Positions 1 through 64,000 of a stretch of 64,000 nucleotides of DNA are shown piece by piece. Source of the stretch: an uncultured delta proteobacterium (GTDB taxonomy: Bacteria; Desulfobacterota; Binatia; UBA9968); contig CAWDHA010000009.1 in the NCBI GenBank assembly GCA_963801935.1, positions 4,609 through 68,608 of the forward strand, read 5' to 3'. The notes below the pieces were generated by a model, which was not told where the DNA came from, made no database searches, and was given only the letters and a program-made list of their open reading frames with translations. Both the position numbers and the translations under genes were made by a program. How positions within the stretch are numbered: position 1 is the stretch's first letter; each line of letters starts with the position of its first letter.

Positions 1-657
1 TGGCTCCTGCTGGTCAAAGATCTGACTTTGGAATGGCGCCGGCACGAAAGCGTCATGACCATGTTTTTTTTCGGCGCGCTGCTGCTGTTCGTGTTCAACT
101 TTTCCTTTGATCTCTCTCCCGAGAAGGTAAGCGAGTTGACCCCGGCACTGCTGTGGCTGGCTTTTCTGTTCACCGGCACCCTGGGATTGACGCAACTATT
201 CGAGGCCGAGCGCGAAAATCACGGCCTTGACGCGCTCTTGATGTCGCCCATGGACCGGGGCGCGCTATTTCTCGCCAAGACATGTTTTAACGTTATTTTA
301 ATGGTGCTCGTCGAGCTGGTCGTGATGCCGCTCTTCTGGATCCTGTTCAATCTGCCTTCGTGGCAGCCGCTGCCGCGATTATTTTTGATCGCGTTTCTCG
401 GCACCGTCGGCTTCTGCGTGCTCGGCACCATCCTCTCGGCGCTGACGCTCAAGGCGCGGGCGCGGGAACTTTTGCTGCCGCTGGTGCTTTTTCCGCTGAT
501 GGTGCCGGTGATTCTCGCAACGATCCGCTGTATGGAGGCGTTGCTGCGCCTCGGCGAACTGGGCGAGGCGTTACCCTGGTTGCGACTTCTCATCGGATTT
601 GATGTGATATTTCTTACCGTCGGAATTTTGATCTTTGATTGGGTCGTCGATGTTTAA
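1..657 (+). CDS. ccmB: Heme exporter permease CcmB (5' end lies upstream of the window)
   Basis: The frame is open from base 1 (WLLLVKDLTLEWRR...), so the listed TTG at 28 is not the true start. Polytopic membrane ORF directly upstream of ccmC/D/E/F in canonical System I order. Confidence 0.8.
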   Translation, partial: WLLLVKDLTLEWRRHESVMTMFFFGALLLFVFNFSFDLSPEKVSELTPALLWLAFLFTGTLGLTQLFEAERENHGLDALLMSPMDRGALFLAKTCFNVILMVLVELVVMPLFWILFNLPSWQPLPRLFLIAFLGTVGFCVLGTILSALTLKARARELLLPLVLFPLMVPVILATIRCMEALLRLGELGEALPWLRLLIGFDVIFLTVGILIFDWVVDV

Positions 658-671
658 AATGGTGAGTCGCA

Positions 672-1370
672 ATGGCGCAGGCTACACGGAATAAGTCAAA
701 AGGAATTCTCGGAACCAGCGCCCTGGTGTTTATCGTCGCCGGGCTCTACTGGGGCTTGATCAAAGCGCCCCCGGACGCTCTTCAGGGCGACTCGCAGCGC
801 ATCATGTATTTGCACATCCCGAGCATTTTGGTCGCCTATCTGTCCTTTTTTCTGGTGTTCGTCGGTAGCTGCCTCTATTTATGGAAAAGGGAGCCGCGCG
901 ATGACAACCTGGCTCACGGCGCCGCCGAGATCGGCGTGCTTTTTACCGCCCTTACGATTATCGAAGGCTCTATCTGGGGGCGCCCGACCTGGGGAGTGTG
1001 GTGGACCTGGGACGCGCGCTTGACGCTTACGGCGATCTTGTTATTAATATTCATCGGCTATCTGATGCTACGCGCGCTCATCGACGATGAATCCAGGGCT
1101 GCCTCGGCGGCGGCGATTCTGGGCATCATCGGCTTTCTCGATATTCCGCTGATTCATATGTCGGTCTATTGGTGGCGCACCTTGCACCAGCCGCCGTCGA
1201 TACTGCGCCCCGATAAATTGCCCTGGGAAAACATCCACCCGGAACTATTGGCCGCGCTGGCGATAAATTTCAGCGCCTTTCTGCTGCTCTATTTTTACTT
1301 GCTATCGGTTCGCCTGCGGCTTGGTGAGATGCGCCAGCAGATCAAAGCCCGGCGCATGGAGTTAAACTAA
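672..1370 (+). CDS. ccmC: Heme exporter/heme lyase subunit CcmC
   Basis: 232-aa polytopic protein carrying the tryptophan-rich WWD signature WGRPTWGVWWTWDARLT. Confidence 0.9.
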   Translation: MAQATRNKSKGILGTSALVFIVAGLYWGLIKAPPDALQGDSQRIMYLHIPSILVAYLSFFLVFVGSCLYLWKREPRDDNLAHGAAEIGVLFTALTIIEGSIWGRPTWGVWWTWDARLTLTAILLLIFIGYLMLRALIDDESRAASAAAILGIIGFLDIPLIHMSVYWWRTLHQPPSILRPDKLPWENIHPELLAALAINFSAFLLLYFYLLSVRLRLGEMRQQIKARRMELN

Positions 1371-1373
1371 GCG

Positions 1374-1508
1374 ATGACCATGTGGGGTTACACCATCTTG
1401 GCGTATGGCATCGTCTGGAGCGCGATTTTGCTCTATACGGTGCTGTTGAAAAGGCGCTACCGGGCGGCGGCAGACGAGCTCGAGCGTCTAAGCGAGGGAG
1501 ACCGATGA
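1374..1508 (+). CDS. ccmD: Small heme exporter protein CcmD (44 aa, below the ORF-track cutoff)
   Basis: Hand-translated ORF MTMWGYTILAYGIVWSAILLYTVLLKRRYRAAADELERLSEGDR. It has one TM helix plus a basic tail, its ATG lies 4 nt after the ccmC stop, and it fills the ccmC-ccmE gap where ccmD normally sits. Confidence 0.6.
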   Translation: MTMWGYTILAYGIVWSAILLYTVLLKRRYRAAADELERLSEGDR

Positions 1509-1591
1509 CTGAATGACCGGAGACCGAAGACACACGACCGGCCGGTCTGCGGTCTTCGGTCGTTGATTTCTTGAATCATGGGGATAACAAC

Positions 1592-2038
1592 ATGCAAAAG
1601 CGTAAGCGCTTCCTGATCGGCGGCCTGATCATCGTCGGCGCGTTGTCCTACATCATGTACGGCGGCATGCAAGAGGCGATGGTCTATTTCAAGATGCCTT
1701 CAGAGCTCAAAGCCGAAGAGCCGAGCGCGCGCGACAAGTTCTTGCGCATGGGCGGCATGGTGGTCAAAGGCTCGCTCCAGACGGATGTAAAAAATCTCAC
1801 CTATCGCTTCGACCTGAGCGACGGCACCGCGGCGATTCCAGTCTTTTTTAAGGGCATTCCTCCCGATCTTTTTACCGAGGGAAAAGGCGCGGTGGTCGAG
1901 GGGCGCATCGGCGCCGACGGCGTTTTCCAAGCGACGACGATCATGGCCAAGCATGCCGAGGAATACAGCCCGCACGAAGACGGCAAAGAAGGCTATCCGA
2001 AAAGCTTCGTTCCCGCCCAAGACTCAGCGAAAAAATGA
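1592..2038 (+). CDS. ccmE: Heme chaperone CcmE
   Basis: N-terminal membrane anchor, then a soluble domain ending in the AKHAEEY-type heme-binding His motif. ATG 1592 is preceded by GGGGA; the listed ORF starts earlier at TTG 1571. Confidence 0.85.
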   Translation: MQKRKRFLIGGLIIVGALSYIMYGGMQEAMVYFKMPSELKAEEPSARDKFLRMGGMVVKGSLQTDVKNLTYRFDLSDGTAAIPVFFKGIPPDLFTEGKGAVVEGRIGADGVFQATTIMAKHAEEYSPHEDGKEGYPKSFVPAQDSAKK

Positions 2039-3996
2039 CAGCTACAGTCGGCCATAGCAGTATTATTTTAGCGTTGCTGTGCGCACTCTGGGGCATTATC
2101 AGTCCGATCTTGAGCGCCCGGCTAGGGCAGGAGCGCTATTTCGCCGCAGCGCGCGCGGCGATTCTCGGTCAATTTGTCTTGGTGACATTGGCCGCGTCCG
2201 CGTTGATTTTCGCCCTGGTTACAACCGATTTTTCACTCCGCTATGTCGCTTCCAATACCACCAGAGCAACGCCAATTTACTACCGGGTCACCGGACTCTG
2301 GGGCGCGCTCGAAGGCTCGTTACTCCTGTGGGAATGGATTTTGATCATTTTCTCAGCCATCGTCGCCTGGGTCTATCGCCGGCGCCACCGCGAGCTCATG
2401 CCCTGGGTGTTGATGATTTTTTCCATCGTCTCGACGTTTTTTCTGATCGTCATCGGCTTTGTCTCCAATCCTTTTGAAACTCTCCTTCCCGTGCCGGCCA
2501 ACGGCCGCGGGCTCAATCCGCTGCTCGAAGACGCCAACATGATGACCCACCCGCCGCTCCTCTACACCGGCTTTGTCGGTCTCACCGTCCCGTTCGCTTT
2601 CGCCATGGCGGCGCTGATTATCGGCAAGGTCGATGAAGCCTGGATCGTCACTACCCGGCGCTGGACGATAACCGCCTGGTTTTTTTTAACCGCGGGAAAC
2701 CTGGTGGGCGCCTGGTGGTCATATCACGTGCTCGGCTGGGGCGGGTACTGGGCCTGGGATCCGGTGGAAAACGCCGCCTTCATGCCCTGGCTGCCGGCCA
2801 CGGCATTTTTGCATTCGGTCCAGGTGCAAGAGCGCCGGCGCATGCTCAAGGTGTGGAACCTCTCGCTGATCATCATTGCTTTCAGCCTGACCATCTTCGG
2901 TACTTTTCTCACGCGCTCGGGGATCCTGTCCTCGATCCACGCCTTTTCCTCCGGCCCCGTCGGCACCGTTTTCCTGGGCTTCCTCGCGTTCGTCTTGCTC
3001 GGCTCCTTCGGCTTGCTGGCTTACCGCGCGGATCTCCTGAAAGGACAGCCGGAGCTCGATTCCATGGTGAGCCGCGAGTCGGCTTTCGTACTCAACAATA
3101 TTGTTCTCGTGTCGGCGCTCTTCACGATTTTTCTCGGCACCATCTTTCCGTTGATATCCGAAGCCGTCGCCGGGGTTCAAGTTAGCGTCGGCGCGCCTTA
3201 CTTCAATTCCGTGACCATCCCGATTTTCCTATTCCTGGTTTTTCTCATGGCGGTGGGGCCGATGATCGCCTGGCGCCGCGCCAGTTGGGATAATATCAAA
3301 CGCAATTTCCTGTGGCCGGCGGTCGCTTCCTTGGCGCTCGCCCTCGGCTTGCTGATCTGGCGTATCGACCAATTCCTGCCGCTGCTCGGTTTTACCTTGC
3401 TTGGCTTTGTCGCCTTCACGATTATCTATGATACCGCGCTGGCTCTCAGCGCGCGGCGGCGCATCGCCGGCGAGGGCATGCTGCGCGGACTGGCGACGTT
3501 GATGCGGCGCAATCAACGGCGCTACGGCGGCCTGGTCGTGCACCTCGGCGTGGTTTTGATCATGTTGGGCATCGCCGGTTCGATGACCTATAGCCGCGAG
3601 CGTGAAGCCACCCTTGAACTAAATCAGAGTCTCAGCGTGGGTGATTATCGCGTTCAATTCGAAGGGCTCAGCGGCACGCAGCAACCGACGCACGTGCGCG
3701 TCGAGGGAAGCTTTCGGGTGTTTCATCGCGGGCAGGACGAAGGATTGCTCCAACCGGCGCTTAAATTCTTCCCTAACCAGCAGTCGCCGATCGGCCGGGC
3801 AACCCACCTGAGCAGTCTGGGAGAAGATATTTATCTGATTCTGTCCGGCTTCAGTGAAGTCGATCGCAACCAAGCCACCGTCAAAGTTCTGGTGCGCCCG
3901 CTAGTGGTATGGATGTGGATCGGCGGTTTTATCATCGCCATCGGAACTATGATCTGTATCTTGCCGATGACAAAGCCGGCCGAACGAGACGTTTGA
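2035..3996 (+). CDS. ccmF: Cytochrome c heme lyase subunit CcmF
   Basis: 653-aa polytopic protein with WWD motif WGGYWAWDPVENAAFMPWL. ATGA overlap with the ccmE stop. Confidence 0.9.
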   Translation: MTATVGHSSIILALLCALWGIISPILSARLGQERYFAAARAAILGQFVLVTLAASALIFALVTTDFSLRYVASNTTRATPIYYRVTGLWGALEGSLLLWEWILIIFSAIVAWVYRRRHRELMPWVLMIFSIVSTFFLIVIGFVSNPFETLLPVPANGRGLNPLLEDANMMTHPPLLYTGFVGLTVPFAFAMAALIIGKVDEAWIVTTRRWTITAWFFLTAGNLVGAWWSYHVLGWGGYWAWDPVENAAFMPWLPATAFLHSVQVQERRRMLKVWNLSLIIIAFSLTIFGTFLTRSGILSSIHAFSSGPVGTVFLGFLAFVLLGSFGLLAYRADLLKGQPELDSMVSRESAFVLNNIVLVSALFTIFLGTIFPLISEAVAGVQVSVGAPYFNSVTIPIFLFLVFLMAVGPMIAWRRASWDNIKRNFLWPAVASLALALGLLIWRIDQFLPLLGFTLLGFVAFTIIYDTALALSARRRIAGEGMLRGLATLMRRNQRRYGGLVVHLGVVLIMLGIAGSMTYSREREATLELNQSLSVGDYRVQFEGLSGTQQPTHVRVEGSFRVFHRGQDEGLLQPALKFFPNQQSPIGRATHLSSLGEDIYLILSGFSEVDRNQATVKVLVRPLVVWMWIGGFIIAIGTMICILPMTKPAERDV

Positions 3997-4034
3997 GATG
4001 GAATCTTAAACTTGATCACTAAACTCTGTAATCT

Positions 4035-4060
4035 GGAATTTGAGATTTGCTATTCCGAGC
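4035..4060. repeat. AT-rich leader repeat (AATTTGAGATT...ATTCCGAG), copy upstream of ccmG
   Basis: The 11-nt block AATTTGAGATT (4037-4047) and ATTCCGAG recur at 55243-55258, immediately upstream of another start codon. Confidence 0.5.
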
Positions 4061-4073
4061 CGAGCGAGGACAA

Positions 4074-4640
4074 ATGCGCTGGCGCCGCGTAATCATAACC
4101 GGCTTGATCATCGCGCCGCTACTGGCGCTTTTTGCTTACGGCTTTAAGCGCGAGGCGCGTTACATCCACTCGCCGCTTATCGCCAAACCGGCGGCTCCGT
4201 TTACGATTAAATTATTCGACGGCTCGACGCTTGCTTTGGAAAATTTGCGAGGCCAGGCGGTGTTTCTTAATTTCTGGGCTTCCTGGTGCTTACCCTGCCG
4301 CGCCGAGGCTCACGACCTCGAGGCCGCGTGGCGCAAGGTTAAGAACGACCAGGTCGTCTATATCGGCGTAGCGCTGCAAGACACCGACGAAAACGCGCGC
4401 GCCTTCTTAAAGGAATTCAACGTCAGTTACCCTAACGGGCGCGATGAAAGCGGTAAGGTCGCCGTTGACTATGGCGTATGGGGCATACCCGAGAGTTTTT
4501 TTATCGATCCTCAGGGGCGCATTACCTATAAGCATACCGGCGGCATTCGCGCCGCGCTCGTGCAAAGCAAACTGGCTGAGGCTCTGGCCGGCGTTGTCAC
4601 GGCTCAAGAAGGCAAGGGCGAATTTCAACAAGTGCGTTGA
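4074..4640 (+). CDS. ccmG: Periplasmic thiol:disulfide oxidoreductase CcmG/DsbE
   Basis: Membrane anchor plus thioredoxin fold with WASWCLPC (CxxC). ATG 4074 follows GAGGA; the listed ORF begins at 4047. Confidence 0.85.
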   Translation: MRWRRVIITGLIIAPLLALFAYGFKREARYIHSPLIAKPAAPFTIKLFDGSTLALENLRGQAVFLNFWASWCLPCRAEAHDLEAAWRKVKNDQVVYIGVALQDTDENARAFLKEFNVSYPNGRDESGKVAVDYGVWGIPESFFIDPQGRITYKHTGGIRAALVQSKLAEALAGVVTAQEGKGEFQQVR

Positions 4641-4683
4641 GGCGCCAGGAGAGTTAACCGCAAAAGAACCCAAGGGACGCAAA

Positions 4684-4713
4684 GAAATTTCAAAATTCGA
4701 ATTTCGAAATTTA
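4684..4713. repeat. AT-rich TTCGAA palindrome repeat
   Basis: GAAATTTCAAAATTCGAATTTCGAAATTTA. The 20-mer AAATTCGAATTTCGAAATTT recurs at 16648-16667. It is built from the palindromes ATTCGAAT and TTTCGAAA. Confidence 0.7.
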
Positions 4714-4888
4714 TTTCGTGCTCTTCGCGACTTTCGTGGTGAAAGGTCTTTTTCTAGTTCGGTTGCGGCTTTGTCGCGCTGGGTTATTTGTGGTGATATC
4801 AAAGAATACGGCTGCCATCCGTCTTGTCTTCTCCTCCATAATCTTCCCCTTAGCAAAGCGGGAGACAAAGAGGGGGTCGAGGACAGAG

Positions 4889-6529
4889 GTGAGGGCTCTC
4901 CTCGCTGCGATGGCTCTATTGCTGCTCTTGATCAGCGCCACCTCCGTTCCCGTTTACGGCGCCGATACCGCGGCCTTGGAAGAGCAGACCCGCGCCCTAG
5001 CCGCGGAGCTGCGCTGCGTCGTCTGCCAGAATCTGTCGGTCGCCGATTCTCCTTCGGAAATGGCGCAGCAGATGCGCGCCATCGTGCGCCAGCAACTCGA
5101 GGCCGGCCAGACAGCCGAGCAGGTTAGAAACTTTTTTGTATCGAAATACGGCGAATGGGTCTTGCTGAAACCGAAAACCAGCGGCGTCAGCCTGCTCCTC
5201 TGGGTCCTGCCTTACCTTGCGCTCGGCGCCGGCGTGATCATCGGCCTGTGGTTTATCCGCCGCTGGGTCAAGAAGAAAAACACCCAAGCGTCGCTCCCCC
5301 AGGCCTCCAGCGCTCCCGATCAGCTGTCGAGCGAAATAATGTTGGAGGATGTCGAGCGACCCGCGAGCGAAGATTTGAGCCCGCGCGCCGAGCTCTTGCG
5401 CGAGCGAGCGCGGTTACGCGCCGAGTTGCGCGAGCTTGAGTTCGACTATCAGTCCGGCAAGCATTCTGAAAGCGATTTCAGCTCTCTCCGAAACGAAACT
5501 CAAGCGAAGGCTCTTGAGGTGATTGAAAAACTCGCCGCCTTGCCGGCTCAGGCGATGGCGAAAGCCGTCAAAACCGGGAGATCCGCCGGCGCGCCGGCGA
5601 AAAAAACCCAGCAGGAGCGCCGCGGCGTTCGCCGCTGGCAGCTCGCCGCCGGCGCCTGTTTTCTCTTGCTGTTCGGACTCGCTCTGGGAGTTCTGCTGAC
5701 GCAATCGTTGCGCCCCCGCCTATCGGCAGAGGATACAATCACTGGCGATTTCATGACCGGCACGAGCGGCGCTGCGACCGCGGCCCTGCTGCAACAAGGA
5801 AAGCAAGCGTTCGCCCAACAAGACTTCGCCAAAGCCATCGAGCATTTCAAACAAGTGCTGGCGCAGGAGCCGAATCAGCCTGAGGCGCATTCCTACATGG
5901 GCTTTATTTTAGTGCAGGCCGGCCATGGTGATGGGGCTTTGATGGCATTTGAAAAAGCTCTGGCAATTCAGCCGAACTTTCCGATGGCGTTATGGGGCAA
6001 AGGCATGGCGCTTTATCAAAATAAAAAGGATTACGCCGGCGCCAGAGAAACATTTGCCAAGCTTCTAAACATGATGCCGCCCGGCACTGAACGCAACGAA
6101 GTCGCCAAGGTACTGGCGGAAATTCCCGGTGCCGGTATTGCGGCGCCGGGCGCGCCAAATCCTCCGGCCGCGGCGGCGGCCGCCAGCATCCGCGGCAAAA
6201 TCACTCTGGATGAAAAGTTAAAAGCCAAACTTGACCCGAACGCCGCGCTATTTGTCATCGCACGGGCTGCCGGCGGCGCGCCCGGCGCGCCCCTCGCCGT
6301 CAAGAAGATCGACAAACCAATTTTTCCTCTCGCCTATTCTCTCGGCCAGGAAAACGTCATGATGCAGGGCACGCCGTTCACTGGAAAAATCAACGTCAGC
6401 GCGCGCCTTGATAAGGACGGCAACGCGATGACCCGTGAAGCGGGAAATCTGCTCGGCATTTATAGGAAAAATCCCGTCGACGTCGGCTCGCAAGGCGTTG
6501 ATATTATCTTGGACCAGCTCGCGCAGTAG
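4889..6529 (+). CDS. ccmH: Fused CcmH-CcmI (CycL/CycH-like) cytochrome c maturation protein
   Basis: Signal-like N-terminus, CcmH motif LRCVVCQNLSVADS, a TM segment, TPR repeats and a CcmI-type C-terminal domain. Start is GTG 4889 or ATG 4910. The first ~57 codons of the listed ORF (from 4718) read through an intergenic repeat. Confidence 0.8.
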   Translation: MRALLAAMALLLLLISATSVPVYGADTAALEEQTRALAAELRCVVCQNLSVADSPSEMAQQMRAIVRQQLEAGQTAEQVRNFFVSKYGEWVLLKPKTSGVSLLLWVLPYLALGAGVIIGLWFIRRWVKKKNTQASLPQASSAPDQLSSEIMLEDVERPASEDLSPRAELLRERARLRAELRELEFDYQSGKHSESDFSSLRNETQAKALEVIEKLAALPAQAMAKAVKTGRSAGAPAKKTQQERRGVRRWQLAAGACFLLLFGLALGVLLTQSLRPRLSAEDTITGDFMTGTSGAATAALLQQGKQAFAQQDFAKAIEHFKQVLAQEPNQPEAHSYMGFILVQAGHGDGALMAFEKALAIQPNFPMALWGKGMALYQNKKDYAGARETFAKLLNMMPPGTERNEVAKVLAEIPGAGIAAPGAPNPPAAAAAASIRGKITLDEKLKAKLDPNAALFVIARAAGGAPGAPLAVKKIDKPIFPLAYSLGQENVMMQGTPFTGKINVSARLDKDGNAMTREAGNLLGIYRKNPVDVGSQGVDIILDQLAQ

Positions 6530-6653
6530 CAGGCTGCTGAAAAAGACCCATAGGCTTCGTTGCGCTCGATCGATTTTGCGTCAACGTACAGGAGTACGCC
6601 TCCGCTCATCGTTCTTCGCGCGCCTCGCCTCTAGGCCTTTTTGAGCAGCCTGC
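6529..6653. repeat. MITE-like element, family A, short copy (125 bp)
   Basis: Terminal inverted repeats GCAGGCTGCTGAAAAAGACC (6529-6548) and GGCCTTTTTGAGCAGCCTGC (6634-6653). Internal GATTTTGCGTCAACGTAC and CGCGCGCCTCGCCTCT blocks are shared with the other copies. Confidence 0.75.
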
Positions 6654-6754
6654 TGGCCGATACGCACCGACGCCGCTTTTTGCGTTTGGAGTTATTCAGG
6701 AAGGGGATTGAAATTTTTGCTGTTGCCTAATGCCTAGTGCCTGTTGACGATGCG

Positions 6755-6928
6755 TCGAACGATTTCGCGTCAACGTACAGACTGGCAAAGCGCCAAGCGC
6801 AAAGCGTTCTCGATAGACCAGGGACGGAAGACTGGAGGGGAGTGATTCTCTACGCCATGCGCTGTGCGCCTTGCTCTATGCGCCCTCGCCCGCCTTGCCT
6901 TGCCTCTGGGCCTTTTTGAGCAGCCTGC
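6755..6928. repeat. MITE-like element, family A, copy lacking the left terminal repeat
   Basis: Shares GATTTCGCGTCAACGTAC, GCCAAGCGCAAAGCGTTCTCGATAGACCAGGGACGGAAGACTGGAGGGGAGTGATTCTCT, GCGCCTTGCTCTATGCGCC and the right TIR GGGCCTTTTTGAGCAGCCTGCG with 34927-35157 and 53827-53949. Confidence 0.7.
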
Positions 6929-6938
6929 GCGCCTGGCG

Positions 6939-7897
6939 CTACGCGCTCTGCGCTTCGCGCGCGTGCTGATTTTCTCGGACTCTCTGCCATTCGACTTCCG
7001 CCAAAATCGCGCGCGTAAGAGCTCGCGTACCGAGCCGCCTGGCCAAGGGAAACCCACCGTAGGCTTTTAGAAAAAACAACTTTTCGGAACGGCTCAGCAA
7101 TTGTCCCAGGGTCCGCCCGAGCTGGGCCAAGTTTTTGATCCTGCGGCGCTTGCTGACATAATAGCAGCGCTTGATCCCTTGCAGGTCGATCAGGCTAAAC
7201 AGCTCCGCCGCCGGCGCTTGCTCCCGGCGAATAAGAATATTCGAAGCCTTGAGGTCATTGTGGTAGATTTGCCTTCTATGCAAAGAAGCCAGCAAGCGCG
7301 CCAGCGCGAGTAAAAACTTCCGCCGTCTACGATAACCGTCGGCACCGCTTAATTGCGCGAGGTTTTCGCGCCAGAAAGCGTCTACCGTTTTTGCCTGGCG
7401 TACTTCCTCTGAAAAGTACAGGCTCTTCAGCAGCACGCCCGACCGGCGAAACTCCACTGCGGCCACCGGCTCTGCCGTATGATACCCCTCCTGTAGCAAG
7501 GTAAGCGCGCCTGCCAGCGAACGCATTGCGGCGGAAGGAAGAAAGAGAGCAGCCAGGCGATGGCGGAACGTCAGGGCGTTGTGCTGCTTGATGTAAACGT
7601 TTCTAGTATTGCCGCCGACTGACATAGGCATGAAGCCCACTTTGATCTTCCTCTCGCTTTTGATCACCCGGCATCTCGGCTGTGCGAAAGGGTCCGGCTG
7701 GCTTAGTAGCGCTAAGTCGAGTGCCCGAGCGCCGGCCGTGTAGATCTTGATCGAGGCGGCCGGTGGGTCGCGGCGGCACGGCTTCAGGATTATCTTTGAC
7801 TGGACATCGGCGCCATAGCTCATGGCAGTCCTCAGCTTACCTCCACCGTATTCATCTCGCGCCCGCTTCGGACGACAAACAGTGTTGCTCGGAGCTT

Positions 7898-7901
<4 letters not shown>
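6939..7901 (-). CDS. Lipopolysaccharide kinase (Kdo/WaaP/InaA) family protein
   Basis: Kinase catalytic-loop motif [13 protein letters not shown] typical of the LPS-kinase family. Start uncertain: TTG 7901 overlaps the clpB stop; ATG 7823 is the alternative. Confidence 0.65.
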
Positions 7902-10555
<2,654 letters not shown>

Positions 10556-10607
10556 TGTCCCTCTCCTTGAGTTTGTTCTCGGTCTAACCCGCGGCGCTCG
10601 GTCGCAA

Positions 10608-10648
10608 AGCGCCAAGCATTCGCACTCCGGCTCCAGGCGCTTGGCGCT
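10608..10648. repeat. Hairpin repeat in the clpB 5' region
   Basis: AGCGCCAAGC (10608-10617) pairs with GCTTGGCGCT (10639-10648). GCGCAAAGCG-type sequence related to family A. Confidence 0.5.
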
Positions 10649-10711
10649 ATGCTCATGCGCCTACCGCTCAAGCCATCGACAAACTAGAAAGTCAAAACCA
10701 GAAACTCAAAA

Positions 10712-11035
10712 CTATTTTCGGAGCCGGCTGCGCAGCATTTCGTTCTCGCGCTGCAGCGCACAGAATCGATCCAACAGATCTAGAATAACCCCGATACCGG
10801 CGACGTTTATGCTGAGCGATTGGCGGAGCCTTCCGGCCAGGCGCAGTCGCGTCACCGCAGAATCATCGAAGATCGAGGTCTCGCCCTCCCAGCCGACCGG
10901 CTCGATAAGGCCGCACTCAACAAAGCGTGCGACCAGCGCGGGATGCATGCCAGCGCGCTCAGCCAGAGCTTCCAGGGTTAACTGGCGCTGTTCCTGCCGG
11001 CACAGGACAATTGCGTATTGCCGCGTAGCCATCAT
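10712..11035 (-). CDS. cbpM: Chaperone modulator CbpM (MerR-fold)
   Basis: 107 aa immediately after the DnaJ/CbpA-like gene. The pattern ...SIFDDSAVTRLRLAGRLRQSLSINVAGIGVILDLLDRFCALQRENEMLRSRL parallels the E. coli CbpM layout. Confidence 0.7.
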   Translation of the reverse strand: MMATRQYAIVLCRQEQRQLTLEALAERAGMHPALVARFVECGLIEPVGWEGETSIFDDSAVTRLRLAGRLRQSLSINVAGIGVILDLLDRFCALQRENEMLRSRLRK

Positions 11036-12093
11036 TATCCTCCCGGCATCAACTCCCTGGGATTAAAGCGCGATCCGGCAGCGAGGTCAGCGTAGAGCTC
11101 CTTTTCCCGCGGTCCGAGCTGGGGCGGATTAACAATCTTGAGCCTCACATACTCATCGCCGCGTCCGCCATCTCGTCGGTTCAAACCCTGGCCGCGTAGC
11201 CGTAGCCTTTGGCCCCCCTGGGCTCCAGGTGGAATTTTCATCTCGACCGGTCCATCGAGCGTCGGCACCGGCAAACTCACCCCTAATGCGGCTTCCCAGG
11301 GAGCGACCGGTAATTCCATCTCGATGTCATTTTCACCGATCACGTTGAATAATTGATGAGCCTCAGTGCGCACGCGCAGGAAAAGGTCCCCGGCAGGCGC
11401 ACCGTTGGCGCCCGGTTCACCCTGCCCGGCGAGCCTGATGACCGAGCCCTCGCGCACCGCGGCGGGGATGGTCACCTCGAGCGATCTGGGACGGCGCACC
11501 GCGCCGGCGCCGCGGCAAGTGGGGCATGGATTCTTAGCGTCTTTCGACCCGCTGCCACGACAGTCGGGGCACGGTTCAGTCACCTGAAGATTGATGGTCC
11601 GCTTGGTGCCGCGATGCGCCTCCTCCAAAGCCAGCGGGATATCCGCTTCGATATCCTGGCCGCGCATAGAAAAACCCGCGCCGGCGCGAGCGCCGGATTG
11701 AGCGCCGCGGCGCGCGCCAAACAGAGCCTCAAAAAAATCGCTGAACCCGGCCCCACCCTGGGTGCCGCCAGCTCCGAAAATATCGCCGAAGTCGCCGTAT
11801 TGCGCTTGCCCGCCGCCCGCCGCGCCCTCTTGCCAATTTGGCGGCGGCCGGAAGTCTTCCCCGGCTTTCCAGTCGGGCCCAAGCGCGTCGTAGCGCTTGC
11901 GCTTGCCGGCGTCGGATAAAACTTCGTAAGCTTCGTTAAGCTCTTTGAATTTCTCCTCAGCGGATTTATCGCCGGGGTTTACATCCGGATGATACTTGCG
12001 CGCCAGCTTGCGATAAGCTTTCTTGATATCATCGCCGCTAGCGCTTTTGGCAACCCCGAGGACATCGTAGTAGTCTCTAAACTGAACCGCCAT
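11035..12093 (-). CDS. DnaJ-class co-chaperone (DnaJ/CbpA-like)
   Basis: J domain with YHPDVNP, a G/F-rich linker, one CxxCxGxG pair (CPDCRGSG...CPTCRGAG) and C-terminal substrate-binding domains. Confidence 0.9.
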
Positions 12094-12174
12094 GCTTGGA
12101 TGTTTCTAGCCTGGATTAGCCGCCGAGTAAACTGCCGGAGTCGCCAGACTTTCACCACTGGCTGCTGGCGGAAA

Positions 12175-12251
12175 GCGCAAAGCGTTGGGAATTAAGAGCA
12201 CAGAGCGAAGCCAAAGTATACTGCAATTTTTTTGCGCTCTGCGCTTTGCGC
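12175..12251. repeat. Hairpin repeat in the grpE-dnaJ spacer
   Basis: GCGCAAAGCG (12175-12184) pairs with CGCTTTGCGC (12242-12251). Confidence 0.55.
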
Positions 12252-12253
12252 CG

Positions 12254-12739
12254 TTATTGGGCGACGCGCACGCGGGCGGGTCTGAGCAAATCATCGCCCC
12301 AAAGATAACCGCGCTGCAGCTCCTCGGCGACCATGTCTGATGCGATCTCAGCGCTTGCCACCGTGCCGATGGCCTCGTGCAATTCCGGGTTGAACGCCGC
12401 GCCGACGCTTTTGAGCGGCGTGACACCCTGAGCCGCCAGCACGCCGAGCAAGTTTCGTTGCAGCGCTTCGAGGCCCTCGACCACCGACGAAGGCGCGTCG
12501 CTCAGGTGTTGCAGCGCTCGATCGAAGCCGTCGATCACGTCCAGCAAAGATAGAATAACCTCGCGCTTGCCGCCGCGCTCCGCGCTCGCCCGCTCGCGCT
12601 CAACGCGACGCCGGTAGTTATCATGATCCGCCAGGGCGCGTAGATACATGTCGTGCTCGCGCCGCACTTCTTCCTTGAGACGCTCGACTTCGGCGGTTGC
12701 GTCGCTTGAGCCGGCTGATTGGTTTGTTGTTGCTTCCAT
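12254..12739 (-). CDS. grpE: Nucleotide exchange factor GrpE
   Basis: 161 aa with a coiled-coil N-terminus and a GrpE C-terminal pattern (...FDRALQH...GVTPLKSVGAAFNPELHEAIG...), between dnaK and the dnaJ-like gene. Confidence 0.9.
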   Translation of the reverse strand: MEATTNQSAGSSDATAEVERLKEEVRREHDMYLRALADHDNYRRRVERERASAERGGKREVILSLLDVIDGFDRALQHLSDAPSSVVEGLEALQRNLLGVLAAQGVTPLKSVGAAFNPELHEAIGTVASAEIASDMVAEELQRGYLWGDDLLRPARVRVAQ

Positions 12740-12751
12740 TGTTAACCCGTC

Positions 12752-12819
12752 GGAGTGCTGCAGTACTGGAGTGATGGATTGGCGCGCCCGGAACTCATTA
12801 CTCCAGTGTCCGGCACTCC
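12752..12819. repeat. Hairpin repeat (TACTCCAGT family) in the dnaK-grpE spacer
   Basis: The arms GGAGTGCTGCAGTACTGGAGTGATGG and CTCATTACTCCAGTGTCCGGCACTCC form an imperfect inverted repeat. Confidence 0.55.
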
Positions 12820-12825
12820 ATCCTT

Positions 12826-14733
12826 TTACGTCTGTTTAAACTCTGCATCAATGACATCGTCGTCGCCTCCACGGCGGCTGCCCGGCTGCGCCCCGCCGGA
12901 GCCGGGAGGCTGTCCTGCCGCTGCGCTCTCCGGATTCTGATTTCCCGAAGCCAAACCGTGAGCGAGCTGCTGCAGATCATTGGCGAGCCGGCGCAGCTCA
13001 GCCACATCGGACGAATTATTCTTCACCAACTCACGGGTCTCGGCGATCAACTGCTCGGCGCGCGCTTTCTCGTTAAGCGGCACGCGCGAGCCAAGCTCTT
13101 GCACCTGGCGCTCTACCTGATAGGCGACTGAGTCGGCGCCATTGCGCGCCTCCACTTCTTCCCGACGCTTGCGGTCTTCTTGAGAGTTCGCCTCGGCATC
13201 GCTGACCATGCGATCGATCTCATCTTTTGAAAGCTGGGTCGAGCCGCTGATGGTGATCTTCTGCTCCTTGCCGCTCTGCTTGTCTTTGGCGGTGACGGTC
13301 AAGATGCCGTTGGCATCGATGTCATAGGCCACTTCGATCTGCGCTTGGCCACGCGGCGCCGGCCGGATCCCCTCGAGGCGAAAATTGCCGAGGGTGCGGT
13401 TATCGCGCGCCAGCTCGCGCTCGCCTTGCAATACGTGAATGTCGACCGCCGATTGGTTGTCCTCGGCAGTCGAGAATGTTTCCGACTTGCGCACCGGCAC
13501 CGTGGTGTTGCGCTCAATCAGCTTGGTCGATACGCCGCCCAGAGTCTCGACGCCGAGAGAGAGCGGAGTTACATCGAGCAGCACGACGTTTTTCACCTCG
13601 CCGGCGAGCACCCCGGCCTGGATCGCCGCGCCTATGGCAACGACCTCGTCGGGATTGACCGACTGGTTGGGTTCTTTGCCACCGGTTAGACGGCGCACAA
13701 GAGCTTGCACCGCCGGCATCCGAGTGGCGCCGCCGACCAGGATCACCTCGTCGATGTCGCGCTCGCTGATCTTGGCATCCGTAAGAGACTGTTTCACCGG
13801 AGCGACGCAGCGCTCTATCAGATCCGCCGTGAGCTGTTCAAACTTGGCGCGCGTCAGTTTCATTTCGAGGTGCTTGGGGCCGGAGGCATCGGCGGTGACA
13901 AACGGCAGGCTGATCGTGGTCTCCACCGCGCTGGATAGTTCGATCTTCGCCTTTTCCGCGGCTTCGATGAGGCGCTGCAAAGCCTGGCGATCTTTTCTCA
14001 AGTCAATTATCTGATCGCGCTTGAATTCCTCCGCGACCCAGTCGACGATACGCTTGTCGAAGTCGTCGCCGCCGAGATGGGTATCGCCCGAAGTCGCGCG
14101 CACTTCAAAGACGCCGTCGCCGACGTCGAGGATCGAGACGTCAAACGTACCGCCGCCCAGATCAAACACTAGAATCGTCTCGTTCTTTTTCTTGTCCAGG
14201 CCATACGCCAGCGCAGCCGCGGTGGGCTCGTTGATGATGCGCAGCACATTGAGGCCGGCGATTTTACCGGCGTCCTTGGTAGCCTGGCGTTGCGCGTCGT
14301 TGAAATACGCCGGCACCGTCACGACCGCATCGTTGACCTTTTCACCCAGGTATTTTGCCGCATCGTCGGCGAGCTTGCGCAGCACCAGCGCGGAAATTTC
14401 TTCGGGCGCATAGAGCTTGCCCGCGATCTCAAAGCGCACGGCGTCGTTCGGGCCCGCCATGACTTTGTAAGTCACGTTCTTTAACTCCGACTGCACTTCA
14501 GAATAGCGCCGTCCGATAAAGCGCTTGGCCGAGTAAATGGTGTTTTCCGGATTCAGCACGGACTGGCGTTTCGCTATTTGCCCGACCAATCGCTCGCCGG
14601 CTTTAGTGAAGCCGACGACCGAGGGCGTGACGCGGCTGCCCTCGCTGTTGGTAATCACGACGGGCTGACCGCCTTCCATGACGGCGACCACTGAATTAGT
14701 GGTGCCCAGATCTATGCCTACAGCCTTTGCCAT
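12826..14733 (-). CDS. dnaK: Hsp70 chaperone DnaK
   Basis: 635 aa with hallmark motifs [17 protein letters not shown] and [11 protein letters not shown]. Confidence 0.97.
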
Positions 14734-15231
14734 AAATTCCTCCTATTGGAAATTTGGAACTGATCGACGCAGCATGCGCAGGGCGCACTGCGCTCCGAGG
14801 TTTGCAAAACGCGCCTAACTCAATTTTAACTGGAACGTATGTGAAGTCGTAGATTGCGGCTGTAAGTGCGCAGGCCCCTGGGGAATGTACCTATTAGGAA
14901 CGGAACGCTGGGTTCAACGCACTACATTGTAAGGTTCCGGCGTGGCGAATCCCCAGATCCACAGCCCGCTCACGCCGTTAGACAATCCGCAACTCTCATG
15001 CCAAATCCATGCGCTCTCTGGCGAGTTTAGTTTGGATACAGGCTTCACCGTCAAATGGCCCACGCAGGTATTGCCGGAGTTGCCTAAGATCTGCTTTAGC
15101 TCCGAATTGGTCGTCTGGAATTACAAATATTTCCGATCCCAGGGACAAACCTGAAGTGCGGTGTCCTGACACCGGGACAGCTAAGTCGAGGCATCTCACT
15201 TCCTGACCATTGCGACTGAAAGATGGAATTT

Positions 15232-15423
15232 TTAGTGATAAACCCGTGAACCGCGCTCTAGCTGTGGATTGAATCGAAGCCGTTCGGATGCGACGAGATC
15301 GGACAGAATACACTCAACCACCAAATATACCGCTGTGGGGTCAGGAATGTGAGGCTTAACCTGATCGGTCACGGCGACAATCAGGTCGCCGAGAGTTGTT
15401 TTAATGGTTTTGTGTGAGCGCAT
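15232..15423 (-). CDS. Hypothetical small protein (63 aa)
   Basis: ATG 15423 is preceded by TAGGAGATACA. It lies in a more AT-rich stretch between dnaK and trxC. No family recognised. Confidence 0.35.
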   Translation of the reverse strand: MRSHKTIKTTLGDLIVAVTDQVKPHIPDPTAVYLVVECILSDLVASERLRFNPQLERGSRVYH

Positions 15424-15666
15424 TGTATCTCCTAAGCGATCCCAACTGCTGCGGGAGCAACAACGGTGCCAGAGTGGCAATGCTGGTACAAGTGTTGCTC
15501 CTTTTGAAAGCTATTAACCTGATTACAGCAGTGCAACGATCACTAGATAATCGCTATATCTGTCTCGGAAGACTTGGCCCCGCAGAGAGAAATAAGAACC
15601 GAGATAAGGGAACCGCCGCCATTTGAATTCCGCATCGCCGGATTCTCGGCGTTATCGGGAGGAGAA

Positions 15667-16113
15667 ATGACTGACTCGCAACTGATCCGTTGTCCCGCCT
15701 GCAGCGCGACCAATCGTGTACCTCTGGAAAAGGTCGCGCGCCATCTTAAGCCTGTATGCGGTCGCTGCAAAACGCCCTTGGAGCTCGACACCAAACCATT
15801 GGTCGTCACCGATGCGACATTTGCCAGCGAGGTAGAGCATTCGCCTCTGCCCGTGCTGCTCGACATCTGGGCGCCCTGGTGTAGTCCTTGCCGCATGGTC
15901 GCGCCAGTGCTGGAAGAGTTGGCTCGGGAAATGGCCGGGCAGGTGCTCGTGGCGAAGTTAAATGTCGATGACAATCCGGCGACTGCCGCACGGTTCAACG
16001 TGACGAGCATTCCGACTCTCCTGGTCCTTAAAGGCGGCAAGGAGGTCGAACGGATCGTCGGCGTGCGTCCCAAAGCTGAAATCGTGCAACGACTGCAAAA
16101 GGTTGCCGCGTGA
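15667..16113 (+). CDS. trxC: Thioredoxin 2 (zinc-finger thioredoxin)
   Basis: N-terminal CPAC...CGRC zinc finger followed by a thioredoxin fold with WAPWCSPC. ATG 15667 follows GGGAGGAG; the listed ORF starts at 15574. Confidence 0.9.
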   Translation: MTDSQLIRCPACSATNRVPLEKVARHLKPVCGRCKTPLELDTKPLVVTDATFASEVEHSPLPVLLDIWAPWCSPCRMVAPVLEELAREMAGQVLVAKLNVDDNPATAARFNVTSIPTLLVLKGGKEVERIVGVRPKAEIVQRLQKVAA

Positions 16114-16634
16114 TCAGCGCTTAACGGGTACCCGGCGGCGAAAATCGCCGCGCGCTCAACTGTTGGAGCCTGCGCTGATGCCAATTGCGAAGACGGGGTT
16201 CTACGTCGATGGGCTCGGTAGGAGATCGTCATAACCTCCAAGTGGGATCTGACCGAGTCCACAGTGACGGCTTATCCATGCGGCGTGCTCGGCACAGCGC
16301 TGGTCTCTGAGATACTGGGACGTTGACGGCGCCCGGACGGCAACAGCTACCATCGCATCGCCAATCGGTAAACTTTCAGCGAACTCGAACAGAAGTTCCC
16401 CGAGATCGGCTGCCGAACTATCCGCGCCTAGCAGCCCGTGGTGAAAGTCTGACTGCATTCGACTTGTGATCGATCCCCGTTGGCTGCGTTGCTCCTCCCC
16501 TCAAATATTCTCCGATAATTTCGGTCGTCGCGCCTTGCCATCAGGGCGCCTCGTCCGTCTCGGTGCGACGCCACACTTCAACGCAGTGTAAGGCGGAGGC
16601 GGAAGCCTCGTAGAGAGCGGACACATGAGTATCA

Positions 16635-16672
16635 CATTTCGAATGCGAAATTCGAATTTCGAAATTTCAAGA
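16635..16672. repeat. AT-rich TTCGAA palindrome repeat
   Basis: CATTTCGAATGCGAAATTCGAATTTCGAAATTTCAAG shares a 20-mer with 4694-4713. Confidence 0.7.
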
Positions 16673-17053
16673 GGCCTCCTCAAGGTACAGGTCCATTGGC
16701 CGCCCTTCGATTTGACTCAGGGTGGTGAGCTTGTCGATCCACGACCGGAGAGACTTTCTCCTCGGCCGTAATCTCGTGAATATGCGGGCCAGCGCCTTGA
16801 GCTTGTTTGTCCTTTAGCCAAGTCGACCCGGGCGCAAGCCGGCACGCGCTTGCGCTTTAAAATTCCTCGATTCCGGCCGGCGCCCGCGCTCTCAAAGCGC
16901 TAACTCTTCTCTCTTGCATATTTCAATGAAGACGCTGCCTGGCGTTGCAAATTGCACGTCTTCTGAAAACGCACGAGTTGTGAAAGCGAATGATTTCGCT
17001 CCGATGTAGCTCGGTCCGTCTTTTGCCATAGAGTTCTAGCGAGGTACGCACAA

Positions 17054-17137
17054 ATGTTTGACATCATCTTTGTCTCCATCCCGATAGCATTCCTGGCGCT
17101 TTCATTGGCTTATGTTGGCGCATGCGATCGGCTGTAG
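17054..17137 (+). CDS. Candidate 27-aa hydrophobic peptide upstream of kdpF
   Basis: Hand-translated MFDIIFVSIPIAFLALSLAYVGACDRL. Its TAG stop overlaps the AGGAGG that serves kdpF. Unlisted because it is too short for the track. Confidence 0.3.
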   Translation: MFDIIFVSIPIAFLALSLAYVGACDRL

Positions 17138-17146
17138 GAGGCCACC

Positions 17147-17236
17147 ATGGGACTGGAGTATATCGTTGGCATAGTCGTAGCGCTGCTGCTTCTGGGTTAT
17201 CTGCTCTATGCGCTTCTCTGGCCGGAGAGATTTTAG
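17147..17236 (+). CDS. kdpF: K+-transporting ATPase subunit F (29 aa)
   Basis: Hand-translated MGLEYIVGIVVALLLLGYLLYALLWPERF. It has the typical KdpF length and a C-terminal YALL-PE-F pattern, follows an AGGAGG RBS, and lies directly upstream of kdpA. Confidence 0.8.
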   Translation: MGLEYIVGIVVALLLLGYLLYALLWPERF

Positions 17237-17329
17237 GCGAAGACGAGCTGCTTCAGCGCTCTCCTTTAGATCCGGTCCGTCGAAGCGCTGCAAAACGACA
17301 TCGCGACTTGAGTTTCAGGCGGAGAAATC

Positions 17330-19051
17330 ATGACGATTAATGGATGGATTCAGATCCTATTTTTTGCGTTGGTTGTTTTTTTTCTAACCAAGCCTCTGGG
17401 CGTTTATATGTTCCGGGTCTTTGAAGGAAACCGCCAGCCGCTGGCGAGATTTTTTGGTCCCATCGAACGTTTGCTTTACCGTTTATGCGGCGCCGATCCG
17501 CGAGAGCAGCAAACCTGGAAACAATATACCGTTGCTATGTTGGTTTTCAGCGCCGTAACCTTGCTGGTGACCTATGCCATCCTGCGGCTGCAACACATCT
17601 TGCCATTGAACCCGCAGAACTTCGCGCCGTTGCCGGCGGAGCTGGCATTTAACACGGCGGCGAGTTTTACGACTAACACGAACTGGCAATCGTACTCCGG
17701 CGAGTCGACGATGAGCTATCTGGCGCAGATGGCCGGACTCGCCTGGCATAATTTCATTTCAGCGGCAGCCGGTATCGGCATCGCCCTGGCACTGGCGCGC
17801 GGGCTTACGTATCGATTAGAGCCCGATGCGCCAAGGACGATCGGCAATTTCTGGGTCGACCTGATTCGCGTGAACCTCTACGTGCTGATCCCGTTTTGCG
17901 TGCCGCTAACTTTGTTACTTGTTTCTCAGGGCGTCATTCAGAACTTTGCATCCTACGTGGAAGTGGCGACCCTCGAAGGAGCGCAACAAGTTCTCGCCAT
18001 GGGCCCGGTGGCCTCGCAAGAAGCTATCAAAGAATTCGGCACCAACGGCGGCGGATTCTTTAACGCCAATAGCGCGCATCCGTTCGAGAGTCCCAATCCG
18101 TTCACGAATTTCATCGAGATGGTGTTGATTTTCGCGATCCCTGCGGCGCTCACCTACACTTACGGCCGCATGGCTCGTGATCAGAGGCAAGGTTGGGCAA
18201 TCTTTGCCGCCATGGCTGCTTTATTCTTGATGGGTGTGACGGCAGCGTATTACTTTGAGGGCGGCGGCAATCCGGTGATGCGAGGCTTGGCGGTCGATCA
18301 AACGTTGGGAAATATGGAAGGGAAAGACGTCCGTTTCGGTGTCGCAAGCTCGGCGCTGTTCGCGGCCGTTACCACTGCCGCGTCGTGTGGCGCGGTCAAC
18401 TCCATGCACGATAGCTTCACGTCTTTGGGGGGTCTTGTGCCGCTGCTCAACATCCAACTCGGCGAGGTCATTTTCGGCGGCGTCGGCGCCGGGCTTTACG
18501 GCATGCTGGTGATGGTTTTGTTATCGGTCTTCATCGCCGGGCTGATGGTTGGGCGAACTCCTGAATACCTGGGCAAAAAGATCGAAGCGCGCGAGATGAA
18601 GCTTGCGATGCTTTATATTCTCATCTTTCCCCTCGTCATTCTTGTCTTCTCCGGCTGGTCGGCTGCTGTGCCTTATGGCGTCTCGTCATTGAACAATGCC
18701 GGACCCCATGGTCTCAGCGAGATCCTCTACGCGTTCACGAGCGCAACCGGCAACAATGGCTCGGCCTTTGCCGGCCTAAACGCGAATACGCCGTGGTACA
18801 ACGTGACTCTGGGCTTGGCGATGCTCATGGGGCGCTTCTTGATGATTGTGCCGGCGTTGGCAATCGCCGGCTCGCTGGTCGGAAAAAAAGCCGTGGGCGA
18901 AAGTCTGGGTACTTTTCCGACCAACGGCGCTCTGTTCGTCGTGTTACTGGTCGGTGTCATCCTGATCGTCGGGGCATTGACTTTTTTCCCAGCGCTCGCG
19001 CTCGGGCCTATCGTTGAACACTTTTTGGCTCAAGCAGGAAAGGTTTACTGA
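17330..19051 (+). CDS. kdpA: K+-transporting ATPase subunit A
   Basis: 573-aa polytopic protein with KdpA-typical segments ([34 protein letters not shown]). Confidence 0.95.
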
Positions 19052-19052
19052 T

Positions 19053-21111
19053 ATGGCAGATGGTCGTTTGCAGGAACGTTCACTTTTCGATCCTGAAATC
19101 ATGCGGCCGGCGATCCTCGAGAGCTTGCGCAAGCTCGCGCCGCGACATGTGATTAAAAATCCGGTCATGTTCGTGGTGGAGATCGGCAGCGTCTTGACGT
19201 CTTTGATATTGCTGCGCGATCTGGTTACGCCCGCGCCAACCTCGGAGCCGCTATGGTTTACGTTCAACGTCACTTTCTGGCTCTGGTTCACGGTGATCTT
19301 CGCAAATTTCGCCGAGGCAGTGGCCGAGGGTCGAGGTAAGGCACAGGCCGCAACTCTGCGGAAAATGCGCCAGGAAACCAGCGCGCGGCGGTTACGTCAA
19401 CGGCCAACGCGAAGAGACGGTCGCCGCGTCGTTGTTGCGCAAAGGCGATACAGTCGTCGTTGAAGCCGGCGAAGTGATCCCTGGCGACGGTGACGTTATT
19501 CAAGGCATCGCCTCGGTCGACGAATCCGCGATCACCGGCGAATCCGCGCCGGTGATTCGCGAGAGCGGCGGCGACCGTTCGGCCGTCACCGGCGGCACGA
19601 AAGTTTTGTCCGACCGAATCGTCGTGCGCATTACGGCGAGCCCCGGCGAGTCTTTCCTCGATCGCATGATCGCTCTGGTGGAAGGCGCGGCGCGGCAAAA
19701 AACCCCCAACGAAATCGCGCTGAATATTTTGCTCGCCGGCCTTACCCTGGTATTTCTCTTCGCCTGCGTGACTCTGGTGCCGATGGCGCTTTACTCGGGA
19801 GTTGCCGCCGTCTCGATAACGGTGATCGTCGCGTTGCTGGTATGTTTGATCCCGACGACGATTGGCGGACTCCTTTCAGCCATCGGTATTGCCGGCATCG
19901 ACCGCTTGCTCAGAAAAAATGTTCTGGCGATGAGCGGGCGCGCTGTCGAGGCGGCGGGTGACGTGGACACATTGCTACTGGATAAGACCGGCACGATTAC
20001 TCTGGGTAATCGTATGGCTACGGAATTCATTACGCTTAACGGAGAACGCCTGGCCGAGTTGGCCGATGCGGCGCAGCTCGCGAGCTTGGCGGACGAGACG
20101 CCCGAAGGCCGCTCCATCGTCGTTCTCGCCAAAGAGCAGTACAGCCTGCGCGCTCGCAAGGTCGAGCAACTCGGCGCGAAATTTATACCGTTCAGCGCTG
20201 AAACGCGGATGAGCGGCTGCGATCTCAATGGCCGGCTGATCCGCAAGGGCGCGGCTGACGCGATTATCCAGCACGTCAAAGCTCTCGGAGGAAGCGTCTC
20301 ATCCCAACTCGAAACCATCACCCAGCGGATCGGCGATAGCGGCGGCACGCCGCTCGCGGTCTCTGACGGCAATCGGATTCTCGGCGTCATTCACCTCAAA
20401 GACGTCGTCAAAGGCGGCATCAAAGAGCGTTTCGATCGCTTCCGCGCCATGGGCATTCGCACCGTCATGATCACCGGCGACAATCCACGCACCGCCGCGG
20501 CGATCGCGCGCGAAGCCGGTGTCGATGATTTCCTCGCTGAAGCGACCCCCGAAGCGAAGCTGCGCTTGATCAGAAATGAGCAGGCGAAAGGCAAGCTCGT
20601 GGCCATGACCGGCGATGGCACCAACGACGCGCCGGCGCTGGCGCAAGCGGACGTCGGCGTTGCCATGAACACTGGCACTCAGGCGGCCAAAGAGGCCGGC
20701 AATATGGTTGATTTGGATTCGAACCCGACCAAGCTTTTGGAGGTCGTCGAGATCGGCAAGCAGATGCTCATGACCCGTGGCGTCCTGACGACCTTCTCAA
20801 TCGCCAATGACGTGGCCAAATATTTCGCGATCATACCGGCGATGTTCATGGGCGTGTATCCGGAGATTGCGCCACTAAATATCATGCATCTGGCTTCGCC
20901 GCAGAGCGCGATTCTTTCGGCGGTGATCTTCAACGCCATCATTATCATCTTGCTTATTCCGCTGGCGCTCCGCGGTGTGCAGTATCGCCCGATCGGCGCC
21001 GGACCGTTGCTGGCGCGCTCTCTGCTGATTTACGGCGGCGGCGGAGTCGTAGCGCCGTTTGTCGGTATCAAACTGATCGACATGATTTTAGAAGCTGTCG
21101 GGCTGATATGA
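19053..21111 (+). CDS. kdpB: K+-transporting P-type ATPase subunit B, reading frame broken (+1) near 19392-19398
   Basis: The N-terminal 113 codons ([17 protein letters not shown]...[24 protein letters not shown]) are in one frame. The rest ([25 protein letters not shown]...DKTGTIT...[11 protein letters not shown]) continues one nucleotide downstream. Confidence 0.9.
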
Positions 21112-21135
21112 TGTTCTGTGCAAAAGGAGTTGGGC

Positions 21136-21262
21136 GTCTGTTCCGTCATTCCCGTACAGTTGGGAATCCAGAACCCCACTTGATCTCCCCGTTTGCTAAG
21201 GAAGGAGAAACAGAGAGGGTCGTATGAGCTGTCGCCGCGGCTGGGCCGGAATGACGACAGAC
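21136..21262. repeat. MITE-like element inserted between kdpB and kdpC
   Basis: Terminal inverted repeats GTCTGTTCCGTCATTCC (21136-21152) and GGAATGACGACAGAC (21248-21262). Internal hairpin ATTCCC/GGGAAT. It accounts for most of an unusual 189-nt kdpB-kdpC spacer. Confidence 0.6.
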
Positions 21263-21300
21263 TTCTGTGATGATGCTGAGGCCGATGATTAGGAGAAAAA

Positions 21301-21916
21301 ATGAACACGTTGATCATCGCGATTAGAGCGACCGTCGTTACGATTGTTTTAACCGGGCTCCTCTATCCATTTATAATGACGGGGTTGGCCCAGGTGCTCT
21401 TCCCCTGGAGAGCCAACGGCAGCCTTATGACGGATGAAAAAGGGCAAGTCGTTGGCTCCGAATTGATCGGCCAGGGGTTCGCCAATCCGGCCTATTTTCA
21501 GCCGAGACCGTCGGCGGCGGGCGAAAAAGGTTACGATTCGACCGCTTCGTCGGGCTCCAACCTCGGCCCGACGTCGAAGAAGTTGCAGGACCGAATCAAA
21601 GACGATCTCGCGCGGCTGAAAGAACAAAACCCTGCAAGCCACAGGTGAGGTCCCAGCGGAACTCGTTACCGCTTCGGCCAGCGGGCTCGATCCACATCTT
21701 TCACCGGAGGCGATGCTCTGGCAGTTGCCGCGGGTTGCGCAGGCACGCGCTGTCGCTCCCGAGCGCATCAAAGCCGCGGTCGATGCGCATATTGAAGGAC
21801 GAACTTTCGCCATACTAGGCGAGCGCAGGGTCAACGTGCTGCGGCTGAACCTGGCGCTCGATCGGCAATTCGGCCGGCCGGCGCCGCTGCCGGTTACAGA
21901 GAAAAAAACAACATAG
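21301..21916 (+). CDS. kdpC: K+-transporting ATPase subunit C, reading frame broken (+1) at an in-frame TGA (21646-21648)
   Basis: The N-terminal part (..LYPFIMTGLAQVLFPWRANGSL...SGSNLGPTS...LKEQNPASHR*) stops at 21648. The conserved EVPAELVTASASGLDPHLSPEAMLWQLPRVA...VNVLRLNLALD continues in the +1 frame to 21916. Confidence 0.88.
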
Positions 21917-21972
21917 ACGCCGCTGGATCTTTGAGCGCTGATGAATTAAAAGCCGCAGTTTTTTGCACGATC

Positions 21973-22230
21973 ATGGACCGGCTCACGATTTTTGGTTTGT
22001 TTGCGGTTACGGCAATGCTCGTTTGCTATGCGCTCGAGGATCGCAGTCATTGGTCTGTCCTGGGCTTCGCCCTGGCGTGCGCGCTGGGATCGGCGTACGG
22101 CTTTCTTCAGGGCGCCTGGCCCTTTGGCGCGATTGAGGCGATCTGGTCGCTCGTTGCCTTGGCGCGCTGGCGGAGAAAGATCCGACCGCTCCGCCCCTCC
22201 GAAAAGCAATCAACGGCTCGGATCAAATGA
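21973..22230 (+). CDS. Small hypothetical membrane protein (85 aa)
   Basis: MDRLTIFGLFAVTAMLVCYALEDRSHWSVLGFALACALGSAYGFLQGAWPFGAIEAIWSLVALARW... has 2-3 predicted TM helices and lies between kdpC and the kdpD-N gene. Confidence 0.5.
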   Translation: MDRLTIFGLFAVTAMLVCYALEDRSHWSVLGFALACALGSAYGFLQGAWPFGAIEAIWSLVALARWRRKIRPLRPSEKQSTARIK

Positions 22231-22258
22231 GAGACTTAATCGCGGAAAAAATACTCTG

Positions 22259-23416
22259 ATGGATGCGCCACGCAAACGGCCGGAGGATTTTCTCGAGCTG
22301 GTCGAACGCGCCAAGCGCGGCCGGCTCAAAGTTTACATCGGTTCTGCCGCCGGCGTCGGCAAGACCTACCAGATGCTCGAGGAGGCGCATGCCCTGAAAA
22401 AGCGCGCGGTCGATGTCGTATTGGCTTTCATCGAGCCGCACGACCGGCTCGAGACCGCGGCGTTGATCGAGGGGCTCGAGGTGATACCGCGCCAGCGCCT
22501 TGAGTACAGAGGCGTCATCGTGGAAGAGATGGACCTGGATGCCGTTCTCAAGAGACGGCCGCAGGTCGCGGTGGTCGATGAATTGGCGCATACCAACGCG
22601 CCGTTCTGCCGCAATAAAAAGCGTTATCAGGACGTGCTCGAACTGCTCGATGGCGGCATCAATGTGATCTGCGCTTTCAACGTGCAGCACCTCGAAAGCC
22701 TGAACGAGATGGTGAAACAGGCGACCGCAGTGATCGTCCGAGAAACCGTGCCTGACTCGATTCTCAAAAGAGCAGATCAGGTGGTCGATATCGATTTGGC
22801 CGTTGAGGATCTTATCGATCGGTTAAGGGCCGGGAAGATCTATGCGCCGGATAAAGTGCCTTGGGCGCTCGAGAATTTTTTTCAGCCGGAAAAGTTGGCG
22901 GTGCTGAGAGAAATCGCGCTTCGGGAAGTCGCCGAAAGCGTCGACCGCGCGGTCTCGGCCAATGGCGCCGCCAATGATGCCGCGCGCAGGGCGGCGGCGA
23001 GCGAACGGGTCATGGTGTGTCTGCCGACGCGCCAGCCGCCGCACGGCGCTATGCTGCTCCGACAGGGATCGCGTTTGGCCGGCAGGCTGAACACCGATTG
23101 GTTTGTCGTCCATATAGAAACCAAACAGGAAGCCAACCATCGCATCGACTCGACCTTGCAGCGCCATCTCTTGGAAGACGAACAACGGGCGCGCGATCTC
23201 GGCGCTGAAGTCGTGCGCCTGCGCTCGGAAAAGCCAGTGGAAGCGCTGCTGGATTTCGCTCGCGCCCACGGCGTTCGCCATATCGTCGTCGGGCGCTCGC
23301 ACAAACCCTGGTGGCGGCGCCTGTTGGGACAAACGCCCATATACAAGTTAGTGACGCAAGCTTCCGGTTTCGATCTTCACATCGTCTCCTTGGAAGATCG
23401 GGAGAACAAGGAATGA
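22259..23416 (+). CDS. kdpD: KdpD N-terminal sensor domain + USP domain protein (no kinase core)
   Basis: VYIGSAAGVGKTYQMLEEA...VVDELAHTN...INVICAFNVQHLESLN is the KdpD N-domain, followed by a universal-stress-protein-like domain. ATG 22259; the listed ORF starts further upstream at 21992. Confidence 0.85.
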   Translation: MDAPRKRPEDFLELVERAKRGRLKVYIGSAAGVGKTYQMLEEAHALKKRAVDVVLAFIEPHDRLETAALIEGLEVIPRQRLEYRGVIVEEMDLDAVLKRRPQVAVVDELAHTNAPFCRNKKRYQDVLELLDGGINVICAFNVQHLESLNEMVKQATAVIVRETVPDSILKRADQVVDIDLAVEDLIDRLRAGKIYAPDKVPWALENFFQPEKLAVLREIALREVAESVDRAVSANGAANDAARRAAASERVMVCLPTRQPPHGAMLLRQGSRLAGRLNTDWFVVHIETKQEANHRIDSTLQRHLLEDEQRARDLGAEVVRLRSEKPVEALLDFARAHGVRHIVVGRSHKPWWRRLLGQTPIYKLVTQASGFDLHIVSLEDRENKE

Positions 23417-25275
23417 ACCTTTATAAAAAAATCCTGCTTGCAGAGGCTCCTCTCGGGCTCGCCCTGGCCATTGTCTGTGTCGTTTCGGTCGCCGTAATTG
23501 CAAGGTTGGGGTCGCACTCACAGACAGTTTTAAAAGATAACTATCGGAGCGTTCTGGCCGCCCAGCGGATGAAGGAGGCCATCGAGCGCATGGACAGCGC
23601 TGCGCTGTTTATTGTCGCCGCTGAGCGGCAAAAGGGCATCGAGCAGGCTGAAAAGAATCGCACAATCTTCGAAGCGGAGTTAAAAGTCCAAGAAGGAAAT
23701 ATCACTGAGGCAGGCGAAAAGGAGTTCAGCGAAAAACTTCGCGCGGCGTGGATAAATTATCAAGCCAAGTTCGAGCGCTTGCAGAAAACCACCAGTGGCG
23801 AAGAAGCAAGACAGCTCTATTTCTCAGAGCTCGAGGCAGCGTTTCTCCAGGTAAAAACGGCAGCGGACGCGATCCTAGCCATCAATCAGGATGCCATGGT
23901 GCGCAAAAGCGATGAGGTGCGCCGGACGGCGGAGCGCATGAGAATAAGTACTATCGTTGTCGCGCTCGCCGCATTGGCGTTGGGGTTGTTTCTGTCGTCT
24001 CTGTTGACGCGGCGCATACTACAGCCCCTCGCGGCGCTCCGGCAGGCGACCCATAAACTCGGTGAGGGCAATTTCGATACGCGGGCGCACGTGCGCGGCA
24101 GCGATGAGGTCGCGCAGTTGGCCCATGACTTCAATGCCATGGCGGCGCGCCTGGGCGAATACCGCAAGAGCTCGCTTGGCGACTTGCTGCAGGCGCATCT
24201 CAGCATGCAAGCCGCCATCGATAGCTTGCCCGACCCGGTGGCTATCTTCAGCATCAGCGGCGCTCTACAGAATGTAAACCGCGCCGCCGAAACCCTCCTG
24301 GGGATCAGCGCGGAAACCGGCGTCAAAGAACCGATGCTGCGCGTGCAGGAATCGGTGCGCGTCGTTCTGGAGCGCGTGCGCAGCCATGTTCTGAGCGGCA
24401 AGGGCGCTTACGTGCCGCGAGGCTTTGAAGATGCGGTTGAGCTTCCTTCTTTAATGGGCGATCGCTATTTCCTGCCACGGGGCGCTCCGGTGTACGAAAC
24501 CGAGGGCGTGGTGATCGGCGCAACCGTGGTGCTTCAAGACGTTACGCGCTTGCGGCGCTTCGAGGAATTGAAGAACGACCTGGTGGCAACGGTGGCGCAC
24601 GAATTTCGCACGCCGCTCACCTCGCTGCGCATGGCGGTGCATCTATGCACCGAGCAGGTGGCCGGACCGCTGACCGACAAGCAAGCCGACCTACTCCATG
24701 CGGCGCGCGAGGATTGCGATCGGCTGCAGGCGATGGTCGACGACCTCTTGGATTTGTCGCGCATCGAGTCGGGTCGAGTCGAGTTATTCCCGTTACCCAC
24801 CGCAGCCAGTCACCTGGTCCAGAGCGCCATCGAAAAGCACACCGCCGAAGCCGCTGAAGCGGGATTAAATCTGATCGCGGAGACCGCTTTGCCGCAAGCC
24901 AGGGTATCGGCGGATCACGAGCGCATCGGCCAGGTATTTTCGAATTTGATCGTCAATGCGCTGCGCCATACGCCGCAGGGCGGCAACGTGATAGTCGGCG
25001 CCCAGTCTCTCAATGGCGCTGTGCGCTTTACCGTCGTAGACAACGGCGCCGGAATTCCACGGCAGTATCAGGAAAGAATTTTTGAAAAGTTCTTTCGCGT
25101 GCCCGACACCGAACCTAGAGGAACCGGATTGGGTTTATACATCGCCCGAGAAATCGTCCGCGGCCACGGCGGCGATATCGGGGTAGAGAGTGAACCGGGG
25201 AAAGGCAGCACTTTCTGGTTTACTTTGGCGACGGCTGGCAGCACGCCTTCAGGGCGCGAATCGGCATGGCGCTAA
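23413..25275 (+). CDS. Sensor histidine kinase (periplasmic helical sensor, HAMP, PAS-like, HisKA, HATPase_c)
   Basis: ATGA overlap with the kdpD-N stop. Two TM helices flank a helical sensor, followed by a HAMP region (ILQPLAALRQATHKLGEGNFD), the H-box VAHEFRTPLTSL, and N/G boxes (DNGAGIP, GTGLGLYIA). Confidence 0.9.
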   Translation: MNLYKKILLAEAPLGLALAIVCVVSVAVIARLGSHSQTVLKDNYRSVLAAQRMKEAIERMDSAALFIVAAERQKGIEQAEKNRTIFEAELKVQEGNITEAGEKEFSEKLRAAWINYQAKFERLQKTTSGEEARQLYFSELEAAFLQVKTAADAILAINQDAMVRKSDEVRRTAERMRISTIVVALAALALGLFLSSLLTRRILQPLAALRQATHKLGEGNFDTRAHVRGSDEVAQLAHDFNAMAARLGEYRKSSLGDLLQAHLSMQAAIDSLPDPVAIFSISGALQNVNRAAETLLGISAETGVKEPMLRVQESVRVVLERVRSHVLSGKGAYVPRGFEDAVELPSLMGDRYFLPRGAPVYETEGVVIGATVVLQDVTRLRRFEELKNDLVATVAHEFRTPLTSLRMAVHLCTEQVAGPLTDKQADLLHAAREDCDRLQAMVDDLLDLSRIESGRVELFPLPTAASHLVQSAIEKHTAEAAEAGLNLIAETALPQARVSADHERIGQVFSNLIVNALRHTPQGGNVIVGAQSLNGAVRFTVVDNGAGIPRQYQERIFEKFFRVPDTEPRGTGLGLYIAREIVRGHGGDIGVESEPGKGSTFWFTLATAGSTPSGRESAWR

Positions 25276-25392
25276 CGAGCCTCGTCCTATTGATTGGTTC
25301 GGCTGTAAGCCATACGGGCACAGTGGCACGATGCCGCTTGGAAAACCGCAATTGACTTTGGAGAATGCGCGATATACACGGACTACAGCGCC

Positions 25393-25815
25393 GTGAAGAG
25401 AATACGTTCAGATCTACGTTCGATTTGTTCATCGGGGATCGTTTCTCTTTTTGTTTTTTTTCTCGCCTCATCTGCGCCGCACCGGGTTCACCACATCTTT
25501 GAAGATCTGCCAGGAGCACAAGAAAATGTGCCTGGGCCGGACGGCGCCACCGAACCCGTTAGCTTCGCCGACGCGCATGTTGGAGCCGGCCATGCTGCCG
25601 CCGACCCGGCAAATCAAGAGAACCATCACAGCGAATCGGCAAAGCCCGATTGTATCGCCGCAAGTATCGCCCAGAACGCTCACCTCTCGCTAGTTGAAGT
25701 TTCAAACATCGCGTTGCCGGCGAGCGATCTGAAACGCCAGTCCAGTCATTCAATTCCATCGTTTGCCGGTTTTAACCCTGCTCCTTTTGCGCAAAGAGCG
25801 CCGCCACTGCTTTAA
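25393..25815 (+). CDS. Hypothetical His-rich small anchored protein (possible metal-related)
   Basis: GTG start and an N-terminal hydrophobic segment, then His-rich stretches (HRVHHIF, HVGAGH, NHHSE). It sits at the head of a TonB-receptor/CopCD cluster. The family call is tentative. Confidence 0.4.
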   Translation: MKRIRSDLRSICSSGIVSLFVFFLASSAPHRVHHIFEDLPGAQENVPGPDGATEPVSFADAHVGAGHAAADPANQENHHSESAKPDCIAASIAQNAHLSLVEVSNIALPASDLKRQSSHSIPSFAGFNPAPFAQRAPPLL

Positions 25816-26109
25816 GCCTTCTTTTTTCTGACAGAGTTCCGCCTTTTACAATAGCTCGACAAAACAGCATGGGCTCGAATCCGCTAACCGGATGCGCCGA
25901 GTTTTCGCCTTGCCGATAGTGGCCCGTGGTGAAAGCCTGGCGTCGCACCGAGACGGGTGAGACGCCTCGATAGCAAGGCGCGACGACCGAGACTATCGGG
26001 ATATTTGAGCGAGGAGCAACGCAGCCAGCGGGAATCGATCGCCCGTCGAATGCAGCCAAGACTTTCATCACGGGCTGCTAGCGGCCGTCAACGTGGTTGA
26101 GCGCTCTCT
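25816..26109 (+). promoter_or_regulatory. Candidate structured leader upstream of the receptor remnant
   Basis: About 290 nt with no convincing coding signal and nested helices: 25906-25913/25973-25980, 25939-25944/25961-25966 and 25981-25985/26044-26048. CCGAGAC is repeated at 25948 and 25987. Confidence 0.3.
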
Positions 26110-27598
26110 ATGAGAATCAATATGAGAAGGTGGTTTGTTACAAAGCTGTTCACTACGGTCGTGTGTTGTTTTTACTGGTTAGACGGCCGCACCGCGGCGG
26201 CCGCTGAAGGGGACAAACCGCTTGAGCTTCCCGGTGACATTTCGCCTCGATTTGAATTATGTTCATAACCAGCAGGCATTGCCCGGCTCGTTGACCCTTT
26301 CAGAGTTCAAGGATAAGCCGCGCCAGCGAAATCCCAGCGCCACTTTTGCCGGCGAGCGCCATGACTACGATTATGTCAGGAGCGCGTTCACCGTTCGCAC
26401 GCCGCTTACGGCCACGCAAGCTCTTGAGTGGGGCACGCAATACAACTACACCGATCTTGACCATCCTTTGGCCTTCGCCGTCATCGATAACGTCGACAAC
26501 AATTGGGGAACCGAAGTTCGTTACATCCTCACGGCGCAACTCTTCGAGTACGGTAATCGGTTTACTTTCGGCTTCCAATACGCCGGCACTCGGCAGACCG
26601 ATTTTAACTTTGCCAACGCCGGGGATGGCAAGCGTGGTCCTAAGAGCAAAAATCAAATCAACAAGGCTTACAATATCGGCGTGTATTTCGAAGACCAGTT
26701 CGATGTCACGCCCGCTCTTACCGTGGTCGGCGGCGGCCGCCTGCAGCACGCAGAGCGCTCCGTCGGCGATCGCTTTTTGGCCAACGGCGATGCTACCGAC
26801 TCGGTCAATTTGTTTGCGTTTCACGCCCAGAGCCGGACTCATCTGGAAAGTCACTCCGCAATCCAACTCTACGGCAACGCCAGCCGTTCTTATGAAGCGC
26901 CGCTCCTCCTGGAACTTGCCGCTCCAGGCCAGATCGGCGGAGATTTGAGCCAGTTGGACCTCAGAAAGCCTGGCAGTTTCGAACTCGGGACGCGCGGCGC
27001 CCTGGTTGAGCGACTGCTTTGGGATTTTTCAGTTTTCGATATCGAACTCAGGGACGAAATTCGAAACGTCAATGTCCGACCGTTTCCTGGAGCACCTTTT
27101 ACGATACCGCGCTTTCTAAACGTCAAGCGCTCGCGTCACTGGGGAGCGGAGCTGGGCTTTGATTTGCTAATGCTCAAGGATATCGCTCAACCGGACGATT
27201 CGATCCGGTTCATTACCGCTTATACTTTCTCGCGCTTTGTTTTTATCGATGACCCAATTCACGGTGACAACGATCTTCCAGGAGCACCGCGACATTACTT
27301 TAGATCGGAAGCTCGCTACCGCCATTCTTCAGGAGTGTGGCTCGCACCCGGCATTGAATCCGTTCCCAAGGGATACTTTGTCAATAGCGAAAACACCGTG
27401 AAGACAGCCGCGTATACTTTGTTCAACGTTCACGCTGGATACCCATACCAGCCGTGGAACTTGGAGCTCTTACTCGAAGCCAGAAATTTGGCCGATAAGA
27501 ACTATGTCTCGGCGGTGTCTGTCGATACTGCTGACAACCGGTTCTTTCAGCCAGGCGATGGCCGGAGCTTTTATGGAGCGGTGCGCTGGAAGTGGTGA
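26110..27598 (+). pseudogene. TonB-dependent receptor remnant (signal peptide plus C-terminal ~450 aa of barrel; plug and first strands missing)
   Basis: 26110/26122 encodes M(RIN)MRRWFVTKLFTTVVCCFYWLDGRTAAAAEGDKPLELP..., which runs into a stop at 26266-26268. The barrel ORF (26222-27598) is in the +1 frame and ends with the typical ...GRSFYGAVRWKW. No plug or TonB box is present. Confidence 0.6.
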
Positions 27599-27659
27599 GT
27601 CGGTCAAACCATTGTTGAAGGGCGTGTTTTGGCATGTGTGATCAAACCAGGAGGTTAAG

Positions 27660-28476
27660 ATGAAATCGCTATTAACGGCTCTCGTGATGTTTTGTTTGGT
27701 AATGATTGAAGCTCGTTGGAGCATGGCTCATGACGGTTGGGTCGAAGTCTCGAGTGTCGTCGAGAGCGGCCAGCCGGTTAACGATTTCACTTATGCTCGG
27801 CAACCATTCCAATGAACACAAGAGCTACCGGCTCGCCGGCAAATGGAATCCCAAATTCACCAAGCTGGTGGTGATCGAACCGTCGGGGAACTTAAACGAC
27901 CTCAGCAGCGCCCTTGTCGATCTTGGCGAGGATCCGGAGAAAACCGGGCCGAAAGGGCCCAAGGGCTTTCACATCGCGGCGTTTACGCCGAAAGAACAAG
28001 GCGTGCACATTGTAGTGGCGCGCCAGGAAGAAGTGGCGCAGCACGGCGACGGACCTAGATTCCGCGGCGTACGGAGCGCGCGCGCCGCTTTCACGGCCCT
28101 GGCTACGCCGACGGTCGCCGAGGCAAAGAAATCTTCCGGCTTCAGCCGCACCGTCGACATCGAAAACCTGATGGAGATTGTGCCGGTGAGTAATCCGCTC
28201 GGCGTGACGCAGAATGCTCGGGTGAGCTTCCAGGTCCGTTACAAGGGGAATGGTTTTCCCAGTCAGAACGTGACCCTGGTCAGGCGCCTTGCGGGTCCGG
28301 CTGGGGTACAGGAATTGACCACCGACGAAAAGGGGCAAGTGAGTTTTAGCGCGGGGCCGGCCGACACCTACTTGATACGGGTCAAATTCGAAGAACGTAA
28401 TGAACGAAGTGAAGGCCAATACGACTTGAGCGCTTATGAGGCAACCTATGTTTTCCAGGTCTTTAATGCGCTTTAG
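27660..28476 (+). CDS. DUF4198-like periplasmic metal-uptake-associated protein, frame broken (+1) near 27779
   Basis: ATG 27660 after AGGAGG gives MKSLLTALVMFCLVMIEARWSMAHDGWVEVSSVVESGQPV. The family pattern continues in the +1 frame as TISLMLGNHSNEH..., with a C-terminal transthyretin-like module (TTDEKGQVSFSAGPADTYLIRV). Confidence 0.65.
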
Positions 28477-28819
28477 CATCTATCTACTACTGAGCGCGCT
28501 GCTATCCCCCGGCAGCGTATCGGCGCACGCTTATCCGGATGTGGTTTCGCCTGCGGACGGCGCAACCATCGCGCAAACGCCGGGCGAAGTGCGCATCAAA
28601 TTCACCGAAGGAGTGGAGCTCGAATTCAGTCGTATCGATGTGAAAAACGCCACCGGACAAAAGGTCAGTAGAGGAAGCATCCGGCGCGCTGCCAGCGATA
28701 CTTTGATGATCGACTTGTTACCTCTGGAGCCGGGGAGCTACACGATTGAATGGCAGATCCTTTCTGTCGATACCCATATTACCCAGGGGCTGCTGCGTTT
28801 CACGCTCAAGCCAAAATGA
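28448..28819 (+). CDS. copC: Copper-binding periplasmic protein CopC
   Basis: Signal peptide ending SVSA, then a mature N-terminal His (HAYPDVVSPADGA...) and the CopC beta-sandwich pattern ...YTIEWQILSVDTHITQG. Start is ATG 28448 or 28466. Confidence 0.8.
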   Translation: MFSRSLMRFSIYLLLSALLSPGSVSAHAYPDVVSPADGATIAQTPGEVRIKFTEGVELEFSRIDVKNATGQKVSRGSIRRAASDTLMIDLLPLEPGSYTIEWQILSVDTHITQGLLRFTLKPK

Positions 28820-28826
28820 GGAGCCT

Positions 28827-30135
28827 TTGTTCACTGTAGCGGCCATCGTCGCCGCCATGAGCTATCTTGTCCTGGCGCTGCTAGTCGGAGCGTTGGTAAC
28901 GAGCGCTTTCCTCCTCGACGGCGATGAGCCTCAAGTCCTGCGCCGCAGGCTCGCCGGCATGGTGCTGGCGCTTGTGTGCGCTTTCCTGGCCGTCCATCTG
29001 ATCGCGCTGATCGTTCAGGGAGCGAAGCTGAGCGGCGGCCATTGGCCGGCGCCGAGTCTTTTAACGCGTTACGCCTGGCGCACACAAAGCGGCCAGATCT
29101 GGTTGCTGCGCGCGCTCTATGGCGTGATATTTTTGCTCTTAACGGTACGCTGGCTCCGGCGCGGCGCCGGCACTCTAGGCTTACTGCTTTTTTCGCTGCC
29201 GCTGGCGGCGAGTCGCAGTTTGAGCGGCCACGCGATTGCCGTTAGAGATAATACCTTCCTGGTAGTTGCGGCGGACTCTATTCATTTGATTGCGACCGCT
29301 TGCTGGGCTGGAGGGTTGCCGTTTCTAGTGTATTTGCTGATGGCGGATTTTGCCGCCGCGAAACCCTACCCAAAGATGGCTGCCCTAGCCGTCAAACGAT
29401 TCTCGCGCCTGGCTGGTCTGAGTGTAGCGATGCTTCTGGCCACGGGTGCCTACCAGACCTGGACGCACGTGGGTCGCTTGGACGCTCTCACTTCCACGAC
29501 CTATGGAAACATACTGATCCTGAAGCTTAGCCTGTTTGCTTGCATGTTGGTTTTCGGAGGGATCAATTTTTTATTTACCAGGGTTGCCTTGCTACGCCAC
29601 AGCGCAGCGAGCTTGCCGCAAAGCTTTCGCACAACTGCCGTGCGCCGCGTTGGGGCTGAAAGCCTCTTGGGAGTCGCGATCATCATCCTCACCGGTTTTC
29701 TTACGGGCTTAGCGCCGGCCGCGCACAGCGATCACGCCAAGGCGGTTGCAGCGAGTGGCGCATCCCAGGGGCCGAAGATCCATAAAGATAACCGCCATGG
29801 CGCGCGCGCCGCGCCGGCTGAATTCAAGCCGGCCGATGGCGCCAGGGTTAAAATTGTTTCGCCCAGACCGGGGGCAAACGTACAGGGAGGATCGGGTGCC
29901 GATCCAGTTCAACCTCACCCAGCAGAAAGGCAATCACTACCATGTGCACGCTTATGTCGATGACCAGCTGATCGGAATGTTCGAAAGCGAGACAGGAACC
30001 CTGACTGGTATTGCGCCGGGGAAGCACGTTTTAAGACTACGGATCGTCGAAGCCGATCACACCACCGAACTCGATGCCGCCGACGAGGTCGAGTTCACAG
30101 TGACAACGGCAATACCCGAAGAGAAAGGACCGTGA
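28827..30135 (+). CDS. copD: CopD-family membrane protein fused to a C-terminal His-rich beta-sandwich-like domain, frame broken (+1) near 29890
   Basis: TTG 28827 follows GAGGAG. Eight or so TM helices of CopD type. The tail ...PADGARVKIVSPRPGANVQG continues in the +1 frame as DRVPIQFNLTQQKGNHYHVHAYVDDQLIGMFESETGTLTGIAPGKHVLRLRIVEADH (DUF4399-like pattern). Confidence 0.7.
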
Positions 30136-30150
30136 CCGCCTCGCGTCTTT

Positions 30151-31524
30151 TCAATTTTCGTAGCGCTTGCGTTTGCGCCAGAGCGTCGAGGCATCGATGC
30201 CGAGAATCGCGGCGGCTTCGTCCAACGTTTCGCTTCGCGCCAGAACTCGGGCGATGTGCTCTCGTTCGACCGCTTCGAGCGAGAAGTTGCCGCCGATCGC
30301 CGGCGGCTCTGCCTTTGAGTGCGCGCCTATGTGCGTCGGCAGGGCTTCGGGCTCGATGATCTCTGCCGGGCACAAAATCACCGCTCGTTCGATCGTGTTG
30401 CGCAGCTCGCGAACGTTTCCCGGCCACGGATAAGCGAGCAGCGCGGCTTCGGCGGCCGGCGACAGTCGCGGCGCTTTGCGGCGCGCGGATTTGGCGAAAA
30501 ACGCCAGGAACTTTCGCGCCAACTGTAAAATATCTTCCGGCCGTTGCCGCAGCGGCGGGAGCTCCAGGTCAATCACGTTGAGACGATAGAATAAGTCTTC
30601 GCGGAACAGTCCCCTGCCGACATGCTCTTCAAGGTTGCGATTGGTGGCGGCGAGCACGCGAACATTGGCGCGGCGCGTGCGGTTCTCGCCGATGCGCTCG
30701 AATTCCTTTTGTTCGAGGAAGCGCAGCAGCTTCGCTTGCAGTGACGGCGAAAGCTCACCGATCTCATCGAGAAATAAGGTCCCTCCTTCTGCCGCCTCCA
30801 CCCGTCCGGCCTGGTCGCGCACGGCGCCTGTAAACGAGCCTTTGGCGTGGCCGAAAAGCTCGCTCGCCAACAGTTCCTCGGAAAGGGTCGGGCAATTGAC
30901 GACGATGAAGGGGCTATGCGCGCGCGGGCTCAACTCGTGGATCATGCGCGCCATAACAGTCTTGCCCGTGCCGCTCTCGCCGCGCAACAGAATCGCCGCA
31001 TCGGAGACCGCCGCCTTGGTGGCGGTCTCGATGACCGCGCGAACTCCCGGCGACGCGCTTTCGAAGTCGCTGTCCGGCGCCGCTTCGCGAAGGCGCTCTT
31101 CGAGATCACTGATCTGGCGCGTCAAATCTCTGCGCCTGAGACATTGATCGACGATGTGACGAATTTGCGCCGGCGTGAATGGCTTGGCGAGATAATCGGC
31201 GGCGCCGCTTTGGATCGCTCTGACGGCGCTGTCAACGGTTGCGTAGGCGGTCATGACCACCACCATCAGATCCGGCGCCTCAGCCAGCAGTCGGGGAATC
31301 AGACCGAGACCGCTCGATTCGCCCAGGCGGAGATCGAGGAATGCAAGCTCCTGGCGCTGGCGTGCCAGCGCTTCCAGCGCGCTTTGCGCGGCTGCCACGG
31401 CCGTGACTTCGCAGCCAATTTGCTCGAGGCAGAGAGCTAAGGTGGCACGGATATTCTTTTCGTCGTCGATCACGATGACCCGAAGCCCGCTGGCGGGCGT
31501 CGAGCTCGGCTGCGCTTTCACCAT
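30151..31524 (-). CDS. Sigma-54-dependent response regulator (NtrC/AtoC type)
   Basis: Receiver domain (VIVIDDE...FLDLRLG), AAA+ core with GESGTGKT and the sigma-54 contact loop GSFTGA, and a C-terminal Fis-type HTH. Confidence 0.92.
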   Translation of the reverse strand: MVKAQPSSTPASGLRVIVIDDEKNIRATLALCLEQIGCEVTAVAAAQSALEALARQRQELAFLDLRLGESSGLGLIPRLLAEAPDLMVVVMTAYATVDSAVRAIQSGAADYLAKPFTPAQIRHIVDQCLRRRDLTRQISDLEERLREAAPDSDFESASPGVRAVIETATKAAVSDAAILLRGESGTGKTVMARMIHELSPRAHSPFIVVNCPTLSEELLASELFGHAKGSFTGAVRDQAGRVEAAEGGTLFLDEIGELSPSLQAKLLRFLEQKEFERIGENRTRRANVRVLAATNRNLEEHVGRGLFREDLFYRLNVIDLELPPLRQRPEDILQLARKFLAFFAKSARRKAPRLSPAAEAALLAYPWPGNVRELRNTIERAVILCPAEIIEPEALPTHIGAHSKAEPPAIGGNFSLEAVEREHIARVLARSETLDEAAAILGIDASTLWRKRKRYEN

Positions 31525-31779
31525 GGCGCTACTTTAGAGCGGTCGGTTGCGACGCGCAAACCTTGATCCTGGGGTTAAGGCGACCCGCGAGTCAGTTCAC
31601 CCTGCTCTGTGCCACCGCTCTCCCATATGTCATTGTAAGCTCGCGACTATGTCGGACCAAGATAAGCCTCCGTATTTCAGGGTTTGTCTGCCAGGAAAAC
31701 ACGGTCAGCGGCCCCTTAACTTGACGCATTGCCGCGCCCTTTGTTAGCTTTACATAAAATCTTTTCGTCGAGGTGAATC

Positions 31780-32844
31780 GTGAAGCTCAGAATTGGCAAC
31801 GCTTGCTGGCATGCTTTTCATATTCAACACGCTTTTTTGTGCCAGGAGGCCGGTTTCTTCACTCAGGAGGGTATCGACGCCGAGATCGTTCACGCGAAGA
31901 TCAACCCCAAGGGAATTGCCGCGAGCCGCCCGGACGGCGAGCGCTATGACGAAGTGGGCACGGTGTTGCGCGACATGGTCGCGTTCGGCATCGACATCAT
32001 TCCCGACGTCCACGTGCGCACGCCCTTTGCCGAGCGCGCGCTCGGCAATGACGAAGTTTTGATCATTGGCGGCTGGCGCAATCAGTTTCGCGGCACGTTA
32101 GTGGGAGCGCCGGGGATCAAGTCATTCGCCGATTTGCGCGGCAAGCGGGTCGGCGATTGGTACAAGGGCGGGATTGCGACCATGTGGTACGAGCATCAGC
32201 TCCGTCAGGTAGGCATCGATCCCGATCGGGAGATCCAGTGGAAGATCGGTTACAAATTCGGCTCGATGCGGGAAGCCTACAAGCCGTTGTTAGCTGGAGA
32301 GACGGACGCGGCGATCGTGCAGAATCCGTACGTGCCGATGTTGATCGAGCGCGGCTTCAATAAGATTTTTGATTTCGTCGAGGATAGCAAGCCGCACGGC
32401 CGGCCCGACCGGGTGACGGTGGCGCGCCGGAGCTTCGTCGAGCGCAACCCGGAGCTGATTAAGCGTTACTGGAAAGCATCGATCCGCGGTTATCATTTCA
32501 TTCGTATCGCACCGGAGAACTACCCTTTTTTGCGCTACGTCGAGGCGAAGCTGCGGCTTACCAACCCCGATGAATCCGAGCGCATGCGCGATCTCTGGTC
32601 AATGGAGCTGATGGAAGGCGCATTCTTCCCGATGGACGGCCAAATCAGCCCGGAGGGCGTATGGCGCATCCTGGAAGAGCATCTGGACGCCGGCGTGCTC
32701 GCGAAATCGATTACCCGCGCGGATGTCGAGGAACTATTGCAACAAGATTTGGTGCGCGAGGCTTGGGCGGAATTATCCCAGACCGAAGAAATCAAACGCA
32801 ACCTCGAACGGCTCCAGCCGGTCATTGAGCGACACGGCTACTGA
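31780..32844 (+). CDS. NMT1/THI5-like (SsuA-type substrate-binding fold) protein without signal peptide
   Basis: GTG 31780 follows GAGGTGA. 354 aa with a periplasmic-binding-protein type II pattern (..FADLRGKRVG..) and no N-terminal signal sequence. Confidence 0.55.
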   Translation: MKLRIGNACWHAFHIQHAFLCQEAGFFTQEGIDAEIVHAKINPKGIAASRPDGERYDEVGTVLRDMVAFGIDIIPDVHVRTPFAERALGNDEVLIIGGWRNQFRGTLVGAPGIKSFADLRGKRVGDWYKGGIATMWYEHQLRQVGIDPDREIQWKIGYKFGSMREAYKPLLAGETDAAIVQNPYVPMLIERGFNKIFDFVEDSKPHGRPDRVTVARRSFVERNPELIKRYWKASIRGYHFIRIAPENYPFLRYVEAKLRLTNPDESERMRDLWSMELMEGAFFPMDGQISPEGVWRILEEHLDAGVLAKSITRADVEELLQQDLVREAWAELSQTEEIKRNLERLQPVIERHGY

Positions 32845-32959
32845 AGCACGCGCGTATTTTTTATGCGCTAAAAGTCCGACTTCATTTTAAACACAATCTC
32901 CCTGTCGAATGACGACGTTAGATCGACCAAGCTATTAAGTCACTGGTGAGCACCGGAAG

Positions 32960-33317
32960 TCACGCGGGTGACGGGCCTGAAGTTATCGGGATGGCAGATA
33001 AAGCCCGTGACCAGGAAGTGTGCTGGATGTCGGCATTGTCGATGTAGCCGGAAATCCTTTTTGGCTAGCCCGCGCTGTTATAGGTATAAGTGACGGTCTC
33101 TCCGTCGGGGAAGGTTTCCAACGTTATCCGATTCAGCGTGTCTGGAGTCTGCGACATTGTATAGGGGACACCCATCAAGATACGTGATGCCTGGGTCGTC
33201 CTCTCCATCGCATCGTAAGTGAATTTCCTCGTTGTGTTGGTCGGTCTCAAGGACGGTTGTGAGCCGGCCCTTGGCAAATGGCGACACAGTTGACGCACTC
33301 GGACGCTGTGACGCGAA
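32960..33317 (-). pseudogene. RHS/YD-repeat protein remnant
   Basis: YD-repeat strings GRLTTVLETDQHNEE, then (+1 frame) FTYDAMERTTQAS...ETFPDGETVTYTYNSAG, then an in-frame TAG. There is no start and no core or toxin domain. More AT-rich than its surroundings. Confidence 0.5.
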
Positions 33318-33389
33318 TCAAAACGTCTTGAACGGTTGCAGCGATTGGAAACGGGAGCCCAGCGACAATCGCGGGAAGCGCAACGATAT

Positions 33390-34721
33390 TTAGTCAAGCA
33401 GCATCACGCGCAGATCCATGACATTGGTGAACGTTGGGCCGACAACCAGCAAGTCTCCCAAGCGTTCAAAGAAATGATACGAGTCGTTGTCGCGGAGATA
33501 GACTTCGGCATCGAGCCCTAACCGCTGCGCGCGGCTAAGAGTGGTTCCGTCAGCGAGTGCGCCGGCGGCGTCCGTCGGACCATCGCTACCATCGGTGCCG
33601 CCGCTCAAGATGACCACCCCGCCGATACCGCTAATCTGAACGGCCGCCGCCAGAGCGAATTCTTGGTTGCGGCCACCCAGGCCTGAGCCGCGCACGGTGA
33701 CGGTAGTTTCACCGCCCGAAAGCACGCACGCGGGCCTTTCAACGGGGTTGCCGGTTGCGCTGATTTCTTTCGCGACCGCGGCGTGCAGCGCCGCGACCAC
33801 CGTGGTTTCCCCTTCGATAAAGCTCGACAGCAGCAGGCTCTTATAACCCAACGCCGCCGCGCTTCGCGATGCCGCTTCCAACGTCAGGCGGTTGCTGCCG
33901 ACGATGACGTTCTGAACCTCAGCAAAAACCCGATCGCCCGCTTTCGGCGTCTCCGCCAGCGCGCCGCTGGCGCCGCTTTGAAGCAAATTCCAAACCGCCG
34001 GCGGAATGCGCGTTTTAATGCCGTATTTTTTAATAATCCTCAAGCACTCGGCAAAAGTCGTCGAATCCGGAGCGGTAGGACCCGAGGCGATGCCGTCGAT
34101 TGGGTCGCCGACAACGTCGGAAAGCACCAGTGAAATCACCGTCGCCGGGAAAGCCAAGCTCGCCAGGCGCCCGCCTTTGACTTTTGAGATATGTTTCCTG
34201 ATCGCGTTGATTTCGCCGATCGCGGCGCCGCAGGCGAGCAGGGCCTCGGTAGTCTGGCACTTTTCAGCAAGCGTGATTCCGTCCGCCGGATAAGGCAGCA
34301 AGGCCGAGCCACCGCCGGAGATCAGACAAAAAATCAGATCGCTGTCACCGGCCGCTTGCGCCAGCTCAACCATCGCATGCGCGCCGTCATATCCGGCCTG
34401 GTCCGGCAAAGGATGGCCGGCTTCATTAACGGTAATGGCGCGCAAAGGCACGGCAGAGCCGCGCTTGACGTTTATCACTCCGCCGCTGATTCTGTTTAGC
34501 AACAACCCTTCCAGAGCCTGGGCCATGCGCGCAGATGCTTTGCCCGCGCCAAGGATGATGACGCGCCGGTAGCGGTCGAGGTCGTAGTCCTTGCCGGCGA
34601 CGCGCAGAATTTGCCGGTCAATGCTCACATGGCGCTCGACGGCAAGAAAGGAATCCGCCGCCGCAACTCCGGCGTCAAAGATCGCTCTCGCATCGCGCCG
34701 CAACTGTGCAAGCGAACGCAT
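33390..34721 (-). CDS. Glycerate 2-kinase / hydroxypyruvate reductase-like (DUF4147 + MOFRL)
   Basis: 443 aa with the typical segments ...VIILGAGKASARMAQALE... and the C-terminal MOFRL pattern ...LSGGTDGSDGPTDAAGA...NDSYHFF..TGPTFTNVMDL. Confidence 0.85.
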   Translation of the reverse strand: MRSLAQLRRDARAIFDAGVAAADSFLAVERHVSIDRQILRVAGKDYDLDRYRRVIILGAGKASARMAQALEGLLLNRISGGVINVKRGSAVPLRAITVNEAGHPLPDQAGYDGAHAMVELAQAAGDSDLIFCLISGGGSALLPYPADGITLAEKCQTTEALLACGAAIGEINAIRKHISKVKGGRLASLAFPATVISLVLSDVVGDPIDGIASGPTAPDSTTFAECLRIIKKYGIKTRIPPAVWNLLQSGASGALAETPKAGDRVFAEVQNVIVGSNRLTLEAASRSAAALGYKSLLLSSFIEGETTVVAALHAAVAKEISATGNPVERPACVLSGGETTVTVRGSGLGGRNQEFALAAAVQISGIGGVVILSGGTDGSDGPTDAAGALADGTTLSRAQRLGLDAEVYLRDNDSYHFFERLGDLLVVGPTFTNVMDLRVMLLD

Positions 34722-34749
34722 GACATCAACCTAGCGTCGATTTAGTATT

Positions 34750-34835
34750 CGGTTCAAGGTTCAATGTTCAACGTTCAAAGACTCGATCTCAGGTCCCATG
34801 TATCCCGAATCGAAAACTTTGAACCTTGAACGAAA
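34750..34835. repeat. GTTCAA-periodic repeat, family B
   Basis: CGGTTCAAGGTTCAATGTTCAACGTTCAAAGAC ... AAAACTTTGAACCTTGAACG inverted arrangement. Related to 40807-40930 and 60103-60134. Confidence 0.6.
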
Positions 34836-34926
34836 TTTGGCGAAGTCGCTCGAAACTACCTGGAAGGATATTAAAGATGTAAGAAGATACGAAATCCGCT
34901 CTAGCAGCTTGATGAAAAAAATTCTT

Positions 34927-35157
34927 GCAGGCTGCACAAAAAGATCCAGAGGCGAGGCGCGCGAGGGCGCATAGAGCAAGGCGCATAGCGCATGGTGGAG
35001 AGAATCACTCCCCTCCAGTCTTCCGTCCCGTCCCTGGTCTATCGAGAACCCTTTGCGCTATGCGCTCTGCCAGGCAGTACGTTGTAGCGAGGAGATTGAG
35101 GGTACCCTTCGACAAAGCTCAGGGCGATCGGGCTATGGGTCTGTTTCAGCAGCCTGC
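34927..35157. repeat. MITE-like element, family A, full-length copy (231 bp, inverted orientation)
   Basis: TIRs GCAGGCTGCACAAAAAGATCC (34927-34947) and GGGTCTGTTTCAGCAGCCTGC (35137-35157). The interior is collinear, as reverse complement, with 6755-6928. Confidence 0.75.
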
Positions 35158-35510
35158 TAGTTTTTGAAGAGCCTGAAGCCGCCGAAGCCGTACTCACCGA
35201 TCAACTTACCCGTGGTGTTATCGAAAATATCGATGAGCATATTCTTCTCGGGATGGCCGGCGAGAAAGCGCGAGAAAATCTCGATAAAGTTTTCTTGGTC
35301 GGCGAACTCGGCGAGCTGAAAACCTTCGCCGACGTAGAGCCGATGGGGCCTTTTCGTACCGTCGAGCCGGACCCATAAGCGGGAGCCGCCGGAACCTACG
35401 CCATCCAGCCAGGTTCGGTACTCCCGAACCTTGGCTTCAATTTCTTTAAAGTTCTGGGCGAACGATACGGCAGGAAGAAGCAATGCGGACGCCAGCAGAA
35501 TGAGTTTCAT
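35157..35510 (-). CDS. Hypothetical secreted protein
   Basis: ATG 35510 gives MKLILLASALLLPAVSFAQ, a signal peptide. No family recognised. Confidence 0.55.
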   Translation of the reverse strand: MKLILLASALLLPAVSFAQNFKEIEAKVREYRTWLDGVGSGGSRLWVRLDGTKRPHRLYVGEGFQLAEFADQENFIEIFSRFLAGHPEKNMLIDIFDNTTGKLIGEYGFGGFRLFKN

Positions 35511-35548
35511 TCTAGCTGGCGTCCGCAATCTCATACTGGCAGCGTTAC

Positions 35549-36277
35549 CTAGTCGACCTTGATTTCAACGCGGCGGTTCTTGGCTCTGCCTTCCGCCGAG
35601 CGATTGTCGGCTATTGGCTTCGATTCGCCAAATCCTTGCCCGGAGACGCGGCCACCCTCAACGTTCTTTTTAACAACGTAGTCCCTGACCGCGCTAACAC
35701 GGCGTTCGGAAAGTCTTTGATTGTAAGCTTCCGAGCCCACAGAATCGGTATGGCCGGAGAGCGCCGCCTTTTTGTCCTTGTTCTCGTTCATAAACACAAC
35801 CAGCCGATCGAGAATTGCCCCAGCTTCCGGCTTGACGCTGCTCCTGTCGAAGTCAAAGAGCACGTCATCGAGAATGATGGTCCGCTCAACCTTTGGAGCC
35901 GGTTTCGGCGCGGGCGGCGGCGGTGGTGGGGGCGGCGGCGGTGGTGGGGGCGGCGGAGGCGGAGGTGGTGGTGGCGGAGGTGGTGGTGGCGGCGGTGGCG
36001 GTGCCGGTGGCGGTGGTGCCGGCTTGGGGTCCGGGGTTACCAAGTAAGCGAGGCCGCCGCAAACCAATGCACCGGTCAGCGCGCCAATTCCCGCTCCCAT
36101 AGCTTCATTACGATGCTTGCCGTTGACACCCTGATGGGCGATGGCAGCTCCTGCGGCCCCGCCCATAACTCCACAAACCGAAGCGCCTACCAGGGCAGCT
36201 TGTTGTTTGGTCATTCCGGTGCAGCCGGACAGAAACAATCCCGCAGCCACGAAGGTCAAATATTTATTTTTCCGCAT
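35549..36277 (-). CDS. OmpA-family lipoprotein with glycine-zipper segment and long polyproline linker
   Basis: Lipobox LFLSGC, GxxxG-rich segment, a run of about 30 consecutive Pro, then an OmpA_C-like peptidoglycan-binding domain (..LSGHTDSVGSEAYNQRLSERRVSAVRDY..NRRVEIKV). Confidence 0.88.
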   Translation of the reverse strand: MRKNKYLTFVAAGLFLSGCTGMTKQQAALVGASVCGVMGGAAGAAIAHQGVNGKHRNEAMGAGIGALTGALVCGGLAYLVTPDPKPAPPPPAPPPPPPPPPPPPPPPPPPPPPPPPPPPPPPAPKPAPKVERTIILDDVLFDFDRSSVKPEAGAILDRLVVFMNENKDKKAALSGHTDSVGSEAYNQRLSERRVSAVRDYVVKKNVEGGRVSGQGFGESKPIADNRSAEGRAKNRRVEIKVD

Positions 36278-36312
36278 CTCTGCCTCCTCGAACGTGATTC
36301 GAAATTTTGCTT

Positions 36313-36341
36313 AACGTAATTGAAGTGACATTTGTTGTCAA
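36313..36341 (-). promoter_or_regulatory. Putative sigma-70 promoter of the OmpA-like gene
   Basis: The minus strand reads TTGACA (36341-36336), a 17-nt spacer, then TACGTT (36318-36313). This is followed by GAGGAGG and the ATG at 36277, in an AT-rich spacer. Confidence 0.4.
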
Positions 36342-36497
36342 GTAAAATTTTCATCAATAAATTGGAGCGTGGGCCAATGGGCGGCGATCTAAAACCCCTG
36401 GCAGGCGTCATTGGGGTGCCGGTCGCGCCTGCCTCGCCGGCGCTGCGCCGGATCATCGCTTCTTTTGAGCGCCTCTCTGGCCCGTCTCTCGGCTCGG

Positions 36498-36929
36498 TTA
36501 TTTCAACTCAGAAGTACAAAACGCGCAACGCGTTGCCTTGAGCGGGATGACGGACAAGCAGTACGGGCAGCCCTGAGTCGTCGCCGCCGGCGCCGGTCCC
36601 CGCTTCTGGATGCGGTTGATTTGGTTGATCAGGAGAAAAATTGCGAACGCAATAATGACGAAATTGATGATGTGATTGAAGAACATTCCATAATTGAGAG
36701 TGGCCGCGCCCGCTGCTTTCGCCAGCGCTACGCTGGGATATTCCTTTCCGGAAAGATTGACAAATAAGTTGGAAAAATCGACTCGGCCGAGCAGTACCCC
36801 GATGGGCGGCATCAGAATATCCTCGACGAAAGAAGTAACGATCTTGCCAAACGCCGCGCCGATGACCACGGCAATCGCCAGGTCAATAACGTTCCCGCGC
36901 ATGGCAAATTCCCTAAATTCTTTAAGCAT
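36498..36929 (-). CDS. mscL: Large-conductance mechanosensitive channel MscL with C-terminal CxxC...CxxC tail
   Basis: [31 protein letters not shown]... is the canonical MscL N-terminus and TM1. The C-terminus is [22 protein letters not shown]. Confidence 0.92.
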
Positions 36930-37124
36930 AAAGACTCGCTCCCATCGCTGATCCGGTGTGTGATTTGGCGCACTGTCGGCACCGATCGGCGCTCAGCTAA
37001 CGTCGCTTTTTATAGTGCAGTCGAAATTGCAAAGTCAAATCCGCGGCGATTTTTCGCCGGGTTGTGACTGTGAGTTATTTCGCGATTCATTGCTCGTTCA
37101 ACCGTTAGCGGGTATCGTCAAACC

Positions 37125-40041
37125 ATGGTGACTGTAAGACGCGCAACGTTCCGGCCAGTCATTTTCATCTTCGCGATTATACTTTTCACCTATACCGCGC
37201 TTTTGTCGATCGTCAATTTGCCAAGCTTCCAGGATTGGCTTAAGGCTCACCTGGCAAAACAAACCGGTTATGATCTCGCCGGCCGGTTGCGGCTCGATGC
37301 GCTGCTGCGTCTGAACCTGAGCGGCGTGACGGCTTCCAAAGGTTCCAAGCCCGTGCTGCAGGCGGAGCGCATTCTGATCGTCATCACTCCCCTCGGCTTC
37401 TTTTCGAAAACCATCCATCGCCTGCGACTCGAAAAGCCGACTCTCTATCTGGAGCTTGATGAGTTGATGAAGCAGAGCGCCGCGCCGGTTTCGAGCATTA
37501 GCTTGCGCCATCTGAATGTCGAAGACTGCACGCTCGTCTTGAACCTGGGGAGTGGCAGCCCGCTTTTTTTCAAGTCATTGGCCATGAACGCTCAGCATTT
37601 GAATCTCGGGCAGGCAACCGGCTTAAATCTCCGCACCGAGGTTCCGTGGCTCGAGGGCGTTGTCGAAGTGATCGTCAATGGTTCTGCAAACGACAAAATC
37701 GCGCGGCTTCGAGTCGAGCAGCAAGGTTCTCGGCCGGTCGCCGCCGGCGCCTCCGGGACAGTTGCGCCCGCGGCGCTTGAAGCCGAAATCACCGTCAGCA
37801 GCAAAGCGGATAGCTCTCTCGGCGTTGTTGCCACGGGCAAATTAAACCGGATGGCCGTCGGCGACGAACGCTTCAGCGGTCAGTTCGAGAGCCGCGCCAC
37901 CCTCGGCGCAAATCATCAGCAAGCCGACATCGACGCCAGCTTCGTCGCCACCGAACTGCCCTCACAAATGGATTTTTTACCTATCGCTCTGCCCAAGGGT
38001 ACAAGCACGGGCGTTTTGGCCGGCAATTTTTCACTAGGCTCAAAAAAAATTAGCACTGCGATCGTTTAGTTTTCAGTCCCCGCTGGGCGATGCCAACGGC
38101 ACCGCCGCAGTGGCTTTTACACCCGAGATCGCTGTCTCCGACAGCAAAGTAGCGCTCCGGAAAGTGCCGCTGCAGCCGTTAAGATTTTTATTTCCCGGCG
38201 CGCTGAGCGGGTTTGCATTCGATGGCGTCCTCGAGGCCGATTTAGAGCTTAGCGGACCATGGCGTACGATGACAGTTTACGGCATCGTCCGCGGTTCGCC
38301 CATCCAACTGCGCAGCGAACACTTGTCCTTGGCTGCGCTCAGCTTCAAAACTTCGATAGCATGGGCCAACTCCCGGTTTCGCGCCGGCGATGTGCAAATC
38401 ACTGGAAAAGACCTGCTGGCCCGGCAAAAAAGCGCGCTGCCGCTCGCAGCTGAAGAGCTGCGCATTAGTGGAATTTTGGAAGGAAGCGCGGACGCGCCGC
38501 TCAAGGCCGCCGGCCAAATCCGCGTTCATCGAGGCCGATTCGCCGCGCTCGATGGCACGCGCGTCGGCGAGAACCTGGCCCTTGCCGGTCGTTTTGAAAC
38601 GAGCATCGGCCAGGACACCGGGGATAGCGCCATGTCCGGCAACTTGGTCATCGAACAGGGCGAAGTACTCTGGGGAAAATTCTTCGGCGACTTGAGAGCG
38701 GAGCGACCTAGCTTGCAATTCGCCGGCGATTATTTTGCCGGCGCGGCTCGGCTGCGTTTGCGCGAGTTGGTTATCACGCTCGCGAGTGTCGGTAAGATCG
38801 CGGCGCGCGGCACCGTCGAACAAACCTTCAAAGATCCCCTGCTTCGCCTGGAAATCAACAGCGATAACATTCAGCCCGCGGGATTTTTTGAATTCTTCGT
38901 TCGCCCGACTTTGAATCGAAGCTTCCCGGTGCTCGATCAGCTGGCGCTCGGCGGCCGGCTCGGCTTTGCCGTGAAAGCCGACGGCACCTTCGATCATCTC
39001 ACCGTCGCCGGCGCCCTGCGGCTGCGCGGCGGCACAGTTCAAAACCAGTCCAAGAAATGGCAGGTGGGACCGATCGAGCTCGACCTGCCGTTCCACCTTC
39101 AGTACCCTGGAGCGAGCGCGACACCGTTGCCTGAAGATGTGCCGGCCGGCAGTTTGACGATTGCCACGGCGCGTTTGGGCGCGGAGGTGATGCCATCGAC
39201 AAGGACCGCGTTAGCTCTGTGGAACAACGCGCTGAGCTTTCGCCAACCGCTTCGTTTTTCGATCTACGGCGGCGTCTTGGAAATTTCTGAACTGGCATTC
39301 AAGGACGTCATTGCAGTTCCGCAGGCGCTCTCGCTCGCGCTCGATGCCAAGAACCTGCAGCTGGAGAGACTCACCGAAGCTCTGGGGTGGTATCGTTTCG
39401 CCGGTACGCTGTCCGGTTCTATACCCAAGGTCGAGTGGGACGGTGGTTCTTTGCGCAGTCCAGGTCGGATTCAAGCAGAGGTATTCGGTGGCCAGGTAGA
39501 GATCAGCAAACTCGAAATCGAAAGCCCGCTTTCGCCGGTTCCGTCCATCAAGCTGGATGCGCGTTTTCGAGATATCAGTTTGGCAAAGGCATCGGAGACT
39601 TTTGCCTTCGGGCAAATCACCGGCATTTTGGCAGGCAGCGTGAATGAACTCGTAATGACAGCCGGTCAACCCGCGCAGTTTCGCGCCGACCTCAACAGTG
39701 TCGAAAGACGCGGTGTCAGCCAGCGCATTAGCGTTGAGTCTTTGAACAAAATCACCGTGCTGAGTTCAGGCAGCGATGCCGGCGTTCTCTACGGCGGTAT
39801 CGCCAGCCTCTTCGATAGTTTTCGTTACAGCAAACTTGGCTTCAAAGCGCTGTTAAAAAATGACAAGCTCACCTTGCGCGGCGTCGAGAGCCGTAAAGAC
39901 GGTGAATACATCGTCGTCGGCAGCTTGATTCCGCCCACGGTGAACGTCGTGAGCCACACGCAAACCGTGGCCTTTTCCGAGCTGCTGCGGCGACTCGAGC
40001 GCATACAAAACTCGCCAAAGGCAGACAAGCCCGCGCATTAG
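37125..40041 (+). CDS. YdbH-like (AsmA-superfamily) envelope protein, frame broken (+1) between 38042 and 38069
   Basis: N-terminal TM anchor and a long beta-rich repetitive body. The C-terminal YdbH-type region is ...GVSQRISVESLNKITVLSS...KLTLRGVESRKDGEYIVVG. It is followed by a DUF1318/YdbL-like gene as in ydbH-ynbE-ydbL. Two ORFs (37125-38069, 38110-40041) overlap around an A8 run. Confidence 0.7.
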
Positions 40042-40186
40042 CAGTCGTTAACGATATGGCGGCGCGAAAGATCCATGACGCGGCGAAGATAGAATAGACC
40101 TATCGACTTGCGCCCAATCAGCCCGTTATCGTTATCCCAGCGTCCCGGACGGTCGCAACCGTCCCGACTGATAAGAAGGAGAGGCG

Positions 40187-40771
40187 ATGTTAAAGAAAAT
40201 TTGTTTCAGTATCGCGTTTGTGCTGAGTGCCTGCGTTACCGTAAACATCTACTTTCCAGCGGCGGCCGTGGAAAGGGCTGCGGATCAGATTGTCAAAGAA
40301 ACGTGGGGCGGCGCGCCCGCAGAACCCATCAAAAAAGAGCAGCCGCAAAGCAGCATCTATACACCCACAGCGGCGTTCGCTCTGCTGCGACTGGCCGGTG
40401 AAGCGCATGCGCAAGAAGCAGACATCAATGTTTCCAATCCGGCGATTCGCTCTTTGAAGGAATCAATTAAGAAACGCAGCGAAGCGCTCAAGCCCTATAT
40501 GGACCGCGGCAATGTCGGGATCACGCGCGATGGCCTGCTAAGCGCGCGCGCCGCGGAGGGCCTGAGCTTGAAAGAACGCGCCGAAGTCCAGCAGCTAGTC
40601 GATGCGGAAAATCGTGACCGCGAAATGCTTTACGGCGAAATCGCCAAGGCCAATAACATCGCGCGCGACGCGGTGCCGAAGATCAAAGCGATTTTCGCGA
40701 GAAGCTGGGTCGAACAGGCCAGGCCGGGTTGGTTTCTCCAGGACAGCCAGGGAAACTGGGCAAAGAAATGA
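40187..40771 (+). CDS. YdbL-like (DUF1318) lipoprotein with extra N-terminal segment
   Basis: Lipobox VLSAC. The C-terminal half (..GNVGITRDGLL...LVDAENRDREMLYGEIAKANNI...PGWFLQDSQGNWAKK) has the DUF1318 pattern. Confidence 0.7.
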   Translation: MLKKICFSIAFVLSACVTVNIYFPAAAVERAADQIVKETWGGAPAEPIKKEQPQSSIYTPTAAFALLRLAGEAHAQEADINVSNPAIRSLKESIKKRSEALKPYMDRGNVGITRDGLLSARAAEGLSLKERAEVQQLVDAENRDREMLYGEIAKANNIARDAVPKIKAIFARSWVEQARPGWFLQDSQGNWAKK

Positions 40772-40806
40772 GTCGTATCGTCGTGCGGCGCCACTGTCGC
40801 CGCGCT

Positions 40807-40930
40807 CCAGTTCCAATCGTCCAAAACGTTCAAATCGTTCAAGCAAACGCGCCAGTAATTATTGAGGCTTCGTTGAGTCCTTCGGTTCAGGCGTTTTGAA
40901 CGGCTGGAACGACTTGAACGTTTGGAACTG
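40807..40930. repeat. GTTCAA/GTTCCA-periodic inverted repeat, family B
   Basis: The arms CCAGTTCCAATCGTCCAAAACGTTCAAATCGTTCAAGC (40807-40844) and GCGTTTTGAACGGCTGGAACGACTTGAACGTTTGGAACTG (40891-40930) lie between convergent genes. Confidence 0.6.
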
Positions 40931-40932
40931 AC

Positions 40933-41745
40933 CTATCCTTTCCCCAGTTCTTTAGATCGCTCAGTGGCTTTGACCACCGCATCCATCACGGTGCCGCGAA
41001 AGCCCTTCTGCTCCAGGGCATAGATTCCGGCGATGGTCGTGCCGCCCGGCGAGGCGACTTCGTCTTTTAACTCACCCGGATGTTTGGAGCTTTCGAGCGC
41101 CATGCGCGCCGCGCCGTAGACGGTTTGGAGCGCCAGCTTGAGCGCGACGTCGCGCGCCAGACCCGCCTGAACGCCGCCGTCGGCGAGCGCCTCGATAAAA
41201 AGAAAGACATAAGCCGGCCCGCTGCCGCTGAGTCCGGTCACCGCGTCCAAAGATTTTTCCTCAACCGGCACGGCGACTCCGAAACTGTTGAGAATCGCGC
41301 CGACGTGCTCGAGGTCCGCCGGCGTCGCGTGCAACCCTCCAGCGTAGGCGGCGGCGCCGGCGCCGACAACGCACGGCAGATTGGGCATGACACGCACGAC
41401 CCGCGCTGCCGGGGCGAGATTTACTTCGATCCTGGAGATCGGCACACCGGCCGCCACCGAGACCAGCAATTTTTCCGAGCCCAGTTTTCCACCGATCTCG
41501 CGCGCGACGCCGTCGACAATCTGCGGTTTCACCGCGACAATCACGATGTCGGCAAAGTCGCAAAGGGCGCCATTATCCGGCGTCGTCGCAATCCCGAATT
41601 CAGCGTTGAGAGCTCGCGTCAGCGACTCGCTCACGTCGCTGGCCATGACCTGCTCTTTGGTGACGAGCCCGCCGCACAGGACGCCGCGAGCGATGGCGGC
41701 GCCGATCTTGCCCGCGCCGATGACGCCGATTTTCGCATTTAACAT
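40933..41745 (-). CDS. proC: Pyrroline-5-carboxylate reductase
   Basis: ATG 41745 gives MLNAKIGVIGAGKIGAAIARG (Rossmann GxGxxG). The C-terminal P5CR dimerisation pattern is ...ASPGGTTIAG. Confidence 0.9.
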   Translation of the reverse strand: MLNAKIGVIGAGKIGAAIARGVLCGGLVTKEQVMASDVSESLTRALNAEFGIATTPDNGALCDFADIVIVAVKPQIVDGVAREIGGKLGSEKLLVSVAAGVPISRIEVNLAPAARVVRVMPNLPCVVGAGAAAYAGGLHATPADLEHVGAILNSFGVAVPVEEKSLDAVTGLSGSGPAYVFLFIEALADGGVQAGLARDVALKLALQTVYGAARMALESSKHPGELKDEVASPGGTTIAGIYALEQKGFRGTVMDAVVKATERSKELGKG

Positions 41746-41886
41746 GGTCGCATCCCTACAGCTCTCTGGCGCAGCGTTTTGCGCAAGTTGCGAGCCTAGA
41801 TTCTTCACACAAGAAAAAAAGCACGACGAGCCTTGGCGTTGTTAGCGGCAAAATTCTTTTCTGCTCCGTTTGGCTCCAGCGCGGTA

Positions 41887-44800
41887 TCAGAAACGCCTGC
41901 CGATGGACTCGAGAGCCTTGGCAGCATCGGCTTCGTCGGGACTTAAAACCAGCACCTGGCGGTATTTAATTTCCGCGTCGCCGATCCTGCCAAGTTGCAC
42001 ATAGGCGTGCCCCAACGCAAGGCGCCAATCATTTCTGCGCCGCCTCATGCGCAGGGCATGTTCATACGCCCCGGCGGCCTGCTCCCAGTTTGCCAAACGC
42101 GAATAAACCTCCCCGAGCTCGGCAAACAGGGTCGCTGACTCTTCGAGTTTCCCTTGCGAGCTTTCGAGCAGCCGCTTGGCTTGTTCGAGCATTTTCTTTG
42201 CCTGCTCGGCGTTTTTTTCTTCCTTGGCTTGCGCCACGATCAGCCGTCCCCAGGCAAGCAACACCGCCGGGTGCTCCGGCTGCAACTCGCGCGCCTCGGC
42301 AAACCATTTTTCCGCCTCCTTGAGATCGTTGCCATGCAACGCGATATTGCCGAGCCCCAGGAACGGCAGTACCTCCCGGCTCCCCATGCTGATGATCTTG
42401 CCGTAAACCTGCTTGGCATCAGGGAGGTACAATTCGTCCGCCAAACCGAGCGCCTGGAATGCGAGGTCGGGGTTCAGCTCCAGAGCTTTAAAAATCGCTT
42501 GGGCACCCTCCGAGCTCTTGTCCTGCTCGAGTAATACCTTGGCTTGCAGGATATAGAATTTGGCATTCTTAGGGTCGAGACGGATGGCCTGCTCCAATTC
42601 TTTCAAGGCGCGGCTGTGCGCGACGCTGGCCGAGTAGGACTCGGCCAGATAGTAGTGATGCATGTCTGGGGAAATCTCGGCAGGCCTGTTCTTGAGCCAG
42701 GGAGCGCCATCGTTTAAGTACGGCGCCATTAAACGCTGGTTCAATGCGGTTGTCGGTCGCCGTAAATTCTTCGGCGCCGAGAATTCCAGCTCGGCGCCGT
42801 CGTCAGTGTTGATGCTGGCGTTTTTAGAAAACTCCAACAGCGCAGTGTGGCCCATGCGATAAAACCCCTGCACGGCGTAGACGTCCGACAGGCCAAGATA
42901 TTCGAGGTCCGAGCGCAGCATCGGGTTCTGGTCGTAGATCGCCTTGACTGCGGCGTAATTGAAGCTCTGGGGCTGCTTACTGCCGATCAAAAGAAAGTCG
43001 CTTTCCTTCATGCTCCAGAGCGACACATGGGGAAAGGCCTCGGCAAAGGTGCGGAACACCATGCGGAAGTCGTCCGGCGACATCGAGTAATTATGAAACC
43101 ACTGGGCAAAAACGCCGTCGTCTTTAATCTTCGATTTGATGACCTGGTAAAATTCCCGCGTGTACAGATTGGCGATGCCGGCGATCCACGGGTTCGACGG
43201 TTCGGCGGTGATAACGTCATAAAACTTCGGCGTCGCGAGAATATAATTGCGCCCATCGGTGGGGATCGCGCGCACGCGCGGATCTTCGAGAACGCTCGAG
43301 TGGCGCGAGTGGCGCGCGTTGCGGAACAGTTTATCGACCCTGCCGCGATAGTCTCGGTCTTCCGAAAGCTTCATCAAGCGCGCCCGCTCTGCTTCTTCCA
43401 TGACGCCTTTGTAGTAGAGGCGTTTCTCACGATCGTCGTACCAGACCCGGCCCTGGGAGCCGTCCTGAGGAAACTTCACGCCGGCGGGCAGCACCGGCAT
43501 GGGCACCCATTGGCGGTCAAAAAACCTGCTCGCCTCGATCATCGCCGGCTCGATTTCGATGACTTCGATCTGCTTGAGCGATTTGAACGTCGCCAGCGCT
43601 TTGGCGGACATGCCGCTGCCGAGCCCGATGGTCAGCGCTTGTTCGGCTTTGGGGTGGAGCATCATCGGAATGTAGCTGGTCATGAGCTGGCTCAGCGCAT
43701 CGCCGTAAGAACCGTCGATCTTGCCGTTGGACTTGAAGTAGATGTATTCGCTGCCGGTGATCCGGTGCACGCTCACCGTCGACGTCAAACCTTCCTTGTA
43801 AAAAAGCACATCATCGCGCTTCATTTCCTCGATACGCAGCGAATCGCTGGGCAGGCTCTCGTAGCGGTCATTGTAGATCGTCACGCCGCTGGTCAGGATG
43901 TGCGGGTCCCAGCGCGGCATGCGCAGCGGCACGGCGACGGCCAGCAGTAGAACAGCGGCGCCGAGCGCATAACGTGGCAGCGCCGCAAGCCGGGTATCGC
44001 TCAACACCAGCCAGCAGCCGATGGCGAGATTCATCACGACCGCGAAGATAATCGAATTTTGCACGCCGATGTTGGGAATCAGGATGAAGCCGCCGGCAAA
44101 GGCACCCAGCACGGCGCCCACGGTATTGGCGGAATAGGAAACGCCGACACCGCTGCCAACGCGGTAAAGGCTCTGCGTGAAAAGCCGCGCCACCAGCGGA
44201 AAGGTCATGCCGAGGAACACCGTGGGAATAAACATCACCAGCGCGGAGAGCAGCACCTGGAGGTAAAGAAAAACCGTGAAGGTGTCGCCGAAGCCGTGTA
44301 GCAGGCGCACAAAAATCAGCGGCAGGCGCTCGAACAACGGGATCGTCGCCAATGCGGCCAGGCCGACGCCGAGCTCGATCAAGCCGAAAGTGCTCAGGCG
44401 CGCTTCGCGCTCGCCCATAAAACGCGCGTAAATAAATCCGCCCAGGGCCAAGCCGATCAGAAAGGTCACCAGCATGGTCGTGAACGAATAGATCGAGCTG
44501 CCGATCACCAGGGTCAAAGCGCGCGTCCAAGCGTTTTCATAGACCAGCGAAGCAAATCCGGACAGCGCGAAAGATGTCAGCACTACCCAACGAAGCGACG
44601 CATGCGACGCCGCGCGAGCCGGCGCCGCCGCCTCCTCGGCCGCCGCCTCGCTGGCAAGCTCAGCCGGTTCTTTATCGCGCAACCGGTCCACCAGCACGAT
44701 CAGCAGAGCGATAACCAGGTTCACAATGGCGGCCAGGTAAACCGTGGTGCGCATCCCCAAGGTCGGAATCAAGAGGAAGCCGGCCGCGCCGCAGCCGATC

Positions 44801-45333
44801 ACCGCGCCCAGAGTGTTGATGGCGTAGAGATCGCCGACGCGCCGGCCGAACTGAGCAAAACTGCGCACGTAAAACCGGCTCAGAACCGGCAAGGTCGCGC
44901 CCATCAGCAACGTCGGAAATACCAGCAAGACGAAGGACAGAGCGAAGAGCACCAGGTTAAACAAAAAAGGATGGGTTTGATTGAGGCCGAAGATCGGGCC
45001 ATAGAGTTTTTGCGCGAGCATGAAGAGCCAGGGCACGGCAAAGCCGTAGATGCCGACGCCGGCTTCGAGAATCCCGTAAAGCAGAAAATCGTTTTTGCCG
45101 CGATCCGCGATCTTGCCGAACAGATAGCTGCCGATCGCCAAACCCGCCATGAACGCCGATAAAACAGTGGCGATAGCGTAAGTCGTGTTGCCGAAAATCT
45201 GCGTCAACATCCGGGTCCAGACCACCTGATAAACCAGTCCGGCGACACCGGAAAAGAAAAAACAAAAAAGACCGACCCCAAGCAGCCAGTCTTGTTTAGC
45301 ACGCTGCGTTTGTCCAGGCATACAACTCTCCAT
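41887..45333 (-). CDS. Fused polytopic membrane / spermidine synthase-like / TPR protein
   Basis: 1148 aa. About 500 aa of TM helices, then a methyltransferase-fold spermidine-synthase-like domain (LTIGLGSGMSA...IEVIEIEP...DVITAEPSNPW), then C-terminal TPR repeats. Confidence 0.8.
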   Translation of the reverse strand: MESCMPGQTQRAKQDWLLGVGLFCFFFSGVAGLVYQVVWTRMLTQIFGNTTYAIATVLSAFMAGLAIGSYLFGKIADRGKNDFLLYGILEAGVGIYGFAVPWLFMLAQKLYGPIFGLNQTHPFLFNLVLFALSFVLLVFPTLLMGATLPVLSRFYVRSFAQFGRRVGDLYAINTLGAVIGCGAAGFLLIPTLGMRTTVYLAAIVNLVIALLIVLVDRLRDKEPAELASEAAAEEAAAPARAASHASLRWVVLTSFALSGFASLVYENAWTRALTLVIGSSIYSFTTMLVTFLIGLALGGFIYARFMGEREARLSTFGLIELGVGLAALATIPLFERLPLIFVRLLHGFGDTFTVFLYLQVLLSALVMFIPTVFLGMTFPLVARLFTQSLYRVGSGVGVSYSANTVGAVLGAFAGGFILIPNIGVQNSIIFAVVMNLAIGCWLVLSDTRLAALPRYALGAAVLLLAVAVPLRMPRWDPHILTSGVTIYNDRYESLPSDSLRIEEMKRDDVLFYKEGLTSTVSVHRITGSEYIYFKSNGKIDGSYGDALSQLMTSYIPMMLHPKAEQALTIGLGSGMSAKALATFKSLKQIEVIEIEPAMIEASRFFDRQWVPMPVLPAGVKFPQDGSQGRVWYDDREKRLYYKGVMEEAERARLMKLSEDRDYRGRVDKLFRNARHSRHSSVLEDPRVRAIPTDGRNYILATPKFYDVITAEPSNPWIAGIANLYTREFYQVIKSKIKDDGVFAQWFHNYSMSPDDFRMVFRTFAEAFPHVSLWSMKESDFLLIGSKQPQSFNYAAVKAIYDQNPMLRSDLEYLGLSDVYAVQGFYRMGHTALLEFSKNASINTDDGAELEFSAPKNLRRPTTALNQRLMAPYLNDGAPWLKNRPAEISPDMHHYYLAESYSASVAHSRALKELEQAIRLDPKNAKFYILQAKVLLEQDKSSEGAQAIFKALELNPDLAFQALGLADELYLPDAKQVYGKIISMGSREVLPFLGLGNIALHGNDLKEAEKWFAEARELQPEHPAVLLAWGRLIVAQAKEEKNAEQAKKMLEQAKRLLESSQGKLEESATLFAELGEVYSRLANWEQAAGAYEHALRMRRRRNDWRLALGHAYVQLGRIGDAEIKYRQVLVLSPDEADAAKALESIGRRF

Positions 45334-45654
45334 ACTCGGTTCGATGAATTCAAAAGAGATAACAAGACGTCATACAACTGTAAAGGCTTGTGCTTCATTG
45401 GACGAAGAAAACGCCGATTTCATGGCAAACCGGCGCGCTCTCATCAGTCAAGAAAAGCGCGCGCCACGAATTGCGCGGCCGCGTTGACTTTCGAAATTTT
45501 GTCGTATAATCATTTCTTCGATTCAGCCGCCCGCAGCGGACGGGTGACTCGGCAAAATCTTATCCGGTCGACTTACGAAAATTTGAGCCGCCCCAGCCGG
45601 GGTTGGTTGTCCGTCACATTCAAATAAACCACTAGCGCAAATTGGGAGGGTGTA

Positions 45655-47229
45655 ATGGCACAAACGGCAAAGCGCGACGGCGCCGCCCCTGAAGAAGTCA
45701 GGGACCTCAGAAACGCAATCGAGTGGATGAAAAAAGAAGGCGACATTCTGATCACCGATAAAGAAGTCGATCCCGACCTGGAAATCACCGGCATTCAGAA
45801 AAAACTCGATGGCGGCTGTCCGATACTCTTCAACAACGTCAAGGACAAACCCCAGCACCGTGCCATTACCAATCTGTTCGGCGACATGAACGTCATTAAC
45901 AAGATGTTCGGTTGGAAAGATCACGCTGATCGCACGCGCAAACTGGCCTACGCCATCACCCATCCGCTAGCGCCGACCGTCGTCGATCAGAAGGACGCGC
46001 CGGTCCAGGAAGAAGTCTTTGAAAAACCGGCCGAGGCCAATGATTATGTTATTCCGATCCGCCATACCGACGTCGAACCCGAACTGACGGTCGGTTCCGG
46101 CAACCGTTTGGTAGCCGGCGAGTATTTCAACGAGGGCACCGACCTCGGCTACAACCGCATGAACTTTCGCTGGGGCAATGTCGGCACTTTTCAGATCTCC
46201 CCGGGCTCGCACATGTGGCAGGTGGTGAGCAAGTACTATAAGGATAACAAGCTCGTCCCCATCACCATGAACTTCGGTCTGCCGCCGGCTGGTTCGCTGC
46301 TCGCCGGCGCCGGTTTCGATTACGTCATCTTGCCGCAGGGCTGCGATGAAGTTGGTATCGCGGGCGCGGTGCAGGGCGCGCCGATGCGCATGGTTAAGGC
46401 GCGCACGATCGACGCCTATGCTCTGGCCGATGCCGAAGTGGTGCTCGAAGGTTACGTCAACCCGCGGGACCGCCGATTTGAAACGGCGGAGTCCGAAAAA
46501 GCCGGCATCCAGGGCCGTTTTCACTTCCATCCGGAGTGGGCGGGCTATATGGGCAAAGCCTACAAGGCGCCCACGTTCCACGTCACGGCCGTCACCACCC
46601 GCCGGCGCGAATCCAAGCCGATCATCTTTCCGCTCGGCGTTCATACCCTTGACGATCACAACATCGATACCACCGTGCGCGAAGCCGCGATGTTCGAGCT
46701 CTGTGAGAGAATGCAGCCGGGCATCATCATGGATGTTAACATCCCCTACTGCATGACGGACTGGGGCGGCGCGATCATTCAGGTCAAAAAGCGCAACCGA
46801 ATCGAAGAAGGCTGGCAGCGCAATTTTATGGCGGCGATTCTCGCCACCTCCCAGGGATCGCGAATCGTTGTCGCCGTCAGCGAAGATGCCGATCCCTATG
46901 ACATGGACGACGTCATGTGGTGTCTGACCACCCGGGTGAATCCCAAAACCGATATCATCAACCCGCTGCCGGGCGGACGCGGTCAAACCTTTATGCCCGC
47001 AGAACGCATGACCGCCGGCGAGCGCGAGTGGACCGCATCCAATACGATGTTTGAAGGCGGCATGGGCATCGATGCTACCGTGCCCTTCGGTTACGAGAGC
47101 GACTTCATGCGCCCGGTCTATCCCGTGGACAGCGTTGATCTCAAGAAGTGGTTCACGGACAAAGATATTCAGAACGCGAAGTCTCGGATGCAGGGATGGG
47201 TGCATTCTTTGGCGCGCACCGGGAGATAA
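45655..47229 (+). CDS. UbiD-family (prenyl-FMN-dependent type) decarboxylase, paralogue 1
   Basis: 524 aa, intact, with GGGAGGG as RBS. The overall UbiD layout is shared with the ORFs at 55274 and 60879. Confidence 0.75.
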   Translation: MAQTAKRDGAAPEEVRDLRNAIEWMKKEGDILITDKEVDPDLEITGIQKKLDGGCPILFNNVKDKPQHRAITNLFGDMNVINKMFGWKDHADRTRKLAYAITHPLAPTVVDQKDAPVQEEVFEKPAEANDYVIPIRHTDVEPELTVGSGNRLVAGEYFNEGTDLGYNRMNFRWGNVGTFQISPGSHMWQVVSKYYKDNKLVPITMNFGLPPAGSLLAGAGFDYVILPQGCDEVGIAGAVQGAPMRMVKARTIDAYALADAEVVLEGYVNPRDRRFETAESEKAGIQGRFHFHPEWAGYMGKAYKAPTFHVTAVTTRRRESKPIIFPLGVHTLDDHNIDTTVREAAMFELCERMQPGIIMDVNIPYCMTDWGGAIIQVKKRNRIEEGWQRNFMAAILATSQGSRIVVAVSEDADPYDMDDVMWCLTTRVNPKTDIINPLPGGRGQTFMPAERMTAGEREWTASNTMFEGGMGIDATVPFGYESDFMRPVYPVDSVDLKKWFTDKDIQNAKSRMQGWVHSLARTGR

Positions 47230-47587
47230 CCGCTCAGCTGCCATTCTCGTGAGCGCGATGCTCGAGTCCAGCCGTTGGCGCGGTTTGCCGACGTTCGATC
47301 TGAGCGTTCCGGGCGCAAGGCAGGCGACCAAATGATGCGCGAGCCTGGCCCTCGCTCTGGCCTTGCTATCTATATATAGGGGAGCACGGACTCGCATATC
47401 TCTGTCACTAGTATTTTGCTATCGAGAAGATCTGACTACCGAGCCCTTCCCGAACTTTTCCAAGCGCGCCAAATCGACATAGATTTTCCGCCGCCGACGT
47501 TGACAACCCTTGGCCTCTTTGATACCACTGGGGCGCAGTTCAAATCCTTCCGCTTGCACAATCCTCATTAATAAAGAGGTCAATAGT

Positions 47588-48298
47588 ATGGAGAAACGTC
47601 TTAAAAAAACGCTGGCTCGTACTTCAAACTGGGGCGGCACCTGCGCGAAAATCGGGCTCACGACCGTTATGTTCATTCCGCCGGCTTTAACCCTGAAGTA
47701 TGTAGCCCCCGCGTCCACCCAGAAAGGTCTGGTTCAAGTAGCCGCGCGAGCCGAAGTACCCCAAGCCCAGAGCCCGGCGCAGGTCCAACCGAAACGACTG
47801 CTGAATATTTACTCCATCGTCAAATCCAACCGCCCGACGATCGCCGACAAAGAGGCCTGGAAACTTTCTACAGTGATTCTCAACGAGAGCGCCCACCGCG
47901 ATGTCGATCCGATGCTGGTGCTGGCTGTTATTAAGGTAGAGAGCGGCTTCCGCAACACCGCGCTCTCGCCGGTGGGAGCCCGCGGCATTATGCAAATTAT
48001 GCCCGATACAGGTAAGTATTTGAGTGACGAGCTCTTCCGGATCAACGGCTTCCAAACCCCGGATTTCAGGCCTGATCATCTGGATGACCCGGCGCTTAAC
48101 ATCAAGTTGGGCGTATATTATCTCGACGGCCTGAAGAGACAATTCCGCAATCTGAGTCTCGCATTGCTCGCCTACAATCTGGGACCCGGCGAAATCCAAA
48201 ACCGCCTGCAAAACAACATCGACTTTTCCGACGAGTACGCCTCTGTGGTGCTCACCGCTTATCGCGAATATAAGAAGTCTGAAGCGCTGGCGTTCTGA
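47588..48298 (+). CDS. Soluble lytic transglycosylase (SLT domain) protein
   Basis: ATG 47588 follows AAGAGG. SLT catalytic region IKVESGFRNTALSPVGARGIMQIMPDTG...AYNLGPG. Confidence 0.85.
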   Translation: MEKRLKKTLARTSNWGGTCAKIGLTTVMFIPPALTLKYVAPASTQKGLVQVAARAEVPQAQSPAQVQPKRLLNIYSIVKSNRPTIADKEAWKLSTVILNESAHRDVDPMLVLAVIKVESGFRNTALSPVGARGIMQIMPDTGKYLSDELFRINGFQTPDFRPDHLDDPALNIKLGVYYLDGLKRQFRNLSLALLAYNLGPGEIQNRLQNNIDFSDEYASVVLTAYREYKKSEALAF

Positions 48299-48707
48299 GC
48301 GATCGGCCGCCGCTTTGCGATGCGCCGTAACCGCAAGCGACCCTGCTCGCCGGTTGCGGCCAGCCCGGTTCGGTGGCGGGCTCGTTGCTGCGGCCGGTCT
48401 CGGCGCTGCCATTTTGATGATTTTCAGTCGCACCAGAACTGGCGACATTGGACTGATGGCCCAGCCCAAAAACGAAAGTGTCCTTGGCGAGATCGCCAGA
48501 CCTTAAAATCAAAGCATAAATGCGGCCGATCCGGGAACCGCGACAGGGCATCTATGAACTTATCGAATGAGGCACGTCAGCCGCACGGTTTAGAATGGAC
48601 TCGTGGCAGCTGGTGCGCTTAACGACGGTTCGCAGCCCAACGTTAATACCGTGGCAATCAGCGCATGGCCATGTTAATTGGAACAGCCAAGACTGGAAAA
48701 CCCTCCG

Positions 48708-49182
48708 ATGAGCCCGCTAAAGGCATTATCCTTGTCCGCCAAGACGCTCGAGGACATTTCGCAGCACGCGCAAGAGAGCTATCCCGATGAGTGCTGCGGC
48801 GTCATTTTCTCCGACGGCATCGTCGATTATGCGCAACGGCTGAGCAACATTCAAAACAAGCTGCACGCCCTTGACCCGGTCACTTATCCACGCACGGCAG
48901 TGATCGCTTATGCCATGGATCCGAGAGAGCTCGAGCAAGCGATCGGTGTGGCCGAGAACGCCGGCGCTAAACTCAAATCATTTTATCACTCCCATCCCAA
49001 TCACGACGCTTACTTCTCAGACGAGGACAAGGCTTTCGCCAGCCCCTTCGGCGAGCCTAGCTTTCCCGGCGCTGCAGCAAATCGTCGTGTCGATTTACGA
49101 CGGCGCCATCAGACGGATTTGCGCCTACGAGTGGTCCGACCGGGCCGGTGATTTCGTCGAGATCATAGTTAAGAAAGTCTAG
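48708..49182 (+). CDS. JAMM/MPN+ metalloprotease-family protein, frame broken (+1) near 49072-49078
   Basis: ECCG...YHSHPNHDAYFSDEDK (E...HxHx7Sx2D JAMM motif). The C-terminal strand pattern QIVVSIYDGAIRRICAYEW...FVEIIV is found in the +1 frame, ending at 49182. Confidence 0.75.
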
Positions 49183-49185
49183 CGC

Positions 49186-50062
49186 GTGTCTTCGCCACAA
49201 CACAGAACCAGCGATGCTGGAGGCCTGCCCATTCATTATTTGCAATGGGGCGAGCCCTCTGGAGAACCGATCGTGCTCGTGCACGGTTTTCTAGATCTGG
49301 CGCACAGCTGGCAAGCTTTCGTCGATCGCTTCGAGAAAACCCAAGAACAGCAGCCCTGGATCGTCGCGCCCGATTGTCGCGGGCACGGCGATAGCGGCTG
49401 GGTGGGCGCCGGCGGCTATTACCACTTTCCGGATTACGTTTTCGATCTCGATTGCGTGCTTCAGACGCTTGGTGCGGCGCGCTGCACGCTTATCGGCCAC
49501 TCCATGGGCGGCACTATCTCTTGGCTTTATGCCGGCGCGTTTCCCGAGCGCGTCAGCAAGCTCGTGCTCATCGAAGGCGTCGGCCCGCCGGGCATGGAGG
49601 TTTCCGACGCGCCACTGCGCATGATGACGTGGATCTCGGAAGTCAGGCAGCGCGGGCGCAATCACTTTCGCCAGTACACAAGCGTCGAAGCCGGCGCGCG
49701 CCAGTTGCAACAGACCAATCCCAGGTTAACCGAAGCCGCCGCTTTAGACCTGGCGCGCGCCGGCATGAAACAGGATCGGTCGGGAAAGTGGCTGTGGAAG
49801 TTCGATCCGCTGCATCGCACTGCGGCGCCGCAGCCTTTCTACACCGCCCAGGCTCTGGAATTTCTGCGCCGGCTGCGGTGTCCGGTTCTGATCGTCGACG
49901 GCGCACAAAGCCAGCAACGCCAGCGCGCCGACAAACAGCAACGCTACGACGCGATCGCGCACCGCGAACAGGTCATTGTCGAATGACGCCGGCCATATGG
50001 TCCACCAGGATAATCCTGAAATGCTGGCCCAGGCGATCGCGGCATTTTTTGCCAAGCGCTGA
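49186..50062 (+). CDS. Alpha/beta hydrolase, frame broken (+1) at an in-frame TGA (49984-49986)
   Basis: HGF oxyanion region and nucleophile elbow GHSMGG. The ORF stops at ...EQVIVE*. The catalytic-His segment DAGHMVHQDNPEMLAQAIAAFFAKR follows in the +1 frame, ending at 50062. Confidence 0.8.
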
Positions 50063-50295
50063 GGTTGACTGAGCGGCCAAAATTGAGCGATAGTGATTTT
50101 GAATCTTTGACGCGAATCGATAGCAGCGAAGCATTTCTAGATTTAGAATAGGATGGCCGTTCGGCTGAGGGTTTTTTCTTGGAGCGCGGCAAGTCAAACC
50201 GCAACAGACCGGCGCGGGTCAAACCCGGCGCCAAAAAAGACGCCCCTGACAACGCTGGCGCGCGACCGGAGACGTCAACCTGCACGGGCCGGCGC

Positions 50296-50625
50296 ATGAC
50301 AACGCCGAATGTCGAGTTGGTGGTCAAACATTTCGAGCAGCGCCGCAAGATGAGCGAGCAAAAGCGCTTGTACTTGCGGGTCGGCGATGAAGTTTCGCAC
50401 TTGCGCTACGAGGAATGGGGTATCGGCGTCGTCATCGAGATTATGACTTCCTCGGTGCCCGGCGGTACTTGTTTAGCGCGCATCCGCTTTGACGATGGCC
50501 AGATGCGCTGTTTCAACAACGACCTTGATAACGACGCCTGCTGTTATTTTTTTGGCGTGCGGCGCTGCTGGGATCCTTCCCAGTCAAAAAATGCCATCCG
50601 CGCGAGCTTTCAGATGAAAGGATAA
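50296..50625 (+). CDS. Hypothetical protein
   Basis: ATG 50296 (MTTPNVELVVKHFEQ...). A small SH3/Tudor-like pattern VGDEVSHLRYEEWGIGVVIEI. No confident family. Confidence 0.4.
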   Translation: MTTPNVELVVKHFEQRRKMSEQKRLYLRVGDEVSHLRYEEWGIGVVIEIMTSSVPGGTCLARIRFDDGQMRCFNNDLDNDACCYFFGVRRCWDPSQSKNAIRASFQMKG

Positions 50626-50630
50626 GGGCC

Positions 50631-50957
50631 ATGAAAAACTCGAATCGCGTTGCTATTCTCACCTTCGCCGCGCTGCTTCCGAACCTGGTTCGAGCCGAAT
50701 CTTGGGGCGCCGAAGAGCCGATTGAAAAGGCCGGGGTAGCGGTGGCTTTGACTGCCGGCAATCTGTTGTTCATCCCTCTGAAGGCAATTTCAGTTTCAAT
50801 GGGCGCTCTCACCGGCGCGCTCTCGTTGGTTCTAACCGGCGGCAACGACGAAGTGACACGGCAAGTCTGGAGCGACACTCTGCGAGGACCTTACGTCATT
50901 ACGCCTCAGTTAGCGAACAAGGCGATCGGCGAGCGGCCCGAACTGGAGCCCGAATAA
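50631..50957 (+). CDS. Hypothetical secreted/membrane protein
   Basis: Signal-like N-terminus MKNSNRVAILTFAALLPNLVRAES followed by a hydrophobic Gly/Ala-rich segment. Confidence 0.45.
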   Translation: MKNSNRVAILTFAALLPNLVRAESWGAEEPIEKAGVAVALTAGNLLFIPLKAISVSMGALTGALSLVLTGGNDEVTRQVWSDTLRGPYVITPQLANKAIGERPELEPE

Positions 50958-51018
50958 AAAGCGGCATGGCGCGCCTGTTCGGCGCGGCAACATGCCGCTC
51001 TTGATCCCACGTGCAGTA

Positions 51019-51753
51019 CTACGACAAGTTCTTTTTGAAGAAATTCACCGTCCGTCCCCAGGCATCTTTCGCCGCCTCAGGGTTGTAACGATCACCATTG
51101 GTGTTGTTATTGAACGCGTGCTTGGCCCCCGGATAAACTTTTACATCGAAACTTTTGCCGGCCTTGCTCATGGCGGCTTTCAGCGGCTCGACCCCCGGCA
51201 TGATGTTTGGATCATCTTCAGCGTAGTTACCCATCACCGCGCAAGGAATGTTGGACACTGAATCCAACGGGTCCGGATTACGGCCATAGTAGACGACCGC
51301 GGCATTGAGGTCCTTGGACTTGGTCGCGAAGTTTAACGACTGGCCGCCGCCCCAGCAGTAACCGACTACGCCAAACTTGCCGTTGACGTAGTTTTGTTTC
51401 TTCATGTATGCCACGGCTGCGTTCAAATCTTCCACCACCATTGCGCCGTTCACTTTCTTGATCTCTTCAGTCGCGGCATCGCTGCCGTTAAACTTGTCGC
51501 TGCCGCCGACCCTGCCCATCAAGTCCACCGCGACGGCGGCGAAACCTTCTTTGGCGAAATGGCGCGCGACGTCTTTGATGTGTCCGACAAGCCCTCTATT
51601 TTCGTGAATCACCAGCACCGTGCCGAGGCTCTTGCCGTCCTTCGGCCGGGAAACATATGCATTGACATCTCCGCCGGGACCGGGAAACTTGACCATCTCC
51701 GAGGTCAGGCCCGAATCATTAGGTTCGACGATATTTTCTACAGTCTGAGCCAT
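51019..51753 (-). CDS. Dienelactone hydrolase family protein
   Basis: Alpha/beta fold with the Cys-nucleophile elbow VVGYCWGG and the C-terminal ..YPGAKHAF.. pattern. Confidence 0.85.
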   Translation of the reverse strand: MAQTVENIVEPNDSGLTSEMVKFPGPGGDVNAYVSRPKDGKSLGTVLVIHENRGLVGHIKDVARHFAKEGFAAVAVDLMGRVGGSDKFNGSDAATEEIKKVNGAMVVEDLNAAVAYMKKQNYVNGKFGVVGYCWGGGQSLNFATKSKDLNAAVVYYGRNPDPLDSVSNIPCAVMGNYAEDDPNIMPGVEPLKAAMSKAGKSFDVKVYPGAKHAFNNNTNGDRYNPEAAKDAWGRTVNFFKKNLS

Positions 51754-52090
51754 CTATCCATCCTCCTTGAAAAGATTCTTGTCGCCCAGCTATAGCGAAA
51801 AACAGCGGTCAAATCCAGGGTTATTTTCGATTTGAGCGCTGCTGAAATTGCCCTGCCAAGCCCAGCAGAGAGCAACGCAGACTCGCTCGAAAGCCCGCCC
51901 AAAGTTCGACAAGCTCGAGCGCGAAGCAACCCGATTTCAAATTGTTCGCCTCCGAGCGACCAATCTATTCATGAGAGCGCGGCCGAAGATTGACTATCTA
52001 TATGTCGGCACTGACAACAGCAGAGTGCAGACCGGCCGGTATCTGTTCGCCGCGGTCATCGGCCGTACCCGCTACCTGAGTAAATTCGCT

Positions 52091-52444
52091 CTAATTAGGG
52101 GTGGAACTGGATGAGCTTGATGTGGGAGACGACGGTTTATCGCTGCTGCTCGAAGCACTTTCACTCTTCTTGCTGTCGCTTTTGGCATCCGGTTTTGATT
52201 CCGATTTGCTTTCAGATTTCGCTTCAGCTTTCGCGCCGTTGTCCTTCTTGGATTCGCCGTTCTGGCCCTTGCGCGCGTAATCGGTGACGTACCAGCCGGT
52301 GCCTTTGAGCTGGAACGAAGTGTTGGAGATGAGCTTTTTCACTTTGCCTTTGCACGTCGGACATTTGCCTAATGGGTTTTCGGTGATCCGCTGGGAGACT
52401 TCGAAAGTGCCGCATTTTTGGCATTGGTACTCATAGATCGGCAT
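52091..52444 (-). CDS. FmdB-family zinc-ribbon protein with Ser/Lys-rich tail
   Basis: [16 protein letters not shown]...CPTCKG (CxxC...CxxC), followed by a low-complexity KSESK/SSSS C-terminus. Confidence 0.8.
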
Positions 52445-52516
52445 TTGAGAATCCTCGGCTTCGTGGATGTGAGTGAACTAATCACTGAAACATAGCTTGT
52501 CAATTGAACCAACCGC

Positions 52517-52882
52517 TCAGGTGTTGGCTTCGCGTTTTGGCCGGTCGCGGCCGTCGGCGAGAATGTGCGGCCCGCCGAAAGGCTCGGAGCGGTTGCCCAA
52601 CAGCACCAGCGGCTCGCTCCCGGTATTGGTCAGTTGATAATAATCTTTGGCGCCAAGAAAAAGAATTTCATTCCGCTTGATCGGTCGCTCTTCGCCGTTT
52701 AAGCCTTTCACAATGCCGGCGCCGGCGAGCACAAGAAAGCTCTCCGGGTTGGCGTGATAATGCATATCGGTGCCATCGCCGGGCGCGAAGTTCAGCATCC
52801 AGCAACGGAAGTTGTCAGTGCCGAAAAGATCGATTTTGCGTTTTTTGCTGGCTATCATGTCGTCGAGATTGGCAAACTCCAT
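52517..52882 (-). CDS. Cupin-domain protein
   Basis: ATG 52882 follows GGGAGGA. Cupin motif GDGTDMHYHANPESFLVLAG... Confidence 0.7.
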   Translation of the reverse strand: MEFANLDDMIASKKRKIDLFGTDNFRCWMLNFAPGDGTDMHYHANPESFLVLAGAGIVKGLNGEERPIKRNEILFLGAKDYYQLTNTGSEPLVLLGNRSEPFGGPHILADGRDRPKREANT

Positions 52883-53081
52883 AATTCCTCCCTGGTGAAG
52901 CTGATAGTAGCCTAGTCGCGCACCTGTGGGCAAGGGCCGGCAGCGACGCTCAGTACTCAATTATCAGCTTTCAGAGTTCGGCAGCCGATGGCTGCTTCGG
53001 TCGTCTTCAGACTCGTCCTTGACAGCTCACAGGCCGTGCACTATGTGGTGAAAGTGCTGCCTAACCGACGGAGGTCATGCA

Positions 53082-53825
53082 ATGATCAAGCTGGATGAGA
53101 GCCGAGCCCAGGAGTTTGTTGCCGAACTGGCGGCCCAGTGCGACAAACGCTGGCAAGAGACTGTCGCGCAAACCCGGTTCATGAACGAACTATGCGAAGG
53201 CAAGCTCAAAAAGGAGACCATTCAACTCTTTTACAAGAACTGGGGTTCCTTTGTACCGGTAATCAATTCGGTCTACACTACGGCGTTTTATAAGCATCTT
53301 TGGTTTTTCGTGAAAAACGTCGATTTGATGGAAGTCTACACGCAGAAAGTGTTGGATGAGTTCGGCCATCCGACGCCGCCCGGGCATATACAGATATTGA
53401 TCGGCACCGGCGAAGCTTTGGGATTGACCAGAGAAGAAGTGTTGCTCTCGCCGATGTTGCCGGAGTGCCGCGCATTGCCGGATTTTCATCGCACCTTGAT
53501 AAACGACGGCCAGATTCAGGAATATTGGTTTTCGGTTCTATGGGAGCGCCCCTTCGGCAACTCATGTTTGGATTTTTTCAAAGCTTTGACGATGCATTAT
53601 GGGCTGAGCACCGCCGAGGCCAGTTACTTTTCCAAGCACCACGAAGCCGATACCATGGACCATTTAGACCGTAAGGCACACGGCGCGGTCACTGAGAGCG
53701 TTCTGGTGCGGCTGCTTCAACAAGGGATCAACGAGCGGCCCGGCTATTCGCCGCAATACTGCGCGGTCACGCCTGCGGATTTGAACGCCATGTTTATGGA
53801 TGGTTGCTACAGCGCCACGCACTAG
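53082..53825 (+). CDS. Heme-oxygenase-like fold protein (TenA/PqqC-like family)
   Basis: 247 aa, all-helical pattern with HHEAD...H residues. The family call is tentative. Confidence 0.45.
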   Translation: MIKLDESRAQEFVAELAAQCDKRWQETVAQTRFMNELCEGKLKKETIQLFYKNWGSFVPVINSVYTTAFYKHLWFFVKNVDLMEVYTQKVLDEFGHPTPPGHIQILIGTGEALGLTREEVLLSPMLPECRALPDFHRTLINDGQIQEYWFSVLWERPFGNSCLDFFKALTMHYGLSTAEASYFSKHHEADTMDHLDRKAHGAVTESVLVRLLQQGINERPGYSPQYCAVTPADLNAMFMDGCYSATH

Positions 53826-53949
53826 CTATAGACTGCTGAAAAAGACTCAAATCGATTTCGCGTCAACGTACGATTTGCCAAGCGCAAAGCGTTCTAGCTC
53901 CTGACGCTATGCGCCTTGCTCTCTGCGCCATGCGCTTTCGCGCGCCTTG

Positions 53950-55114
<1,165 letters not shown>

Positions 55115-55233
55115 TACAGTTGCTCGCCTCTGAGATCTTTTTGGCAGTCTGCGAAGGGCCTCCGCGCCCAGATTCTTCGGCGGAGTTTAACCTGAGTATA
55201 CCGAAGGGCTTCATCAGAATGACATCCGTGTCT

Positions 55234-55258
55234 GAGATTCGAAATTTGAGATTCCGAG
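55234..55258. repeat. AT-rich leader repeat (AATTTGAGATTCCGAG), copy upstream of ubiD paralogue 2
   Basis: Shares AATTTGAGATT and ATTCCGAG with 4037-4058. Both lie 15-30 nt upstream of a start codon, followed by CGAGGA. Confidence 0.5.
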
Positions 55259-55273
55259 TGAAACGAGGAGCCG

Positions 55274-56696
55274 ATGCCCTTCAATGACTTGCGATCCTTC
55301 ATAGCCGGTGCCGAGCGCATCGGCGAGCTCAAAGTCATCGAGGGCGCCGATTGGGATCTCGAAATCGGCTGCATCACCGAGTTAATGGCGGAACAGGAAG
55401 GACCGCTGCTGCTATTCGATAGTATTCCCGGCTACCCGAAAGGTTTCCGCATCGCCGTTAACGTGCTCGCCACGGCACGGCGTTTCGCTCTGGCTCTCGG
55501 CCTGCCGACGGATGCGCCCAAGTTAGAGATTCTGAAAACCTGGCGCAGTAAGATTCGCGATCTAAAACCGTTCGCTCCCGTGGAAGTCGCCTCGGGACCG
55601 ATTACCGAGAATGTGCTCCAGGGCGAAAGCGTCGATCTCGATATTTTTCCGACGCCCAAATGGCATGAGCGTGACGGCGGTCGCTACATCGGCACCGGTG
55701 ACATGGTGGTCATCAAAGATCCCGAGAGCGAGTGGATCAACGTTGGCACCTATCGCTCGTGCATCGTCGCCAAGGACCGCGTGACGCTTTGGATCATCGA
55801 CCACAAACACGGTAAACAGCTCGCGCGCAAGTACTGGGAAGCGGGCCGAGCATGCCCGGTCGCGATTGTTCTCGGCTGCGAGCCGGCCACCTGGATGGCT
55901 GCGCCGTCCGCCGCCAAAGCCGGCATCAGTGAGTACGAGTATGCCGGAGCTTTGCGCGGTGCGCCGCTGGAGGTTGTACGCACCCCTGTGATGGGCCTGC
56001 CGGTTCCAGCGACTTCAGAGATCGTTATCGAAGGCGAGATGCCGCCGCCCGAACAGGAGTCGCACAAGGAAGGGCCTTTCGGCGAGTGGCCCGGCTACTA
56101 TACCCACAGCGGCGAGGAATGCGTCGTGCGCGTGCAACGCATCCTGCATCGCAATCATCCCATCCTGCTCGGCAATCCGCCGTTGTTGCCGATCACCGAA
56201 CGCTACGGCATTCCGCTCTACGCGGCGCGTATCTGGGATCACCTGGAGCAATCCGGCATCGCCGGCATTCGGCGGCGTCTGGTGCCACTGCCATACTTTG
56301 ATGGTGGTGATTTGCTTAAAGCAAGCTTACTCCGGCCATGCGATGCAGGCGCTCACCGCCGTCGCCGGCATGGTAACCGGCGCAAGCATGTACCGTTACT
56401 ATATCGCGGTCGATGACGACATCGATCCGGTTGAGTTAAAGCAAGTTATCTGGGCCATGTGCACGCGCGTGGACCCCGCCGAGTCGGTGCAGATCTTAAA
56501 GTCATGGACTTCTGATCTAGACCCGCGACTGCCGCCGGAGCGGCGCGACAAAGGCGATTTCACCATGAGCCGGATGTTGATCGACGCGTGCAAGCCTTTT
56601 CACTGGCGCGATCAGTTTGCGCTGGCGAACAAATTTAGCCCGGAGATGAGAGACAAAATTTGGGAAAAGTGGGCGCCTAAACTGCAACTCAAGTGA
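55274..56696 (+). CDS. UbiD-family decarboxylase, paralogue 2, frame broken (+1) near 56270-56273
   Basis: ...WDHLEQSGIAGIR in one frame, then GVWCHCHTLMVVICLKQAYSGHAMQAL...DDDIDPVELKQVIWAMCTRVDP in the +1 frame. Together they give a full-length UbiD layout. Confidence 0.8.
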
Positions 56697-56894
56697 GTTG
56701 TGGGTGTCTGCTCAGTGTCATTGAGACCACAAGCCTGGCCCCTGTCCGCTTTTCCCAACGATCGGTTAAGAAGTCCCAAATAAAAGCGATCAGATTTACG
56801 CACCGCGGAAACGTCGAGGGCAAAATCGGGTTGAATCCGCCGCGCTTTCCTTATACTAATCGAGCCACGTTGGTCGCACGAAGGAGGAGTCTTG

Positions 56895-57803
56895 ATGGAC
56901 AAGGTAAACTTTCCCTATCGCTCGGACAGCCACCTGCCGTTTCTGCACGTGGTCCACGATTCCGGCTCATGGGAGAAACATGGGTTAGACGTCAATTATG
57001 ACTACGAGATCACCTCCGAAGACGCGCACAAAAACGTCGCCAATGGCACGGTCGAGTTCGTCGGCGGCAATCATCTAACACCCTACATTCGCCGGCCCGC
57101 AGGCGACCAATGGGTCTATCTCGGGCAAACGGTGAGCCTGCTGAATCATCGCCTGGTGGTGCGCGCCGACTCGGGTATCAATAAGGTCTCCGACCTAAAA
57201 GGCAAAAGAGTCGCGACCAAGGGTAAGCATCCGGGACTCAATACCTGGCTGTTCATCAAACAGGCGGGGTTGCTCAACGACTGCGCCGTCGAAAAAGCCT
57301 CAGGCAAATTTCATTGGGAAGCGGTGCGCGACGGCGAATTTGATGCGGCATTCGTTACGCCGCCGGCGGATCTCTTATCCAAGAAAGCCGGGCTGAAAGT
57401 CATCGATGTCGCGTTTCTGCCGATGGTGTGGTTCACGACCGTTTCCAGCGGGCTGCCTTTCGTTGAAAAACACCCGGACATCATCGATCGTTTTCTGCGC
57501 GGCCTGTGCGAAGGAATCGCTTACTTCAAGACTCATCGCGCGGAGTCGATCAAGATTATTAAAGAGAAATACGACGCTGAAGGACAACTCGATGATGAGA
57601 TGGCCAGCCACCTCTACGACGACCTCGCCAAAATCCTGCAAGCCAAGCCTTATGCGACGATCCCGGCAATCGCCAACGTCTACGAGATTGCCATCGAGCA
57701 GGACAGAGCAGCGGAGAAAATCGACCCCATGGCGCTTTGGGATTTTCACTACCTGCGGCGCATCGACGACAGTGGTTTCATCGACAATCTTTACCGGACT
57801 TAG
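56895..57803 (+). CDS. NMT1/THI5-like (SsuA-type fold) protein without signal peptide
   Basis: ATG 56895 lies 7 nt after AAGGAGG. Binding-protein pattern ..VSDLKGKRVATKG... No N-terminal signal sequence. Confidence 0.55.
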   Translation: MDKVNFPYRSDSHLPFLHVVHDSGSWEKHGLDVNYDYEITSEDAHKNVANGTVEFVGGNHLTPYIRRPAGDQWVYLGQTVSLLNHRLVVRADSGINKVSDLKGKRVATKGKHPGLNTWLFIKQAGLLNDCAVEKASGKFHWEAVRDGEFDAAFVTPPADLLSKKAGLKVIDVAFLPMVWFTTVSSGLPFVEKHPDIIDRFLRGLCEGIAYFKTHRAESIKIIKEKYDAEGQLDDEMASHLYDDLAKILQAKPYATIPAIANVYEIAIEQDRAAEKIDPMALWDFHYLRRIDDSGFIDNLYRT

Positions 57804-57869
57804 CGGCTTCTCGGGTTTGGCTGTCTCGTATCTCAGGTTTTGCCGCATTTGAGCAGAATTCCGAGCCTC

Positions 57870-58931
57870 ATGCCGATGATATTGGATCGTAGACGACTTT
57901 CACAGATCGCCGGCCTCGCCCTGCTTGTTTGTCTCACGTTGATGTCCGCTGGTGATTTGGCCTCGGCACAAACCAGCTTTTATCAGGGCAAAACCTTGCA
58001 ACTGATTGTCGCCTTTGGCCCGGGCGGCGTGACCGACATCTCCGCGCGGCTCGTCGGCAGGTATCTGGGCAAGCATCTTGCGGGCAATCCCAATGTCGTC
58101 GTGCAAAACATGCCCGGCGCCGCCGGCATCTCTGCCGCAAATTATCTTTACAATGTTGCCAAACGCGACGGCCTCACCATCATGGCAATGGGCCGAGCCA
58201 ATTATCTGGAGCAAATGACCGCCAAGGCGGAGGTCCGTTTCGATTTTCGCAAGTTCAGCTGGGTCGGCAGTTTTAACAACGCGCCGATGATGCTGGCGTG
58301 CCGCACCGACAGGGGACTCGCGACGCCCGAAAAAATTCGCGCGTCAAAGACGCCGCCGCGAATCGGCCAGGGCGGTGCCGGCAGCATCAGCACGATTTTC
58401 AGTAGCCTGGTCGAGGAAGCGCTCAATCTCAAGTTTCAGAACGTGATGGGCTATCAGTCGGGCAGGGAGACCGACCTGGCGCTCGAGCGCGGCGAGGTTG
58501 ACTGCCGCGCCAGTTCGGATGTCACCAGCCTGCGCGCACCGTGGACCGAGTGGCTGGAAAAACGCTTTGTCACCTTCCTTGTGCAACAGGGACCAAACAA
58601 AAGCCGCATTCTGCCGGCGGAAGTCCCGACGGTTTACGAACTGGCGGCGGCCGAAAACAAAGCTGTCCTCAATTTGATGAGTGTGATGCTCGCGTTCACG
58701 GAATTCGATAGGCCGTTTGCGGCGCCGCCTAATCTCCCCGGAGCGCTCCTGAAAATTCTCCGCGACGGTTTCGAGAAAATGCTTGGCGATCCGGGATTCG
58801 CCGCAGAGGGCAAAAAGCTCGTCGATTGGGACGGCAGCTATCTCAGCGGCGAGCAGCTGCAGAAAAGGATCGACGCCACCGTGACTCAACCGCCGGCAGT
58901 CATTGAACGGATCAAAGAAATCTTGCGCTGA
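57870..58931 (+). CDS. Bug/TctC-family (tripartite tricarboxylate transporter) periplasmic binding protein
   Basis: Signal peptide, then the family pattern ...LIVAFGPGGVTDISARLVGRYLGKHL...NMPGAAGISAANY... Confidence 0.75.
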   Translation: MPMILDRRRLSQIAGLALLVCLTLMSAGDLASAQTSFYQGKTLQLIVAFGPGGVTDISARLVGRYLGKHLAGNPNVVVQNMPGAAGISAANYLYNVAKRDGLTIMAMGRANYLEQMTAKAEVRFDFRKFSWVGSFNNAPMMLACRTDRGLATPEKIRASKTPPRIGQGGAGSISTIFSSLVEEALNLKFQNVMGYQSGRETDLALERGEVDCRASSDVTSLRAPWTEWLEKRFVTFLVQQGPNKSRILPAEVPTVYELAAAENKAVLNLMSVMLAFTEFDRPFAAPPNLPGALLKILRDGFEKMLGDPGFAAEGKKLVDWDGSYLSGEQLQKRIDATVTQPPAVIERIKEILR

Positions 58932-59041
58932 GCCGGCGTGGGGGACCGCTCCAAGAAGAGTCTCATCTCTAGCAGCCCATGGTGCAAGTCTGAGTTCCAG
59001 TGTTAAACTCAAGACCGACCCTAGACTGAACAGAGATTTCG

Positions 59042-60028
59042 ATGATCGATGGATTCGCCGGCAGAGCCTGCACAGCCGTAATCACACTGTCGCTGGTGCT
59101 CCTGGTCGCGGGCGCGTTGTCCGCTCAAGAGAAATCAGCCGGCGAGAACGTGCGCATCGCCATCGCCACCCATTCGTTGGCCTTTCTGGTTCCGTTTGTC
59201 GCCAGAGATCGAGGATTTTACGCTAAACACGGCAGCGCCGTCGAGCTCATTCAGATGCGCCCGAACATCGCCATGGCGGCGTTGCTCGGCGGCGACATCC
59301 ATTATGCCGAGCTGATCGGCTCGGTCATCCGCGCCGCCGCCCGAGGACTTCCCGTGCGCGCGATATCGACGGGTATCAAAGCTCCGTTTTTTACCATCAT
59401 CGCGCAAACCAAATTTAAAAACATCAAAGACTTGAAAGGAGCGACGATCGGGTTGACGTCGATCGGCGGCACCAACCATGTCAGCACGCGCATAACTCTG
59501 CGCCATTATGGTCTGGACGCCGACAAGGATGTAAAATTCCTCGCCATTGGCGATGAAAAGCTCGTGTACGAAGCTTTCAAGTTTGGTCGGATCGATGCAG
59601 TCGCTCTCGCGCCGCCTTTTTCCTTACAGCTAAAACGTGAAGGTTACCCCACGCTGGCGAATACCGCGGATTACGTCGTGATACCTTTTTCGGGTCTCGG
59701 ATCGACCATCGAACGGATCAAGACCAACCGTCAACAGGTCAAGAGACTTCTGAAAGCTGAGATCGAAGCGTTGAGATTCATCCAAGCCAACGGCGCGGGC
59801 ACCACCGAAGTCATTCGTAAGCGTTTCAACATGGACGAAAAGCTCGCCCGCGAGTCATACGACGCGGTGGTTAACGCGTTCAGCCGCGACGGGCGCGTGC
59901 CGCTCGAGGGCGTGGACATCCTTCTGCAGATCGAGAAGGACGCCAAGCAAATTCCCGCGACGGTCACCCCACAAGTGGTCGTCGATCAAACTCTGGTGGA
60001 TGAAGCGTTGAAGGAAATGGGCAAGTAG
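59042..60028 (+). CDS. NMT1/SsuA-like periplasmic substrate-binding protein
   Basis: Signal peptide (..LVLLVAGALSAQE). Binding-protein pattern ..IKDLKGATIGLTSIGG.. Confidence 0.65.
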   Translation: MIDGFAGRACTAVITLSLVLLVAGALSAQEKSAGENVRIAIATHSLAFLVPFVARDRGFYAKHGSAVELIQMRPNIAMAALLGGDIHYAELIGSVIRAAARGLPVRAISTGIKAPFFTIIAQTKFKNIKDLKGATIGLTSIGGTNHVSTRITLRHYGLDADKDVKFLAIGDEKLVYEAFKFGRIDAVALAPPFSLQLKREGYPTLANTADYVVIPFSGLGSTIERIKTNRQQVKRLLKAEIEALRFIQANGAGTTEVIRKRFNMDEKLARESYDAVVNAFSRDGRVPLEGVDILLQIEKDAKQIPATVTPQVVVDQTLVDEALKEMGK

Positions 60029-60102
60029 CCGGATTATTCACGGGGATCACGTCCGAGGAGCAAGTCTCTCCGGTCGCCAATAGGGCACTACCTTGTGAAA
60101 GT

Positions 60103-60134
60103 GGTTCCAATCGTTCCAAAAGTTCGAATCGTTC
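60103..60134. repeat. GTTCCA/GTTCGA-periodic repeat, family B
   Basis: GGTTCCAATCGTTCCAAAAGTTCGAATCGTTCC resembles AGTTCCAATCGTCCAAAACGTTCAAATCGTTCA at 40809. Confidence 0.55.
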
Positions 60135-60136
60135 CG

Positions 60137-60185
60137 GCCCCCACCTTAATCCTCCCCCGCACTGCGGGGGAGGATTAAGGTGGGG
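60137..60185. repeat. Perfect 21-bp hairpin (REP-like) between convergent genes
   Basis: CCCCCACCTTAATCCTCCCCC (60137-60157), loop GCACTGC, then GGGGGAGGATTAAGGTGGGGG (60165-60185). No flanking U-tract, so it is not a classical intrinsic terminator. Confidence 0.8.
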
Positions 60186-60231
60186 GGAAGCGCACTGCTG
60201 CCAGCTGAGTGGAGTTGAGTGAGTTAGCCGA

Positions 60232-60837
60232 TCAATCCGGCGGCTTGAAGCTCAATAGTTCTTTCCAGGAGCGGTAGCGTTTGATGTTCGCATGCTCCAC
60301 GGCGTCCTGATTCCAGGGGCGGTCCAGCAGCGCCACAGTAAGATTCATGGTGGCGGCGAGAAATTTCGCCATCGGCAACGAATCTTCCACTGCCCAGCAA
60401 AATTTTTTCGTCGCCAGCTCCCCAAGAGTCAGCCCGGCGGTATTTTCAGTCTCGAACCGCCCGTACTTATCCACCACTGTGAAGCTGTGGTACGGAACTT
60501 GGAAGCGGGCGAGCCACTCGATGGAAGACGCATAGGTATCGGGCGGACGCCCGGTCACGATAGCGATTTGGTAGCCGGCGCTCACCCAGTGATTGAGCAC
60601 GTCGATCGCCTCGGCGATGGGCTCGATGGCGAGAATTTCGTCCGCGTAATGGATCTGCTGATAGAGCTTCGCCCGTTCAGCCGCGGTTAGACCGCAACTG
60701 GTTTCGAAATCGAAATCGGTCAGCCGCTCATAAGTGATCTGCTTGCCGAACTCGCGCTCGATCACCACCAAAAATCGCCGAGCGGTTTCACAGAGCACAT
60801 CGTCCATGTCCACGTAGATGTCTTTTGATGCTTGCAT
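60232..60837 (-). CDS. HAD-superfamily 5'(3')-deoxyribonucleotidase-like phosphatase
   Basis: HAD motif I YVDMDDVL. About 200 aa with an NT5C-like layout. Confidence 0.65.
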   Translation of the reverse strand: MQASKDIYVDMDDVLCETARRFLVVIEREFGKQITYERLTDFDFETSCGLTAAERAKLYQQIHYADEILAIEPIAEAIDVLNHWVSAGYQIAIVTGRPPDTYASSIEWLARFQVPYHSFTVVDKYGRFETENTAGLTLGELATKKFCWAVEDSLPMAKFLAATMNLTVALLDRPWNQDAVEHANIKRYRSWKELLSFKPPD

Positions 60838-60878
60838 GTTTTCTCAGCATGGGGAAGCGGCGAGACGAAAACCGCTCC

Positions 60879-62480
60879 TCACCCGCCGAGCTTGTTCACG
60901 CGCACGCGCTGCTCTGCGCGCTTCTCACCGGTGGCATAGTGTTCGCCCTTGACCGCCAGTTGCGCGTCTTGTTCGTCTTCATCCGACCACAAACCGAGAT
61001 TATAGCCGAACCACGGCTCCTGGGGCTTGAGCTGGGGCAGCTCCAGCCGCTCCCAAAGCTGCTTCGCTCGCTCCATATATTCTCTCTTCGGCAGCGAAAC
61101 CGGTGGATAGGCCCACTTGCGCGTGGCATCGATGAGCATGGCGGAAGAGCCGGCGATCTCATCCAACGAGTGACCCGCTTCTTGCCCCGGCGGAAACACC
61201 GACGGATCCATTTGCGGTGTGCGGTTGCGGATGATCAGCACGTCGCGATGCGGCTGCATGCGAAACGCCATGGCCCAGAAAAGCGCGTCGAGATTGCGCG
61301 GGTTGATGTCTTCATCGACGGCGATGACCATTTTGCCGGTGGCGGGATTGTAGCCGACCATGCTGTGCAGCGCCTGCCAGACGTGGGCCTGGTTGAGCTT
61401 TTTCATTTTGATCACGCAGATCTGGCGCACGGCGATGCTGTGGAACGCGACTTCGATGATGCCCGGAATGTTACATTGGTCGCGCAAAAATCTCAGATAG
61501 TTTCCTTCCGCGGCCACCTGGCGCATGACGCTCGACTCGCTCGGCGGCATCTGGCTGATGATCGTTGCTAGCATGGGGTTTTTGCGGTGCGTGATGCATT
61601 TGACTTCGAAATAGGGGTTCAGCAGTTTCTCCGCGATATAGCCCGTCGATTCGCCGAAGGGCGCTTCTGGCTCGAGGAACTCCGTGGAGATTTCTCCTTC
61701 GATGACAATCTCGGCGTGCGCCGGCACCAGCAGGTCGTGGGTTTTGCACTTGACGACTTCGATAGGCGCGCCCGCGAGCCCGCCGGCAACGTCGAGCTCG
61801 CTTACGCTGAACGGAATACGTGACGGAGCGGTATAGGCGACACACGGCGGCGCGCCGATGACCAGCGCGGCTTTGAGCGCCGTCCCTTTCTCCTGACATT
61901 TGCGCCAATGATAGCCGCCGTGATTGCTCGAGCTTAGAAACACGCCGGTGCGCGTCGGGCTTTTCACGTGACCGCGGTAGTTGCCGATGTTGATAATCCC
62001 GGTCTCGGGATCTTTCGTGAACCAGTGCGACGCCGTGGTAAACGGCGCGCAATCATATCCCGGCGTCGAGATGGGAATGGGAAACTCGCCCAACGCTCCA
62101 TGCTCCAGAAGCGAGGCGCCGATGTGGACTTCTTCGTGAACCGGCGCATGATCGACGAGCTGTGGCGGAATCGGATGGCTTTGCGCTTTGGCCCAACGAT
62201 CGACGATCTCTTCGGGTTGGCATTGCAGGCCGAAACCGTAGATCTGCCGGGACGCGGCCAGCGAGCCGACGATCACGGGGATGTCATACTTGCGTCCCTT
62301 GGCATCGACGACGTTGGTGAACATGAACGCGCGCCGCTCTTCCTCGGATAATCCGCGAAACTGCCAGCGCACCAACGGCATCAGCTCGGTGTCTTTATTG
62401 ATCTGCTCATCGATTTTCACCAGCAATCCGGCTGCATCCAAAGCAGCGATGTGTTCCCGAAGATCCTTAAAATAGCCCAT
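60879..62480 (-). CDS. UbiD-family decarboxylase, paralogue 3
   Basis: ATG 62480 follows AAGGAG (MGYFKDLREHIAALDAAGLL...). 533 aa, intact. The first 66 codons of the listed ORF read through an intergenic repeat. Confidence 0.8.
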   Translation of the reverse strand: MGYFKDLREHIAALDAAGLLVKIDEQINKDTELMPLVRWQFRGLSEEERRAFMFTNVVDAKGRKYDIPVIVGSLAASRQIYGFGLQCQPEEIVDRWAKAQSHPIPPQLVDHAPVHEEVHIGASLLEHGALGEFPIPISTPGYDCAPFTTASHWFTKDPETGIINIGNYRGHVKSPTRTGVFLSSSNHGGYHWRKCQEKGTALKAALVIGAPPCVAYTAPSRIPFSVSELDVAGGLAGAPIEVVKCKTHDLLVPAHAEIVIEGEISTEFLEPEAPFGESTGYIAEKLLNPYFEVKCITHRKNPMLATIISQMPPSESSVMRQVAAEGNYLRFLRDQCNIPGIIEVAFHSIAVRQICVIKMKKLNQAHVWQALHSMVGYNPATGKMVIAVDEDINPRNLDALFWAMAFRMQPHRDVLIIRNRTPQMDPSVFPPGQEAGHSLDEIAGSSAMLIDATRKWAYPPVSLPKREYMERAKQLWERLELPQLKPQEPWFGYNLGLWSDEDEQDAQLAVKGEHYATGEKRAEQRVRVNKLGG

Positions 62481-62528
62481 ACGCAAAACTCCTTGGCCGC
62501 ATCTTGAGTGATTCGTGATGCCGCTCGC

Positions 62529-62611
62529 GTAGCCCGGATTCAGCGGAGCGGAATCGGGGGTCCCGTTGCGGCCATGGGATCCGGGATTGCGTTTCACTCC
62601 ATCCGGGCTAC
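62529..62611. repeat. REP-like palindromic element (GTAGCCCGGAT...ATCCGGGCTAC)
   Basis: 11-nt perfect terminal inverted repeat (62529-62539/62601-62611) with partially complementary interior arms, in the ggt-ubiD spacer. Confidence 0.7.
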
Positions 62612-62628
62612 AACTACAACCGAGTTTA

Positions 62629-64000
62629 TCAAAATCCCAGCGCGCAGCCGCCTTTGCGCGGGTCGGAGCCGCCGACAAAAGCGCCGGAATCCGAATGGAT
62701 GAGAATCATGTGGGCGCCGCCGAAACTTTCCGGATTGCCGCCTGCGACTTTATGCCCCCTGCGCGCCAGTTCCTGTTTGACGTCCGATGAAAACTCCGGC
62801 TCCAAACCGACCTTTGTGGCTTCGATGTGATTGAAGCGCGGCGCTGAGATCGCTTGTTGCGGCGTCATGCCGTAATCGATCAGATTGCAAATAATCTGCG
62901 CCTGCACTTGCGGCTGCACATGCCCGCCCTTGAGCCCGACGGCGGCGTAAGGCCGGCCGTCTTTGACAATCATGCCGGGCATGAGCGTGTGAACGCAACG
63001 TTTATGCGGCCCAATCCGGTTCGGATGGGACGGATCGAGCGAGAAAAGATGGCCGCGATTATGCAGGATGATTCCAGTGTCCGGCTCGACAACACCCGAA
63101 CCGAAACCCATAAAGTTGCTCTGGATGAAAGATACCAGATTGCCGTCACTATCCGCGGCAGCGACATATTCGGTATCCACGCCGGCGCTGGCGGCGTCAT
63201 ATTTATCCGCCGCACGATCTCTTTGTATCTGCTCGCGCATTCTCTGAAGCCGCGTTTGTCCGAAGAGATTGCTAATCGCGACTTTCATATGATCGCGGTC
63301 CGCCAGGTGCGCATCGCGATCTATAAACGCGAGCTTCTTCGCTTCGATCATGAGATGCAGAGTTTCCGCACTGCCCGGACCTGAATGCCTTAGATCGAAG
63401 CCCTCAAGAATCTTGAGCATCTCCAGGGCAACGAAGCCATGGGTAGCCGGCGGCATCTCATAGATGTCATAGCCGCGATAATTAACCGTGATCGGCTCAA
63501 CCCAATCCGAACGATGATCGGCAAAGTCTTTGGTCGTAAATAGCCCGCCCAGTCTTTCTGAACAGCGTACGATCTTCCCGGCGATATCGCCTTTGTAGAA
63601 ATAGTCCGCGCCTTGCTCGGCGATGCGGCGCAAGGTCGCAGCCATGCGCGGATTTCTAAAAATCTCGCCCGCCCGTGGCGTACTCCCCGCAATCAAGTAA
63701 TTGATCGATGCGCCTTCATCCGCCAGCAAGCTCGCCTGCGACTCATGCCAGGACTCCGCCGTCAGCTCCGAAACCGGGAAGCCTTCTTCGGCATGGCGAA
63801 TCGCCGCTTGCAACACATCGCTCAAGCTCTTGTTTCCGTATGAATTCAGCAAGGTGGTCCAACCATGCAGCGCGCCGGGCACCGTGACCGAGTGGATGCC
63901 GCGTTGCGGCATGCTCGTGAAGCTTTTCTCGCGGCAGAACTCAAGACTGGCCGCGTGCGGCGATCTGCCGCTCGCATCCAAAGCCTTCAGCGATTTTTCT
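62629..64000 (-). CDS. ggt: Gamma-glutamyltransferase (5' end outside the window)
   Basis: The frame stays open to the window edge. GGT pattern including the autoprocessing region ...AGVDTEYVAAADSDGNLVSFIQSNF..GFGSG and ...MPGMIV. Confidence 0.88.
   Translation of the reverse strand, partial: EKSLKALDASGRSPHAASLEFCREKSFTSMPQRGIHSVTVPGALHGWTTLLNSYGNKSLSDVLQAAIRHAEEGFPVSELTAESWHESQASLLADEGASINYLIAGSTPRAGEIFRNPRMAATLRRIAEQGADYFYKGDIAGKIVRCSERLGGLFTTKDFADHRSDWVEPITVNYRGYDIYEMPPATHGFVALEMLKILEGFDLRHSGPGSAETLHLMIEAKKLAFIDRDAHLADRDHMKVAISNLFGQTRLQRMREQIQRDRAADKYDAASAGVDTEYVAAADSDGNLVSFIQSNFMGFGSGVVEPDTGIILHNRGHLFSLDPSHPNRIGPHKRCVHTLMPGMIVKDGRPYAAVGLKGGHVQPQVQAQIICNLIDYGMTPQQAISAPRFNHIEATKVGLEPEFSSDVKQELARRGHKVAGGNPESFGGAHMILIHSDSGAFVGGSDPRKGGCALGF

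What the first reader, a model, noticed from the sequence alone, without database searches (positions are those of the whole stretch)
19053..56696. Every detectable reading-frame break (10 genes plus one gene remnant) goes in the same +1 direction
In each case, family-typical sequence resumes in the frame one nucleotide downstream.
- kdpB: ...ETSARRL | [17 protein letters not shown], about 19392-19398.
- kdpC: ...KEQNPASHR | EVPAELVTASASGLDPH, 21646.
- Outer-membrane receptor: signal-peptide frame versus barrel frame, somewhere in 26183-26268.
- DUF4198-like: ...AHDGWVEVSSVVESGQPV | TISLMLGNHSNEH, about 27779.
- copD tail: ...VKIVSPRPGANVQG | DRVPIQFNLTQQKGNHYHVH, about 29890.
- ydbH-like: 38042-38069.
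- JAMM: ...GEPSFPGA | QQIVVSIYDGAIRR, about 49072-49078.
- Alpha/beta hydrolase: ...EQVIVE | DAGHMVHQDNPE, 49984.
- IS110 transposase: ...RTFYRR | [20 protein letters not shown], 54985.
- ubiD paralogue 2: ...SGIAGIR | GVWCHCHTLMVVICLKQAYSGHA, about 56270-56273.
- Minus-strand YD-repeat remnant: about 33222.

I found no -1 break. If direction were random, the chance that 10 agree is 2 x 0.5^10, about 0.002. The breaks are absent from the first 19 kb (ccm, clpB and dnaK blocks) and from the 3.4-kb speE-like ORF. They concentrate in transport and accessory genes.

The most economical explanation is single-base insertion errors in the assembly, because several sites lie in 2-8 nt homopolymers. 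The alternatives are genuine insertional pseudogenisation or +1 recoding.
Basis: partly seen in the sequence, partly recalled or inferred. Interest (0 to 1): 0.65.

Follow-up and report, generated by a model that had tools for sequence, protein, structure and literature searches.

The report
Mostly long-read assembly insertion errors
Nine genes in this stretch of an uncultured soil bacterium's genome are each broken by one extra base, but most of those bases are missing from a second assembly of the same species, so they look like sequencing-assembly errors, not biology.

Summary
Nine genes (kdpB, kdpC, DUF4198, copD, ydbH-like, JAMM, alpha/beta hydrolase, IS110 transposase, ubiD paralogue 2) each carry one extra base that moves the frame by +1. 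I found no -1 break.

Two of the eleven claims fail. The outer-membrane receptor is a barrel-only fragment with no plug domain, not a point frameshift. The YD-remnant break cannot be verified.

The window comes from a Candidatus Binatia genome whose nearest relatives are Nanopore-only metagenome-assembled genomes (MAGs).
- A second assembly of the same species (96.7-99.8% identical) lacks the extra base at kdpB, kdpC, copD, ydbH, JAMM, hydrolase and ubiD2.
- That assembly has 84 private single-base insertions of its own. They split dnaK, ccmF, ccmH, clpB, kdpA and the histidine kinase, all intact in the window.
- Twenty-five long-read MAG loci from related and more distant lineages carry 73 "+1" and 30 "-1" breaks. 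Fifty-three other, mostly short-read, loci carry almost none.

So +1 bias is the technical baseline, and 9 of 9 has p of about 0.05-0.13, not 0.002.

Programmed recoding is excluded. Only the DUF4198 break, the plug-less receptor and perhaps the copD G5 run recur across assemblies. These may be real pseudogenes in one accessory island.

The parts
19395..19397 (+). kdpB: one extra base (window TTACGTCAAC; sister assembly TTACG-CAAC; relatives TTG-GTCAAC). Frame 0 to 1.
   Evidence: Thirty-one related loci span the site with net +1. The sister assembly lacks the base.
21634..21635 (+). kdpC: one extra base in CCT[G/C]CAAGCC. Frame 1 to 2. The TGA at 21646 is only the first out-of-frame stop.
   Evidence: Ten relatives and the sister assembly (KdpC called intact at 204 aa) lack the base.
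26183..27598 (+). TonB-dependent receptor beta-barrel fragment with no plug or N-terminal region. It is a truncated gene, not a point frameshift.
   Evidence: Pfam barrel positions 14-436 only. Homologues L080 and L082 have about 236-290 further N-terminal residues, absent from the whole window. No similarity to the upstream signal-like ORF. Same structure in the sister assembly.
27779..27780 (+). DUF4198 gene: one extra base in GTT[A]ACG. Frame 0 to 1. Shared by all available assemblies, so probably a genuine frameshift.
   Evidence: 100 homologues give net +1. The sequence is identical in the sister assembly. The same 248-aa truncated gene call appears on three Logan contigs. Eight other GTTAAC sites are in frame or intergenic.
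29870..29874 (+). copD: G5 run where the sister assembly has G4 and an intact 435-aa CopD. Frame 0 to 1.
   Evidence: and 42/46. The window-type 378-aa truncated call is also on two Logan contigs.
38036..38037 (+). ydbH-like (AsmA/DUF-type, about 971 aa): extra G (CTAGGCT versus CTAGCT), just before an A8 run that both assemblies share. Frame 0 to 1.
   Evidence: homologues of 965-973 aa at about 100% coverage; sister assembly intact at 972 aa.
49074..49074 (+). JAMM/Prok-JAB gene: extra G (GCT[G]CAG). Frame 0 to 1.
   Evidence: gap-free alignment to PDB 2kcq across the junction. (sister assembly lacks the base; single HSP over residues 1-167).
49981..49981 (+). Alpha/beta hydrolase: extra G (GTC[G]AAT). 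Frame 1 to 2. The true junction reads ...VIV-NDAGH...
   Evidence: repaired protein matches Abhydrolase_1 positions 2-245 of 245. (sister assembly lacks the base; single HSP over residues 1-291).
53948..55122 (+). IS110-family insertion sequence (1,175 nt), absent from the sister assembly. Its transposase has one extra base near 54985. Frame 1 to 2.
   Evidence: There is no second copy to compare the break with.
56270..56270 (+). ubiD paralogue 2: extra C (ATT[C]GGC). Frame 2 to 0.
   Evidence: UbiD_C positions 7-127 after repair; sister assembly lacks this base but has three errors of its own in the gene.
33065..33403 (-). Short RHS/YD-repeat remnant. The claimed internal frame break is not verifiable.
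   Evidence: one RHS repeat in one frame, nothing in the other. Identical in the sister assembly.

Best explanation
The window is part of a 206.8-kb contig of an uncultured Candidatus Binatia bacterium. By inference it comes from a Nanopore-only metagenome assembly of the Microflora Danica type (metaFlye plus one round of Medaka, no short-read polishing).

Six of its nine single-base +1 breaks are private consensus insertion errors: kdpB, kdpC, ydbH, JAMM, hydrolase and ubiD2. The IS110 break probably is too.

They all point the same way because the residual error process of this kind of assembly is insertion-biased, not because of any biology.

A minority of lesions recur in independent assemblies and are probably genuine decay of one strain-specific metal-uptake island at 25.3-30.1 kb:
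- the plug-less TonB receptor;
- the DUF4198 frameshift;
- possibly a polymorphic G4/G5 slip in copD.

Shown: the breaks, their exact sites, their absence from the sister assembly, and the insertion bias in sibling assemblies.

Inferred: the sequencing platform of the window, and which software step adds the bases.
For: 1. Lineage. The best relatives of the window's histidine kinase are Binatia and 'delta proteobacterium' MFD MAGs. That catalogue was built with Flye plus one Medaka round from Nanopore reads only (PMC12313526).

2. Control in other loci. Twenty-five MFD loci (512 kb) carry 103 homologue-supported frame breaks: 73 '+1' and 30 '-1'. Fifty-three other, mostly short-read, loci (729 kb) give only 16 flags, mostly gene-fusion or boundary effects.

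3. Sister assembly. ENA ERZ25039494 contigs 111927 and 68124 are collinear with window 1591-62880 at 96.7-99.8% identity. They lack the window's extra base at 19397, 21634, 29874, 38037, 49074, 49981 and 56270.

4. The sister assembly's own errors. It has 84 private single extra bases. They split dnaK into four ORFs and also break ccmF, ccmH, clpB, kdpA, kdpB, kdpD-N and the kinase, all of which are intact in the window.

5. Matching error signature. Insertions are mostly not homopolymer extensions: 28 of 84 in the sister assembly and 2 of 7 in the window.

6. No sign of age. Each broken gene has exactly one lesion, and the sequence downstream stays highly conserved. For example, KdpB downstream of the break is 95% identical to L001.

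7. The broken 115-aa KdpC product is on no other contig on record.

8. Published context. In a soil ONT dataset assembled with metaFlye, only 56.8% of predicted proteins reach 90% or more of their best match's length (PMC13087279).
Against: - I could not see reads, and the window's own record is masked. Its platform is therefore inferred, not shown.
- The two assemblies are different strains (0.2-3.3% divergence). Absence of a break in one does not strictly prove an error in the other.
- The window's nine breaks avoid the first 19 kb and the last 7 kb (p of about 0.04 and 0.008 under uniform placement, chosen post hoc). This also fits selection sparing essential genes.
- The DUF4198 and copD breaks recur in other assemblies, so at least some breaks are in the reads.
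- The cause of the insertion bias is not established.
Confidence: 0.85

Rival explanations
1. All the breaks are genuine, recent, insertion-type frameshift mutations. On this view a Binatia strain is losing accessory transport and metabolic genes, perhaps under an insertion-biased mutational process.
For: - Breaks fall in kdp, cop, ubiD-paralogue, IS and hydrolase genes and spare ccm, clpB and dnaK.
- DUF4198 and the receptor truncation recur in independent assemblies. The copD G5 form recurs in two Logan contigs.
Against: - Seven of the eight comparable breaks are absent from a 96.7-99.8% identical assembly.
- That assembly shows the same kind of lesion at far higher density in dnaK, ccmF and clpB, which cannot be biological.
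- From general knowledge, bacterial indel spectra are deletion-biased and centred on homopolymers. These are insertions, mostly outside runs.
- No broken gene has a second lesion.
Confidence: 0.08
2. The breaks are sites of programmed +1 ribosomal frameshifting or other recoding, and the genes are expressed at full length.
For: - The direction is uniformly +1.
- At kdpC and the hydrolase the 0-frame ends in TGA close to the junction, which looks superficially like prfB.
Against: - The true insertion points are 3-12 nt upstream of those TGAs.
- The nine sites share no motif.
- No relative and no sister assembly has a break at any of the private sites.
- Breaks at other, random positions occur in sibling assemblies.
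Confidence: 0.01
3. The breaks are homopolymer slippage sites (A8 in ydbH, G5 in copD). They would be either phase-variable contingency loci or sites rescued by transcriptional slippage.
For: - copD differs as G4 versus G5 between assemblies, and the G5 form recurs in two Logan contigs.
- An A8 run lies 3 nt from the ydbH break.
Against: - Both assemblies have A8. The ydbH difference is a G upstream of the run.
- Only two of the seven pinned sites touch any run, and the runs are short.
- G5 is short for efficient slippage (general knowledge).
Confidence: 0.04

Closest known systems
Indel-driven frameshifts and truncated proteins in long-read (Nanopore) genome and metagenome assemblies. This is the IDEEL-type problem targeted by frameshift-correction tools such as proovframe.
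   Same: - Single-base indels split otherwise conserved genes.
- The lesions are private to one assembly.
- Their density varies between assemblies of the same organism.
- Soil ONT assemblies are known to be badly affected (PMC13087279; proovframe preprint 10.1101/2021.08.23.457338, listed; PMC12313526).
   Different: Here the errors are strongly insertion-biased and mostly outside homopolymers. The classic description stresses homopolymer deletions. I did not find this bias described in the papers I opened.
Apparent frameshifts created by collapsing alleles or strains into one consensus (for example the Trypanosoma brucei allele-specific assembly, PMC8445201, abstract seen).
   Same: Some window insertions look like both alleles of a polymorphism kept side by side: kdpB CGC/GTC to CGTC, kdpC CAA/GAA to GCAA, ydbH CTA/CTG to CTAGG.
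   Different: This is untested here. Only 34 of 84 sister-assembly insertions have a mismatch within five columns. I read only that paper's abstract.
Programmed +1 ribosomal frameshifting as in prfB (RF2).
   Same: The +1 direction. A 0-frame UGA lies soon after two of the junctions.
   Different: There is no conserved shift site and no conservation of the break in any relative. The insertion points do not coincide with the stop codons.
Pseudogene accumulation in decaying accessory islands.
   Same: A plug-less TonB receptor, a frameshifted DUF4198 partner gene and a polymorphic copD frameshift lie together in a 4.9-kb island. That island is absent from other Binatia at this locus, and the lesions recur across assemblies.
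   Different: This covers only 2-3 of the 11 claimed lesions. The sequencing platform behind the confirming Logan contigs is unknown.

Membership tests
Assembly consensus error (technical artefact) | The lesion is absent from an independent assembly of the same species. | tested here: met
   Seven of eight comparable breaks are absent from ERZ25039494 contigs at 96.7-99.8% identity. DUF4198 is the exception.
Assembly consensus error (technical artefact) | Assemblies of the same type show the same kind of lesion at unrelated positions, including in indispensable genes. | tested here: met
   The sister assembly has dnaK in four ORFs and broken ccmF, ccmH, clpB and kinase genes. There are 103 breaks in 25 MFD loci against roughly none in 53 other, mostly short-read, loci.
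Assembly consensus error (technical artefact) | Raw reads do not support the extra base. | not testable with these tools
   No read data are available, and the window's source record is masked from look-ups.
Programmed +1 ribosomal frameshift (prfB-like recoding) | The frameshift site is conserved in orthologues of related genomes. | tested here: not met
   Thirty-one (kdpB) and 42 (kdpC) related loci, and the sister assembly, read straight through. The same holds for JAMM, the hydrolase and ubiD2 in L087.
Programmed +1 ribosomal frameshift (prfB-like recoding) | A shared slippery or hungry-codon motif lies at the shift point. | tested here: not met
   The nine contexts share no motif. The TGA codons near kdpC and the hydrolase lie 3-12 nt after the true insertion.
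Genuine pseudogene | The lesion is reproducible in independent assemblies or samples. | tested here: inconclusive
   - Met for DUF4198 (five assemblies) and the plug-less receptor (two).
- Partly met for copD (window plus two Logan contigs; intact in the sister assembly).
- Not met for kdpB, kdpC, ydbH, JAMM, hydrolase and ubiD2.

Genuine pseudogene | Secondary decay: further stops or indels, or relaxed conservation downstream of the first lesion. | tested here: not met
   A one-base deletion restores a full-length, family-typical ORF in all nine genes.
Homopolymer slippage (phase variation or transcriptional slippage) | The length change lies inside a long mononucleotide run. | tested here: not met
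   The ydbH change is outside the A8 run. Only copD (G4/G5) and ydbH (G/GG) touch any run.

The most novel reading that the evidence does not exclude
The private +1 insertions are real. They would reflect an insertion-biased mutational process or relaxed selection in a natural Binatia population, so that closely related strains each carry many different single-base insertions. A weaker version holds that the 25.3-30.1 kb metal-uptake island is being inactivated stepwise in the wild: receptor plug deletion, DUF4198 +1, and a polymorphic copD G-run slip.
Probability: 0.05. Interest if true: 0.5.

Novelty: not a real feature. Interest (0 to 1): 0.08.

Why it matters
It matters mainly as a caution. 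Long-read-only MAGs now serve as species representatives for thousands of uncultured lineages. In the loci examined here they carry frequent, insertion-biased single-base errors, about one per 6 kb in this window and locally as dense as one per few hundred bases in the sister assembly.

These errors can mimic pseudogenisation or recoding. They also produce truncated or fused proteins that end up in public protein databases.

A uniform frameshift direction should be tested against the technology's own bias, not against 50:50.

The only likely biology here is modest: a decaying TonB-receptor/DUF4198/CopCD island in one Binatia species.

Tried and rejected
- prfB-like reading of 'AGG TGA G' (kdpC) and 'GAA TGA C' (hydrolase). 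Rejected because alignment to relatives and to the sister assembly puts the inserted base 3-12 nt upstream.
- Candidate -1 breaks. kdpD-N/kinase (21950-23416 and 23209-25275) and UbiD3/GGT (60879-62678 and 62629-63981) are separate genes.
- Possible hidden break in the UbiD3 tail at 61037. The window's tail is protein-like and the sister assembly's tail is out-of-frame, so the error is a deletion in the sister assembly.
- Systematic basecalling error at the GTTAAC palindrome, proposed for DUF4198. Eight other GTTAAC sites show no break.
- Codon-periodicity HMM census. It was too crude: many real genes were scored non-coding. I used it only as a guide.
- Look-ups of the window's own record or identical proteins. 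Searches found nothing, because the source is masked.
- The listing of cluster members. Six of its ten slots were wasted because I trimmed the stop codon at the wrong end of minus-strand references.
- Concatenated repaired-protein search. It returned only odd fusion proteins and was uninformative.
- Search with a 'repaired' DUF4198 protein. Its identities and coverages are void. I re-used only the 120 real database proteins it returned, in a valid tblastn against the window.
- Supplementary tables of the MFD paper, to identify ERZ25039494 and the ERR runs. They are not held.
- Rfam scan of the window. No hits.
Full report
QUESTION AND SHORT ANSWER

I confirm nine of the eleven as single-base +1 breaks and find no -1 break. 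Most of them are private to this assembly. The one-sided direction is the normal signature of the kind of assembly this window appears to come from.

SITE-BY-SITE CHECK

Three-frame translations show frame n to n+1 at all ten plus-strand sites.

- kdpB and kdpC. Pfam places KdpC profile positions 3-106 in one frame and 107-181 in the next. Thirty-one related loci (kdpB) and 42 (kdpC) align across the junctions with a net +1 and no residue missing. DNA alignment puts the extra base at 19395-19397 in kdpB.
- DUF4198. The homologues' sequence ...AHDGWIEV...GQPVTIALMLGNH... is reproduced exactly if one base of GTTAACG is removed. Of 120 database homologues, 101 split across two frames, 100 of them with net +1.
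- Proteins repaired by deleting one base:
  - The hydrolase reaches Abhydrolase_1 positions 2-245 of 245, and ubiD2 reaches UbiD_C positions 7-127 of 127.
  - The IS110 transposase aligns without gaps to IS621/ISCro4 over residues 6-303.
  - The JAMM protein aligns without gaps to PDB 2kcq over residues 23-157.
  - The ydbH-like protein (971 aa) matches homologues of 965-973 aa at about 100% coverage.
- copD and ydbH. The sister assembly pins the sites to the G5 run at 29870-29874 and to an extra G at 38036/7. These are not about 29890 and not inside the A8 run.

Two claims fail.

- Outer-membrane receptor. Homologues have about 236-290 residues (signal peptide, N-terminal extension, plug) before the point where similarity to the window begins at 26240. 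No plug sequence exists anywhere in the window. The upstream signal-like ORF has no similarity to their N-terminus. It is a barrel-only fragment, so a frame 'direction' has no meaning here.
- YD remnant. It has one RHS repeat above Pfam's cut-off, in one frame, and nothing in the other.

CENSUS FOR -1 BREAKS

- I scanned every large ORF against Pfam.
- The two suspicious same-strand ORF pairs are separate genes: the KdpD N-terminal sensor next to a HAMP/PAS kinase, and UbiD3 next to GGT.
- Every single-base difference from the sister assembly that lies in a window gene falls into one of two classes. It is one of the nine known breaks, or it sits in a gene whose window version is full-length and family-typical.
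- No -1 break is detectable in the window.

WHERE THE WINDOW COMES FROM

- A scan with the histidine kinase found only Candidatus Binatia and 'delta proteobacterium' MAGs. The best was 83% identical, and many hits were Microflora Danica (MFD) isolates.
- That catalogue was assembled from Nanopore reads with Flye and one round of Medaka, without short-read polishing (PMC12313526).
- Several of the window's exact proteins are on record from one 206,833-nt contig in NCBI and ENA. That record is masked from look-ups, so the platform of the window itself is inferred, not shown.

CONTROL 1: SIBLING LOCI

I chained tblastn hits of long ORFs from all 78 fetched loci against each other. I kept breaks supported by at least three other loci.

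| Locus set | Total length | Supported breaks |
|---|---|---|
| 25 MFD loci | 512 kb | 103 (73 '+1', 30 '-1') |
| 53 other, mostly short-read, loci | 729 kb | 16 flags, mostly fusion or boundary effects |

Individual MFD loci range from 20:1 (L063) and 11:3 (L020) to 4:6 (L001).

Frequent and mostly +1 breaks are therefore a property of these assemblies. Against that baseline, 9 of 9 has p = 0.045 (at 71% +1) to 0.13 (at 80% +1), not 0.002.

CONTROL 2: A SISTER ASSEMBLY OF THE SAME SPECIES

A 972-aa intact YdbH-like protein shares a cluster with the window's 590-aa fragment. It led to ENA ERZ25039494 contig_111927, and further look-ups led to contig_68124.

- Together the two contigs are collinear with window 1591-62880 at 96.7-99.8% identity.
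- They lack the window's extra base at 19397, 21634, 29874, 38037, 49074, 49981 and 56270.
- KdpC (204 aa), CopD (435 aa) and YdbH (972 aa) are called intact there. The hydrolase and JAMM genes align as single full-length HSPs.
- They carry 84 private single extra bases of their own, against 31 positions where the window has the extra base. Seven of those 31 are the window's known breaks.
- In the sister assembly dnaK is split into four ORFs. ccmF, ccmH, clpB, kdpA, kdpB, kdpD-N and the kinase are also broken, and all of these are intact in the window.
- No organism carries dnaK, clpB and ccmF in pieces, so these must be errors. They are the same kind of lesion as in the window: single-base insertions, two-thirds of them outside homopolymers (28 of 84 extend a run; 2 of 7 in the window).
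- The sister assembly also has a few deletions, for example in ubiD2 and the UbiD3 tail. Its bias is about 80% insertions, not 100%.

LESIONS THAT MAY BE REAL

- The DUF4198 break is base-for-base identical in the sister assembly.
- Three Logan contigs with an identical CopC give the same truncated 248-aa DUF4198 call.
- The break lies in a GTTAAC palindrome, but eight other GTTAAC sites in the window are unbroken. A motif-specific basecalling error is therefore unlikely.
- The plug-less receptor next to it has the same structure in both assemblies.
- The copD G5 form (378-aa call) recurs on two Logan contigs, while the sister assembly has G4 and an intact gene.
- These three genes lie together in a 4.9-kb island (25.3-30.1 kb). 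Other Binatia lack it between the kinase and the sigma-54 regulator.
- I read this as probable genuine decay of one accessory island. The caveat is that I could not establish the sequencing platform of the Logan runs.

RIVAL EXPLANATIONS

- Programmed +1 frameshifting is excluded. No relative or sister assembly shares any private break. The nine contexts have no common motif. The TGA codons that looked prfB-like are only the first out-of-frame stops.
- Wholesale genuine pseudogenisation is unlikely for three reasons:
  - It would require closely related strains to carry dozens of different single-base insertions, including in dnaK and clpB.
  - Each broken window gene has exactly one lesion, with well-conserved sequence downstream.
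  - From general knowledge, bacterial indel spectra are deletion-biased and run-centred.
- Homopolymer slippage could apply only to copD.

WHAT REMAINS UNEXPLAINED

- I do not know why these consensus errors are insertion-biased. Some sites look as if both alleles of a polymorphism were retained: CGC/GTC to CGTC in kdpB, CAA/GAA to GCAA in kdpC. However, only 34 of 84 sister-assembly insertions have a mismatch within five columns. I offer this only as a hypothesis.
- The window's breaks avoid the first 19 kb and the last 7 kb (p of about 0.04 and 0.008, chosen post hoc). The sister assembly is riddled with breaks in the first 19 kb. A read-depth and heterogeneity profile is needed to explain this.

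ERRORS OF MINE

- The query was correct only for its first 70 residues, so its statistics are void.
- Six of the ten slots used wrong minus-strand coordinates.
- Neither result is used as evidence.

VERDICT

The pattern is real in the sequence but is overwhelmingly technical: a long-read consensus artefact with a built-in +1 bias. It is overlaid on two or three probably genuine lesions in one decaying island. Biological interest is low. The practical lesson is to test frameshift direction against the platform's own bias and against a second assembly.

Noticed in passing
window 53948-55122: A 1,175-nt IS110-family element is present in the window but absent from the sister assembly, so it is an insertion polymorphism. 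About 210 nt of non-coding leader (53948-54159) precede the transposase, which is where IS110/IS621 elements encode a bridge RNA. Rfam found nothing.
   Followed up: partly
window 22247-25275 and 30151-31524; loci L001-L013: Kdp regulation is split in this lineage. A KdpD N-terminal sensor plus Usp protein without a kinase domain is followed by a separate 4HB/HAMP/PAS histidine kinase. In relatives a convergent sigma-54 response regulator comes immediately next. In this species a 4.9-kb TonB-barrel/DUF4198/CopC/CopD island is inserted between kinase and regulator.
   Followed up: partly
L081:1-1422 and L082:959-3188 (JGI contigs Ga0114129_10092397, Ga0075433_10017269): The homologous TonB-dependent receptor in two JGI metagenome contigs from different samples has a +1 frame break at the same place (after ...YNYTDLDHPL). 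This looks like a genuine frameshift in another lineage.
   Followed up: no
window 37748-37763: Three single-base differences within 16 nt distinguish the window from the sister assembly inside the ydbH-like gene. The net difference is 3 nt, so the frame is kept (971 versus 972 aa). Seven clustered substitutions lie at 37557-37641. Which assembly is right is undetermined.
   Followed up: no
window 45655-47229, 55274-56696, 60879-62474: Three divergent UbiD-family decarboxylase paralogues lie within 17 kb. They are interleaved with NMT1/TctC-type solute-binding proteins, a PqqC-like/haem-oxygenase-like protein, a cupin and a dienelactone hydrolase. This may be an aromatic-acid decarboxylation cluster.
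   Followed up: no
window 41887-45333 (-): A 1,148-aa single ORF fuses an MFS transporter-like region, a spermidine-synthase-like domain and TPR repeats. It is intact in both assemblies.
   Followed up: no
proteins P0094-P0100: The public protein collection holds KdpC fused to KdpB or KdpD fragments from ENA long-read assemblies. These are probably products of the same frameshift-error problem that have propagated into databases.
   Followed up: no
window 15543-16262 (-) versus 15574-16113 (+): The longest ORF here, on the minus strand (239 aa, no Pfam hit), overlaps a plus-strand ORF at the position where the sister assembly calls a 148-aa thioredoxin gene. It is therefore probably an antisense shadow. 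I did not scan the window's plus-strand ORF against Pfam.
   Followed up: partly
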